DNA of 64,000 nt, from the NCBI RefSeq assembly GCF_964194155.1, contig NC_135915.1, forward strand, positions 4,154,001-4,218,000, read 5' to 3'. The notes below the pieces were generated by a model that saw only the letters and a list, made by a program, of their open reading frames with translations, was not told the origin of the DNA and searched no databases. A program made the translations under genes and the position numbers. Numbering within the stretch: position 1 is the first letter of the stretch; each line of letters starts with the position of its first letter. Shown piece by piece: positions 1 through 64,000 of the stretch. The stretch comes from Cetorhinus maximus (taxonomy: Eukaryota).

Positions 1-704
1 TGAGCATGAGATTTCGTGAAAATGTGTGAGACAAAATGTGTATGTGAGTGTGGGGAAAAGTGTGAGTGTTCACCAGTCTATGATTGTGTGTGTATGTATG
101 AGAGGAAGAGAGAGAATGCGTGACATTTTCACAGTGTCAGATTGAGTGAGCTTGGGATTTGAGTGCCTGAGCGAAAATGTGTCTGCGAGTGGGTGTGTGA
201 GGGTGAGTGTATGAGGGGCAATGTGAGTGGATGGTACTGTGACTGAGTGCAGGGAATATTGTGCATATGTTTGAGAAAGTATGTTTGACAATTTAATAGT
301 GTGAGATCGAGTGAATATCTATGGCTGTGTGTTATTGTGCGCGTGTTAGTGTATGTGCGTGTGTGTGTGTTTATGTGTGTAATTGAGTGAGTATGTGTTT
401 GTGTATCTGTGTGTGTGTGGGTTTGAGAGAAGCCGGGATTTTCCACGCCGGGCTTGAGTGTTCTCATTCCTTTTCCTATTTTTTGTTCATGATCACAATC
501 CCTATACTCAGGAGACAGCCCAGGCTGGGTCTATGCCACCCAGAAGCTTGTGCACACAGGGAGTAATCAGCCTTTGCCCGAGTGCTTATGAGCCTCGTGT
601 GAGAAGCCTTCTCTGGATGCTTGTCGTTTGCCCCTCACACACGCCCCGATTACAAAGCTTTGCTTTAGCCAAACGACATGCTCCGGCTCCCCTTCAGCTG
701 TATA

Positions 705-1020
705 TCGCTGGAGAGTTTACAACAGCGATGTGACTGCTGCTGGAGAGACCACCCGAGCGATGTAACTACTGCTGGAGAGAACACCCGAGCTATGAAACAA
801 CTGCTGGAGAGAACACCCGAGCTATGAAACAACTGCTGGAGAGAACACCCGAGCTATGTAACTACTGCTGGAGAGACAATCCAAGCGATGTAACTACTGC
901 TGGAGAGACGACCCGAGCGATGTAACTACTGCTGGAGAGACCACCCTAGTGATGTGGCTGCTGCCTGGGGGACCAAACGATCGATGTGACAACTGCTGGA
1001 GGGTCCATTTGAGCGATGGC
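705..1020. repeat. 32-bp minisatellite (ctgctggagagaccacccgagcgatgtaacta), about 10 units
   Basis: 'ctggaga' recurs at 708, 740, 772, 804, 836, 868, 900 and 932. Confidence 0.92.
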
Positions 1021-2525
1021 TGATATAATCGGCAGCATATGGTGCTCATGAAACCACCATATCCAAAGTTCTCAATCGTTCACAATGTCCATGAGCTCTT
1101 CCAGGCCTCCATCCTGTTTAGTCCTGAAAAGTTGATCCATGCATGTTCCGTACCAGCGCGATTTTGCGCTTTCAAGCGCATGGGGTGGGCGGTCGGTGGC
1201 TGGGAGGGCGGTAATTGGACAGAATCGGTTGAAAATGGCATGTTACACAACAAATATGGACTTTTCATTCTAATATGCGAAATACATACTTACCTATATC
1301 GTTACAAATTTACTAGTCAGAATGAGTTCTTGTATTGGTGCAGGTGTAATAGTCATTAATTTAAAAATGCCGTAAAACCCCATTGATAAATATTAAATTA
1401 ATACAAAATGAAGGATTCCATTCAGATCCCCTTGCTGCTGTCCACATAATTATTTCCTCTAGCTTAAATGTGTCCCATGTTTTATGGTTAACCTGCAAAC
1501 TACGTGTATAAATCCAGCAGCCTGCTGGTCCCAGCTGCCCGGCAGCATCAGGTCTGCCTCGGGTCGAGTTGCACCCGGATTCCTTCTCTGTTTGGCAGAA
1601 GATCAATATCTACATTCTTGGATATGTAAGTTTTGAAATCCAAGAATTCGAATTGTTTGCAAGCTATGAACGGAATATATATTTGTAAGAATGACACATG
1701 TTCGCAAACACTTACTTGAGAAATTCTGCTCAGTTCTCCAGGACTGAGTTCCATGAATTTGGCTAAAGTTTGCTGCAAGGATAGCGATCTGCCCTCAGCA
1801 TTATGTACATCCAAAGTGATACATTTAGGACCTTATTATTTGAGGACATCATCGATGATTTGCTTTCCAAACATCAAGAAAGAAAATGTTTCCATGTTTT
1901 CGAATCATATGATGTGCAAACAGATTCGCTGCAGTTTGTATTACTGCTTCCTCTTAATAAGCTGCTGATTGGTCTAACAGCTTTTCTGTTTCTGTCGTCA
2001 AAAGTTTTCATTTTTACCATTTAACAAATCGTGAACGTATTTTAAGTTGAAATTGTTATGTAATGCAAACAGTTATTTTGTAAGACGTATTTTAGTTCCA
2101 AAGTAATGTGATATTTGTGCCTTTACTGTTGCAAATTTGCGAAGATAAAATTTGCAGTCCACTTTCTGTGAGCATTAGAACGGAAACCTTTTATGGAATG
2201 GGCCGTTTTAAACTTGACATACTTCAGCGTCTCAGAATGTCTTAATCCAGTCCTGTAACTGACATTCATAAGACACGTCTTTAACTACTGAAGACCTGGC
2301 TATTTCCTTGTATTTCTATTCAAAACTTACTGACTTTATATTTCATGTCATTGAGCTTATTTCAGAGCTGGAAAACGTTAGGCAATTAAGAGGTTTAAAT
2401 GGATACAATGAATGTCTGTGATACATTGAAGAAAGGAGAATGGAAACTGTGTAAAACTCTAGTTTTCAAAAAAATGATATGTTTTATTAATCAAACAGTT
2501 TAACGTGTAGTACATGACTGTTCCA

Positions 2526-2758
2526 TAATGGCAAAACAATGCGGACGCTGAAAATCTGAAGCAAAAAAAAAATGCTTGGATACTCAGCAGGTCTGACAGC
2601 ATCTGTGGAGAGAGAGAGACAATATTAGTGTATCGACTCCGCATGACTATTCTTGGGACCTCGGAAGAAGAGTCATACGGACTCGAAACTTTTACTCAGT
2701 CTTTCTCTCCACACATTCTGTCAGACCTGTTGAGTTTTTACAGCATTTTTTGTTTTTT
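2526..2758. mobile_element. Miniature fold-back Penelope-derived element (two inverted 3' tails), 16-bp TSD
   Basis: GTACATGACTGTTCCA occurs at 2510-2525 and 2759-2774. The arms 'atactcagcaggtctgacagcatctgtggagag' and 'ctctccacacattctgtcagacctgttgagt' are inverted. The arm sequence matches the tail of the GIY-YIG elements at 39370-39470 and 53970-54070. Confidence 0.8.
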
Positions 2759-2984
2759 GTACATGACTGTTCCACTTTGACTAACAGTGTATTAACGTTC
2801 AATCTCTTTTGATGCAACATGCGTTACTCTGATAATTTGAAACACACATACAAACTGGATAGGCTGATACTTCTCATTTCACATCAAGCACTGCCTTGTA
2901 CTTTTTTTACAGAGGGATCAGATTGATGGCAGAACATTAACAAGGTTTTTCCTAAATAAAAAATATAGTGTGTACTGGAACAAC

Positions 2985-3563
2985 AATCTCTCTCTCTCTC
3001 CCTCTCTCTCTCTCTCTCTCCCTCTCTCTCACTCTTTCTCTCTCTCTCTCTCCTATACCCACACAGGAAGACGAACAGGCTGACAGACACAGGCACGCAC
3101 AGGCACAGACGACAGACAGAGAGATTTACTCTCTCTCTCTCTCACACACACACGTATAAAGAGAAGCAAATGTACAGGCGGACAGATACATAAATAGATG
3201 TGTGCAGTCCGATAGGCACGCACAAACATACACAAACACATACACACACGCACATAAAAATCATACATGCAGACATCCACACATACAGGCAGACATATCC
3301 TCAAATTAGCACCCATGCAAATATACACCCGCACGTACACATAGACGGACAGGTTCTCAGACAGACACAGACGCACACAGCCACAGACATACGCACAAAC
3401 ACACACACACACACATACACATCGTCACACACATTCGAACACACAGACGGACAGAAACATAAATAGACAGATTTACTCACACAGTCAAATACACATACGC
3501 ACACACAAACTCACCTTCAGCAATCTCCCTCGGCTGGGGTTTATCGTAACCGTAGGCGCACAA

Positions 3564-3594
<31 letters not shown>

Positions 3595-3650
3595 TACACA
3601 CACACAAACACACACAAACACATGCACACACACACACACAAACAAATAGA
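2985..3650. repeat. CT/CA low-complexity tract
   Basis: Degenerate dinucleotide repeats; the paralog is at 43360-44070. Confidence 0.9.
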
Positions 3651-3959
3651 TGCTAAATAATTAATATCAATTATACACTCTAGCAAAAATTGACATTTGG
3701 TTGCTAAGTTGGGCTTCAGACCCTATGCAGAGGAATACAATTGTACGTGTTTCTTTTGTTGGGCATAATAACTGATCCACAGGTTATAATGTTCGATCTG
3801 ACTTGTAAAAGTTAACTTGTTAGCCAACACACAGACGGGTAAATTGAGTGTAAATCGTGAATTGGTCATGGTAACTAATATACAGGATAAAAAGTAAAGC
3901 TAATTGTTGCATTGGTCTTGAAAACATTACAAGGAGAGAAAAGAAAGGTATATCGGTAT

Positions 3960-5820
3960 TTCAACTGTTAAGCAACTAATTCAGAAGATTTCTGAACTGT
4001 GAGGAGGACAGAATAGCATTTCCAAAGGGCCTGGACAAGTTAGTGGAATGGATAGGCAGGTGGTTGATGAGGCTGAATACAAATAGTTGCGAAATGATTC
4101 ATTTTAGTAGCGAGAACATGACGAGAGACAGCACAAAATGAAGGAAACATCTCTGAAGGGGGTATGAGCAGAGGGACAAGCCATTGAAGGTGGCAGTATA
4201 TTTTGAGAAATCTGTAACTAAAGCAAGGCTGTATTTATAGTAAAATAGAGTATAAGTGCAAGGAAGCTAGTTCAAATTGTACAAATCACAAGTTTGGACT
4301 CTAGTTGAAGTATTATGTCGAGCTCTGGGCAAGGAATGTGACGTTACTGTCAAGATGACAGATAAGATTCAGGAGAATGTTTCCAGGTTTGAGCTTGGAG
4401 AAGTTGCAGGAATTGGTGTTGGGTCTCTTGCTTTTTGTGGGAAATATAAACGATTTAGAATTGATTGTAGGATAGTTGATCATTAAGTTCGCGAATGACA
4501 TGGATATTGGTGGGTTGGTAAATAGTGCCTAGGATAGCCCCAGATTAAAGGAGGATATAGACGCGCTGGTCAGATGGGCTGATCATTGGCAAATGGAATT
4601 TAATCCGGATAATTGTTTGGTGATTCACTTGGGCAGGACAAGCAAGGCATGGGAGTACACGATGAATTGTACCTGGGAAGTATCGAGGATCAGAGGGATC
4701 TGGGTGTACATATCCACCGGTCCCTTGAGGTAGCGGAACATGTAGATACGATGGTTAAGAAGACATATGGGATACTTGCGATATTAGATGAGGCATAGAG
4801 TATAAGTACAGGGAGGTTATGCTTGAAATATGTAAAACGCTTGTTAGACCACAGCTAGAGTATTGCGTGCAGTTCTGGTATCCACATTATGGGAAGGATG
4901 TCATTCCACTAGAGAAAGTGCAGAGGAGATTTACCAGGGTGTTGCCTGGACTGAAGAGCTTTAGTTATGAAGCGAGATTAGATAGACTAGGTTTTGTTTT
5001 CCTACAAGAGAGCAGATTGAAGGGGGACATGATTGGGTGTATAGAATTATGAGGTGCATAGTTGGGGTAGACAGGAAGGAGCGCATCCCCTTGGGGAGGG
5101 ATCCATAATCAATGGGCATAGATTTAAGCTCAGGGGCAGGAGGTTTAGTGGGGATGTGAGGAACAATTTCTTTAACCAGAGGGTTTTGGGCATCTGGAAC
5201 TCACTGCCTGAAAGGGTGGATGAATCAGAAACCCTCATAACATTTAAGATATGTTGGGATGTGCACTTGCGATGCCATGGCACACAAGGTGATGGGCCTG
5301 GTGCTGGAAAGTGTGTTTAGAGTAGCTAAGTACTTGTCTGCCCGGCGCAGAATCGGTGGGCCAAAACTGACCTTTTTCTGTGCTGTAGACCCCTATGACT
5401 CTACGAATCTAAGTTAGGATTGTTTTCCTTGAAGAAGAGAAGGCTGAGAGGAGATTTGATCTGGCTGTTTAGAATCATGTGTGATCCTTATTAAACAAGG
5501 GGAAAGGGTTCATTTTCGTGAAAGCACTCAGGGTGAGGAAGCTCAGTATTAAGGTCATCAGGACAATAAGCACTGATATCATTAACTTTTATGTTTTCTC
5601 ACAGCGAGTGGTTTGCATCTGTAAAACAGTGACTGAGAGCTGGTGGAGGCAGGTTGAAATGAACCATTCATTCGGGAATTAGAGTAATCCGAAACTGAAG
5701 AAAATGCAGGTTATGGGGAGAAGGCTGGAGAATAGAACTTGGTGAGTTGCTCATTGAGAGATTCGGTGCAGACACGATGGGCCAAATAGCCGCCTTCAAC
5801 TTGCTAACAGTTCTGTGATT
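3960..5820 (+). mobile_element. Nested, decayed CR1-type LINE 3' fragments
   Basis: KF(A/V)ND (FADD-like), LVRPQLEYCVQFWYPHY..LEKVQRRFTR and WNSLPERV motifs, followed by a CR1-type 3' UTR. The paralog is at ~44390-46090. Confidence 0.88.
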
Positions 5821-6334
5821 CTGTTATTTAACTTGATACTTCCATTTCCCTGTGTCCCTCCTATTTCAATCTCTGAATTTCTGCCTTTCGTTTCCAGCTT
5901 TAATTAGAATCAGTGAAATATAGTTGCACTGGCGTAATCCCCAGTACTGCCCCACTTTAAGTATCATTGACCAACCTCCAGCCAGGATCGAGTGTCATGA
6001 CATCATGACGGTGGTTGTTGGTGACCCTTTCCGAATCGAAGCAGTTGGGCCGAATTTCGATTGGCCAATGATCTGCAAGCAAATCTGCGATTGACAGCAG
6101 CGTAAACCAATGGCTATGTGGGCAGGGATAGGCTGTGCCGAGGTGAGCAAGGCGCTCGGCTATTGGTCAGATTTTGAAGCGGGATTTTCATTACTCCAGT
6201 AAATTCCAGGGCTGTTGCATCTCTCCGATTGGATATTGGAGCTGTCACTCTCATGCTGAAACGCTCCAATTGGGCAGGGCAGATGTCCATCACACCTTCG
6301 GGACTCTCTATTTGTTTGAGGAGCTGTCAGTCAA

Positions 6335-7359
6335 TTATTGAACGTTACGATTGAACGAAACTCCGCGCGAGATGGTGGGAATTGGTTTGTGGTGTCTGCT
6401 TAATTGAAGTGCTGACGGCAGCGGCCGGAGCTTACTGATTGGCTGAGGCATCTGACAGCCAGGTTTTTTCTTCATTAATTGAATAATTGATGTAAACGGA
6501 TAATTCATCGCTTTCTTGATCTGCTCTCGGAACTTGGACTGAGTCACAGCGTAAATAAATGTGTTTGTGCAACAACTTAAATTCAGCAGCATCAATCCGA
6601 CTTGTTGTAATATATATTCAGGATAGGTGAGGTAAAATAACCCTCTCAGATCAATATAGAAGAATTTTACAACGTACACCGACCACAGGAGGGTGAAGGT
6701 GACGGATATGGTGAACAGTAAAATCATAGACTTCCTCCTGCTCTCCATCTCTGGGTCACTGCGATTTTCTCCCTTATTCTGAGCCCTCAGTCCCTTCCGG
6801 ACTCGACTGGTCACTAAAATGTGTCTGATTGTCAGAGCGTTAATCAGCAGAATTAAACCGAATGGGAGCAATGGGTTTAAAACTTTATCAAACCAGGAAA
6901 ATCCAACCCATCCGGGATCAGTAAAAACGCTTGGCTTTGCCAAACAGCCCAACGGTACATTGTCAATTATCTCTCCAGGTACCAGTGTAAAGTATTGGGG
7001 GATGTTTTTTAAACCGAGCAGGATACCGGTTGTCGCTAGAACCACAGCCGCAGTTTTCCCGGTGCAATATTCTGTTTTCAGCTTCGGGCAACGAATGGCC
7101 ACAAATCGATCAAAGGAGAAAGTGACGGTGAACCAGACAGAACAGTCTGTGGCTGCAATCTGCATGACACCATGAACACGACACACAGGAGTGAGGTACA
7201 GGAAACTCAGCGGAAAATAATAATAATTGATCTTGTTCAGTATGATGTTTGTGATAATGACCAGTAGATCCGCCGTTGCCATGGCCACCAGGTAGCGAGT
7301 GGTGCAGGTGGAGAGGCCGCACTTTCCCCGGAACAGGATCACAATTCCCAATAAATTAA
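6335..7359 (-). CDS. GPR139-like class A GPCR copy A, exon 2 (spliced protein 362 aa)
   Basis: Polypyrimidine tract and acceptor 'cttctcccctctctctgacag|TTAAT'. Hydrophobic TM segments with YLVAMATADL (TM2), SFDRFVAI (DRY-like) and CCTNTFIY (NPxxY-like) motifs. Conserved Cys in TM3 and ECL2. Frame is open to the stop at 6335. Confidence 0.93.
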
Positions 7360-7629
7360 CTGTCAGAGAGAGGGGAGAAGGTCCTGGAAATTAATGATTA
7401 AACATTCTCCTTGTCTGACCCTCACAGGGAGGTCAGAATTTTAGCATCAAAACAGAGTTTGGTCACAGGAGGACAGGCAGGCCACTGGCTGGTGAGTATT
7501 GCAGATTTTAGCTTTGTTTTCAGATTGAAATTAGCAGCTATGCTACAATCACTTGTTGATTATTATTAAATTTTGTAATTTAAGGATAGGGTGAAATTAA
7601 ACAAACAATAAAGGCAAAACAACAAAAAA

Positions 7630-10560
7630 GAGCCGGATGTGAGCGGGTGTATATAGAACAGGAGTTTACCTTTGAGGGAGCGGAGCGGCTTTATAAAGTG
7701 CAGAGCGGAGTGCCCCTTTGAGGGAGCAGAGCGGCTGTATAAAGAGGGATAGCGGAGTTTACCTGTGACGGAGCGGAGCGGCTGTATAAAGGGCGATGCA
7801 GAGTTCACCTGTCAGGGAGCCTGTTCTCACACAAGCACTGGGCGGTGCTGGAATTCGAAACGAGTGATGTCAGGACAAGGGAGAGAGCTGGATTGTACTT
7901 AGTGAGTAAGGTGATTTTTTTTTCCTGCATTTTAAAAATACATTACAGGAGGTAACAGGCACCGCATTTGACTTTATTTTGCCAGACATACTTTTTTCAT
8001 TTGGCTTAAATTTAGGGAAGCATTCTTTTTTTAATAAAAATGAAAAAAAAACGTATGGCAAAGGGACTCAGGCACGTGATTTGCATGAGGATTCTTCGAC
8101 ACGCATTGCAATGTGAATGACCACATGTGCAGGAAGTGCCACTGGCTTCACCAGCTTAAGCAATGGGTTTCAGAGTGTTAGCGTCAGCTGGAGACACAGC
8201 GGTGCATCCGCGAGGCTGAGAGTTAGGTGGATCGAACATTTTTAGATGAGGTCCCTCAGCAGCTTGAGGAAGTGCGGGAATGGGTGACCAACAGTCAGAA
8301 GATGCAAGGCAGGCATGAAATGAGAAATGCCACGGGTATGTATTGAGGAAAGCCCAAGGAAGGTAATGAGGAAATTCTGTTTTTCTGTGTTGCAAAAGGG
8401 TAAGGGTGAATGATGCTCTGGAGAGTGAAATCAGAGTCAAATTCCAGGCACTGTGGGTGTCTCAGCTGCATAAGTGGGGAGGGGTAAGACTACAAGAGCA
8501 ATAATAGTAGGAAACTAAATAGTGAGGGGTGCAGACAGGAGCGTCTGCAGCCGTAGACGTGAATCCAGGATGGTGTGTTGTCTCCCTGGTAGCAGGACCA
8601 AGGATATCACAGAACAGTTGCAGGGCACTCTGCACAGGTGAGTGCAAACTCAGTGGTCGTGGTTCACATTGGTACTAACGACTTAGGTAGAAAGGGATGA
8701 GATCCTGCAAAATGAATTTAGGGAGCTAGGCAGCAGATTAAAAAGCAGGACCTCAAATGTTGCAACCTCTGGGTGGCCCACTTGTCACGTGAAAGTGAAT
8801 ATAGGAATATGAGGATAGAGAAGATGAATGCGTGGCTGAAGAAATGTTGTGGGGGGGAGGCCTTCTGGTTCCTTGATAAGGGTATATTTGTGGCGAAGTT
8901 GGCACCTGTACACGTCGGACAGGTTGCACCTGAACTGGCACAGGGGCAACATCTTTGTAGGGAGGTTTGCTAGTGATGTTGAGTTGGGGTTGTGGCTGGA
9001 GGGTAATAATGAGTGAATTACAGTAGAGGGTGGTGCACAGCCAAAATAGAAGAGGAAATAAGTGAGTCTGGAAGGCAGAGCAAACGTTAAGGCACAGGGG
9101 AATAATGCAAGGCTGGTTCGCTGCTATTGTAATGAAAGGAGTCTTAAAAGTAAGGCAGATGGATTGAGGGTGCTGATTAACACATAGGAATATGATATTG
9201 TTGCTATCACAGAGACATGGTTGTTTGCTGGGCAGAACTGGCAGCTCAATATTCCAGGGTATAGAATGTTCCGGCATGACAGGGGGCTGATGGCGACTTG
9301 GTGGTGGGGGTTTAAAATGGAAGTTGGCATTGCACGATTGATAAAGAAGTAAATTAATGCCATAAGGAATGATAATATTTTAGAAGGTTGCTTAAATGAG
9401 GCCATCTGTAGAGAACTTAAATACAGTAGGAAATCACTTTGCTGGGGGTGCACTAAATGCCTCCAAAGAGTCAGGGGGGGCTAGAGGAGCGGATATATTG
9501 GAAAATCTCAGAGAATTGTACAAGGGCAATAATATTAGGAACTTTCAATTCACCAATGTTAACTTTGATAGTCTTAGTGTGAGAGGCTTCGATGTGGTGG
9601 AATTCTTAAAGTGCTTGAAAGAGAGCTTTTTAAGCCAACGCTAAAGCCCTACGAGACAAGGGGCGGCACTGGACCTAATCTTAGGGTGTGAAGCCAGGAA
9701 AGTGGTATAAGTGTCAGTGGGGAAAACCGTTTCGGGGAGAGAGACCGTAGTTCGTGAGGATTTAAGGTAGTTATTGAAAATGACAAAGATGGCTTGTAAA
9801 TGAAGGTCCTGAAATTGGGGAAGGCCGACTTCAATATTTTATGACAGGATGTGGCCAAAGTGGACTGGGCGCAGCTAATTGTAGGAAAGTCTACAACAGG
9901 TCTGCGGGAGTTATTCAGAAAGGAAATAGTGAGAGTTCAGGGCCAACATGTTCCTGTAGAGGTGAGGCGTAGGACGAACAATTCAAGGGGATACTAACTG
10001 TCAAGGGACATAGAGGATTGGATAAGGAAAAAGAAAAGTGACTGATGTTAGATACATGGGCGTTAAAACAGCGCAGAAGCCCTGGAGAAGCATAAAAAGT
10101 GCGTGGTGGTGGAGGGGTGTGGTAGTTAACAAGTAGCTAGGAGAGCGAACAGGAGACATTACCAAACACTGGTGGGAAAGGTAAAGGAAAACTCAAGGCA
10201 TTTTATAAATATATTCAGGGCATGAGGATAATCAGGGAAGGCGTAGGACCCATCAGGGTACCAAGTGGCAGATTGTGCTGTAACCGAAGGACAAAGGTGA
10301 GGTTATAAACGCTTACTTTTCATATGTGATGACTGTGGAGAAGGACGATGTAGGTGTTGAAATCAGGGAGGTGGAATGTGATATACTTGAACAAATTAGC
10401 ATTGAAAAGGTGGAGGTATTAGTGGTTTTTGCTTGAAAGTGTATAAATCAACAGGCCCAGAAGATATGTATCCCAGGCTGAAATATGAGGTAAGGGAGGA
10501 GGGTTCAATAGCTCTGACGCTTATTTTCATAAGATCTGGCCATTCGAGGGTTGCCAGTGT
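7630..10560 (+). mobile_element. CR1 LINE, 5' portion (tandem 5' repeats, ORF1 zinc-finger/esterase, APE endonuclease), decayed, inside the GPCR A intron
   Basis: RMVCCLPG and VVVHIGTND esterase-like motifs, CNERSLKSKADGL..YDIVAITETWL endonuclease start, and a GP-D-MYPRL-like motif near 10455. Many stops. Confidence 0.85.
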
Positions 10561-11180
10561 ACTGGAGGAGAGTGAGAGCGGAGAAGCGGGTTCATTAGCA
10601 GTGAGAGAGTAGTTGCCGCGCCAATAACAGTGAGAGAGTGAGAGAGGAGCAACGGGGCCATTAGCAGTCACAGAGTGAGAGAGGAGAAGCGGTGCCATTA
10701 GAAGCGAGAGAGTGTGAGAGAAGATGCGAGAGAAGCAGCGAGGCTGTTAGCAGGATTTAAGTGGCGGGGGAGGATTATCCAGAATGATGTTGGAATCTGC
10801 AACACACTGCCTTAGGGGATGGTAGAGGCAGGAACCCTCACAACATTTAAGAAGTATTTAGATGAGCAGTGGAAATGGCATCGCATACAGGGCTAGAGGC
10901 GTAGAGCTGGGAGATAGGTAGTTGACTCCTGGCACGGTCATGATGGGCCGTAGGACCTGTTTCTATGCTGTATAACTCGGATACTCTGTGACCCTCTGAG
11001 TCTATGAATGAGAGAGGAACAGCGCAGGCATTGGGAGTGGGAGAGTGCGAGAAACAACGGTGTCATTAACAGTGAGAGAACAGAAGGAACAGCGGGAACA
11101 TTAACAGTGAGACAGTGCGAGTTGAGTGAGCAACCATTGGAGCACACGGTGAGAGTGGCCACAGAGCATAACTGAGCAGG
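10560..11180 (+). repeat. Degenerate ~35-bp GA-rich repeat (gagagtgagagaggagaagcggggccattagca) interrupted by a CR1 3' end (~10770-11000)
   Basis: Recurrent 'ccattagcagtgagag' units; the paralog is at 51270-51970. Confidence 0.7.
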
Positions 11181-11269
11181 GGGAGAGGAGAGAGAATGAC
11201 ACCAAGAGATCATTAAACCTATTAGCTGAAGTAGGCTATTCGGACAACGAATCTGTTTGCAATTTAATG

Positions 11270-12120
11270 AGTTCATTGCTGACATGATAATCTTCAACTC
11301 TACTTTCCTTCCATTTCCCAGAACCTTTTGTTACCTTTTTGATTAATAATCTGCCTATCTCAGCCTTGAATATAACGAAAGACCCAGCCTTCAACGCCAA
11401 CAACTGTAAATAATCCACAGATTCACTACGATCTGAGCGAAGAAATTCCTCCTGCTCTCTGTTTTAAATAGGTGACCCCTAACTCTGAGATCATGCCCTC
11501 TGGTCCCCGACCCTCCGCAACGGGAATCAACTTCTCAGCATCTACCCTGCCAAGCTCCCCAAGTATCTTATTTGTTTCAATAAAGCTGCTTCTCAGTCTT
11601 CCAGACTCCAGTGAGTACAGGTATAATCTACTCAACCTCTCCACAGAAGAAAATCCCTCCATACCCAGCTCAATCTAGTGATACTTCTCTGGGCTGCCTC
11701 TAATGTCAGTATATAGTTCCCTAGATATGGGGCCAAAACTGATTACAGTATTCTAGGCATGGCCTAACTTATGCTGTGCAATGTATTAGCAAGACCATCC
11801 AATTTTTTCCTCCATTCCCTTTGAATATATGCCAACAATCCTGTCGCCTTCCCTATTATCTGCTGAAATTATATGTTTATTTTTTGGGGGGGATTCATGC
11901 AGGCGGACCCCCAAATCCCTCTGTGCTGCAGCTTCCTGCAGTCTTTCCCCAGTTAAATAATATTCAGCTCCTCTATTCTTCGTGCCACAGTGCATAATCT
12001 CACATTTTCCCACGTTATATTCCAGCTGCCAAGTGCTTGCCCACTAAGTAAACCTATCTCTACCCCTCTGTGGAAACTTTGTGTCATCTTCACCACTTGC
12101 CTTCCCATCTACTTTGTATC
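11270..12120 (-). mobile_element. CR1 3' fragment, antisense (mostly absent from copy B)
   Basis: Minus-strand GKCEIMHCG..QRDLGV and ERLSRLYLYSLES..LRSSFIE motifs. Confidence 0.85.
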
Positions 12121-12129
12121 ACCCATTAA

Positions 12130-15100
12130 AAAGAGATCATTAAAGAGTCCGGAGAGAGCCGATAGACCTTGAAATAGCAGAGAGGGAAAAGAGCGCGAGA
12201 ACAGCTGATTGATGGGTATGTGTAGTAAAAGTGAAATATTTAGTTTGATTTGAGGTCTGTAGGGTATTTTACATCTGAAAAATGCTTCTTAAGTATAAAT
12301 TCGGTCCTGTTGTGCAAAATAATAATAACAGTCAAGTGCTTCTAGGGGGAGATTCTTCAATTGTAACGAGCAGGGATGCTAGTATAATTGATTAATTAAT
12401 TAAAATACATTAGCGATGGCAGGACAGATAATGTGCAGCTGCAGCAGCATTTTGACCTGTTGGACACCAACGTGATCCACAGCGAGCACATCAGTAGCAA
12501 GAGTTTTCAGCTCGAGAACATCCGGATCAGAGTTAAGGAGCTGGTGTCCGAGCTGCAGACATTGCACAACATCAGGGAGGGGAAAGGTTCCTGGACACTT
12601 TGCACCAGGAGATGGTCACACCCCTCAGATCAGGAAAGTCAAATTTGGTCTGGGATCAGGGACAGGAGGTTCTGACCACAGGTGATGTAGTTATGGGGGC
12701 CAAGGTAGTCGCATTCCAGGGGTCTCGGCCACTGCAACTGTTCAACAGTGGCTAGGTTCTGGAAAGATGTGTGGACGAGAGCGGGAACTGCAAGGAGGAT
12801 GGGCAAACTGACCATGGCACCGTGGTACAGGCAGCCATTCAAGCTGGGGGTGGAATTAGGAAGTTTAGTAGTGGTAAGGGTCAGTATAATTGGCGAAGGG
12901 TGTTGTTCACTCCATGAGTTCAGAAGGCTCTGTTGCCTGCCCGGTGCCAGGACAACTCCTCAGGGCTGGAGATGAACTTGGAGTGGAGGGGAGAAATCAA
13001 CTTGTCACCATCCACGTTGATGCCAGCGACATTGACAGACCTAGAAACGAAATTCTGCTGAAAGAATTCGAACAGTTAGGAGCTAAATTAAAAAGCAAAA
13101 CTTCTGCGATAAATATCTTCGCATTACTACCTGAACCACGGGCAAACTGTTATAGGATAAATAAAGTCACAGACTGAAATATGTGCTCAAAGTTTGGTGT
13201 GGGAAAAATGGTTTTCAGTTCAAGGGGCACCGGCGCCAGTGCTGGGATAGGAGGGAGCTATTCCAGTGGGAGAGGCTTCACTTCAAAAATGCAGATTCCA
13301 GCGTCGTGGGGAATTGAATAACTAGGGCTCGAAAGAGTGTTTTAAGATAAATAGGTTGGCGGGATTTCTAGAGAGGGGATATGTAGGTTTAAGAAGCAAA
13401 ACGACGTGGGAATTTTGCTGGGCAGCTATTTAGGTAATGATATCCAGAATGTGACAGAAACGGACAGAGTGTAGAAACATAAAAAACACAACAGCAAAAT
13501 GAGTCAAAGGGGGAAATGGTAAACAAGTCAAAATTGATGCCTCATTACTTAATTGCTGGCAGTATTCAGAACCAAACAAATACATTAAAAGCACAAATAG
13601 AGGTTAATGGGAATGATCCTATAGCCATTACGGAGACGTGGTAACAAAGTGATCAAAGCTAATAAACAATTATTCAGGGGCATGTGATTTTCCAAAGGAC
13701 AGGCAGGATGAAAATGGTGGTGGGATAGCTTTTTTCAACGAGATTGAATACGTTGAATAGCAAGAGATTATTTTGATCTTCTGATGTAGAATTCACATGG
13801 GTAGAGGTCAGAAAGAATAAGGGGGTGAAGACAGTGGTGGGAGAAGTCTACAGGGCGCCTAACAGTAGCTATACCGTAGGAAAGAGAATAAGTCAGGAGA
13901 TAGTTATGACATGAAAAAATGGAAGTACATTAATCATGGGTGACATGAACCTCCATGTCGTTTGGGAAAATCACATTGGCAGATGCAGCAATGATCAGGA
14001 AATCATAGAATGTATCCGGGAGAGTTCCCTAGAACAATTTGCTGTGGATCCTATCAGGGATCAGTCTACTTTGGATCTGTTAATGTGTAATGAGGCAGGT
14101 TAATAAATTATCTCAGTGTAAAAGGTCCCCTCGGAAAAAATGTCCATAACATGGTAAAATGTATCATTCAGTTTGAGAATGAAAATGGGTCCGGAACAAC
14201 TGTGCTAAACTTACAAACGGATAATTACATAGGAATGAGGGCAGAGTTGGCTGGAGTTGACTGGGAAAGGAGTTCAACAGAAAAGACGGTTGATGAACAA
14301 TGGCAGACGTTTAAGAAAATAGTTCATGACTCATATCAGCGATATATCCCTGTGAGGAATTAGGATTCTAGGATGGACATAATCAACCATAGTTTACCCA
14401 AGAAGTTGAGGATAGAATCAAGCTGAAAAAAAAAGTACATACAATGTGGCAAAGGTTAGTTGCAAGCCAGAATTATGATTTTGTTTTAAAGCCAAGAAAA
14501 TTTAACCAAAAATACAATAACGTTTGGGAAATTATACATTGAGCGATAACTAGCAGGTCTTATAAAAACGTTACGTAGCAGCTGCTTTAAATACAAAAAA
14601 AAATGAGGAGAGAGGCGTAAGTGAATTGATGCCTCTTAGAGAACGACTCTGTGAAAATGATAATGGGTAACCAGGAAATGGCAGACGAGTTGAATTAATG
14701 CTTTGCATCAGTCTTCATGATAGACGACACTAAGTGCATTCCAAAAATACTAAATAATCAGGGGGGAAATGGGTGAAGGGAATAAAGAAATAACTATCGC
14801 TAGAGAAAAAGTGATCAAGAAAATAATGGAGCTAAAAGCCGATAAATCCCGGATGGGTTGCATCCTAGGATATTAAAGGAAATATCTGCACAAATAGCGG
14901 ATTCACTGACAGTCATCTTTCAAGAAACGTTTGATTGTGTAAAAGACTCAGAAGATTGGAAATCTGCCAAAATAAGAACCTTATTCAAAAAGGGAGGGAG
15001 AGAAAAAGCTCAGGTAACTATAGGTTAAATAGCTTAACATGCACTATTGGGAAAACGTTAGAGGTCTATTACAAGGAATATGATAGCAGAGCATTTAAAA

Positions 15101-16400
15101 TACAAAATATAATCAAACAGAGTTAGCATGGTTTGATGACCGGGAAATCATGCCTGGCAAATTCATTAGAATTATTTGAGGAAGAAAATGGAGAATGGAT
15201 AAAGGGGAAACAGGATATCCAATATTCTTGATTCCAAAAAGTCGTTCAATCAGGTACCAGGCACACGGCTGCTTAATAAGATAAGAGCACATGGTCTTGG
15301 GTTTCTACGCTAGCATGGATAGAGGATTTGCTAACCAATAGAAGACAGAGAGCTGAGATAAGGGGGGCATTTTCAGAATAGTAAACTGTTGTAGTGGAGC
15401 GCCACAGGGATCAGTGCTGGGACCACAGTTATGTACAATATATATTAATGGCTTATATGAGGGAAGTGAATGTACTATCGCCAAATTTCCAGTTATCACA
15501 CAAATTGGTGCGAAGGCAAGTCGTGAAGAAGTCTCAAAGGGCCTACAGGGGCATATAGAAATGTTAAGTGAGTTGGCAAAACTTGGCAGATGGCATATAT
15601 TATCGGAAACTGTGGGTCTATTCATGTTATCAGGAAGAATAGAGGAGCTCAATATTACTTAAATGGAGAAAGACTGCAGAAAGCTGCAGCAGAGAGGGAT
15701 TTGGGAGCCCGTGTACATGAATATGAAAACGTTCATTTCAGCAGGTGGTAGGGAAGGGAAATAAAATGTTGGCTTTAATTTCAAAGGGAATGGATTATAG
15801 AAATGGAGAAAGCATGCTAGAACTATACAAGGCTCTCGCTTATAATAATGTCAACAATTTTGGTCCCCTTATTTGAGGAAAGATATGCTGGAAGTGGAGG
15901 TAGCCCACGGAAGGTTCAATAGGCTGGTGCGGGATGTGGAGGGACTTTTCCATGTGGGGAGATTGATTAGACTGGGCTTGTACTCATTGGAGTTTAATAG
16001 AATGAGAGGGGACCTCATTGAAACATGTAAGATTTCGAAGGTGCTTGACACGGTACATGTTAAGAAGCTGTTTCCCCTTGTGGGAGGGTTCAGGACGAGT
16101 GGGCATCATCTCAGAGATAGCATTCACCAATTTAGTGCAGAGATTAGGAGGAATTTCTTCTCTCAGAGATTAGTGTATGTGTGGAATTAGTTCCCCTAGA
16201 GGGCTGTAGATGATGGGTCGTTAAATATATTCAAGGCTGAGCTCGACAGATTTTTAATCAGTCAGAGAATCAAGGGTTATGGGGAAATGTAGGATTGTGG
16301 AGGTGACGATGATCAGATCAGCAATGATCTCACTGAATGGCTGAGCTGACTTCATGGGCGGAATGACCTCCATCTGCTCCGATCTCTTCTGGCCTTATAA
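12130..16400 (+). mobile_element. Near full-length decayed CR1 LINE (ORF1 + ORF2 + 3' UTR)
   Basis: ORF1-like region with LCCLPGA and an esterase segment. Endonuclease IAITETW..IIMGD. RT region with GAPQGSVLGPQL and RLGLYSLEFNRMRGDLIE..FFSQR..VWN. Confidence 0.88.
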
Positions 16401-16689
16401 AATAATCAAGAAGAACATTGAAGCACTGTAAGAGTGATGCCGAATTGCTAAAATATCGTTGACATCTATTTCGTTAGAGCAGCTCAATAGAAAATGGAGG
16501 TAAATCCAGACATTTAACGTCATACATTCACTACCAAATATCTTCAACCAACATCAAAACACTTCCTGTGGTCAAACTATACAGAAGGTAAAACACAATG
16601 AGAGCTCCAAGGAATGGAAATACTGTTCATCAATAAAAACAAACATGATTTGCAAATCGAAACGAATCATTTCAGTGCGATTACTGTAC

Positions 16690-17600
16690 CACATCAGTTC
16701 AATTCGACACCGACAAATGTTCCCCGTCTTACATTAGCACTTGGAGCAGGTATTCCACTCTGGTTACTGACCTACACTCAAATGCAATTCTGCACTGCCA
16801 GAAAAACCATAAATAAATGTTGTTTGGGGTAATTTATTCCACTCTGGTTACTAACCCACACTCAGTACAATTTGACACTAACAGATTCAGTGAGTGAAGA
16901 ATGGTGACTGGTGCCAGGTATTCCACTCTGATTAACGACCCACACTCAGTACAATTCTACACTGACAGATAAAGCCAGTAATACACTTTTACTGGGGACC
17001 GGTATTCCACTCTGATTAATTACACACACTCAGTACAATTCTACACTGACAGATAAAGCCAGTAATACATATATACTGGCGACAGGTATTCCACTCTGGT
17101 TACTGACCCACACTTAGTACAATTTGACACCAGCAGAAAAACCCAGAAATATAGGGTCACTGGAGACAGGTACTCCATTCTGGTTATTAACCAACAATTA
17201 GAACAAGTTGACACTAACAGGTAGTCAGTGAAAGAGTGATGACTGGGGCCAGGTATTCCACTCTGATTAATCACCCACACTCAGTACAATTCTACACAGA
17301 AAGATAGACCCATTAATACATGAACACTGGGGCCAGGTATTCCACTCTGGTTACTGACCCACACTTAGGAAAATTTGACACTATCACATACAGTAATTGA
17401 AAGATTGGTGACTGTAGTCAGGTATTGCACTCTGATTAGATAGACCCAGAAACATATCGTCATTGGAGTCAAGTTTTCCAATCTGATTACTAACACACAC
17501 TTAGGACAATTTCACACGAACAGGCACAGTCCGTGAAAGAGTGGTGACTGGGGCCAGGTATTCCACTCTGATTAATGACCCACACTCTGGGTGAATTTCC
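16690..17600. repeat. 84-bp minisatellite near the 5' end of the GPCR A intron
   Basis: 'tattccactct' recurs at ~16751, 16835, 16919, 17003, 17087 and onward. Confidence 0.9.
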
Positions 17601-17920
17601 TCTGACTCCCACTAAACATTCCTTCAGAGATTTTGCCTTCACTAAAGTCTACTTTAACATTACACAATTTTCCACTGAATATTTGGACATAATTCATCAG
17701 AGAGCCTGCGATTTACCAGCAAAGGTTTATTTTCATTTGACAAAATTGAAGAAAGACGCAGAGACATTCAATACATTTTAATTTAGCACATTATATCGCT
17801 GATTCCGTGTGTCTATGACAGTGAGCACCGGATCAGCATGTAATAGTTTCAGTCACAGTTTAAAATGAGAGAGCCGCTCACATACAGATTTACACAACTT
17901 CAGTAGTTATGGTCAGTCAC

Positions 17921-17984
17921 CAGGAACACCTATAACAACAAGGATTATGAAGAATATTTTCTCAGCCACATCAATTGTGTGCAT
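17921..17984 (-). CDS. GPR139-like GPCR copy A, coding exon 1 (MHTIDVAEKIFFIILVVIGVP+G)
   Basis: ATG at 17984 and a hydrophobic first half of TM1. Phase-1 donor G|GTGACT at 17920 joins in frame to exon 2 (G|TT AAT TTA = V-N-L). The paralogous exon is at 58380-58443. Confidence 0.88.
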
Positions 17985-18061
17985 CGTTTCAGTTCAGTGC
18001 GAAGTGTTGTGCCCCTTTGTGCTGCTGGTAATCTCTCTGCCTTAAACGCTGAGCGAATACA

Positions 18062-18105
18062 TTCCCAAAGCCTTTAATTTATACCCTGTGGGATCACCTC
18101 AGGGA
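18062..18105 (-). promoter_or_regulatory. Core promoter of GPCR A: TATAAA (18078-18083) plus palindromic element
   Basis: TATAAA lies about 95 nt upstream of the ATG on the minus strand. The 44-bp block is identical in copy B. Confidence 0.65.
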
Positions 18106-18584
18106 CGTTGAAACTCCAACTATGTTCAAATTGTTTTTTAAAATATATGAACAAACAGATAATGACTTTGAGTTTAGTGATACAAAATGTTTATTTTTAA
18201 ATGGAGATCCCAGGATTCAAGGTCTGGACATTACTTATCAAACTAATTAATAAAGAAAAACAAGAGCTGTGTTCACCATGCTGTCCACTGAATCACCATC
18301 AGTCCCTCATCTAGATCTCCTATTGTTTCAGTGATATCCGTCACTTGACTGTTACCATATATTGTTTAAAATCCATATGTTAGAGTGCCTCTCTCCACGC
18401 TGTTCTATTACACCCTGTGGTGTAACTGTCCTCTTTAACTGTGGAAATTCAGTTGTGCGATTAGAGTGGGTTAAGGGTGACAATTTATTACTAAATTCAA
18501 CTAATAAAATATCTAGAAATATTCAAAATCCCTCTAAAACTGATTCCACACCACAATCAAATGCGAATTTATCTCATTATTAAT

Positions 18585-21522
18585 CCCTATCTCTCTCTCT
18601 CTCCCCCGCTACCTGTCTCCCTTTTTCTCCGTGCACATCTCACTCTCTCCTTTTTGCTATGTCTCGCCCTTTCCTCCTCTGTCGCTCTTGAACTTGTTCT
18701 CTGTCTCTCTGTTTTTTACGCTCACTGTCTCTCTCATTACCACGTTCTTCCTCTCTCTTTCTCTCTCTCTAGCACTCGATCATCCTGTCTCTTTTTCTAC
18801 CATCTCACTACCCTACTCTCTCTTTCTGTCCCACACACTCTCTCTCTCTCTCTATTTGTCTCTCGGTCCTTCTGTTTCCCTCTCCCTCACTCTGTCTGTC
18901 TGTCTATCTACCTTACTCTGAATTTGTTTCTCTCTTTCCTTCTCTCTCTGTCTCTGTCTCTGTCAATCTATCTCTCTCCACCTCTCTCGCTAACTTTCTA
19001 TGTTTTTTCTGACTCTCTCTCTCTGCGTCTGTACCTCTCTCGCTGTGTCTCCATCTCTCACACTTCCCTTCACGCTGTATCACTCTCGCTGCCTTTCTCT
19101 CACTCTGAACTCTCCGTCTCTCTAACCCCCTCTTTCTCTCTATCTCTCTCTCTGCCCGTTAATCAATGTCTCTTCCCCTGCCTCACACTCTCGCCGTCCT
19201 TCTCAGCCACTCTCTCTTTGTCTCTCTGTTCTCTTTCCCTCTTTCACTTTAGCCTTCTCTCTCTTCCTCGCTTGCTAAACTTTCCTTTGTCTGTGTCATT
19301 GCCTGTCTCCCTCTCTCTGCCTTTTTGTTGTGTCTGCTTGTCTATTCCTCTCTCTTTCCCTTTCTTTTTTTCTGTCACGTTCTCTCTCTCTCTTTCTCTC
19401 ACTCTCTCTCCCTCACACCGTGTCTCACTCTGTCTCCCTCTTTGCCTCTCTGTCTTTTCTCTCCCTTTCTCTCTTTTGCAATGGCTATCTCTCTCTTTCT
19501 GTCTCTCTGTGTCTCTCCCACTATTTATCTAACTCTCCCTATCTCCTCATCTCTATGACTCCCTCCATTTCTCTTTCCCTCCCACCCTATGTAACACATT
19601 CTGTCTCTCTCCTCCTCTTACTCTCTTAATGTATCTGCCTCTCTCCCTCTCTCTCTCTGCCTCACCCTCTCTTTCTCTCCCATCAACTCTCTCCTGTTGT
19701 CCTTTCGACCGCCTTGTCTCTCTCAGCCCTCTCTCTCTTTCCGTGTCAGTGTGTACGTATGTGTGAATGTGTGTGTTTCTCTGCCTCTCACGCCCGAATC
19801 TTCCCTTTGTCTCTTTCTCTCCTTCTATCACTCTCTCTACTTCTATGAGTCTATCTCTCACTCTGTCTTTCTCTCTCTCTCTCTCTGCCTTGGTTTGACA
19901 AGTTGTTTCCAAACCTGTCTCTCTCTATGCCTCTCTCGCTCTTTTCTCTGCACCTCTTTTTCAACGTTTTTTTTTCTCTCTCTCCCCCCCTCTCTTTCCC
20001 TCCCTCTCTCTCTCAATCCCTCTCGCTGTGTCTCTAAATCTCACTCCCTCCATCTCACTCTGTCTCCTCAACTCAATACATTTACACATCTCTCTCTATT
20101 CTCTTTCTCTCACTATCTCTATCCCTCTCTCTAAATCTCTGTCTTTCTCTCTCTCAATCTCTCTCGCTCCATGTCACACACTCTGCCTCTCTACTTCTCC
20201 ATCTTTAAGTCTCTCATTCACTCTGTCTTTCTCCCTTCCTGCCTCACCCTCTCTTTATCTCCCAGCAACTCTATATTTTCTCCCTTTCGATCGCCTTCTC
20301 TCTCTTAGACCTCTCTCTCTCTCTTTCTGTGTGAGTGTCTCCGTTTGTGTGTGTACGTGTTTCTCTCTCTCTGATTCCTCTGCCTCTCACAACCTAAAAT
20401 ACAATTTGTCTCGTTCTCTCTATTTCTCTCTCACACACACTGAGTGTGCATGTGTGTCCATGTGAGTGTGCGTGTGTCATTGCGTCTCCCTCTCTCTCTC
20501 ACGTTTCTCCATCTCTTTCAATCTCTGTGTGTACCTCTGTTTGTCTTTCCGCCTATCTTGCTCTCCATCTCAGTTCCATTCCCTCAAACTGACATTCAGT
20601 CTGTCTGTCTATCTATCTGTCTGTCTGTCTACCTATCTATCTGTTTATCTATCTATCTCTCTACCTATTTGTGTATCTGCCTACCTGTCTGCCTGCCTGT
20701 CCATCTGCCTTCCTGCCTGCACTACCTGTCATGCAATCTATCCATTAATCTATCGATCGTTGTCTTTATGTTTCACTGCCTTCTCCCTCTCTGTCTCTCC
20801 CTCTCTCTCTGCCACTCTGTCTCTCTGTCGCTCTCCTCTCTCTCCTCTCCTCTCTCCTGTTTATCTGTCTGTCTCTCCCAATTTCTCTTTCTTTCTGTGT
20901 GTGTCTGTCTCAACCTGTCTCTATCTCTCACTCTTTCCCTTTCGCTCTATGGCTCTCTCTGTCTCTCACTCTTCCTCTTTACTCTCTCTATGTCTCTCCC
21001 ACCCTCTCTTTCTCTCTATCTCCCTTCTGCGCATCTATCTCTTTCTCTCTCTCTGCCTCAGTCTCTCATGCTCCTTCTCAGTCTATCTCTCTCTTTGTCT
21101 CTCTGTTCTCTTTCCCTCTTCCAATCTCGCTTTCTTTTTCTTTCTCGCTTGCTAAACTTTTCTTTCACTATTTCAGGGCTCTATCTCTCTGCCTCTCCTT
21201 CTCTGCTCTGCCTGTCTATTTGTCCCTTGCTCTCCCTTTCCCTTTCTTTCTCTCTTTCACTTTCTCTCGATCTCTCTCTCTCCAACGCTCTGTGTGTCTA
21301 TCCCTCACGTTGTCTCTCTGTCTCATTCTCCCTCAGTCTCTCTCTCACAATGTCTGCCTAACTGTCTCTTTCTATGCCTCTCTCCCTCTCACTCTCTCTC
21401 TTCATTTCTCGACCTGTGTTGCTTTGTCTCCAACTCTCAATCTCTCCTCCTCCCTCTGTCCCCCTCTCTCAGTGCACTTCCCCCTCTCTCTCTATTATCT
21501 CTCTCACTCACTCATTCTTTCA
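18585..21522. repeat. Long pyrimidine (CT)-rich low-complexity tract upstream of GPCR A
   Basis: Near-pure polypyrimidine strand with degenerate (CT)n and (CTAT)n. Confidence 0.95.
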
Positions 21523-22445
21523 GAATCACAGAAGCATAGAACCACAGTGCAGAAGAGTCCCTTCGGCCCATTGAGTCAGCAGCGAAACGTGAGAAACACG
21601 TTAAATACCTACCTAATCCCATTGACCAGCACCTGGCCCATAGCATTGCATGTTATGAAGTGCCAAGTGTTCATCCAGGTACTTTTTAAAGGATGTGAGA
21701 CAACCCGCCTCCACCAGCCGCCCAAGGCAGTGCATTCCAGACCGTCACAACCCTCTGGGTAAAAAAAAACTCCTCACATCCCCTCTAAATCTTTTGGCCC
21801 TAACCTTGCACCTATGCCCACTTGTGACTGACCCTTCAACTAAGAGTAACAGCTGCTCCCTATCCACCCTGTCCATGCACCTCATAATCGGGTACACGTC
21901 GATCAGGTGGCCCCTCAGTCTTCTCTGCTCCAATAAAAACAACCAAAGTGCATCCAACCTCTCTTCATAACTTAAACGTTTCATCCCAGGCAACATCCTC
22001 GTGAATCCCCTCTGCACCCCCTCCAGTGCAATCACATCCTTTCTATAATGTAGCGACCAGAACTGCACACAGCACCATTGTACTCCAGCTGTGGACTCAC
22101 TAAGGTTCTATGCAACTCCCAAATGACCTCACTAACTCTGTAATATACTCCTCGATGGATAAAGGCAAGTGTCCCTTATGCCTTTTTCACCACCCCACTA
22201 ACATGCCCCTCCGCCTTCAGAAATCAATGGACACGCACGCCAAGGTTCCTTTGTGGCTCAGAAATTCCTAGTGTCATGCCGTTCATTGAATGCTTCCTTG
22301 TCAAATTACTCCTTCCAAAGCGTATCACCTCACACTTTTCAGGATTAAATTCCATGTGCCACTTATCTGCTCATTTGACCATCCCATCTATTTTTTTTTA
22401 CTGTCGACCTACACACTCAACCTCACTGTTAAACACCTGGCCAAA
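21523..22445 (-). mobile_element. CR1 3' fragment, antisense
   Basis: Minus ORF 21745-22068 reads QFWSLHYRKDVIALEGVQRGFTRMLPGM. Confidence 0.9.
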
Positions 22446-22449
22446 CATT

Positions 22450-23135
22450 GTCATCTCTCTCTCTATTTCACTTTTGCTCTCGCCCTATGTCATGCACTCT
22501 GCATCCCTCCTTCTCCCTCTTTCAATCTCTCATTCTCTCTGCCCATATCTCTCTCTAACTCTCTCTCTGCCCATCTCTCTCTCTACCTCTCTTCATCCTC
22601 TCTTTCTCTCCCAGCAACTCTCTCTAATTCTCCCTTTCGATCGCCCTCCCTCTTTCAGTACTCTCTCTTTTTCTGTTTCTTTGTGTACGTGCTTCTCGTT
22701 TTCTGTCCTCTGCCTCTCACACTTTAAAATTTTCCTTTCTCTCTTTCTCGCCATTTCTGTTTCTCTCTTTTTTGTCTGTGAGTATGTGTGTTTGTCGGTG
22801 TGTGTGTCCGTGTGTCTGTGTGTGTGTCTGAGGGTCTCTATCACTCACTCTCACATTTCTCTGTCTCTTTCAATCTGTGTGAGTATCTCTATGTTTCTCA
22901 CCACCTCTCTTGCTTTCCTTCGCCGTTCCTCTCCCTCTATCTGCCTTGCTGCAGGTATGTCTGTCTGTCTCTCTGTCTGTCTATCTATCTATATATCTAT
23001 CAGTCTATGTGTCCATCTATCTACATATTTATCTCTGTCTATTTGTACTTCTCTCTCACTGTCTCCCTCCCTATTTCCCTCTCCCTCTCTAGCACTCTCG
23101 CTCTGTTTTGTCTCTCTCTCTCCCCCTCTTTATCT
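22450..23135. repeat. CT-rich tract (continuation after the CR1 insertion)
   Basis: Same composition as 18585-21522. Confidence 0.9.
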
Positions 23136-23139
23136 GTGG

Positions 23140-23790
23140 AGTCACTCTCTAGTCGATCCCTGACACAGTCCCAGTGTTGAATCCCTCTCTGGTTGATCTC
23201 TGACACAGCCCCTGTGTGCAATCCCTCTTTAGTTGATCTCTCACACAGCCCAAGTTTTGAATCCCTCTCTAGTTTATCGCTGACACAGAGCCAGTGTTTA
23301 ATCCCTCACTAGAGGATCTCAGACACAGCCCGTGTTGAATTACTCTGTAGTTTATCCCGAAAAAAGTCTGTGTTGAATCCCTCTCTAGTTTATCCCTGAC
23401 ACAGTCCCAGTGTAGAATCCCTCTCTAGTTGATCTCTGACACAGCCCCAGTGTTGAATCCCTCTCTAGATGATCTCTCAAACAGCCCCTGTGTTGAATCC
23501 CTCTCTAATTTATCCCAGAAATAGCCCCAGTGTTTAATCCCTCACTAGTTGATCTCTGACACAGCCCGTGTTGAATCACTCTGTAGTTTATCCCGAAAAA
23601 AGCCTGTGTTGAATCCCTCTCTAGTTTATCCCTGACACAGCCCCAGTGTAGAATCCCTCTCTAGTTGATCTCTGACACAGCCCCAGTGTTGAATCCCTCC
23701 CTAATTTATCCCAGAAATAGCCCCAGTGTTTAATCCCTCACTAGTTGATCTCTGACACAGGCCCAGTATTACATCCCTCTCTAGTTTTTC
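23140..23790. repeat. 40-bp minisatellite (gtgttgaatccctctctagttgatctctgacacagcccca)
   Basis: About 16 units with higher-order structure. Confidence 0.93.
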
Positions 23791-23814
23791 TCTATGGAAA
23801 GATTGTATCTCCCA

Positions 23815-24375
23815 CTCTTGCGCAGGCGCTGTCACTGCCGAACAGTTTATTTTTGAATCGACAAACTCGTACTGCTCATCCCGCCACTCGCATCCGGGCG
23901 TGCGCAGTCCCACTGTTACTGGCCACTATTGCACGGTCCAGCCGCATTCCGAGACAATGTTGACACAGTCCCGCCTCCTCAACCACCGCACATGCGCAGT
24001 GCCTTCGTTCCAATACCCACCGGCAAGGAAGGCCCATCCGCGAGCTCACCGGTTCGCTGTCTCCAATGCCGCACTTCGCACGTATTATACCGGTGCTCCT
24101 CCCCTCCCCCACAGCCCGACGGTGGTCCGCGTCCATGCAGCGCAATCGCCTGCTCTTCGCGCCGCACTCCCCTCCCCACGCGCCCCGCCCTTCCCTGCCC
24201 TTCCTCTTCCGCGCATGTGCCTAGCACCCCCCACTCCATAAATGTGTGCCGCGTTCCTCCTTCCCCAGCGGTTTTCCGCACGCGTGCAACTTTCCATTCT
24301 CGGATCTGCGCATGCATTAACTTTCGCATCCCCCCTCCCCCCACAATCCTCCGTCCGCGCGTGCGCTCTCCACTC
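23815..24375. promoter_or_regulatory. CpG-rich island with NRF1-like GCGCAT/TGCGCA motifs
   Basis: High GC and CpG content relative to flanks; contains 'catgcgcagt', 'gcgcatgtgc', 'gcgcatgcat' and 'tgcgcaggcgc'. Confidence 0.55.
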
Positions 24376-24395
24376 TGGGACATGAGTCCTCAGGT

Positions 24396-25051
24396 GAAAG
24401 GAAAAAACTGCGGATGCTGGAAATTCAAAATCAAAATAAAAATACCTGGAAAAACTCAGCAGTTCTGACAGCATCTGCGGAGAGGAACACAGTTAACGCA
24501 TCAACTCTGTATGACTTTTCAACAGAACTGAGGAAAAATAGAAAAACAACAACTTTACATCATGAACTCTCCCCTCTTCCCCACCCCCTTTCCGAACCCC
24601 CTTTTTTTCCCAATAATTTATATGGATTTTTCTTTTCCCACCTTTTTCCATTGTTTTTAAATGTATTTCCATCCATTGTTTCATCTCTACCTTTTAGCCT
24701 ATTTCGATCCCTTCCCCCCCACCTCACCCCCACTAGGGTTATCTGTACCTTGCTCGTCCTGCTTTCTACCCTTAATGTCACCTATTAGCACATTTCTTAG
24801 AAAATATCACCACCGTCAACACCTCTTGGTCCTTTTGCCTATGACATCTTTTGGCTATCTCCACCTATCACTGGCCCTCTATCCACCTCTACTTGTCCCA
24901 CCCCCCTTAAAGCAGCTTCTATTTCACCTCCTTTCGCTTTTTCCTTAGTTCTGTTGAAGAGTCATACCGACTTGAAGCGTTAAATGTGTTCATCTCCACA
25001 GATGCTGTCAGACCTGTTGAGTTTGTCCAAGTATTTTTATTTTTTGTTTAA
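24396..25051 (+). mobile_element. Penelope-like 3' fragment with inverted tail copy at its 5' end, 12-bp TSD
   Basis: GAGTCCTCAGGT at 24384-24395 and GACTCCTCAGGT at 25052-25063. 24396-24545 is the reverse complement of the tail at ~24935-25050. The body matches the 3' region of the element at 53545-54070. Confidence 0.85.
24947..24985 (+). ncRNA. Hammerhead-ribozyme-like motif (decayed)
   Basis: AGUU-CUGUUGA-A-GAGUC..GACUU-GAAGC-GUU. An inverted second copy lies at ~24490-24531. Confidence 0.5.
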
Positions 25052-25179
25052 GACTCCTCAGGTATCCCCGGCATAAAGTTTAAACGGGGCTCTCAATTCA
25101 CTCACTCACTGGACTGTTTCCGGCATCCTGAACACGCTTTCCCACTAACTGTGCAAGGATGTCATGGGAGGTACCAGGT

Positions 25180-26230
25180 TTTCCATAGATTCAACCATGT
25201 GGAAAATATTATATTAATCAGTTTATAGAGACACAGATTCAGCGGATCAGGCAAAATGAGATCCATTGTATTACATAGTGCCAGATCCACTGTTTCAAGT
25301 AATGTCAGATCCTTTGGAGCAGAGCGAGTGAGATCCATTGGGCCCAATTGCGTCAGGTCTAACGTTTCTGATAGTGTCAGGTCCACTGGATCAGACAGAT
25401 TAAGATCCCCTGGAACAGACAGTGTCAGATCATCTGGCTCAGACAGAGTGATATCCAATGGTCCAGATCGTGCCAGGTCCAATAGATCGGACATAGTCAG
25501 ATTTCATGGTTCAGATTGTGTCATGTCAACTGGAGCAGACAGTTTCAGACCTTCTGGATCACACAGAGTGTGGTCCGCTGCTCCAGATAGTGCCGAAACT
25601 TTGAAATGATTAGTGATAGATCTCCTGTATCAGGCAGTGTTACAACGTTTGGTTCAGGCAGTGCTGCAGGCTTTGTCAGGTGCTCTGGTTCAGAAAGTGT
25701 CAGATACACTACAGCAGGCAGTGTCATTTTCTCAGGCTCAGAGAATGTCAGATGCTCCGGTTACAGCAGGGCCAGATCCTCTTTTTCAGTTAGTGTCAGG
25801 TTTTCCAGTTCAGATAGTTTCATGTAATCTGGATCGGACAGAGTGAGATTCAATGTTTCAGAGAGTGTATTGCGTTCTGTTTCACCCAGTGCCTCATCCT
25901 CTGCTTCAGTGTCAGGTCCACTGGATCAGGCACTATCAGATTCACTGGATCCGAAATGTCAGAAAATGTCAGATCCTATGGATCAGACAGAGTGAGATGC
26001 ACTGTTGCAGTCAGTGCCAGGCGCTCTGATTCAGACAGAATGGGATCCAACGGTGCAGACTGTGTCAGATCCTGTGGTTCAAGTCAGATCCTCTGGATTG
26101 GAGAGTATCATATGCGCTGATCCAGACAGGATGAGATCCAATGGTGCAAATAGTGCCTTGTGCTCTGATTCAGTCAGTGTCTCATCCTCATGTTCAGCCA
26201 GTATCTGATCCTTTGTTTCAGCGAATGCCT
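25180..26230. repeat. Degenerate 24-bp tandem repeat (consensus about gtgtcagatcc-ctggttcagaca), part 1
   Basis: 'tcagatcc' motifs recur at 24-bp periodicity. The minus frame reads (DLTLSEP)-like octapeptides (ORF 25162-25494). Confidence 0.8.
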
Positions 26231-26369
26231 CATCCCCGATACATTGCTGAGTGGGTAGTGGGGGGGTAGTGTGGACGGAGGGTGGGGGGTGGGGCGGGGT
26301 GTGGTGGTTTGGGGGGGAGCGTGGGAGGAGGGGACTTGTTGGGAAGAGGGTCAGATATGTAGGCAGAGA

Positions 26370-28860
26370 ATATTAAATGTATTAGGGCAATACTAGTAGG
26401 GGATTTCAACTTCCCCAATATTAATGGGGATAGTGTTGATGTGGAATTCTTAGAGGGAGCGGGTTAAGGGGGTGGTGGACGTTGACGGGTATCTTAAAGT
26501 GCATGCAGGAGATCTTTTTTGAGCATACACGCATCAATTCATACAAGAGAGGGGACGTTACTGGACGGTGTCTTTGTGAATGAAGCCGGGCAAGTGGCAA
26601 AAGTGTCAATGTGGGAGGATTTCCAAAATAATGACCATAACTCTGTAAGATTTAAGTTAATTATAGGAAAGGATAAAGATGGACCGGAAATAAACGTCAT
26701 GAATTGGAGATGGCCGATTTCAAAATGACAAGACAGGATCTGGCCAAAGTGGATTCGGAGCAGCTACTTGTTGCAAAGTCTACATCAAACCAGTGGGAAG
26801 CATACAAATTGGAAACAGTAAGATTTCAGGGCCAACATATTCCCGTAGAGGAGAAGGGCAGGATCAACAAGGTCAGTGCACTCTGGATGTCAAGGTATAT
26901 AAGCAAAATAAAGAAAGCTCAAGTCAGATACAGAGGGCTGAAAACAGTGGATGCCCTAGAGTAGTATAGAAACTGTAGGGGGTACTGAAAAAGTAATTAG
27001 GAGGGCGAATAAGGGGCAAGATGAAGGAAAATCACAAGGCATCTTATAAATATATTAAGGGTAAGAGGATAATCAGGGAAAAGGTTGGGTGCATTATGGA
27101 CCAGAGTGGTAATGTGTGCGTGGAGGTGAAGGACGTAAGTGATGATTTGAATAATTAACTTTCACTTGTGTTCACAAAAGGGAAGGACGACATACGTGTA
27201 TTGATCAGGGAGGGGGACTATGATATACTTGAACAAATTGGTATTGGAAGCGAGAAGGTGTTAATGATTTAGCGGGAATGAACATTGTTAAACCCACAGG
27301 ACCAGATGAGGTGTATCCCAGGCTGCTCTGTGAGGCAAGGGAGGAGATCGCAAGGGCCCTGACGCTAATTTTCAAAACCCTTTGGCCACAGTAGAGGTGC
27401 CAGAGGACTGGAGGACAGGAAGTGTAAAACATTATTCAAGAAGTGTTGCAGTTATAAAGCTGGTAATTACAGTCCAGTGAGTCTTACATCAATGGTAGGG
27501 AAACTATTCACAAAAATAAGTCTGTGGGACAGGATTAATCTCCACTTGGAGAGGTAGGGGTTAATCAGAGATAGTCAGCATGGCTTTCTCAGAGGGAGGT
27601 CATATCTAACAGATTTGACTGAATTTTTCGAGGGGCTGGCTGGTTGTGTAGATGAGGATAGTGCTGTTGATGTAGTGAACATGTACTTCAGTAAGGCTTT
27701 TGACAAGGACCCACATGGGATCCAGGTCAATAAGTTAAGTGCCCATGGGATACAGGGCAATTTGGTAAATTTGAGCCAAAATTTACCTTGTGGCAATGGC
27801 AGAGAGTGATGGTCGAAGGTTGCTTTAGCGACTCGAAGCCTTTGTCCAGTGGCGTACCACAGGGATCGGTGCAGGGACCTCTGCCGTTTTTAGTGCACAT
27901 TAATGATTTTGACGTGAATATAGAAGCTATGATCAGAAGCTTCGGAGATTGGTGGTGACGTAATTAGTGAGGAGGAAAGCCTTAGAGTCCTGGACGATAT
28001 AGGTAGGCTCGTAGACGGGCAGAGCGGTGGTAAATGGAACTTAATCCTGACAAATGTGAGCTGATGCATTTTAGGAGGCCAAACACGGCAAAGGAATACA
28101 CAGTGAATAGTAGAACCCTCAGAAGAACAGGGTATCAGAGGGACCTTGGTTTAGATGCCCATTGATCCCTGAAGGCAGCAGCGGAGGAAGATAAAGTGGT
28201 TAGGATGGCTTACAGGATACTTGCATTTATTAGCTGAGGCATAGAATTTAGAATCGGGCAGATTATTTTGGAGCTTTATAAAACGATATTTAGGTCACAG
28301 CTGGAGTACTGTGTGCAGTTCTGGTCGCCAAACTATAGGAAGAATGTGATTGCACTTGAGAGGATGCAGAGGAGATGTAGCAGGATTTTGCCTTGGCTGA
28401 GAATTTCAGCTATGAAGAAAGGCTGGATAGGCTAGGGCTGTTTTTCTTACAGCAGAGAATGCTGGGGGGGGGGAGGGGGGGCGGCTGACAGAGGTAGGCA
28501 AAACTTTGAGCGCTATAGATTTTGGAGGTGAGAAGAATCATTTGCCCTGATCTGATGTGTAAATAACCAGGGGGCATTGATTTAAGGTAAGGCGATTTGA
28601 GGATTTTTTTTTACACCTAGATGGGCTTGGAATATGGAACACTCTGCCAGAGGTGGTGGTAGAGGACCGAAACTTCACAAACTTTGAGGAGTATTCAGAT
28701 GAGCACTTGAAACGTCATAGCAGACATGGCTATGTGCCCAGTGATGGAAAATGCGATTAGAGTAGGTTGGTGCAGGTGGCCAAGAGAGACACGATGGGAT
28801 GAAGGGGCTGTTCCTGCGCAGTACAAGTCCACAACTGTGACTTTGTGACTCTATGGAACT
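26370..28860 (+). mobile_element. CR1 ORF2 fragment (endonuclease end, RT, 3' UTR)
   Basis: VGDFNFP, GPDEVYPRLL, VDVVNMYFSKAFDK, GVPQGS and QLEYCVQFWSP motifs. Confidence 0.9.
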
Positions 28861-28869
28861 TATTCAGCT

Positions 28870-29150
28870 ACTATTGGATCCCCTGGCTCAGCGAGTGCCT
28901 GAACCCCTTGTTCAGCGAATCACTGATTCCCTGTTTCAGCGAGTGACTGATTCCATGATTTCGCTGATGGCTGATCCCCTGATTCAATCATTGTCAAACC
29001 AACTGTTTCGGCCAATGTCAGACCCTCTGTAGAGACAGTATCATATCGTCTGTTTCAGCAAGTGTCAGATCCCCTGGCTCTGCCAGTGTCTGATTCCCTG
29101 GTTCTGCATGTGTCAGATCGTCTGGCTCTCCCAGGCTCTGGTCCTCCAGT
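28870..29150. repeat. Degenerate 24-bp tandem repeat, part 2 (split from part 1 by a CR1 insertion)
   Basis: Same unit. The minus frame reads EPDDLTHAEPGNQTLAEPGDLTLAE. Confidence 0.75.
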
Positions 29151-32100
29151 ATTGTCATAACCAGGAAATATATTTTTTTACAGTGCACACAATAGTTATT
29201 TGCAGTAGAACAACTTGTTATATACACCAAGGCTTTAATTTTACCTCATTTTGGGAGAAGAATGAATTGATTTAAAAAGAATGAGGAAGTGCAGGAGGTT
29301 CGTATTCTGGGGATTTCGGGTTCATTCAGTGTCTGGGCAGCAGCAGGTGACTCTGCAATTATGCGAACACGTTGCAGGCACATCGGGAGACTTGGAAACA
29401 TTTTGGACGTTCCAGGAGTAAGTTTGAAAATTCCGCTGCGCGATCTCGTAGCTGCTGTTGATCATTATTGAATAACTTGCCACCCCTTTGCGTAGAAACT
29501 CAACGTCTCCCCGAACCTAAAACTGACTGGTGAAATATGCATCCAAGACAATAGCACAAGTGTTATTATATCTGATTTCTGATCATTCTCCAGTAGGACA
29601 TTCAATTTGTTCTTCATTATCCAGACATTATTTTCGCTGCCAGACATTTCCAGGTCTCTGTCACAACCACTGGGTAACAGGACAGGCGTTCAGCAAATCA
29701 GTCAATAAACTTTCACCACTGTGGTGATGAACTGCAGCACTGAAACCAGCGGAGCTCTCAACAGTCCAGTAAAGAAGAAGACCACAGCAACTGCCTGATC
29801 GTCTTGAGCTCTAAGGATCTGTGAAACAACTTTGTGAAAATTTCGCAGCAGACTGTCGGCTGCATGTTCTGTCATTGCTCTGACCCGCAGAACAGATCAG
29901 TTGGGGAACTAATAAATCCTGAGTTTCTCTCCATTTGTGGAACCATATGTCCGTGTGTTTTGTTGCACACAGTCTGCTAACGTTTAGAAAGAGATCTGAA
30001 GTCCATGTGACCTTGCAAAATTATGCAAAACAAGTTTTGTCGTTTTCAGACTTTTGCTGTGCAAAGTTCACTGAAATCAACCAAGACTAAACATTGATGA
30101 GCAGGCAACTAACACATTAAATTACAGGTAATATATCCCGCTTGAACTTCATAACTAAAAAGAAAAACTCACTCCGAGTTTATACATTATAGACACTATA
30201 TGGAGTCTTGTAGCCCTAACCGTAAAGTCTGGCGCATTCCTGCTCTAACAGAACCCTTTTCCCTTCTTCACCGAGGTGAAACAAAGTCTCTACCATTCAA
30301 GGCTTTGAACATAATCGACTGAAATTGCCATTCAAGATTCCCTCTGGTGGTTCCACCATTTTTTACTCTTACTATTCCATGGTTGTAACGAGTTATCTGC
30401 TTGGTAATTATCTGAAAAGCAATCCTTTCCTTCTGCATGGGATAGCAGCACGTACTGTGGGTCTTCATTCCCCTGATACTTCCAATCTGACTCATTCAGA
30501 GATTTTGAAGTCTGTACTCATCGAAGTACATGTTACTACTTCTTTTGTGTCAAGGTCTTAAAGCTCATCACTGACTTTCAGTAGGGTTGAACCTCGGTCC
30601 CCTATATCCATGTCAACCAGATCACAGTGCCTTGTCTCCTGGAAGAGTTCAATTCAACTTCACACCGTTCTCCAATCCAGGACATTATTTTCTTGCTTTT
30701 AATTGGAAGAGAAAGCTTAGATCATAACTAACTTATAATGTCCACCAGTCATGACAGTTGGCTGATTCAATAGCAGCATCACGGTTTTCTTGAAGTTCTC
30801 ACTTGAAGCCCCACATGACAGAGTTTCAAACTTCGTTTCTGCAATTCAGTATCAGCAGCAAAATCATTAAGCAGAGAACGATTAAGAAATTTACTTAGAT
30901 AAATAAGTCGTGTGATGAATATTAGGGGGATAAATGTGTTGAACGATCCTCCCAATTCATGTTTAATGAGAATCTCATGCCACTCATTGCCAGAGATAAT
31001 ATTTCTCGCGGATGGATTAGTTATTTTCCAAACTGCTGCTTAAAAGCACTCACTGCAAAGTCTCTGCCCCTTTCCAACTGATTTTCATACGTGCTTGATG
31101 AACTTGTCTGAATGGATGGTGAAAGGAACAGGACACAACTGCAGCTGTGGTGTCTGTGGTCAAATTCGTCACACAATGTAGAACCCGGTGTTTCATACCC
31201 TGGAAAGGAACAGACTCCAACTGAACCCTCAGTTTACCAAGTATTTCTGAGACCTGGTTCTGAAGTTCACTGCTTCGTTGTTAAAAGCTGATTTGCATTT
31301 ACAAGCACAGCGGCTGCACTGGAAGACCTGGGGAGTTCGAATATTTTCTTGCAGAATAGCCGTCCCACGAAGCTATGCTATCCAGCTGAATACGGCCAAC
31401 TAATCGCTCGTCCCTGTGTGGGTTATGGCGCCACCGTGCAATTCCAAGCGCTTCTTCAATGATGTGAAAGTAGCAGCCAGTACGGTCCAGGGCTATAGAC
31501 ACCAAACTAGGCGGCAGCCGAATGTCGATGAACAGCATTGGACGCTCCCAGATTGGCTTCATCCATATCCACATCACACAACACCCCCAAACCTGGCCGC
31601 CCACCAGCATCAACAAACACGGTCGAATCTGGCTTTACGTGTGCCACATATTCCGCCCTCTTGACCCTTCAGTACCTTGCCAGGATGTGCCCAGGCCTTC
31701 GGGTACATAACTGCCTCATCTGCTATATCTCACAGGCACTGACAAACCTGCGCTGTCACCTGGAAAGCAGCGTGTGTATGAGAGTGCCGTGGGTGATTGG
31801 GATACCCCACATTTCTCTTGAGCTGGGGAAATGATTTTCAGTGGATAGTCAATCTCCATTGTGACAATACATGTGTTAAAGTAGTGTTGATGCAATACTT
31901 TGTCTCTGTGTCCAAAGGAGGGGGTGTTCGACTTCTATCATTTTCAGCATTTCCGCCAGTTTTACGGCTGGGATTTTTTTTTCACAGGTTCCAGTTGGGA
32001 ACTCACTATGTGCCGTGGGTGCCTCCGTGTTGCTGAGCAGTGAGTCGTCTTCCGCCATTTGACCTGCATTTCAGTTGGTGGAATGGACGAGACCACACCC

Positions 32101-32200
32101 GCCGGAAGCGCTAACTCACTAACACCGTCACACGGAGCCGTTTCCTCTGCCTGATATGGGACAGTCACGATGGTGTCAGACACATGCAGACCTCCAACAG
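29150..32200 (-). pseudogene. Decayed MROH (maestro HEAT-like repeat) family pseudogene, apparently intron-poor
   Basis: Minus-strand fragments with stops and frameshifts resemble the MROH1 C-terminal half, in the expected order: SSAAAVLVN..RSSELQNQVSEILGKLRVQL..VLHCVTNLTTDTTAAVVSCSFHHP, then HEILIKHELG..IFITRLIYLS, LRVRAMTEHAADSLLRNFHKVVSQILRAQDDQAVAVVFFFTGLL and MTILED. Recognised from memory of MROH1 motifs (e.g. RLARAMAEHA), not by a search. Confidence 0.65.
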
Positions 32201-32934
32201 GAGATTTCACAACCCCTTAAACCAACAGTGCTGGAGAAACCATTTTGCTGTGGATTAGCCTGGCCCACCTAACAAAGCTACTCTACCTCACACCAGCCCA
32301 CTTCTCCAGAGGTGGAGATGTCACGAATCTCCACAGCAAGTCCCAGTCATCTATCGGAGGACGTTCTTCCTACAAAGAATCTGAATTTTGATGCCTGTCT
32401 TTAACTGCTCTCAGCTTGAATGCAGCCTGCATCCTATTACACAAAGCAATCGGCCTCACCTCTTTCAACGTGTGTGACGCAACCTGGGTAGGCATTTCTG
32501 TGTTCCTTCAGTCCAGCACCAGGAGGTGCCCCGATCGTTGGGCACGTCTCAGTCTCTGACTGAGAAATTGAAAAACTCCCTAGTCCACCTGGAAGGCAGC
32601 TTCCCTATGAATATGCGGTCGGTGAATGGAATCTGTTAAAATTCTATCTATGGTGGGACAATGGGGCAGTGGCTGCCAACGGGTTCCCGTTCAGCTAGGA
32701 CAACTAAAGCAGTGCTGATGAGTTTCCCTCTCGCTGTTACCGAGCAATGGCTGTTGGGGGGCGGCAGTGTGAGGGTGGGGCTGCGTGAGGGTTGAAGGGG
32801 CGGAAGTGTCCCCGCTTCCATTTTCAGTTGTGAATTTATTGCATTCTTTTAGTGCCTCAGTGCCAGTGACCAGTGTATACTCTTCCTTCATTTCCCTGAT
32901 CTTGACCACATAACAACGGAGCAGATAAATTATT

Positions 32935-34565
32935 TTGGACAGCAAGCAAAGAAATGGCTCCTCCAATTGTTCAACCACTGCCTGGCAACACACATGTTAC
33001 CTAATATTTGGCAGAAGGCACAGGTAACAGCACTATTAAAGCCCAGCAATGATCCCTCAGATCCTAAGAGTTTTCTGCCAATTTCTCGGCTTTGCCACAC
33101 CAATAAGCTGTCTGAATGCCTGATACTCAATAGGATAGCACCAACTGTAGATGAGAAGATCATTCCAGAGCAAGCAGGTTTCCACCCTGGCAAATCAACA
33201 ACAAACCAACTGCTCAACATCACACAACATATCGAAGATGGTTTTGAGCAAGGGATGGTAACTTGTGTTGTTTTTGTTGACCTGTAATCAGCATCTGATA
33301 CAGTGAACCATCGATGTCTCCTCTGCAAGTTCCTAGAGATGACAAAAGATATTCACTTAACAGAGCTGTTAGAAAGCATGCTTCAGAATCGCCGGTTCCA
33401 TGTTGAACTAGGTGGGTATTGCAGCTGATGGCGTATTCAGAAGTATGGTCTTCCTCAGGGAAGCGTGCTTGCTCCGCTGCTGTCAACACCTACACGAATG
33501 CCCAACCTATAGACGGTGTCACACGCCGTCGTGTATTTGCTGATGACTTATGTGCAATTGCCAAAGGCACTGATTTTAACACCGTGGAGAAAACGATTTC
33601 TGAAGTCTTGGGGGGACTAAGATCGTAATATGAAGAAAACCACCTTCGCACAAATCCAACAAAGACACAAGTTTGTGCACTCCAACTCAGAAACCAAGAA
33701 GCCAAACGCCAGATTGAAGTAACCTCGTGTGGAGCAACACTGACACATTCCGAGCACCCTAACTACTTAGGTGTCACACTTTATAGATGCCTCACCTTCA
33801 AGAACCACATTGAAAAGACAAAGGCAAAAGTGAGCGCCTGAAACAACATCCTGAATAAGCTCACTAACACAAAATGGGGAGCAATCTCGAAATCATTGCG
33901 AACCAGTGCACTTACTCTTTGTATTCCACTGCCAAATACGCCTGCACTGCATGGGAAAGATCGACTCAAACTAAGAAGATGGATGCGTTTCTGAATGCAA
34001 GCTGTCAAGTTATCACATGTTGTTTAAAACCAATACACACCAACAGCCTGTATATCCTGGCGGGTATCGGTCCCCCTGATATAAGAAGAACGGTAGCCAG
34101 CAATAAAGAGCCGCTCCGTCAAACATGAGATGGTCATAAACATACACCCAGCTGCTTAAAGTCACGAAGAGCTTCATTAAAAGTGTTGTTCCATTACAAT
34201 CAACCCCATCTGAAGCCCGCATCGTCTTGTGGAAATATCGGCTCGCCAGTCTCGAAGAAAAACCCAGCGATGGAAATTCTCCCGGATGAAAGCCTTCCCC
34301 CAGCAGCTAATTGCAACTGGGCAACCTGGAAGTGCCTTAACAGACTTAGGACTGGAGTAGGTCTTTCAAAGGTGTCACTAAGCAAATGGAGACATATACC
34401 CAGCCCGACAACTTGTGAATGTGGAACTGAGCCACAGGCTATGTAACATCTCCTGCAATGCCTATCGCCAGAGTAACCCTGCACTTTTGCAGATCTTGCC
34501 GAATTCCAGTTGTGTCCAGTTCTGGCTGGGCCATGTAAAGACTGTCCTTGGACATGATTACAAGA
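32935..34565 (+). mobile_element. Vingi/Ingi-like non-LTR retrotransposon, 5'-truncated and decayed
   Basis: RT motifs WQKAQVTALLKP..EQAGFHPGKSTTNQLLNITQHIEDGF..VFVDL and FADDL. C-terminal WKCLNRLRTGVG..CECG..HLLQC zinc-knuckle region. Confidence 0.72.
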
Positions 34566-34751
34566 ATCAGATCCCTGGTCTGTTGTTGCGGAGCATGGAG
34601 GAGGCCTCGTCTAGAATTGTTTCACACTCACTGTAGATTCCTTCCAGAATCAGGTGGCACCCAGATCTTTGGAGAGATTTCCATCGTGTCTCCCGTGTCA
34701 CAAAGTCTTTGAGAAACTATTGAGCCCATCCAGCTGGCCGCTTGCGGTTGA

Positions 34752-35695
34752 CAAGAAAATTAGGGTGTTGGTAAATAGTGAGGAGGACAGCCTTAGATTA
34801 CAAGAGGATATAGAAGGGCTGGTCAGCTGGGCTGATAAGTGAAATATTGAATTTAATCTGGATAAGTATAGGGTGATGCACTTGGGCAGGACAAACAATG
34901 CACGGGAATGCACGATGAATGCAAGGACCCTGGGATGAACCGAGGATCAGAGTGAACTTGGTGTGCATGTCCGCCCGTCCCTTAAGATAGCGGGGCAGGT
35001 AGATAAGTTTGTTAAGGGGGCATATGGGATTCTTGTCTTTATTAGCCAAGGAATATAATATAAGAGCAGGGAGGTTATGCTGGAACTGTATAAAACACTG
35101 GTTAGGCCACAGCTTGAGTATTGCATGCAGTTCTGGAGTTCGCATTGTAGGAAGGATGTGGTTGTAGCGGAGAAAGTGCAGAGAAGATTTAACAGTGTGT
35201 GCCGGGGGTGTAGAGATTTAGTTATGAAGAGAGATTGGATAGACTGACATTAATTTCATTGCAGCAGAGGCAATTGAGGGGGGCATGACTGATGTGTATA
35301 GAATTATGAGGAGCATAGATAGGGTAGACAGGAAGGGACTTTTCCACTTGATGGAGGGATCAATTACAAGCGGGCAAAGATTTAATGTAAGGGGCAGAAG
35401 ATTTATAGGGGATGTGAGAAAGAATGATTTTTATAGCGGATGTGAGGAATATTACTTTTTCACCCGGAGGGCGGTGGGAATCTGGAATTCAGTGCCTGAA
35501 AGGGTTCTAGAGACAGAAAGCATCATAATATCTATGAAGTGTTTGGATGTGCACTTGTGATGCCCTGGCATAAAAGGCTATGTGCCTAGTGCTGGAAAAT
35601 GGGATTAGAATTGTCAGGTTCTTGTTTGGCCGGTGCAGACTGGATGGTTCGAACGTCTTTTTCCTGTTCTGTAGGCCTCTATGATGTTATGACTT
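34752..35695 (+). mobile_element. CR1 3' fragment
   Basis: LVRPQLEYCMQFW and WNSVPERV motifs, followed by a CR1 3' UTR. Confidence 0.9.
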
Positions 35696-36129
35696 GTATA
35701 TCAGAAGGTATCGCCATCCCACAGGACCATAACACACCACTTGAAAATTCACAATGACATGTTTAACTTGTCAATGGAACCGTGACTATGTCACTCGGCT
35801 CCAGTCCCACAATCCGGCTCCCTGGAGCGTTTTGTTTCATCTTCTCTCCAACTCCAAATTCAGATCCAGTTACAATAACATGTTTCCTGCACTTGCTGGT
35901 AGGAACTTCCATCTTCCCAAACTCAAAGGCTACATGCTGAGCCACCACGGCAATTGAGGCTTTTGCATTGTTGCCACATTGGACCAGATTTCCACCTGTT
36001 TCCTCTTCACTGAGCACCAGTTTTGCCAACCCATAAATCGTCGGGGAAGTGTGGATGGAAATCATTGTTTCCCAGAACCTTCCATGTCACCAAATGTAAA
36101 TGACCAATGTCGTCATGTTCATGACTGAC

Positions 36130-37420
36130 AGTGCGGGGGTACAATGTTGACCCACAGTAGTACCTGCCTGCAGAAACAGGCGGAAAACAGAGCCCACAGA
36201 CACTTGGAGGCAGAGCTTCTAGACAACACAATCACTGGGAACAGATGCACGGGGGCAAAGAAAGAACACGGTCAACAAATTATCAGAGGCAGGGGAATAT
36301 GGCGAATGTGGAAGAGAAGAAATCAACAACTCCATTCCCTAGGAAATGTCGATGAGGTTGAAGATACATACGAGAAAGGAACTAGACAACTGAATGACAT
36401 TTAAAGACATGACTTTTCCTGGACAGAAGTAATTTACACAACTACTCAGACCTGGATGAGGTGGGAAATACGCTCACAAACAATAATGCAAAGCTTAAGG
36501 CCAGAGCACAAAGAAATGTTAAAACGTTCAGGCTAAAACCAGGAAATATTTCCTGAAATTTTGAAAGGGAATACTTCCCCGAAGAAAGATGCAATGAAAG
36601 CCAGGAAACATACTTTGACGGTCTAAGGTGGGACTGATATTTCATAGCTGGGGATGAGCAAAGTGAAAGTGCCCAAAAGGAAGTGACGTTAATTGAATTT
36701 TATAAACCACTGAAAGAGATGGACCTGCTATCCGGGGATTGAGCAGTTGTGAAAAGCTGTATCTGATCTCAGCAAATCAAGAAATGAATGAGGCGTCACT
36801 GAGGATTGAAAATAATACATTCATTGAAAAAGCGTCCTCCAAGCAGATGAAAGAAAGATCTGGCCCAATTGGACCCAGAGTGTTTAGATAAAATATGTGA
36901 ATGCACTGAATATATTGAGTATCACATGATGATTGATCCAGAGAATATCACTGTTTCATGCCCCATGTAAATTACCAATAGAGCTGAAAGGATGCTTGAA
37001 AGTGAGCTCCAAGAGATGGAGAGAAGAAAATAATTACCCAAGTCACAGAGCGTAGAGATTGGTAAATTGAAATGCCGTGAAAGAGAAGGCAAATGGGCGA
37101 GTAAGTATTTGCCTGGATCCCAAAGACCTAATTCAAACAATAAAGAGCACTGATTTTGTTATTCCAACAGTGCAAGGGACCATGTCAGGACTGGCAGGTG
37201 CCAATGCTTACAACAGCTTGATACCAGATATGGCGACTAGAACGTGAAGCTTGATGAGGAATCTTCACTGCTGAGATCATTCAACACAAGCTTTGGGCTG
37301 TTCAAATTTCGGCATCAATCATTTGCCCTTAAAGTGAGCACGGATGTGTTGGAGCAGAAATCAGATTTAAACAGGGGATGCAAAGGAGCAGTCAGCATTA
37401 ATGATACCGAGCTCTATGTG
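36130..37420 (+). mobile_element. Gypsy-type LTR retrotransposon remnant (gag/RT, degraded)
   Basis: LESELQEMER..IITQVTE near 37000 and LDTRYG..NVKLDEESSLL.SFNTSFGLFKF..FALKVS..GCKGAVSI resemble Gypsy RT. Confidence 0.72.
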
Positions 37421-37424
37421 TGAA

Positions 37425-38410
37425 TCATAGAACGGTTTCAGTACAGAAGGAGGGCATTCAGCACATCCAGACAGTGAAAGTACACTGCAGGAGCAATCTC
37501 ACTACTGCCACTTGTCCACCTTTTCCCCGAAACACAGCAAATATTTTCCCTTCAGCTTCCCGTCCAATTTCCTCTCAGAAACCATGATTAAACTTTGCTC
37601 CACCTCTTTCTCGGACAGAACATTCGAGACCCCATCTCCTCCCGGAGTTAAAGGGTTTTTCCTCATGTCATTTTTGCTTCATTGGGAAACAGATTAACCT
37701 AATGCCATCTGATTTTCGTCCCTTCTGCCAACGTGAAGAATAACTATCTACTCTGTCTCGATCAATCATGATTCAGGTCACATCTACGTGGTCTCGCAAG
37801 CATTTCTTCTCCAAGAACAACGCCAGCTCCTCCAATATAATACGTAACGGAGGTCCCTCATCGCTGAATCCATTCTCGCCCTATCTTCTCTACTCACTTT
37901 GGCCTCCTGACATAACGAGGGTAATGCTTGCACTGCAGGCTGTTTAGAGATGCTGATTCCTGTGATGAAGGTGTTGTCTCGGGTACAAATTTTCAGCCCT
38001 TTGAACTGGTGCATATTGGAGTTCAGAGTCGCCTTGGAACAGGTATAATTCCGAGAGGCTTTGAACGGGTGGCTGCTGAAAGGATGATTCCCTTTGTGAC
38101 GGAATCAGAACAAGTGGCACAATTTAAGAATATGAGTCAGGCATTTAAGACGGAGATGATGAGGAATTCCTTGTTTCCCAGATTTATTAATTTCCTTCCC
38201 GAGTGAGCATTGGAATCCACGTCATTGTTTATATAAAATGTTGAGTTTTCATCGACAAGGGAACGGGGGGCAATGGGGGGAGGGTTATGGAAATGGAGCA
38301 AACGTTTGTAGATAAGGGCACAATCTGATCATCGAAGACCTTATTAAATGGCGGAGTTGGCTCGAGGGCCCTCGTATCCTTCTCCTGCTTCTATTCCTAA
38401 AGCCCTTAAT
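37425..38410. mobile_element. Short CR1 3' fragments (antisense ~37425-37850, sense ~38040-38410)
   Basis: Similarity to CR1 3' ends elsewhere in the window (e.g. FKTEMMRN). Confidence 0.55.
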
Positions 38411-38763
38411 CGCTTTTGATATCTGAAATCTTTCAACAGGATACGACTAAAACTATCTCACACTACAGTTGATGTGAGAAGGGCGGATATAGTGTGGGGA
38501 ATGGAGAGTAAATCTGTTGTGCAGCGAGAATGGTTCTTGTTGTTGTTGAGTTTAGAAGCTGAAGTTCATGTTTGAAGACATTTCCTCCTGCCTCTGCCAT
38601 TTACATCTGCCTCTGCCAACTGGACTGGGCTTTGGGAAGAGGGAGACTGCGCTTGCTGTCATTTCACCTCCTAACTGCTACGTGCCACTCTAAACTTCCC
38701 CTTTCTCTCCTGTGTCTCTCTGGTCCTCCCAGTGTTAACTCTTGACGTGCCGCTTCACCGCCC

Positions 38764-39476
38764 AAAAACTGGGCGACCGCTTTGCAGAACACCTGCCGTC
38801 TGTCCGCAAGAAAGACCCAAACCTCCCTGTCACTTGCCATTTTACCACTCCACCCTGCTCTCTTGCCCTCATGTCTGTCCTTGGCTTGCTCCATTGTTCC
38901 AGTAAAGCCCAATGGAATCTGGAGGAACAGCACCTCATCTTACGACTAGGCACTTTACAGCCTTCCGGATTGAATATTGAATTATACAACTTTAGGTCTC
39001 CTCCATCCCCACCCTCTTTCCGTTTCTTCCCCCTCCCTTTTGTTTTTTCCAATAATTTATATAGATTTTTCTTTTCCCACCTATTTCTATTATTTTTAAA
39101 TCTATAACTGTAATACCTTGTCAGTCTTTCCACCCCACCCCCACTAGAGCTGCACCTTGAATGTCCTGCCATCCATTCTTAATTAGCACATTCTCTTAGA
39201 TAATATCACTACCTTCAACACCTCTTTGTTCCTTTTGTCTGTGACATCTTTTGATTATCTGCTCCTAACGTTTCTTGCTTGTCCCTACAACCACCACCCC
39301 CCCAACTTCTCTCCCCCCCACACCCCCACCCCCTTAAACCAGCTTATATTTCACCCCTCTCCTAACTTTACTCAGTTCCGCTGAAGGGTCATGTGGACTC
39401 GAAACGTCAACTCTTTTCTTCTCCGCGGATGCTGCCAGATCTGCTGAGTTTTTCCAGGTAATTCTGTTTTTGTCAC
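38764..39476 (+). mobile_element. Penelope-like element 3' fragment (GIY-YIG end plus tail), ~14-bp TSD
   Basis: LGDRFAEHL..LEEQHLILRLGTLQPSGLNIE motif. TSD ccgcttcaccgccc (38750-38763) and ccgcttcatcgacc (39477-39490). Confidence 0.88.
39374..39412 (+). ncRNA. Minimal type I hammerhead-ribozyme-like motif (degenerate core)
   Basis: AGUU-CCGCUGA-A-GGGUC/loop/GACUC-GAAAC-GUC-AACU: stem I AGUU/AACU, stem II, GAAA box, palindromic stem III (ACGU) and GUC triplet. The core deviates from CUGANGA. Confidence 0.6.
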
Positions 39477-39959
39477 CCGCTTCATCGACCGGTGCTCTTT
39501 GTCGAACCTCGGCCACAGGTTGGCAGCAATGGCCTCCTGGCTTCAGTGTTTTCTTGCAGGCATTTATTTTAAATCGAAAAAGAGAAAGGAAGAATCGGCT
39601 CTTCAGAATGGAGAAGGAACTGGAACTCTGGCCCGTCCAGGATGTAAATAATAATAGCAGTGATAACAATTAAATGAAAAATGAGATCAGCTTCCTGTTA
39701 ATCAGGCAATATTGTTGCGCATGTGCAGTCGGGTCACTCTCCCAGAGTGCAGTGCGGCCCTGCTGACTGAATTTTGGCTTTCCCATCCGCGGGGGATTGT
39801 GGGAATAGCGCTCGCCATTGCACTTTCACCAATTAGGACAAATAGAAATCCTTAAGGTGAGTAATGAGTTAAGTAATTGGGTCAATGAGGAGGCCATTCC
39901 GGCACTGGAGTCTGTGCGGCATCCAATAAGATCATGGTTCAATTTCTGCACGTAAAAAC

Positions 39960-41480
39960 TCACCCTCACTCTCACACACAGACAAAAATAGACTCATTCC
40001 CGCACACTCGGGATATTAACGTGCATAAAACACAATCACAAACAAAAAATACATCCACATAAAACACACAAACTCTCACACACACATAGACAAACACAGG
40101 GTAAGATTGAGCAAGTGTGTAACTTTCTGTGTGTGTGATAGTGCGGTGCGAATATATTACTTTGTATCTGAGAGCCTGTGAGTGTGTGTGTGTGTGATGG
40201 AAAGCATGCGAGGGAGAGCTTGTGAGACAGTATGACTATGACTTTGTCTATTTGTGATTCAGGAAGTATGTGTTTATGTGTGTGTATGAGTGCATTAATA
40301 GTGTTTGCATAAGAGTGTGTCATTTTGAGATCGTGAAAGTGAGTTTATAATTGTGCGAAAGAGTGCATGACGGTGCGAATGCATGCCTGTGTATGGTGGG
40401 ACAGCAGGGTGTGTGAAATTTAGAGTGCTTGAGAGAATGTGTGAATGTGCGTGTGAGTGAGAGTATTAGAGAGGGAGAGTGTTTCTGAATGTGTGTTTGC
40501 TATTGCCGTTTGATGCACATGAGTGCTTCTCTGCAAGAGTTTGTGAGTGAGTGTGATATTTGAATGCGTACAAGTCTGAGAGCTGAGAGGTTTTTGTGAG
40601 GCTGTGTGAGTAAGTATGTGAATCTGTGAGTGTGCCTGCTTGTGAGAGATAGAGAGTGAGAGTGTCAATGTGTGTGAGACATTGAATGTATGATATTCTG
40701 ACTGCGTGACAGAATGAGTGTGTGCATGTTTGTGTGTGTCTGCGTGCATGTCAGCCTGTGTCTGTGTGCCTGAAAGTGTGTGAGTGTGAAAGAGAATGTG
40801 TGACATTGTGACAGTGTGATATTTTATGAGACAGATTGAGTGTATGCTTGAGATTAATGTGTGAGTGCTTATGTGAATGTGTGTGAGGGAGTGAGTGAAC
40901 GTCTGTGTCTGTGAGAGAAAAAAATGTGGAATACAGAGTGTCTGCCTGTGTGAGTGTGTGCATGTTGTGTGTGTGAGAGACAGAGATAAAGAGAGAGAGA
41001 GAGATGAGAAAAGTGGACAGTGTGGGATTCTGTGAGAATGAAATTTCGTGAAAATGTGTGAGAGAGAATGTGTGTATGAGTGTGATTGTGGGGAAAAGTG
41101 TAAGTGTACGTCAGTCTATGATATTGTGTGTGTGTGTGTGTGTGCTTTTGTGAGACAGAGAATGCGTAACATTTTCACAGTCTCAGATTGAGTGAGCTTG
41201 GCATTTGAATGCGTGAGTGAAAACGTGTTTGTGAGTGGGTGTCTGTGAGTGTGAATGTATGAGGGCCAGTGAGAGTATGATACTGTAACTGATTGCATGC
41301 GAGATAGTGCATATGTTTGAGAAAGTGTGTTTGACAATTTAATGGTCCGAGATCGAATGAATATATACGTCTGCGTGTTATTGTGTGCATGTTTGTGTAA
41401 GTGCGTGTGTGTGTGTGTGTGTTTGTGTGTGTAATTGAGTGAGTGTGTGTTTGTGCATCTGTGTGTGTGTGTGGGTTTGG
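39960..41480. repeat. GT/GA-rich low-complexity tract at the cassette boundary
   Basis: Degenerate (GT)n; its 3' part is paralogous to 1-430. Confidence 0.9.
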
Positions 41481-41754
41481 AGAGAAGCAGGGATTGTCCA
41501 CGCCGGGACTAACGTTCTCATTCATTTTCCTATTTCATGAGCACACTCCCTATATTCAGAGGGACAGCCCAGGCTGGGTCTATGCCACCCAGAAGCTTGT
41601 GCACACAGGGACGAATCAGCCTTTGCCCGAGTGCTTGTGAGCCTCGTGTGAGAAGCCATCCCTGGATGCTTGTCATTTTCCCTTCCCAAACACATCCCGA
41701 TTGCAAAGCTTTGCTTTACCCAAGCGACATGCTGGGGGTCCCTTTCAGCTGTAT

Positions 41755-42165
41755 ATCGCTAGACAGTTCACCTCAGCGATGTGACTGCTGCTGGAGAGGT
41801 CATACGAGCGATGTGACTCTTGCTGGAGAGACCACCCGAACTATGTAACTGCTGCTGGAGAGACCACCCGAGCTATGTAACTACTGCTGGAGAGACTACC
41901 CGAGCTATGTAACTACTGCTGGAGAGACCACCCGAGCTACGTAAATTCTGCTGGAGAGAGCACCCAAGCGATGTTACTACTGCTGGAGAGATCACCCGAG
42001 CCATGTAACTACTGCTTCAGATACCACCCGAGCTATGTAAATTCTGCGAGAGAGATCACCCAAGTGATGTAACTACTGCTGGAGAGACCACCTGAGTGAT
42101 GTGACTGCTGCTGGGGAGACCAAACGATCAATGCAACAACTGCTGGAGGGTCCATTTGAGCGATG
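41755..42165. repeat. 32-bp minisatellite, copy B, about 13 units
   Basis: Same unit at 32-bp spacing from ~41759 to ~42143. Confidence 0.92.
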
Positions 42166-42893
42166 GCTGATATAATCAGCAGCAGATGGTGCTCAGGAAA
42201 ACACGATCCCCAAAGTTCTCAATCGTTCCCAATGTCCTTGAGCTCTTCCAGTCCTCCATCCTGTTTAGTCCTGAAAAGTTGGTCCGTGCATGTTCTGGAC
42301 CGGCGAGATTTCACGCTTTCAAGCGCATGGGGGAGGCGTTTGTATCGCCAAAAGTTTAAATTTTACCAATTAACAAATCATGAACGGATTTTTATTTGAA
42401 ATTATTATCTAATGCAAACAGTTATTTTGTAAGACGTATTTTATTTCCAAAGTAATATGATATATGTGCCTTTACTGTTGCAAATTTGTGAAGATAAAAT
42501 TTGCAGTCCACTTTCTGTGAGCATTAGAATGGAAGCCTTTTACGGAATGGGCTGTTTTAAGCTTGACATACCTCAGCGTCTCAGAATGTCTTAATCCAGT
42601 CCTGTAACTGACATTCATAAGACACGTCTTTGACAACTGAAGACCTGGCTATTTCCTTGTATTTCTATTCAAAAGTTACTGTCTTTATATTTCATGTCAT
42701 TGAGCTTATTTCAGAGCTGGAAAACGTTAGGCAATTAAAAGTTTTAAGAGAGGCGAAGACGGGCTGAAATGGACGCAATGAATGTCTGTGATAAATTGTA
42801 GAAAGGAGAATGGAAACTGTAAAACTTTAGTTTTCCAAAAAATGATACACTTTATTCATCAAACATGTTAAGGTGAAGTACATGACTGTTCCA

Positions 42894-43127
42894 TAATGGC
42901 AAAATAATGCGTATGCTGAAAGCCTGTAGCAAAAAAAAAATATGCTTGGAAACTCAGCAGGTCTGACAGCATCTGTGGAGAGAAAGACAATATTAGTGTA
43001 TCGACTCCGCATGACTAATTTTGGGAGCTCTGAAGGAGTGTCATACGGACTCCAAACTTTAACTCAGTCTTACTCTCCACACATTCTGTCAGACCTCTTG
43101 AGTTTTTCCAGCTTTTTCTTGTTTTTT
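42894..43127. mobile_element. Paralogous fold-back Penelope-derived element in copy B
   Basis: Same structure, with the TSD at 42878-42893 and a degenerate TSD at 43128-43143. Confidence 0.78.
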
Positions 43128-43503
43128 GCACATGACTGTTCTACTTTGACTAATAGTGTATTAACGTTCAATCTCGTTTGATGGAGAATGCGTTACTTTG
43201 ATAGTTTTAAACACACTTACAAACTGGTTAGGCTTATAATTATCATTTCACAACAAGCACTGCCTTGTAATGTTTTTACACAGAGATCAAATTGATGGCA
43301 GAACATTAACAACGTTTTTGCTAAATAAATAAAAAATACAGTGTGTACTGGAACAACAATCTCTCTCTCTCTCTCTCACACACACACAGGAAGACGAACA
43401 GGCTGACAGACACAGGCACCTACAGAAAACAGACTCACCTTCAGTGATCTCCCACTGTAGGATGCTGTCATGTTCACATGGCACAGAAATACATTGCGTA
43501 CAT

Positions 43504-43555
<52 letters not shown>

Positions 43556-44389
43556 CGACAGACAGAGAGATGTACGCTCCCTCACACACACGTACACATA
43601 TAAAGAGACAAACACGGACAGGCAGACAGACACATAAATAGATGCGTGCACTCCGATAGGCACGCACAAACATACACAAACACATACACACACGCACACA
43701 AAAACCACACATGCAGACAGCCACACACACAGGTAGACATATACTCAAATATGCACCTACGCACATATACGCACGCACGTACACATAGACGGACAGGCAC
43801 TCAGACAGACACAGACGCACACAGCCACAGATATACGCACAAACACACAAACACACACACACACATACACATTGTCACACACATTCGCACACACAGATGG
43901 ACAGAAACATAAATAGACATATTTACTCAAACTGTCAAATACACACACGCACACACAACCTCACCTTCAGCAATCTCCATCAGCTGGGGTTTATCGGAAC
44001 CGCGGGCGCACAAATACACACACAAACACACCAGCACACACACACAAATACACACAGACACAAACAAATAGATGCTAAATAACTAAGATCAATTATACAC
44101 TCTAGCATAAATTGACATTTGTTGTTAAATTGGGCTTCAGACCCTATGCAGAGGAATACAATTGTACGTGTATTTTTATTGGGCATTAAAACTGATGCAC
44201 AGGTTATAATGTTCGATCTGACTTGTAAAAGTTAACTTGATAGCCAACACGCAGACGGGTAAATTTAGAGCAAATCGTGAATTGGTCATGATAACTAATA
44301 TTAAGGATATAAAGTAAATCTAATTGTTGTATTGGTCTTGAAAAGATTACAAGGGGAGAAAAGGAATATATATCGGTATTTCAGCTGAT

Positions 44390-46090
44390 AAGCAACTAAA
44401 TCAGAAGATTTCTGAACTGTGAGGAGGATAGATTTGCATTTCAAAAGGGCATGGACAAGTCAGTGGAATGGATAGGCAGGTGATAGATGAAGTTCAATAC
44501 AATTAGATGCAAAATGATTAATTTTAGTAGCGAGAACATGAGGAGAGACAGCACAAAGTGGAGGATACATCTCTGAAGGGGGTATGAGCAGAGGGACAAG
44601 CCATTGAAGGTGGCAGTATATTTTGAGAATCAGTAACTAAAGCAAGGCTGCATTTATCGCAAAATAGAGTATAAGTGCAAGGGGTTTAGTTCAACTTGCA
44701 TAAATCACTGGATTGGACGCTAGTTGAAGTATTACGTCGAGTACTGGGCAAGGAATGTGAAGTTACTGCATAGAGGACCGATAAGCTTCAAAGAATGTTT
44801 CCAGGTTTGAGCTTGGAAGTGTTACAGGAGTTGGTGTTGGGTCCTTTGCTGTTTGTGGTATATATAAACGATTTGGAATTGAATGTAGGATGGTTGATCA
44901 TTAAGTTCGTGAATGACACGAATATTGGTGGGGTGGTAAATAGTGCATAGGATAGCCCCAGATTAAAGGAGGATATAGACACGCTGGTCAGATGGGCTGA
45001 ACATTGGCAAATGGAATTTAATCCGGATAAGTGTGAGGTGATTCACTTGTACAGGACAAGCAAGGCACCGGAGTACACGATGAATTGTACCTGGGAAGAG
45101 CTGAGGATCAGAGGGACCTGGGTGTGCATATTCACCGGTCCGTTAAGGTAGCGGAACATGTAGAAAAGCTGGTTAAGAAGACATATGGAATACTTGCCGA
45201 TATTAGATGAGGCATAGAGAAAAAGAGCAGTGAGGTTATCCTTGAACTATATAAAACGCTTGTCATGCCACAGCTAGAGTATTGCGTGCAGTTCTGGAAT
45301 CTGCATTATGGGAAGGATGTGATTCCACTAGAGAGAGTACAGAGGAGATTTACCAGGATGTTGCCTGCACTGGAGAGCTTTAGTTATGAGCGAGATTATA
45401 TAGACTGGGTTTTGTTTCCCTGGAGGATAGCAGATTGAAGGGGGACATGACTGAGTGTATAGAATTATGAGGTGAATAAATGGGGTAGTCGGGAAGGAGC
45501 TCATCCCCTTAGTGGAGGGATACAACACCAGTGGGCATTGATTTAAGGTAAGGGGCAGGAGGTTTAGTGGGGATGTGAGGAAGAATTGTTTCACCAAGAG
45601 GATGTTTGGCATCTGGAACTCACTGCCTGAAAGGGTGGTTGAATCAGAAACCCTCATAACATGCAAGATATATTTGGATGTGCACTTGCGATGCCAAGGC
45701 ATACAAGGCTATCGGTCTGGTGCTGGACAATGTGTTGAGAATAGATAAGTACTTGTCTGTCTGGCGCAGATTCGATGGGCTGAAAAGGGCCATTTTCTGT
45801 GCTGTAGACCCCTATGACTCTCTGAATCTAAGTTTAGATTGTTTTCCTTGAAGAAGAGAAGGCTGAGAGGATATTTGATATGGCTATTTAGAATCATGAG
45901 TGATCCTAATTAAACAAGGGGAAGGGGTTAATTTTCTTGAAAGCACTCAGGGTGAGGAAGCTCAGTATTAAAGTCATCAGGAAAAGACGTACTGATAACA
46001 TTAACTTTTATGTTTTCACATAGCGAGTGTTTTGGATCTGTAAAACAGTGACTGAGAGCTGGTCAAGGCAGGTTGAAATGAAGCATTCGT
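44390..46090 (+). mobile_element. Nested CR1 3' fragments, copy B
   Basis: Paralogous to 3960-5680, with the PQLEYCVQFW motif at ~45270. Confidence 0.85.
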
Positions 46091-46199
46091 TCGGGAATTC
46101 TCCTTCGGGACTCTCCATTTGTTGAGGAGCTATCAGTCAAATATTGAAGGCTATGATTGAACGAAACTCCGCGCTAGATGGTTGAAATTGGTTTGTAGT

Positions 46200-46820
46200 G
46201 TATGATTAATTGAAATGCTGACCGCAGTGGTCGGAGCATACTGATTGGCTGATGCGGCTATCCATGATGGTGTTCAGCGTCCTGATGGTCTGATACGTAT
46301 GTGGTCAATGGTGAAGATCGCTGATTGGCTGAACTATCTGTGAGTCACTGTTTGATGCAACGTGATTGGATGATGCTGATGCCAGTCAGCTGTTGGAATG
46401 AACTGTTTGGCGGAACTTTCTATCAGTCAGCAGTTGTTGCTCCCTGAATGGTTGAGATGAATGTCGGCGCACAGTAAGAATACCCTGACTGGCCCACGTA
46501 ACTCTGTGCCAAAAGGCTGCAGCTCCCTGATTGGATGAAGCGACTGTCAGTTAGCTGGTAGGTCACATTGATTGGCTTAGCTACCTGTCATTCAGCGAGC
46601 GGTTCACCCTGAATGGCTGAGGTGGCTGTGGATGAAAATCTGATGCTGCTCCATTGGCTTCCGCGCCTGTCAGTTATGTGGCTGATTGGCACAAGCAGCT
46701 GTCCGTTAGCGGCGGCGATCCCTGATTGGGTGAGGCGACTGTCAGTCAGCATGCGGATCTCCCTCATCGGTGGAAGAGCCTGTCCGTCAGCAGAGGGAAC
46801 TCTCTGATTGGCTGAAGCAT
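46200..46820. repeat. Degenerate ~40-bp repeat rich in CTGATTGG (CCAAT boxes), 3' of GPCR B
   Basis: (C/T/G)TGATTGG at ~46241, 46321, 46362, 46528, 46569, 46682, 46722 and 46804, plus variants. Confidence 0.8.
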
Positions 46821-46827
46821 CTGACAG

Positions 46828-47726
46828 TCAGGTTTTTTTCATGAATTGAATAATTGATGTAACCGGATAATTCACCGTTTGCTTGATCTGCTCTCGGAAC
46901 TTAGACTGAGTCACCGCGTAAATAAATGTGTTTGTGCAGCAACTTAAACTCTGCAGCATATATCCGACTTGTTGGAATATATATTCAGGGTCGGTGAGGA
47001 AAAATAACCCTCTCACATCCATATAGAATAATTTTATAACATACACCGACCACAGGAGGATGAAGGTGACGGATATGGTGAACAGTAAAATCATAGACTT
47101 CCTCCTGCTCTCCATCTCTGGGTCACTGCGATTCTCTCCCTTACTCTGAGCCCTCAGTCCCTTCCGGACTCGACTGGCCACTAAAATGTGTCTGATTGTC
47201 AGAGCGTTAATCAGCAGAATTAAACCGAATGGGAGCAATGGGGTTACAACCTGATCAAAACAGGAAAATCCAACCCATCCGGGATCAGTAAAAACGCTTG
47301 GCTTTGCCAAACAGCCCCATGGTACATTGTTGATTATCGCTTCAGGTTCCAGTGTAAAGTAATGGGGGATGTTTTTTAAACCGAGCAGGATGCCGGTTGT
47401 CGCTAGAACCACAGCCGCAGTTTTCCCGGTGCAATATTCTGTTTTCAGCTTCTGGCAACGAATGGCCACAAATCGATCAAAGGAGAAAGTCACGGTGAAC
47501 CAGACAGAACAGTCCCTGGCAGCAGTAACCAGGACAGCGAGAACACGACACGCAGGAGTGAGGTTCAGGAAACTCAGTGGGAAATAATAATAATTGATCT
47601 TGTTCAGTATGACATTTGTGATAATGTGCAGTAGATCCGCCGTTGCCATGGCCACCAGGTAGCGAGTGGTGCAGGTGGAGAGGCCGCACTTTGCCCTGGA
47701 CAGGATCACAATCCCCAGTAAATTAA
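46828..47726 (-). CDS. GPR139-like class A GPCR copy B, exon 2 (spliced protein 320 aa)
   Basis: Acceptor 'cttccctctgacag|TTAATTTACTGGGG'. Same motifs as copy A (SFDRFVAI, CCTNTFIY). Ends MKKT-stop. Confidence 0.93.
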
Positions 47727-47999
47727 CTGTCAGAGGGAAGGAAGAAGGGACTGGAAATTAATGATTACACATTCTCCGTGTCTGACCCTCACAGGGAGGA
47801 CAGGATTTCAGCACCAAAACAGAGTTTGGTCACAGGAGGACAGGCAAGCGACTGGCTGGCGAGTATTTCAGATTTTAGCATTGTTTTTAGGTTACAATTA
47901 GCAGCTGAGTTACAATTACTTGTTGATTATTATTATATTTAGTAATTTAAAGATAGTGGGAAATTAAACAAACAATAAAGTAGAAACAACAAAAAAGAG

Positions 48000-50900
48000 C
48001 CAGACGTGAGTGGGTGTTTAAAGAGCATGAGTTTACATGTGAAGGTTTGGAGCGGCTGTATAAAGAGCGAGAGTGGAGCAGAAGCATATAGAGCAGGAGT
48101 TTACCTGTGAGGGAGTGGAGCGGCTGTATAAAGAGCGAGAGTGGAGCGGGTGCGTATAGAGCAGGAGTTTATGTGAGGGAATGGAGCGTCTATATAAAGT
48201 GCATAACGGAGTCCCCATTTGAGGGAGCAGAGCGGCTGTATAAAGAGCGATAGTGGAGCGGGTGCATATGAAGCAGGAGTTTACTTGTGAGGGAGCAGAG
48301 CAGCTGTATAAAGAGCGAGAGTGGAGCGGGTTCATATAGAGCAGGAGATTACTTGTGAGGGAGCGGAGCGGCTGTATAAAGTACATAGCGGAGTTTACCT
48401 GTGAGGGAGCGGAGCAGCTGTAAAAAGAGCGTTAACGGATTTTACCTGTGACGGAGCGGTGCGGCTATATAAAGAGTGCTGCAGAGTTTACCCGTCAGGG
48501 GGCCTGTTCTCACACAGGCACTGGGCAGTGGGGGAATTCGAAAGGAGTGATGTCAGGACAAGGGAGAGAGCTGGTTTGTAGTTAGTGAGTAAGGTGCATT
48601 CTTTTTTCTCCACTTTAAAACTACATTACAGTAGGTAACAGTCACCGCATTTGACTCTATTCTGCCAGAAAAATGCTAAATCGTTTTTTACTTGGGTTAA
48701 AATTAGGGAAACAGTTTTTTTTTAAAATAAAAATCAAACAAAACGTATGGCAAAGGGACTCATTCACGTGATTTGCATGAGGATTCTTCGACACGCATTG
48801 CAATCTGAATGACCACATGTGCACGAAGTGCCACTGGATTCACCAGCTTGAGCAATGGGTTTCAGAGCTTTCGCATCAGCTGGAGACACCGCGGTGCATC
48901 CACGAGGTTGAGAGTTAAGTGGATAGAACATTTTTGGATGTGGTCACATAGCAGCTTGAGGAAGTGTGAGAATGGGTGACCACCAGTCAGAAGAAGGTAG
49001 ACAGACATTTAATTAGGAAAGCCGCAGGTATGTATTGAGGAAAGCACCATGCAGGTAATGAGGAAACCCTGTGTTGGAAAATGGTAAGGGTGAATGTTTC
49101 ACTGGAGAGTGCAACCACAGTTTAAATTCCAGGCACTGTGGGTGTCTCAGCTGCACAAGTGGGGAGGGGTAAGAGTGCAACAGCAATAGTTGTAGGAGAT
49201 TAAATCGTGAGGGGTGCAGACAGGAGCTTCTGCAGCCGTAGACGTGACTCCAGGATGGTGTGTTGCCTCCCTGGTAGCAGGATCAAGGATATCACAGAAC
49301 AGTTGCAGGGCATTCTGAAGGGGGAGGGAAAACTCAGAGGTCGTTGTTCACGTTGATACTAAGGACTCAGGTAGAAAGGGATGAGGTCCTGCAAAATGAA
49401 CTTCGGGAGCTAGGCAGCAGATTAAAAAGCAAGACTTCAAAGGTTGCAACCTCTGGATGGCCCCCTTGTCACGTGAAAGTGAGTATAGGAATATGAGGAT
49501 AGAGAAGATGAATGCGTGGCTGAAGAAATGTTGCGGGTGGGAGGCCTTCTGGTTCCTTGATCAGGGTATGTTTCAGGCGAATTGGCACCTGTACACGTCG
49601 GACAGGTTGCACCTGAACTGGCACAGGAGCAACATTTTTTTGGGAGGTTTGCTAGTGATGTTGGAGTGGGGTTGTTGGGGGAGGGTAAAGCTAATATCGT
49701 ATTTTATGTAATAATGAGTGAAGTTACAGTAGATGGTGGTGCACAGCCTATTATATAAGACGGACGAAATGTGTCTGGAAGACAGAGCAAACATAGACCT
49801 GTTAAGGCACAAGGGAATAATGCCAGGCTGGTTCGCTGCTATTGTAATGAAAGGAGTCTTAAAAGTAGGGCAGATGAATTGCGGGTGCTGATTAACACAT
49901 GGGAATATGATATTGTTGCTATCACAGAGAGGTGGTTGATGGTGGCGCAGTGCTGCCAGCTCAATGTTGCAGGGTATAGAATGTTCAGGCATGACAGAGG
50001 GCTGATGGCGACTTGGTGGTGGGGGCTTAAAATGGAAGTTGGCACTGCACGGTTGATCAAGAAGTAAATTAATGCCATAAGGAGTGATGGTATTTTAGAA
50101 GGTTCCTCAAATGAGGCCATATGGAGAGAACTTAAATACAGTAGGCAATCACTTTGCTGGGGGTGCACTAAATACCTCCAAAGAATCAGGGGGGCTAGAC
50201 GAGCGGATATGTAGGAAAATCTCAGAGATGTGTACAAGGGTAATAATAGTGGAAAATTTCAATTCACCAATGTTAACTTGGATAGTCTTAGTGTGAGAGG
50301 CTTCGATGTGGCATTCTTAAAGTGCTTGAAAGAGAGCTTTTTGAGCCAACGCTAAAGCCCTACGAGAGAAGGGGTGGCACTGGACCAAATCTTAGGAAGT
50401 GAAGCCTGGAAAGTGGTATAAGTGTCTGTGGGGGAAAGCATTTCGGGGAGAGAGACCATAGTTCTTGCGGTTTCAAGATAGTTTTTGAAAATGACAAAGA
50501 TGGCTTTTAAATAAAGGTGCTGAAATTGGGGAAGGCCGACTTCAATATTTTATGACAGGATGTGGTCAATGGGGACTTGAAGCAGCTAATTGTAGGAAAC
50601 CCTACAACAGGCCAGCTGGAGTCATTCAGAAAGGAAATAGTGAGAGTTCAGGTCCAACATGTTCCCGTAGAGGTGAGGGGTAGGACAAAAAATTCCAGGT
50701 GATACTGGTTGTCAAGGGATATGGAGGATTGGATAAGGAAAAAGAAAATTGACTGATGGTGGATACAGAGGGGTTAAAACAGCGCGGAAGCCCTGGAGAA
50801 GCATAAAAAGTGAGTGGTGGGGGATGGGTGTGGTAGTTAAGAAGTAGTTAGGAGAGCGAACATGAGGCATTACCAAGCACTGGCGGGAAAGGTAAAGGAA

Positions 50901-51270
50901 AACCCAAGGCATTTTATAAATATATTCAGGGCATGAGGATAACCAGGGAAAGAGTAGGACCCATCAGGGAACAAAGTGGCAGATTGTGCTGTAACCGAAG
51001 GACATAGGTGAGGTTATAAACGCTTACTTTTCATCTGTGATGTTTGTGGAGAAGGACGATGTAGGTGCTGAGATCAGGGAGGGGGACTGTGATATATTTG
51101 AACATATTAGCATAGAAAGGATGGAGGTATTAATGGTTTTTATTTGAAAGTGGATAAATCCACAGGCCCAGATGAGATGTATCCCAGGCTGTAATAGGAG
51201 TTAAGGGAGAAGGGTTCAATGGCTCTGACGCTAATTTTCAAATTATCTGGCTATTTGAGGGGTGCCAGTG
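48000..51270 (+). mobile_element. CR1 LINE 5' portion, copy B
   Basis: Paralogous to 7630-10560. ORF 49771-50067 contains ARLVRCYCNERSLKSRADELRVLINTWEYDIVAITE. Confidence 0.85.
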
Positions 51271-52095
51271 TACTGGAGGAGAGTGAGAGAGGAGAAGTAG
51301 GGCCATTAGCAGTGAGAGAGTTGTAGCAGCGCCATTAACAGTGAGGGAGTGAGAGAGGAGCAAGGGGGCCATTAGCGCTGAGAGAGAGAGAGAGGAGAAG
51401 CGGGGCCATTAGCAGTAAGAGGGTGAGAGAGTAGCATCGGGTCCATTAGCATTGTGAGAGTGAGAGAGGAGAAGCGGGGCCATTAGGAGCGAGACATTGT
51501 GAGAGCAGCTGCTAGAGAAGTAGCGAGGTGTTAGCAGGATTTGAGAGGCGGGGGCGGAACTCACCCAGAAAGATGTTTGAAACTGCAACACACTGCCTGA
51601 GGGGCTGGTAGAGGCAGGAACCCTCACAACATTTAAGAAGTATTTAGATGAGCACTTGAAATTGCCTCGCATACAGGGTTAAGGGTCATGAGCTGGTAAA
51701 TGGGATTAGTATAGATAGGTACTTGACGCCTGGCACGGTCTCGATGGGCTGTAGGACCTGTTTCTATGCTGTACAACTTGGATACTCTGTCACCCTCTGA
51801 CTCTATGAGTGAGAGAGGAACAGAGTAAGCACTGAGAGTGGGAGAGTGCGAGAAAGACCAGTGCCATTATAAGTGAGAGAGCAGAAGGAACAGCGGGGAC
51901 ATTAACAGTGAGACAGTGCGAGTTGAGAGGGCGACCATTGGAGTAAACGGAGAGAGTGGCCACAGAGCATTACTGGGCAGGGGGAGAGGAGAGAGCATGA
52001 AAACAAGAGATCATCAAACGTATTAGCTGAAGTAGGCTATTCGGACAATGAATCTGTTCGCCATTTAATGAGGTCACTGCTGACATGATAATCTT

Positions 52096-54070
52096 ACGTT
52101 CGGGGAAGAAGCGGAGAACCACCAGACCATCCCGGTGGGGGATGGAGGTGTAGAGGGATTGGACTATCTTGACTGCATTCTCTCTCCCCTTGTCCAGTCC
52201 CTTCCCACCTACATTCATGATTTTACTGACACCCTACATCATATGTACAATTTCCAGTTCCCTGGCTCCAAACGCCTCCTCTTCACCATGGACGACCAAT
52301 CCCTCTACACCTCAATCCCCCACTGGGATGGTCTGATGGCTCTCCGCTTCTTCCTCGAACAGAGGCCGGAACAATTCCCATTCACCACTACTCTCCTCCG
52401 TCTGGCTTAACTTGTTCACACACTAAACAATTTCTCCTTTAACTCCTCTCACTTCCTCCAAATAATTCTTGTGGTTATGGGTAAACGTCCTACTCCAGCC
52501 CCCTCCCACAACTCTTTCTCCGGTACATCGATGATTACTTCGGTGCTGCGTCATGCTCTCGTCTGCACCTGGAAAAATGTATTAATTTTGCTTACAATTT
52601 CCACCCCTCCATCATTTTCACGTAGTCCATCCCTGACACCTCCCTTCCCTTCCTTGACCTCTCTGTCTCAATTTCTAGTGATAGACTGTCCACCAATATC
52701 CATTACAAGCCTACCAACACCCACAGCTACCTAGACTACAGCTCCTCACACCTCACTTCCGGTAAGGACTCCATCCCATTCTCTCAGTTCCTTCGCCTTC
52801 GTCGCATCTTTTCTGATGATGCCACTTTCAAAAACATGTCCTCTGACATGTCCTCCTTCCTTAACTGAGTTGTTCCACCCACTGTAGTTGACAGGGCCCT
52901 CAACCGTGTCCGGCCCATCTCCCGCCATCCGCCCACACAACCTTCTTCTCCCTCCCAGAAAAATGATAGGGTCCCCATTGTACTCATTTATCACCCCACC
53001 AGCCTCTGCATTCAAAGGATCATCTTCCGCCATTTCCACCAACTCCAGCATGATGCCACCACCAAACACATCTTCCCTTCACCCCCGCCGGCGGCATTCC
53101 ACAGGGATCGTTCCCTCCGGGACACCCTGGTCCACTCCTCCCATGCCACCGCAGAAGGTGCAACACCTGCCCCTTTCCTTCCCCTCTCCTCACCGTCCGA
53201 GGGCTAAAAACTTTCTTTCAAGTGAAGCAGCATTTCACTTGCACTTCCCTCAATTTAGTCTACTGCATTCATTGCTCCCAATGCGGTTTCATCTACATTG
53301 GAGAGATCAAATGCAGACTGGGTGACCGCTTTTCAAAACACCTTCGGTCTGTCCACAAACATTGCCCAGACCTCCCTGTCGCTTGCCATTTCAACATTCC
53401 ACCCTGCTATCATGCCCACCTGTCCGTCCTTGACTTGCTGCATTGTTCCAGTGAAGCTCAATGCAAACTGGAGGAACAGCTCCTCATCTTCCGACTAGGC
53501 ACTTTACAGCCTTCCGGACTGAATATTGAGTTCAACAATTTTAGTTCATGAACTATCTCCTCCATTCCCACCCCCTTGCACCCCCCCACCACCCCCCGGC
53601 CCAACCCCCCCCCCCCCCCCCCCCCGCCCCCCCCACCACCACCACCACCACCTCCACACTTTTTTCTTTCCCACCTTTCCATTATTTTTAAGTGTATTCC
53701 CATCCATTGTTTTATCTCTACCTTTTAGACTTTTTTGATTCCATCACCCCATCCCACCCCCACTAGGGCTATCTGTACCTTGCTTGTCCAGCTTTCTACC
53801 CTTAATTAGCACATTCCTTAGATAATATCACCACCGTCAACATCTCTTTGTCCTTTTGTCTGGGACATCTTTTGGTTATCTCCACCTATCACTGGTCCTC
53901 TATCCAGCTCTACTTGTCCCATCCCCCCTTAAACCAGCTTACATTTCACCTCTCTTCTATTTTTACGTAATTCTGTTGAAGGGTCATTCGGACTCGAAAC
54001 GTTAACTGTGTTCCTCTCCGCAGATGCTGCCAGACCTGCTGAGTTTTTCCAGGTATTTTTGTTTTTGTTT
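52096..54070 (+). mobile_element. Penelope-like element (RT part, GIY-YIG endonuclease, tail), copy B only
   Basis: TMDDQSLYTSIP RT motif and FTCTSLNLVYCIHCSQCGFIYIGEIKCRLGDRF GIY-YIG motif. Tail is shared with 39370-39470. Confidence 0.92.
53968..54008 (+). ncRNA. Hammerhead-ribozyme-like motif in Penelope tail
   Basis: CUGUUGA-A-GGGUC-AUUCG-GACUC-GAAAC-GUU-AACU. Confidence 0.6.
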
Positions 54071-56820
54071 TGGTAAACAGTGAAAATTAATGCCTCTCTA
54101 CTTACTTGCTGGTTATATTAAGAAGTAAACAAATAAATTAACGGTACAAATGAAGCTTAATGGGTATGATTTTTTAGCCATTGCAGAGACGTTGTTACAG
54201 AGAAATCAAAGCTGTGAACTAAATATTCAGGTGTATGTGATATTGGAAAGGACAAGCAGGAAGAAAAGGATGGTGGAACAGCTTTTTTTGCACGAGATAT
54301 AATATGTACGATAGCAAGATATTATTTTGGGTCAGAAGATGTAGAATCGACTTAATGGGTATGATTTTAGGTGGAGGGAAGAAATAACAAGAGCGTGAAG
54401 ACAGTGTTGGGAGTATTCTATAGGGCGCCTAACAGTAGCTATACTGTAGGAATGAGAATAAGCCAGGAGATAATTGTGCCATGTAAAAATGTCAGTTCAT
54501 TTATCATTGGTGACTTTAATCTTCATTCCGTTTGGGAAAATCACATTGACAGAGGTAGCCACGAGCAATAAATCATAGAGTGTATCCGGGAGAATTACCT
54601 AGAACAATTTGCTGTGGATCCAATCAGGGATTACGCTACTTTGCAGCTGTTAATGTGTAATGAGGCACGTTTAATAAATGATCAGCGTAAAAGATCACCT
54701 TGAAAAAAAATTCCATAACATGGTGTGATTTTGCATTCAGTTTGAGAGTGAAAATGGGTCCGAAACAACTGTGCTAAACGTACAAAAAGGCAATTACAAA
54801 AGAATGAGGGCAAAGTTGGCTGGAGTAGACTGGGAAATGAGTTTAACAGAGAAGATGCTTGATGAACAATGGCAGACATTTAAGAAAATAGTTCATGACT
54901 CATATCAAAGACATATCCCCATGAGGAATTAGGATTCAAGAATGGAGATAAACCAAACATGGTTAAACAAACAAGTTGTGGAGAGAATCATATTTAAATA
55001 CATTCAATGTGGCAAAGGTTGGTGGTAAACCAGAGGATTAAGACATTTTTAACAACCAGGAAAAGTTGACCAAAAATACATTAAAGATTGGGAAAATAAA
55101 CATTGAGCATAAACTAGCAGGTAATATAAAAATGTTCAGTAGCAGCTTCTTTAAATATATAAAATTGAAGAGAGAGGTTTATGTGAGCTATTGCCCCTTA
55201 GAGAATGAGGATTTGGAAATAATAATGTGGAATCAGGAAATGGCAGAGGAGATGAATTCATGCTTTGCATCAGTCTTCACGATAGAAGACAAGGACATCA
55301 TTCCAAAAAATACCAAATAATCAAGGCACAAAATGGGGGGAGGGTATAAATGAATAACTATTACTGGAGAAAAGGTGCGAAGGAAACTAATGGGGCTAAA
55401 AGCCGATAAATCCCTGATAGGTTGCATCCTAGGATATGAAAGGAAGTAGCTACACAAAAGTGGATGCACTGGTAGGAGTCTTCCAAGAATCCTTTGATTC
55501 TGGAAAAGACAAGAAGATTGGAATTCTTCCAAAGTAACGACCTTATTAAAAATAAGAGGTAGAGAAAATCTCAGGTAACTGTAGGCCACTTAGCTTAACA
55601 TCCCCAATTGATAAAGTGTTAAATCTATTATAAAGAATGTATTAGCAGAGCATTGAAAATACGAATTATAATCAAGCAGAGTTAGCAAGGTTTGATGAAT
55701 GGGAAATGGTGCCTGGTAAATGTATTAGAATTATTTGAGGAAGTAAAGGCAGAATCGATCAAGGGGAAACAGGAGATGTAATATACTTGGACTTCCAAAA
55801 AGGCGTTCAGTAAGGCACCATGCATACGGCTGCTTAATACGTTAAGGGCTCATGGTGATGGGGGTAGTATATTAGCTGGGATCGAGAATTTTCTAACTAA
55901 TAGAAGACAGAGATTTGAGAGAAAAGGGGCATTTTCAGAATGGTAAACTGTAACTAGTGGAGTGCCACAGGAATCAGTGTTGGGGCCACAATTATTTACA
56001 ATATTTATTAATGACTTATATGAGGGAAGTGAATGAACTATCGCCACATTTCCAGATATCACATAAATTGCTGCGAAGGCAAGTGATGAGGGTGACTCAA
56101 AGATTCTACAGGGGGATAGACAAACGTAAATTGAAAGGGCAAAACTTGGCAGATGGCATCGAATATCGGAAACTGTGGGATTATGGAACAATAGAGACGC
56201 TCAATATTACTTAAATAGAGAAAGATTGCAGAAAGCTGCAGCACAGCGGGATATGGGAGCCCACGCACCTGAATATGAAAACGCTAACATTCAAGATCAG
56301 TAGGTAAGCAGGAAGGCAAATGAAATGTTGGCTTTAATTTCAAAGGGAATGGATTATTAAAATCGGGAAGTCATGCTGAAACTATAAAAGGCACTCAAAT
56401 AGAATACTGCCAACAATTTTGGTCTCCTTATTTGAGGAAAGATATGCTGGAAGTGGAGGCCACCACAGGAGGTTCAATAGGCTGGTGCTGGATGTGGAGG
56501 GACGGGTTCCTATGGGCAGATTGATTAGATTGGGCCTGTACTCATTGGAGTTTAATAGAATGAGAGCGGACCTTATTGAAACATATTGGATTCCTGGGGG
56601 CCTTGACAAGGAACATGCTGAGAAGTTGTTTCCCTTTGTGGGAGGGTTTCGTCCAAGCCGGCATCATTTCAGAGAAAGGGGTCACCAATTTAATACAGAG
56701 ATGAGGAGCAATTTATTCTATCCAAGAGTAGTGTATGTGTGGAATAGTTCCCGTAAAGGGCTGTAGTTGATGGGTCGTTAAGTATATTCAAGGCTGTGCT
56801 CGACTGATTTTTGATCATTT
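54071..56820 (+). mobile_element. CR1 ORF2 remnant, copy B (ORF1 end removed)
   Basis: Paralogous to 13517-16260; begins abruptly after the Penelope insertion. Confidence 0.85.
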
Positions 56821-57129
56821 AAGAAACAATCGACAAGAACATTGGAACACTGTAAGAGTGCTGGCGGATTGCTTCAATACCAGGAACAGGCTGACATCTA
56901 TTTCTGCTGGAGCAGCTCAATAGAAAATGGAGCTATATCCAGACATTTAACTTCACACACTCATTACCAAATATCTTCAACCAACATCAAAACACTTCCT
57001 GTTGTCAAATTATTCACATGGCAAAAGACAGAGAAAGCTCCATGGAATGGAAAGATCACTAATCAAAAAATAAAAAGCATGATTTCCAAATCAAACCGAT
57101 TTCTTTCATTCCAGTTGCTGACCCGCACT

Positions 57130-58060
57130 CCGGTCAATTCTACATCGACAAATTCCCCCAGTCATACATTATCACTTGGAGCAGGTATTCCACTCTGGAC
57201 ACTGACCTACTTTCAATGCAATTCTGCACTGCCAGATATAACCAATAATAATTGTTGACTGGGGTCATCTATTCCATTCTGGTTGCTAAGCAACACTTAG
57301 TACAGTTTGAAACCAGCAGATACAGTCAGTGAAAGAGTGGTGACTGGGGCCTGGTATTCCACTCTGGGCACTGACCTATGCTCAATGCAATGTGCACTGC
57401 CAGATATAACCAATAATAATTGTTGACTGGGGTCAGCTATTCCATTCTGGTTGCTAAGCAACACTTAGTACAGTTTGAAACCAGCAGATACAGTCAGTGA
57501 AAGAGTGGTGACTGGGGCCAGGTATACCACTCTGATTAAAGACCCAGACACAGTACAATTCTACATTGACAGATAGACCCAATAATACATGATCATTGAG
57601 GCCAGTTATTCCACTTTGGTTACTCATCCACACTTAGTGCAATTTGAAACTAACAGTTAGACCCAGAAATATCTTGTCACTGGAGTCATGTATTCCACTG
57701 AGGTTACTAACCCATACTTCGGACAATTTGACACTTACAGATGCAGTCAGTGAATGAGTGGTGACTTTTTCAGGTATTCCACTCTGATTAATGACCCACA
57801 CTCAGTTCAATTTTACACTGACAGGTACACCCAGTAACACATGGTCACTGGGGCCATGTATTCCACTTTGGTTACTGATGCACACTCAGTACAATTCTAC
57901 ACTGACAGATGAACCCAGTAATACATGGTCACTGGGGCCATGTATTCCGCTTTGGTTACTGATGCACACTCAGTACAATTCTACACTAGCAGTTAGACCC
58001 AGTAATACATGGTCACTGGGGCCAGGTGTTCCACTCTGTTCACTGACCCACACTCTTGGT
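57130..58060. repeat. 84-bp minisatellite, copy B
   Basis: Same unit (ggtattccactctggttactgacccacactcagtacaatt...). Confidence 0.9.
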
Positions 58061-58379
58061 GATTTTCCTCTGAACACCACTAAACATTCCATCAGAGATT
58101 TTGCCTTCACTGAGGTCTATTTAAACGTTTCCAAAAAATATTAAGACGTAATTCATCAGAGAGCCTGTGAGTTACGAACAAATGCTTATTTTCATTTGAC
58201 AAAATTAAATAAAGCCGCAGAGACATTTCCAGACATATGAATTCAGCAAATTATATCACTGATTCGATGTATCTTAACAGTGACCACCAGATCAGCATGT
58301 AATATGTTCAGTCACAGTTTAAAATGAGAGAACAGCTCACATACAGATTTACACAAGTTCAATGGCTATGGTCACTCAC

Positions 58380-58443
58380 CAGGAACACCTATAACAGCAA
58401 GGATTGGGTAGAATATTTTCTCAGCCACAGAAATTGATAGCAT
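58380..58443 (-). CDS. GPR139-like GPCR copy B, coding exon 1 (MLSISVAEKIFYPILAVIGVP+G)
   Basis: ATG at 58443 and canonical phase-1 donor G|GTGAGT. Splices in frame to 47726. Confidence 0.9.
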
Positions 58444-58515
58444 CGTTACAGTGCAAAGTGATGTGCCCCTTTGTGCTGCTGGTAATCTCTGTGTCTTAAA
58501 CGCTGAGGTGAGTCT

Positions 58516-58559
58516 TTCCCAAAGCCTTTAATTTATACCCTGTGGGATCACCTCAGGGA
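58516..58559 (-). promoter_or_regulatory. Core promoter of GPCR B: TATAAA (58532-58537) plus palindromic element
   Basis: Identical 44-bp block to 18062-18105, about 90 nt upstream of the ATG. Confidence 0.65.
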
Positions 58560-59029
58560 TGTTGAAATTGCCACATTGTTCAAATCTTTTTTTTAATATA
58601 TGAACAAACAGATTATGACATTGAGCTGAGTGAAACAATATTTTTGTTTTTAAATGGAGCTGCGAGGTTCCAAAGACTGGACATTACTTATCAAATTAAT
58701 TAACTATTAATCAAACAGGAGCTGTATTCAGCTGGATAATATGCTGTCTACTCAATCAACATCAGTCCCATTTCTAGATTCCCTATTGTTTCAGTGATAT
58801 CCGTCACTTGACTGTTACCATTTATGGATTAAATAAAACATGTTAGAGTGCCTCTCTCCACGCTGTTCCATTGCACCCTGGGATTGAGCTGTCCTGTTTA
58901 ATAGTTGACATTCAGTTGTTCGATTACAGTGAGTTTAGGGTGACAATTTATGACTAAATTCAACCAATTAAATTATAAGGAAATATTTAAAATCTCCCAA
59001 AAATGCACTCCACATCTCAATCAAATGTG

Positions 59030-59292
59030 TATCTATCTCACGATCTCTCACTCTCTCTCTCTTTCTCTCTTTATCTCCGTGCCCGTTTCTCTCTCTCACT
59101 CTTTCTGTGTTTGTCTCTTTCCACCTTTGTCGCTCCTGCTCTCTTTATCTCTCTCTCTCTCTCTCTCTGCTTTTTTTTCACTCACTATCTCTCCTGTTCT
59201 CTTGTTATTCCGCTCTGTTTCACACTCTATCGCTCTGGCTCTCCCTTTGTCTCTTTCTCTCCCTCTCACACCCCCACACTCGCTTTCTGTCC

Positions 59293-59350
<58 letters not shown>

Positions 59351-61015
59351 CCATCTGTTTCCTTCTCTCACTCTCTCAGCCTCTTTCCTTCCCTCTCTGA
59401 GTCTCCTTGCTTCTCTCTCCACCTCTCTCGGTCTCCCTCCCTGATTCTCTTCCTCTCTCTCTCTCTCTTTGTGTGAAAGTGTGTGTGCGTCCGTTCGTGT
59501 GCATATGTATGTGTGTGTGTTGGTGGGTATCTCTCTCTCTCTCTCTCGCGTTTCTCAGTCTCTTTCAATCTGTGTATGTGTATCTATGTCTGTATTTCCG
59601 CCTTTCAGGCTTTCCTTCTCTGTTCCTCCACTTCTATCTGTTATTCTGNNNNNNNNNNNNNNNNNNNNNNNNNNNNNNNNNNNNNNNNNNNNNNNNNNNN
59701 NNNNNNNNNNNNNNNNNNNNNNNNNNNNNNNNNNNNNNNNNNNNNNNNNNNNNNNNNNNNNNNNNNNNNNNNNNNNNNNNNNNNNNNNNNNNNNNNNNNN
59801 NNNNNNNNNNNNNNNNNNNNNNNNNNNNNNNNNNNNNNNNNNNNNNNNNNNNNNNNNNNNNNNNNNNNNNNNNNNNNNNNNNNNNNNNNNNNNNNNNNNN
59901 NNNNNNNNNNNNNNNNNNNNNNNNNNNNNNNNNNCGCTCTCTCTTTGACACTGTATCACTCACTGCCTCCCTCCACCTCTCTCTCGCAAACATTCTCTGT
60001 TTTTCTGACCATCTCTCTATGCCTCTCTCGCTCTGTCTCTATCTGTCACACTTCCCTTCTCGTTGTATCGCTCCCGCTGTCTCTTCCTCTTCCTCTTTCT
60101 TCTATCTGTCTCTCTATCCCCATCTTACTCTCCATCTCTCCCTCAGCGTGTCAATCTCTCTTTGCCTCCCTCCCTCGCCCTCCTTCTCAGTCTCTCTCCC
60201 TTTGTCTACCTTTTCTCTTTGTTACTTTCACTTTCACTTTCTCTCTCTTTCTCGCTTGCTAAACTTCCCTTTGTCTATTTGATTGCCTATCTCTATCTCT
60301 CTGCCTCTCCTTCTCTGCCTCTGCTTATCTGTTTGACTGTCCCTCTCTATTTTCCTTTCTTTCTGTCTCACTTTCGCTATCTCTCTCGCTCTCTCTATCT
60401 CTCTCCTTCTCTCTCTAAAACTGTGCCTCACTCTGCCTCACACTTTGCCTCTCTCTCTTTTCTCTCCCCTTCTCTTTTTCAATGCCTATCTGTCTCTCTC
60501 CTTCTCGCTCTCCCTGTGAAAACCTCGCTGTTTATCTAACTCTCACTCTCTCCTCCTCCCTATGACCCTCCCCTTTCCCTTTCACTCTCGCCCTATGTAA
60601 CACACTCTGTGTTTCACTACACTATTTCATTGTATTATTTTATCTGCCTCTCTCTCCCTCTCTGCCTCACTTTTCTTTCTCTTTAATCAAGTCTCCTTTT
60701 GTTCTCCATTTCGATCGCCCTCTCACTCTCTCAGCCCTCTCTCTCTTTCTGTGTGGGTGCTAACATGCATGTGTGTGCGTGTTTCTCTGTCTCTGTCTCT
60801 GCCTCTCACACTATAAAATTCCCTGTCTATTTCTCTCCACTTCTCTCCCTCTGTCTCCTCTATCTCTCTCTGTCCCTCCGTCTGTCTCTCACCTCATCTC
60901 TCTTTCTCATTCCCTGTCTCTATCTCCCTCTCCCTACCCCCATCTCACACTTTCTGTCTAACTCTGTCTCTCTCTTTGCCTCTCTCTCTCTAATGTCTCC
61001 CCCCTCTCTTTTTCA

Positions 61016-61054
<39 letters not shown>

Positions 61055-64000
61055 CCTCTCCCACTTTCTCGCTCTCTCTGTCCCCCTTTCTCACTGTTTC
61101 TCTCGCTGTGTCTCAAAATCTCATATCTCTTCCTCCCTTTGTCTCGCTCTCTAGGTGCATTTCCACTTTTCTCTCAATTCTCTCTCTCTTTCTCTCTCTC
61201 TCTTTCTCTTTCTCTTTCTCTCGCACAGTGTCAAACAGATTGCCTCCCTACTTCTTCATCTTTCCTTCTCTCATTTTCTCTGCCTGTCTCTCTCCCCCCC
61301 TCTCTCTCTCTCTCTATGCCTAACCATCCCTTTCTGTCCTATAAACTCTCTTTTTCTTCCTTTCCATCGCCCTGTCTCTCAGCCCTCGCTCTCTTTCTGT
61401 ACCAATATCTACGTATGTGTGTGTAGGTGTTTCTCTCTGTGTCTCTGCCTCTCACACCGTAAAATTCACCTTGTATCTTTCTCTCCATTTATCTCTCTTT
61501 CTCTCCTCTCTCTCTTTCAGCCTATCTCTGTCTCTGTTTCATTGTGTCTGTCTCTCTCTCCCTCTCTGTCTCAATCTCAAACTTTGTGTCTAACCCTGTT
61601 TCTCTCTTTGCCTCTCTCTCTCTATTTTCTCACCCCCTCACTCTTTTACAATCTCTTACTCTCTCTCTGTTTCACTCCCCCTCCCCCCCCCACCTTCCTC
61701 TCCCTCTCTGTCTCTCTCACGTCATTTCTAAATCTCAGTCCCTCCATCTCCCTCTGTCTCCCTCACTCGGTGCACTCGCGCCTCTCTCTCAATTATCTTT
61801 CTCTCACTATCTGTATCTGCCTCTCTCTCTGCCTCACACTCTCTTTCTCTCCCAGAAATTCACTCTTTCTCTCTCATTCGATCTCCCTCTCTCAGCCCTC
61901 TCTCTCTTTTCTGTGTCAGTGTATAAGTGTGTGTATGTGTGTGCGTACGCGTGTTTCTCTGCCGCTGTCTCTGCAGCAAAGACTGTATAATTCCCTCTGT
62001 CTCTTTCGCTCCAACTCTCTCCCTCTCTTTCTCTCTCTCTCCCTCCGTCTATCTCTCACTCTATCTCTCTGCCTCATTCTCCGTCTCCCTCTCTCTCCCT
62101 ACCTATCCCTCACACTTTCTGTCTAACTCTGTCTATCTATTTGCCTCATTCTCTCTTTCTGTCCCCTTTTACACTCTCTCTCTCTCTGCCTCACCCTCTC
62201 TTTCTCTCCCAGAAATTCTCTCTTTTTCTCCCATTCAGGCTGCCTCTCTCTCAGCCCTCGCTCTCTTTTCTGTATCAGTGTGTACGTGTGTTGTGTTTGT
62301 GCACGTGTTTCTCTGCCTCTGTCTCTGCTTCTCACGCTCGAAAATATCCTTTGTCTCTTTCTCTCCAACTCTCTTCCTCTCTCTCATCGTTCTCTCTCTC
62401 TCTCTTTCACTCCGTCTATCTCTCACTCTAATGCTCTGTCTCATTCTCTCTCTACTTCTCCCTCGCACTTGCTGGTCTAACTCTGTCTCTCTCTTTGCCT
62501 CTCTCACTTTTTCTGTCCCCTCCCTCTTTTTGAATGACTCTCTCTCTCTTTCTCTCCGTGAATCTTTCGCTGTGGGCTCAAAATCTCAGCTGTCCTTCTC
62601 TCTCTCTCTTCCGCCATTGGTACGTTTCCGCCTCTCTCTCTATTCTCTCCCTCTCTCTCTCGTTCTCTTTCTCTTGCACACTGTCAAATAGTCTGCCCTT
62701 CTCCTACTTCCTCTTTCATTCCCTCATTTTATCTGCCTGTCTCTCTCTATCTCTCCCTCTCTCTGCCTCACCCTGTATTTCTCTCCTAGAAAAAGTTTAT
62801 TTTTCTCCTTTTGGTCGCCCTCTCTCCCTCTCAGCCCTCTCTCTCTTCTGTGTCAGTGTCTTCGTGTGTGCGTGTGTACGTGTTTCTCTCTCTCTCTCTG
62901 CCTCTCACACACTAAAATACAATTAGTATTTTTCCCTCCATCTCGCTCTCTCTCTCCTCTCTCTCTCTGTGCCCATCTCTCACACTGTCCGTCTGTCACA
63001 TTCTCTCTCTGTATCTCTCTCTCTCTTTCACTGTCTCACTCTCACACGCTGTGCCTAACTCTGTGTCTCTCTTTGCCCCCTCTCTCTCTCTCTCTTTCTT
63101 TTCTCACCCTTTTCTCTCTGTTTCAATGTCTCACTCTCTCTCTATACCTCACTCCCTCCCCCTCTCACTACCTCTCTCTCTCTTTCTCTCTGGCTGTGTC
63201 TCTAAATCTCACTCCCTCCGTCTCCCTCTGTCCCCCTCATTCAGTTCATTCACGCCTCTCTCTCCCTCTCTTTCACTTTCTCTCTCTCTGAGACTGTGTA
63301 TGTGTGTCCATGGATATCTATTTCTCTCCCATCACGTTTCTCTGTCTCTTTCAACCTTTGCATGTATCTCTATCTGATTTTCCACATCTCTTGCTATCCT
63401 TGTCAGTACCTTTCCCTTTNNNNNNNNNNNNNNNNNNNNNNNNNNNNNNNNNNNNNNNNNNNNNNNNNNNNNNNNNNNNNNNNNNNNNNNNNNNNNNNNN
63501 NNNNNNNNNNNNNNNNNNNNNNNNNNNNNNNNNNNNNNNNNNNNNNNNNNNNNNNNNNNNNNNNNNNNNNNNNNNNNNNNNNNNNNNNNNNNNNNNNNNN
63601 NNNNNNNNNNNNNNNNNNNNNTCCGTCTATCCGTCTATCCGTCTATCCGTCTATCCGTCTATCCGTCNNNNNNNNNNNNNNNNNNNNNNNNNNNNNNNNN
63701 NNNNNNNNNNNNNNNNNNNNNNNNNNNNNNNNNNNNNNNNNNNNNNNNNNNNNNNNNNNNNNNNNNNNNNNNNNNNNNNNNNNNNNNNNNNNNNNNNNNN
63801 NNNNNNNNNNNNNNNNNNNNNNNNNNNNNNNNNNNNNNNNNNNNNNNNNNNNNNNNNNNNNNNNNNNNNNNNNNNNNNNATCTCTCTGTCTATTCGTATA
63901 TCTACCTACCTGTCTGTCTGCCTGTCCATCTCCCTTCCTGCCTGCCTACCTGTCATCCATTCTATTAATTTATCTATCTATCGTTATCTTTATGTTTCAC
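59030..64000. repeat. CT-rich low-complexity tract upstream of GPCR B, with assembly gaps
   Basis: Polypyrimidine strand; N runs at 59649-59934, 63420-63621 and 63668-63879. Confidence 0.95.

What the first reader, a model, noticed from the sequence alone, without database searches (positions are those of the whole stretch)
6335..58443. Tandem GPR139-like receptor pair diversified in the extracellular half and ligand pocket: a possible unrecognised chemosensory or metabolite-receptor repertoire
Seen: both genes are intact, and amino-acid changes cluster at extracellular and pocket-facing positions. TM3 is CRVHGVMQIAATD vs CRVLAVLVTAARD; ECL2 is QYFTLVPGEIIDNVPLG vs HYFTLEPEAIINNVPWG; upper TM5 is WFDKVLN vs CFDQVVT; TM6-ECL3-TM7 is VVKFFYIDLRGLFYLTYPEYILQQVGLMLLNL vs VIKLFYMDVRGLFFLTDPEYIFQQVGYMLQSL. 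The intracellular parts (ICL2, lower TM5, ICL3) are almost identical even at DNA level. The N-terminus is only about 8 residues with no N-glycosylation sequon. Known: mammalian GPR139/GPR142 respond to aromatic amino acids, and pocket-focused divergence in tandem arrays is typical of odorant, TAAR and vomeronasal receptors. Inference: this is an expanding receptor family under diversifying selection for ligands with a shared G-protein interface.
Basis: partly seen in the sequence, partly recalled or inferred. Interest (0 to 1): 0.8.

Follow-up and report, generated by a model that had tools for sequence, protein, structure and literature searches.

The report
Huge overlooked shark receptor gene family
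The two genes belong to a family of roughly 800-950 related receptor gene copies in this shark genome (about half intact in a sample), distinct from the true GPR139, whose predicted ligand pockets vary far more than the rest of the protein, so sharks likely carry a large sensor repertoire whose tissue and ligands are untested.

Summary
Both genes are intact two-exon class A GPCRs (272 of 320 residues identical); differences fall at 30 of 127 extracellular-half positions against 10 of 166 intracellular ones (p=2e-5). Two family motifs match 954 and 804 places in the genome (controls 0); 40 of 40 sampled hits are family members, 21 intact. The window's 5.7-Mb contig holds at least 82 copies. The family is one clade apart from the single GPR139, GPR142-like and a third lone gene, and lacks GPR139's ligand anchors (E3.32, R6.51, N7.39). 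Relatives occur across sharks, skates and rays, auto-labelled 'probable GPR139'. Site models find positive selection at pocket and loop sites (M7/M8 statistic 198), but the statistic falls to 10 (p=0.006) once multi-base changes and site-rate variation are allowed; sites chosen from other species give omega 1.63. Expression is not shown. No description of the family turned up in ten literature searches. Best reading: a selected repertoire of ligand sensors, chemosensory most likely; immune sensing and mostly neutral drift remain rivals.

The parts
6335..7359 (-). Gene 1 exon 2 (TM1 from V22 to the C-terminus); the last 42 residues (about 6335-6463) are a tail extension absent from gene 2
   Evidence: AG acceptor at 7360-7361, open frame, Pfam 7tm_1 E 3.6e-16; tails vary among copies with length changes in an A-rich run before the stop
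7360..17920 (-). Gene 1 intron (10,561 nt), phase 1, just before N1.50; an acceptor at the same place is seen in GPR139, the GPR142-like gene and the lone relative
17921..17984 (-). Gene 1 coding exon 1 (21 codons plus 1 base)
   Evidence: tblastn with gene 2 exon 1, E 3.7e-11; GT donor
18078..18104 (-). Conserved upstream block ending in a TATA-like TATAAA, 93 nt before the ATG (likely core promoter)
   Evidence: 179 genome matches at up to 2 mismatches, control 0; followed by an in-frame exon 1 in 17 of 22 loci examined
46828..47726 (-). Gene 2 exon 2
   Evidence: AlphaFold model with seven helices, ECL2 hairpin and helix 8, pLDDT 81.8
47727..58379 (-). Gene 2 intron (10,653 nt), phase 1
58380..58443 (-). 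Gene 2 coding exon 1
58532..58558 (-). Same conserved upstream block, 88 nt before the ATG
1..20776 (.). First copy of the repeated unit (runs off the window's left edge)
   Evidence: self-blastn, collinear blocks 70-89% identical to 41033-64000
41033..64000 (.). Second copy of the repeated unit, offset about 41 kb

Best explanation
The two genes are intact copies in a family of roughly 800-950 class A GPCR loci in this shark genome, separate from the true GPR139 and GPR142, and they likely act as a repertoire of chemical sensors in which each copy would bind different ligands through a varied pocket and would signal through a shared intracellular face. Shown: copy number, two-exon structure, arrays on many scaffolds, birth and death of copies, a separate clade, presence across sharks, skates and rays, variation concentrated at TM3 3.28-3.33, 2.65, 4.60, ECL2 (45.51), 5.42, 6.58, 7.39 and 7.42. 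Inferred: copies spread by unequal crossing-over of 40-55 kb units that carry the promoter block; selection keeps new pocket shapes while purifying selection holds the DRF motif, ICL2, ICL3 and helix 8; all copies therefore couple to one G-protein pathway in one cell type. The ligands are most likely water-borne peptides or small polar molecules (peptide-receptor-like fold with an ECL2 hairpin and C3.25-C45.50 pair) and likely not GPR139's aromatic amino acids. A chemosensory epithelium (nose, taste, skin or gut) is my leading guess for the site, about 0.4 on its own.
For: Motif counts 954 and 804 with controls 0; 40 of 40 sampled hits are members, 21 with an intact exon 2; 114 of the 141 best-scoring matches have no stop inside. 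Family is one clade, SH-aLRT 99, with species-specific sub-clades. In 70 copies under 99% identical: M1a/M2a 162, M7/M8 198, M8a/M8 150, about 10% of sites at omega 2.6; all 18 sites lie in the extracellular half. Signal persists with a separate tree per gene quarter (51.6, 57.6, 0, 21.4; the zero is the TM5-ICL3 quarter) and with multi-base changes (92). With 30 sites chosen only from 108 proteins of other species: omega 1.63, statistic 15.5; window pair pN 0.224 against about 0.11 in nearby non-coding DNA, p=0.006; nine disjoint pairs 0.087 against 0.050. Variability profiles of this genome and other species agree (Spearman 0.71; 29 of their top 30 sites extracellular). Intracellular omega 0.43. 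A shared promoter-like block at 179 loci.
Against: No transcript of either gene is shown, and tissue, ligand and coupling are unknown. Allowing site-to-site rate variation plus multi-base changes cuts the test statistic to 10.2 (p=0.006) with only 2 sites above 0.9. The extracellular half as a whole has omega 0.88, my hand-picked pocket list 1.27 (statistic 3.6, not significant), and the pair alone 0.79. Synonymous rates are raised at conserved extracellular codons (1.23 against 0.75) and a recombination test on third positions gives p=0.015 (all sites p=0.10), so exchange of patches between copies inflates site tests. 19 of 40 sampled loci are broken. In a skate sensory-ganglion dataset one gene carrying this automatic name was noted as 'little or no expression' (PMC13694853 supplement rows; whether it is a family member is not known). 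P6.50 and P7.50 are missing, so normal activation is not guaranteed. Some copies may be assembly duplicates: 103 intact copies fall to 70 at a 99% identity cut.
Confidence: 0.6

Rival explanations
1. The family is a repertoire of immune or danger sensors on leukocytes, mast-like cells or nociceptors, playing the part that formyl-peptide receptors and MRGPRs play in mammals, with pockets chasing microbial or parasite ligands.
For: The same sequence signature (arrays, pocket selection, short N-terminus) fits; lineage-specific bursts fit an arms race. The whale shark paper reports that MAS1 and related receptors are missing in cartilaginous fishes (PMC8455134, passage). MRGPR and FPR biology is recalled, not from a call.
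Against: No immune expression seen; none of the supplements searched names the family as an immune marker (small files). No sequence kinship to FPR or MRGPR was seen.
Confidence: 0.17
2. The expansion is mostly genomic drift: a duplication-prone unit multiplied in repeat-rich regions and near scaffold ends, most copies are redundant or barely expressed, and the pocket is variable because constraint is relaxed and copies swap patches.
For: 19 of 40 sampled loci broken; extracellular-half omega 0.88; selection statistic only 10 under the richest model; raised synonymous rate in the extracellular half; identical and near-identical copies.
Against: Intracellular omega 0.43 and near-invariant motifs across hundreds of copies and many species; non-synonymous change at independently chosen sites exceeds intron divergence; the same helix faces vary in separate lineages; promoter-like block kept.
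Confidence: 0.15
3. The receptors read endogenous or conspecific peptides (pheromone, sperm or reproductive-tract signalling) and co-diversify with an unknown peptide family.
For: Nearest named look-alikes outside the family are FMRFamide-, Srw- and other peptide-type receptors; the fold matches peptide receptors; GPR139 groups with MIP/sex-peptide, proctolin and FMRFamide receptors (PMC12208981, passage).
Against: Hundreds of receptors would need a matching ligand family, and none was looked for or is known; fold matches among class A receptors do not discriminate (TM 0.64-0.75).
Confidence: 0.08

Closest known systems
GPR139 / GPR142 (aromatic amino acid and peptide responsive class A orphans)
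   Same: Best solved-structure sequence match, weak (E 3.4e-4, tied with the prolactin-releasing peptide receptor); splice acceptor at the same place before N1.50; N5.58 and no P7.50; databases label the family 'probable/putative G-protein coupled receptor 139'.
   Different: 19-25% identity; true GPR139 and a GPR142-like gene are separate single loci; separate clade; E3.32 in 1 of 101 copies, R6.51 and N7.39 in 0 of 101, P6.50 in 1 of 101; C3.25 and C45.50 in 100 of 101, both absent from shark GPR139; hundreds of copies.
Lone GPR139-like gene of jawed fishes (locus L114; possibly GPR210A/B of PMC6504862, identity not checked)
   Same: Same exon boundary, C3.25, a 'KCG(L/M)S' ICL1 motif, 22-25% identity.
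   Different: One copy per species from chimaera to teleosts, coelacanth and lungfish; keeps E3.32, P6.50 and R6.51; its own clade.
Vertebrate chemoreceptor repertoires (OR, TAAR, V1R/ORA, V2R/OlfC, T2R) and MRGPR/FPR expansions
   Same: Arrays on many chromosomes, birth and death, many broken copies, pocket-centred variation, short N-terminus (general pattern recalled; family data).
   Different: No sequence membership in any of them; coding region split by an intron; comes from the GPR139/FMRFamide/Srw-like branch; about ten times the known catshark repertoire (34 V2R and 4-9 each of OR, TAAR, ORA; PMC10116579 passage); sensory expression not shown.
Invertebrate expansions on the same branch (nematode Srw and similar mollusc, nemertean and rotifer clusters)
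   Same: Atlas neighbours by features and structure carry 7tm_1 with Srw/Srx/Srsx.
   Different: Leads only, no alignment or tree; the shark proteins match only 7tm_1 in Pfam; independent expansion is inferred.

Membership tests
Class A (rhodopsin-like) GPCR | Pfam 7tm_1 above the curated cut-off and seven helices | tested here: met
   59.8 and 59.2 bits against 30.5; model with seven helices and helix 8
Class A (rhodopsin-like) GPCR | Activation motifs (N1.50, D2.50, DRY, P5.50, CWxP, NPxxY) | tested here: inconclusive
   N1.50, D2.50, DRF, P5.50, F6.44, W6.48, N7.49, Y7.53 kept; P6.50 and P7.50 lost
GPR139 orthologues | Orthology: nearest relative of mammalian GPR139 in the genome | tested here: not met
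   A different single locus (L112) carries the GPR139 ICL2 motif and sequence; the family is 24-25% identical to it and forms another clade
GPR139 orthologues | Agonist anchors E3.32, R6.51, N7.38/39 (PMC12775434 passages) | tested here: not met
   1, 0 and 0 of 101 copies; not among the five commonest residues in 108 proteins of other species, and N7.39 in 2 of 25 distant copies
GPR142 orthologues | Orthology | tested here: not met
   L113 (55% to GPR139) fills this place; family 19-21% identical. The name GPR142 for L113 is inferred, not looked up.
Wider GPR139/GPR142/FMRFamide/Srw-like branch | Shared intron position and diagnostic residues; monophyly against other class A receptors | tested here: inconclusive
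   Intron site, N5.58 and missing P7.50 shared; Atlas neighbours agree; the tree had no outside outgroup
Chemoreceptor repertoire (works like OR/TAAR/V1R) | Large multigene family with birth and death | tested here: met
Chemoreceptor repertoire (works like OR/TAAR/V1R) | Diversifying selection at pocket sites | tested here: met
   Significant in every whole-gene model but weak in the richest (198 down to 10); independent-site test omega 1.63
Chemoreceptor repertoire (works like OR/TAAR/V1R) | Expression in sensory cells, sparse and one copy per cell | not testable with these tools
   Only assembled contigs of runs without tissue labels were offered
Chemoreceptor repertoire (works like OR/TAAR/V1R) | Activation by environmental ligands | not testable with these tools
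   Needs a bench assay

The most novel reading that the evidence does not exclude
Sharks, skates and rays have a further vertebrate chemoreceptor family, several hundred genes strong and derived from a peptide-receptor branch, hidden under the automatic label 'probable GPR139'; it, and not the few dozen V2Rs, would be their main chemical-sensing repertoire.
Probability: 0.35. Interest if true: 0.93.

Novelty: new variant of a known kind. Interest (0 to 1): 0.76.

Why it matters
Cartilaginous fishes are described as having few GPCRs and very small olfactory repertoires (PMC8455134, PMC11979771, PMC10116579; passages read). A family of several hundred intact receptors with a diversified pocket contradicts the first statement outright and offers a direct candidate answer to how sharks sample chemical space. 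Whatever the tissue, it is probably among the largest gene families of these animals, is mis-annotated in public databases, and can be tested at once on existing tissue RNA-seq.

Tried and rejected
Expression: no RNA holder listed. Six guessed-RNA runs laid as contigs hold related sequence, but the listed pieces run through exon-intron borders and no exon 1-exon 2 joint was among the joints shown (192 not shown); tissue unknown; no conclusion drawn. Region-level test on my first pocket list did not converge and was redone; that list was written after seeing the variability table, so I rely on the sites chosen from other species. Gene conversion as the cause of intracellular near-identity: rejected, synonymous difference there matches the intron. 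CpG mutability as the cause of selected sites: only a small excess (0.19 against 0.14). The 84-bp intronic repeat as a zinc-finger array: rejected, stops in all frames and no C2H2 spacing. Fold search does not discriminate among peptide-type class A receptors. Earlier scan findings: none. Supplements: catshark expression atlas unreadable; no mention in those searched for PMC10115646 (one scanned file not searched), PMC8455134 (files 13-24 not searched), PMC7677710, PMC13007054; only the true GPR139 in PMC13200729. The unread catshark tables may bear directly on expression.
Full report
Observation. The window holds two intact minus-strand genes, each with a 64-base first coding exon, a phase-1 intron of about 10.6 kb and a long second exon. 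They encode 362 and 320 residues, 272 of 320 identical (883 of 960 bases), and match Pfam 7tm_1 only. Each sits in a unit repeated at about 41 kb, 70-89% identical over non-coding DNA. With halves set by helix anchors, 30 of 127 extracellular-half positions differ against 10 of 166 intracellular ones (p=2.2e-5).

Size of the family. A protein search of the 3.99-Gb genome scored 141 of 5,027 candidates; all 141 matched at 71-100% identity, 82 on the window's own 5.7-Mb contig (median spacing 55 kb), and 114 had no stop inside the match (the 82 and 114 are my counts from the table). The back-translated TM3 motif FDRF[VI]AI[CR]C matches 954 places and the ICL3 motif DPEME[ST]RR[KR]S[IMV]-like pattern 804, each with 0 control matches. 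The first motif is present in 92 of 103 known intact copies, so the count is a floor for loci. I fetched 40 of the first 100 listed hits (scaffolds C6-C22, not a random sample): all 40 align to gene 2 (31-71% identity) and 21 have an open exon 2. Several hundred intact genes is a fair estimate. Some are probably assembly duplicates or very recent copies: of 111 exon-2 sequences, 8 were dropped as broken, 103 kept, 101 were distinct and 70 remained under 99% identity.

It is not GPR139. A motif from the solved GPR139 chain finds one locus, which encodes the orthologue. Searching with it gives a GPR142-like gene (55%), a third lone gene (L114) and then distant family members. Genes 1 and 2 are 19-25% identical to these three. 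In a 71-row tree (quick search, LG+G4, 9 near-duplicate rows removed, long-branch warning given) the 63 family rows form one side of a branch at SH-aLRT 99, with species-specific sub-clades. L114 has one relative per species from chimaera to teleosts and may be the GPR210 of PMC6504862 (passages). The residues that anchor GPR139 agonists, E3x32, R6x51 and N7x38 (PMC12775434, passages), occur in 1, 0 and 0 of 101 copies; the family instead has the C3.25/C45.50 pair and lacks P6.50. The shared splice site, N5.58 and missing P7.50 point to the same wider branch, but the tree had no outside outgroup.

Range. Database searches returned 1,925 and 2,090 proteins; all named ones among the 120 shown each time are sharks, skates or rays, nearly all labelled probable or putative GPR139. 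Presence in chimaeras or bony fishes was not resolved.

Selection. On 70 copies and 293 codons, my own codon models gave M0 omega 0.66 and test statistics of 162 (M1a/M2a), 198 (M7/M8) and 150 (M8a/M8), with about 10% of sites at omega 2.6 (empirical Bayes, fixed tree). All 18 sites are extracellular-half: 2.65, 3.28, 3.29, 3.32, 3.33, 4.54, 4.60, 45.51, 5.42, 6.58, 7.39, 7.42 and six loop sites (numbering by motif anchors, TM4 approximate). With its own tree for each quarter the statistic was 51.6, 57.6, 0 and 21.4. Allowing double and triple changes left 92. Adding site-rate classes left 10.2, p=0.006, and two sites above 0.9; this is the main result against strong selection. Synonymous rates are higher at conserved extracellular codons (1.23 against 0.75) and third positions show some recombination signal (p=0.015), which suggests patch exchange. 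To avoid circularity I took the 30 most variable sites from 108 proteins of other species: in this genome they give omega 1.63 with their own synonymous rate (statistic 15.5), the window pair differs at 0.224 of non-synonymous sites against about 0.11 in nearby non-coding DNA (p=0.006), and nine disjoint pairs give 0.087 against 0.050 in introns and 0.055 at synonymous sites. I conclude moderate, real diversifying selection on the pocket on top of relaxed constraint, with purifying selection inside (omega 0.43).

Anatomy. The model (pLDDT 81.8, pTM 0.78) has seven helices, an ECL2 hairpin and helix 8; Foldseek ranks peptide receptors first and GPR139 at 19 and 22, without discrimination. A 27-base block ending in TATAAA lies about 90 bases upstream of both ATGs and at 179 places in the genome; 17 of 22 examined are followed by an in-frame exon 1, and the block is 96% or more identical where upstream DNA is 48-81% identical (loci were picked by the motif, which inflates the contrast). 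A common regulatory input is inferred.

Mechanism. Inferred: duplication of promoter-bearing units feeds a birth-and-death family; each copy presents a different pocket on one signalling chassis. I put a selected sensor repertoire with a chemosensory role as the lead at 0.6 overall, immune sensing at 0.17, drift at 0.15, endogenous or pheromonal peptides at 0.08. Expression could not be established (see Tried and rejected).

Literature. Ten full-text searches (terms such as GPR139 with shark, receptor 139 with shark, elasmobranch, orphan, expansion) found no description of this expansion. I saw passages only of PMC10620051, PMC8455134, PMC12208981, PMC6504862, PMC12775434, PMC12294341, PMC13694853 and PMC10116579; passages and section 13 of PMC11979771; supplement searches of PMC10115646, PMC8455134, PMC7677710, PMC13200729, PMC13007054 and PMC13694853. 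The library omits most subscription papers, so prior notice cannot be excluded, and automatic annotations already list the genes.

Verdict. Real, larger than reported, mis-labelled in databases, and apparently undescribed as a family: a new variant of a known kind (lineage-expanded class A receptor repertoire). Interest 0.76.

Noticed in passing
L114 (G000:C5:143968875-143969729): A lone GPR139-like gene, single-copy across jawed fishes, coelacanth and lungfish, that keeps E3.32 and R6.51; possibly GPR210 and a better candidate for GPR139-like pharmacology.
   Followed up: partly
L115 (G000:C34:1059262-1060083): Earliest-branching family member in the tree, with relatives 66-86% identical across sharks and rays: a slow-evolving subfamily that may keep the ancestral ligand.
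   Followed up: partly
G000:C16:0.8-4.9 Mb and C20:0.5-5.1 Mb: Motif variants appear in mirrored order on the two scaffolds, suggesting a large inverted duplication near scaffold ends or an assembly duplicate.
   Followed up: no
window 47562-47564 (gene 2 residue 76, ECL1): Position 76 is N in 30 of 101 copies and T78 is in 100 of 101, so a glycosylation site is gained and lost at a site flagged as selected.
   Followed up: no
L192-L203 on contigs C45, C56, C73, C141, C175 and others: A subfamily with the same exon 1 peptide on many unplaced contigs: very recent amplification or haplotype duplicates.
   Followed up: no
window 16747-17448 and 57157-58055: An 84-base minisatellite in the intron just after exon 1 in both units; not a zinc-finger array.
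   Followed up: yes
window 18078-18104 and 58532-58558: The conserved block has two CCC-NNN-GG words before the TATA-like box, which recall AP-2 or EBF-type sites (recalled, not tested); knowing the factor would hint at the cell type.
   Followed up: no
window 52250-54150: A very high-copy repeat inside gene 2's intron draws thousands of contigs in public runs; not classified.
   Followed up: no
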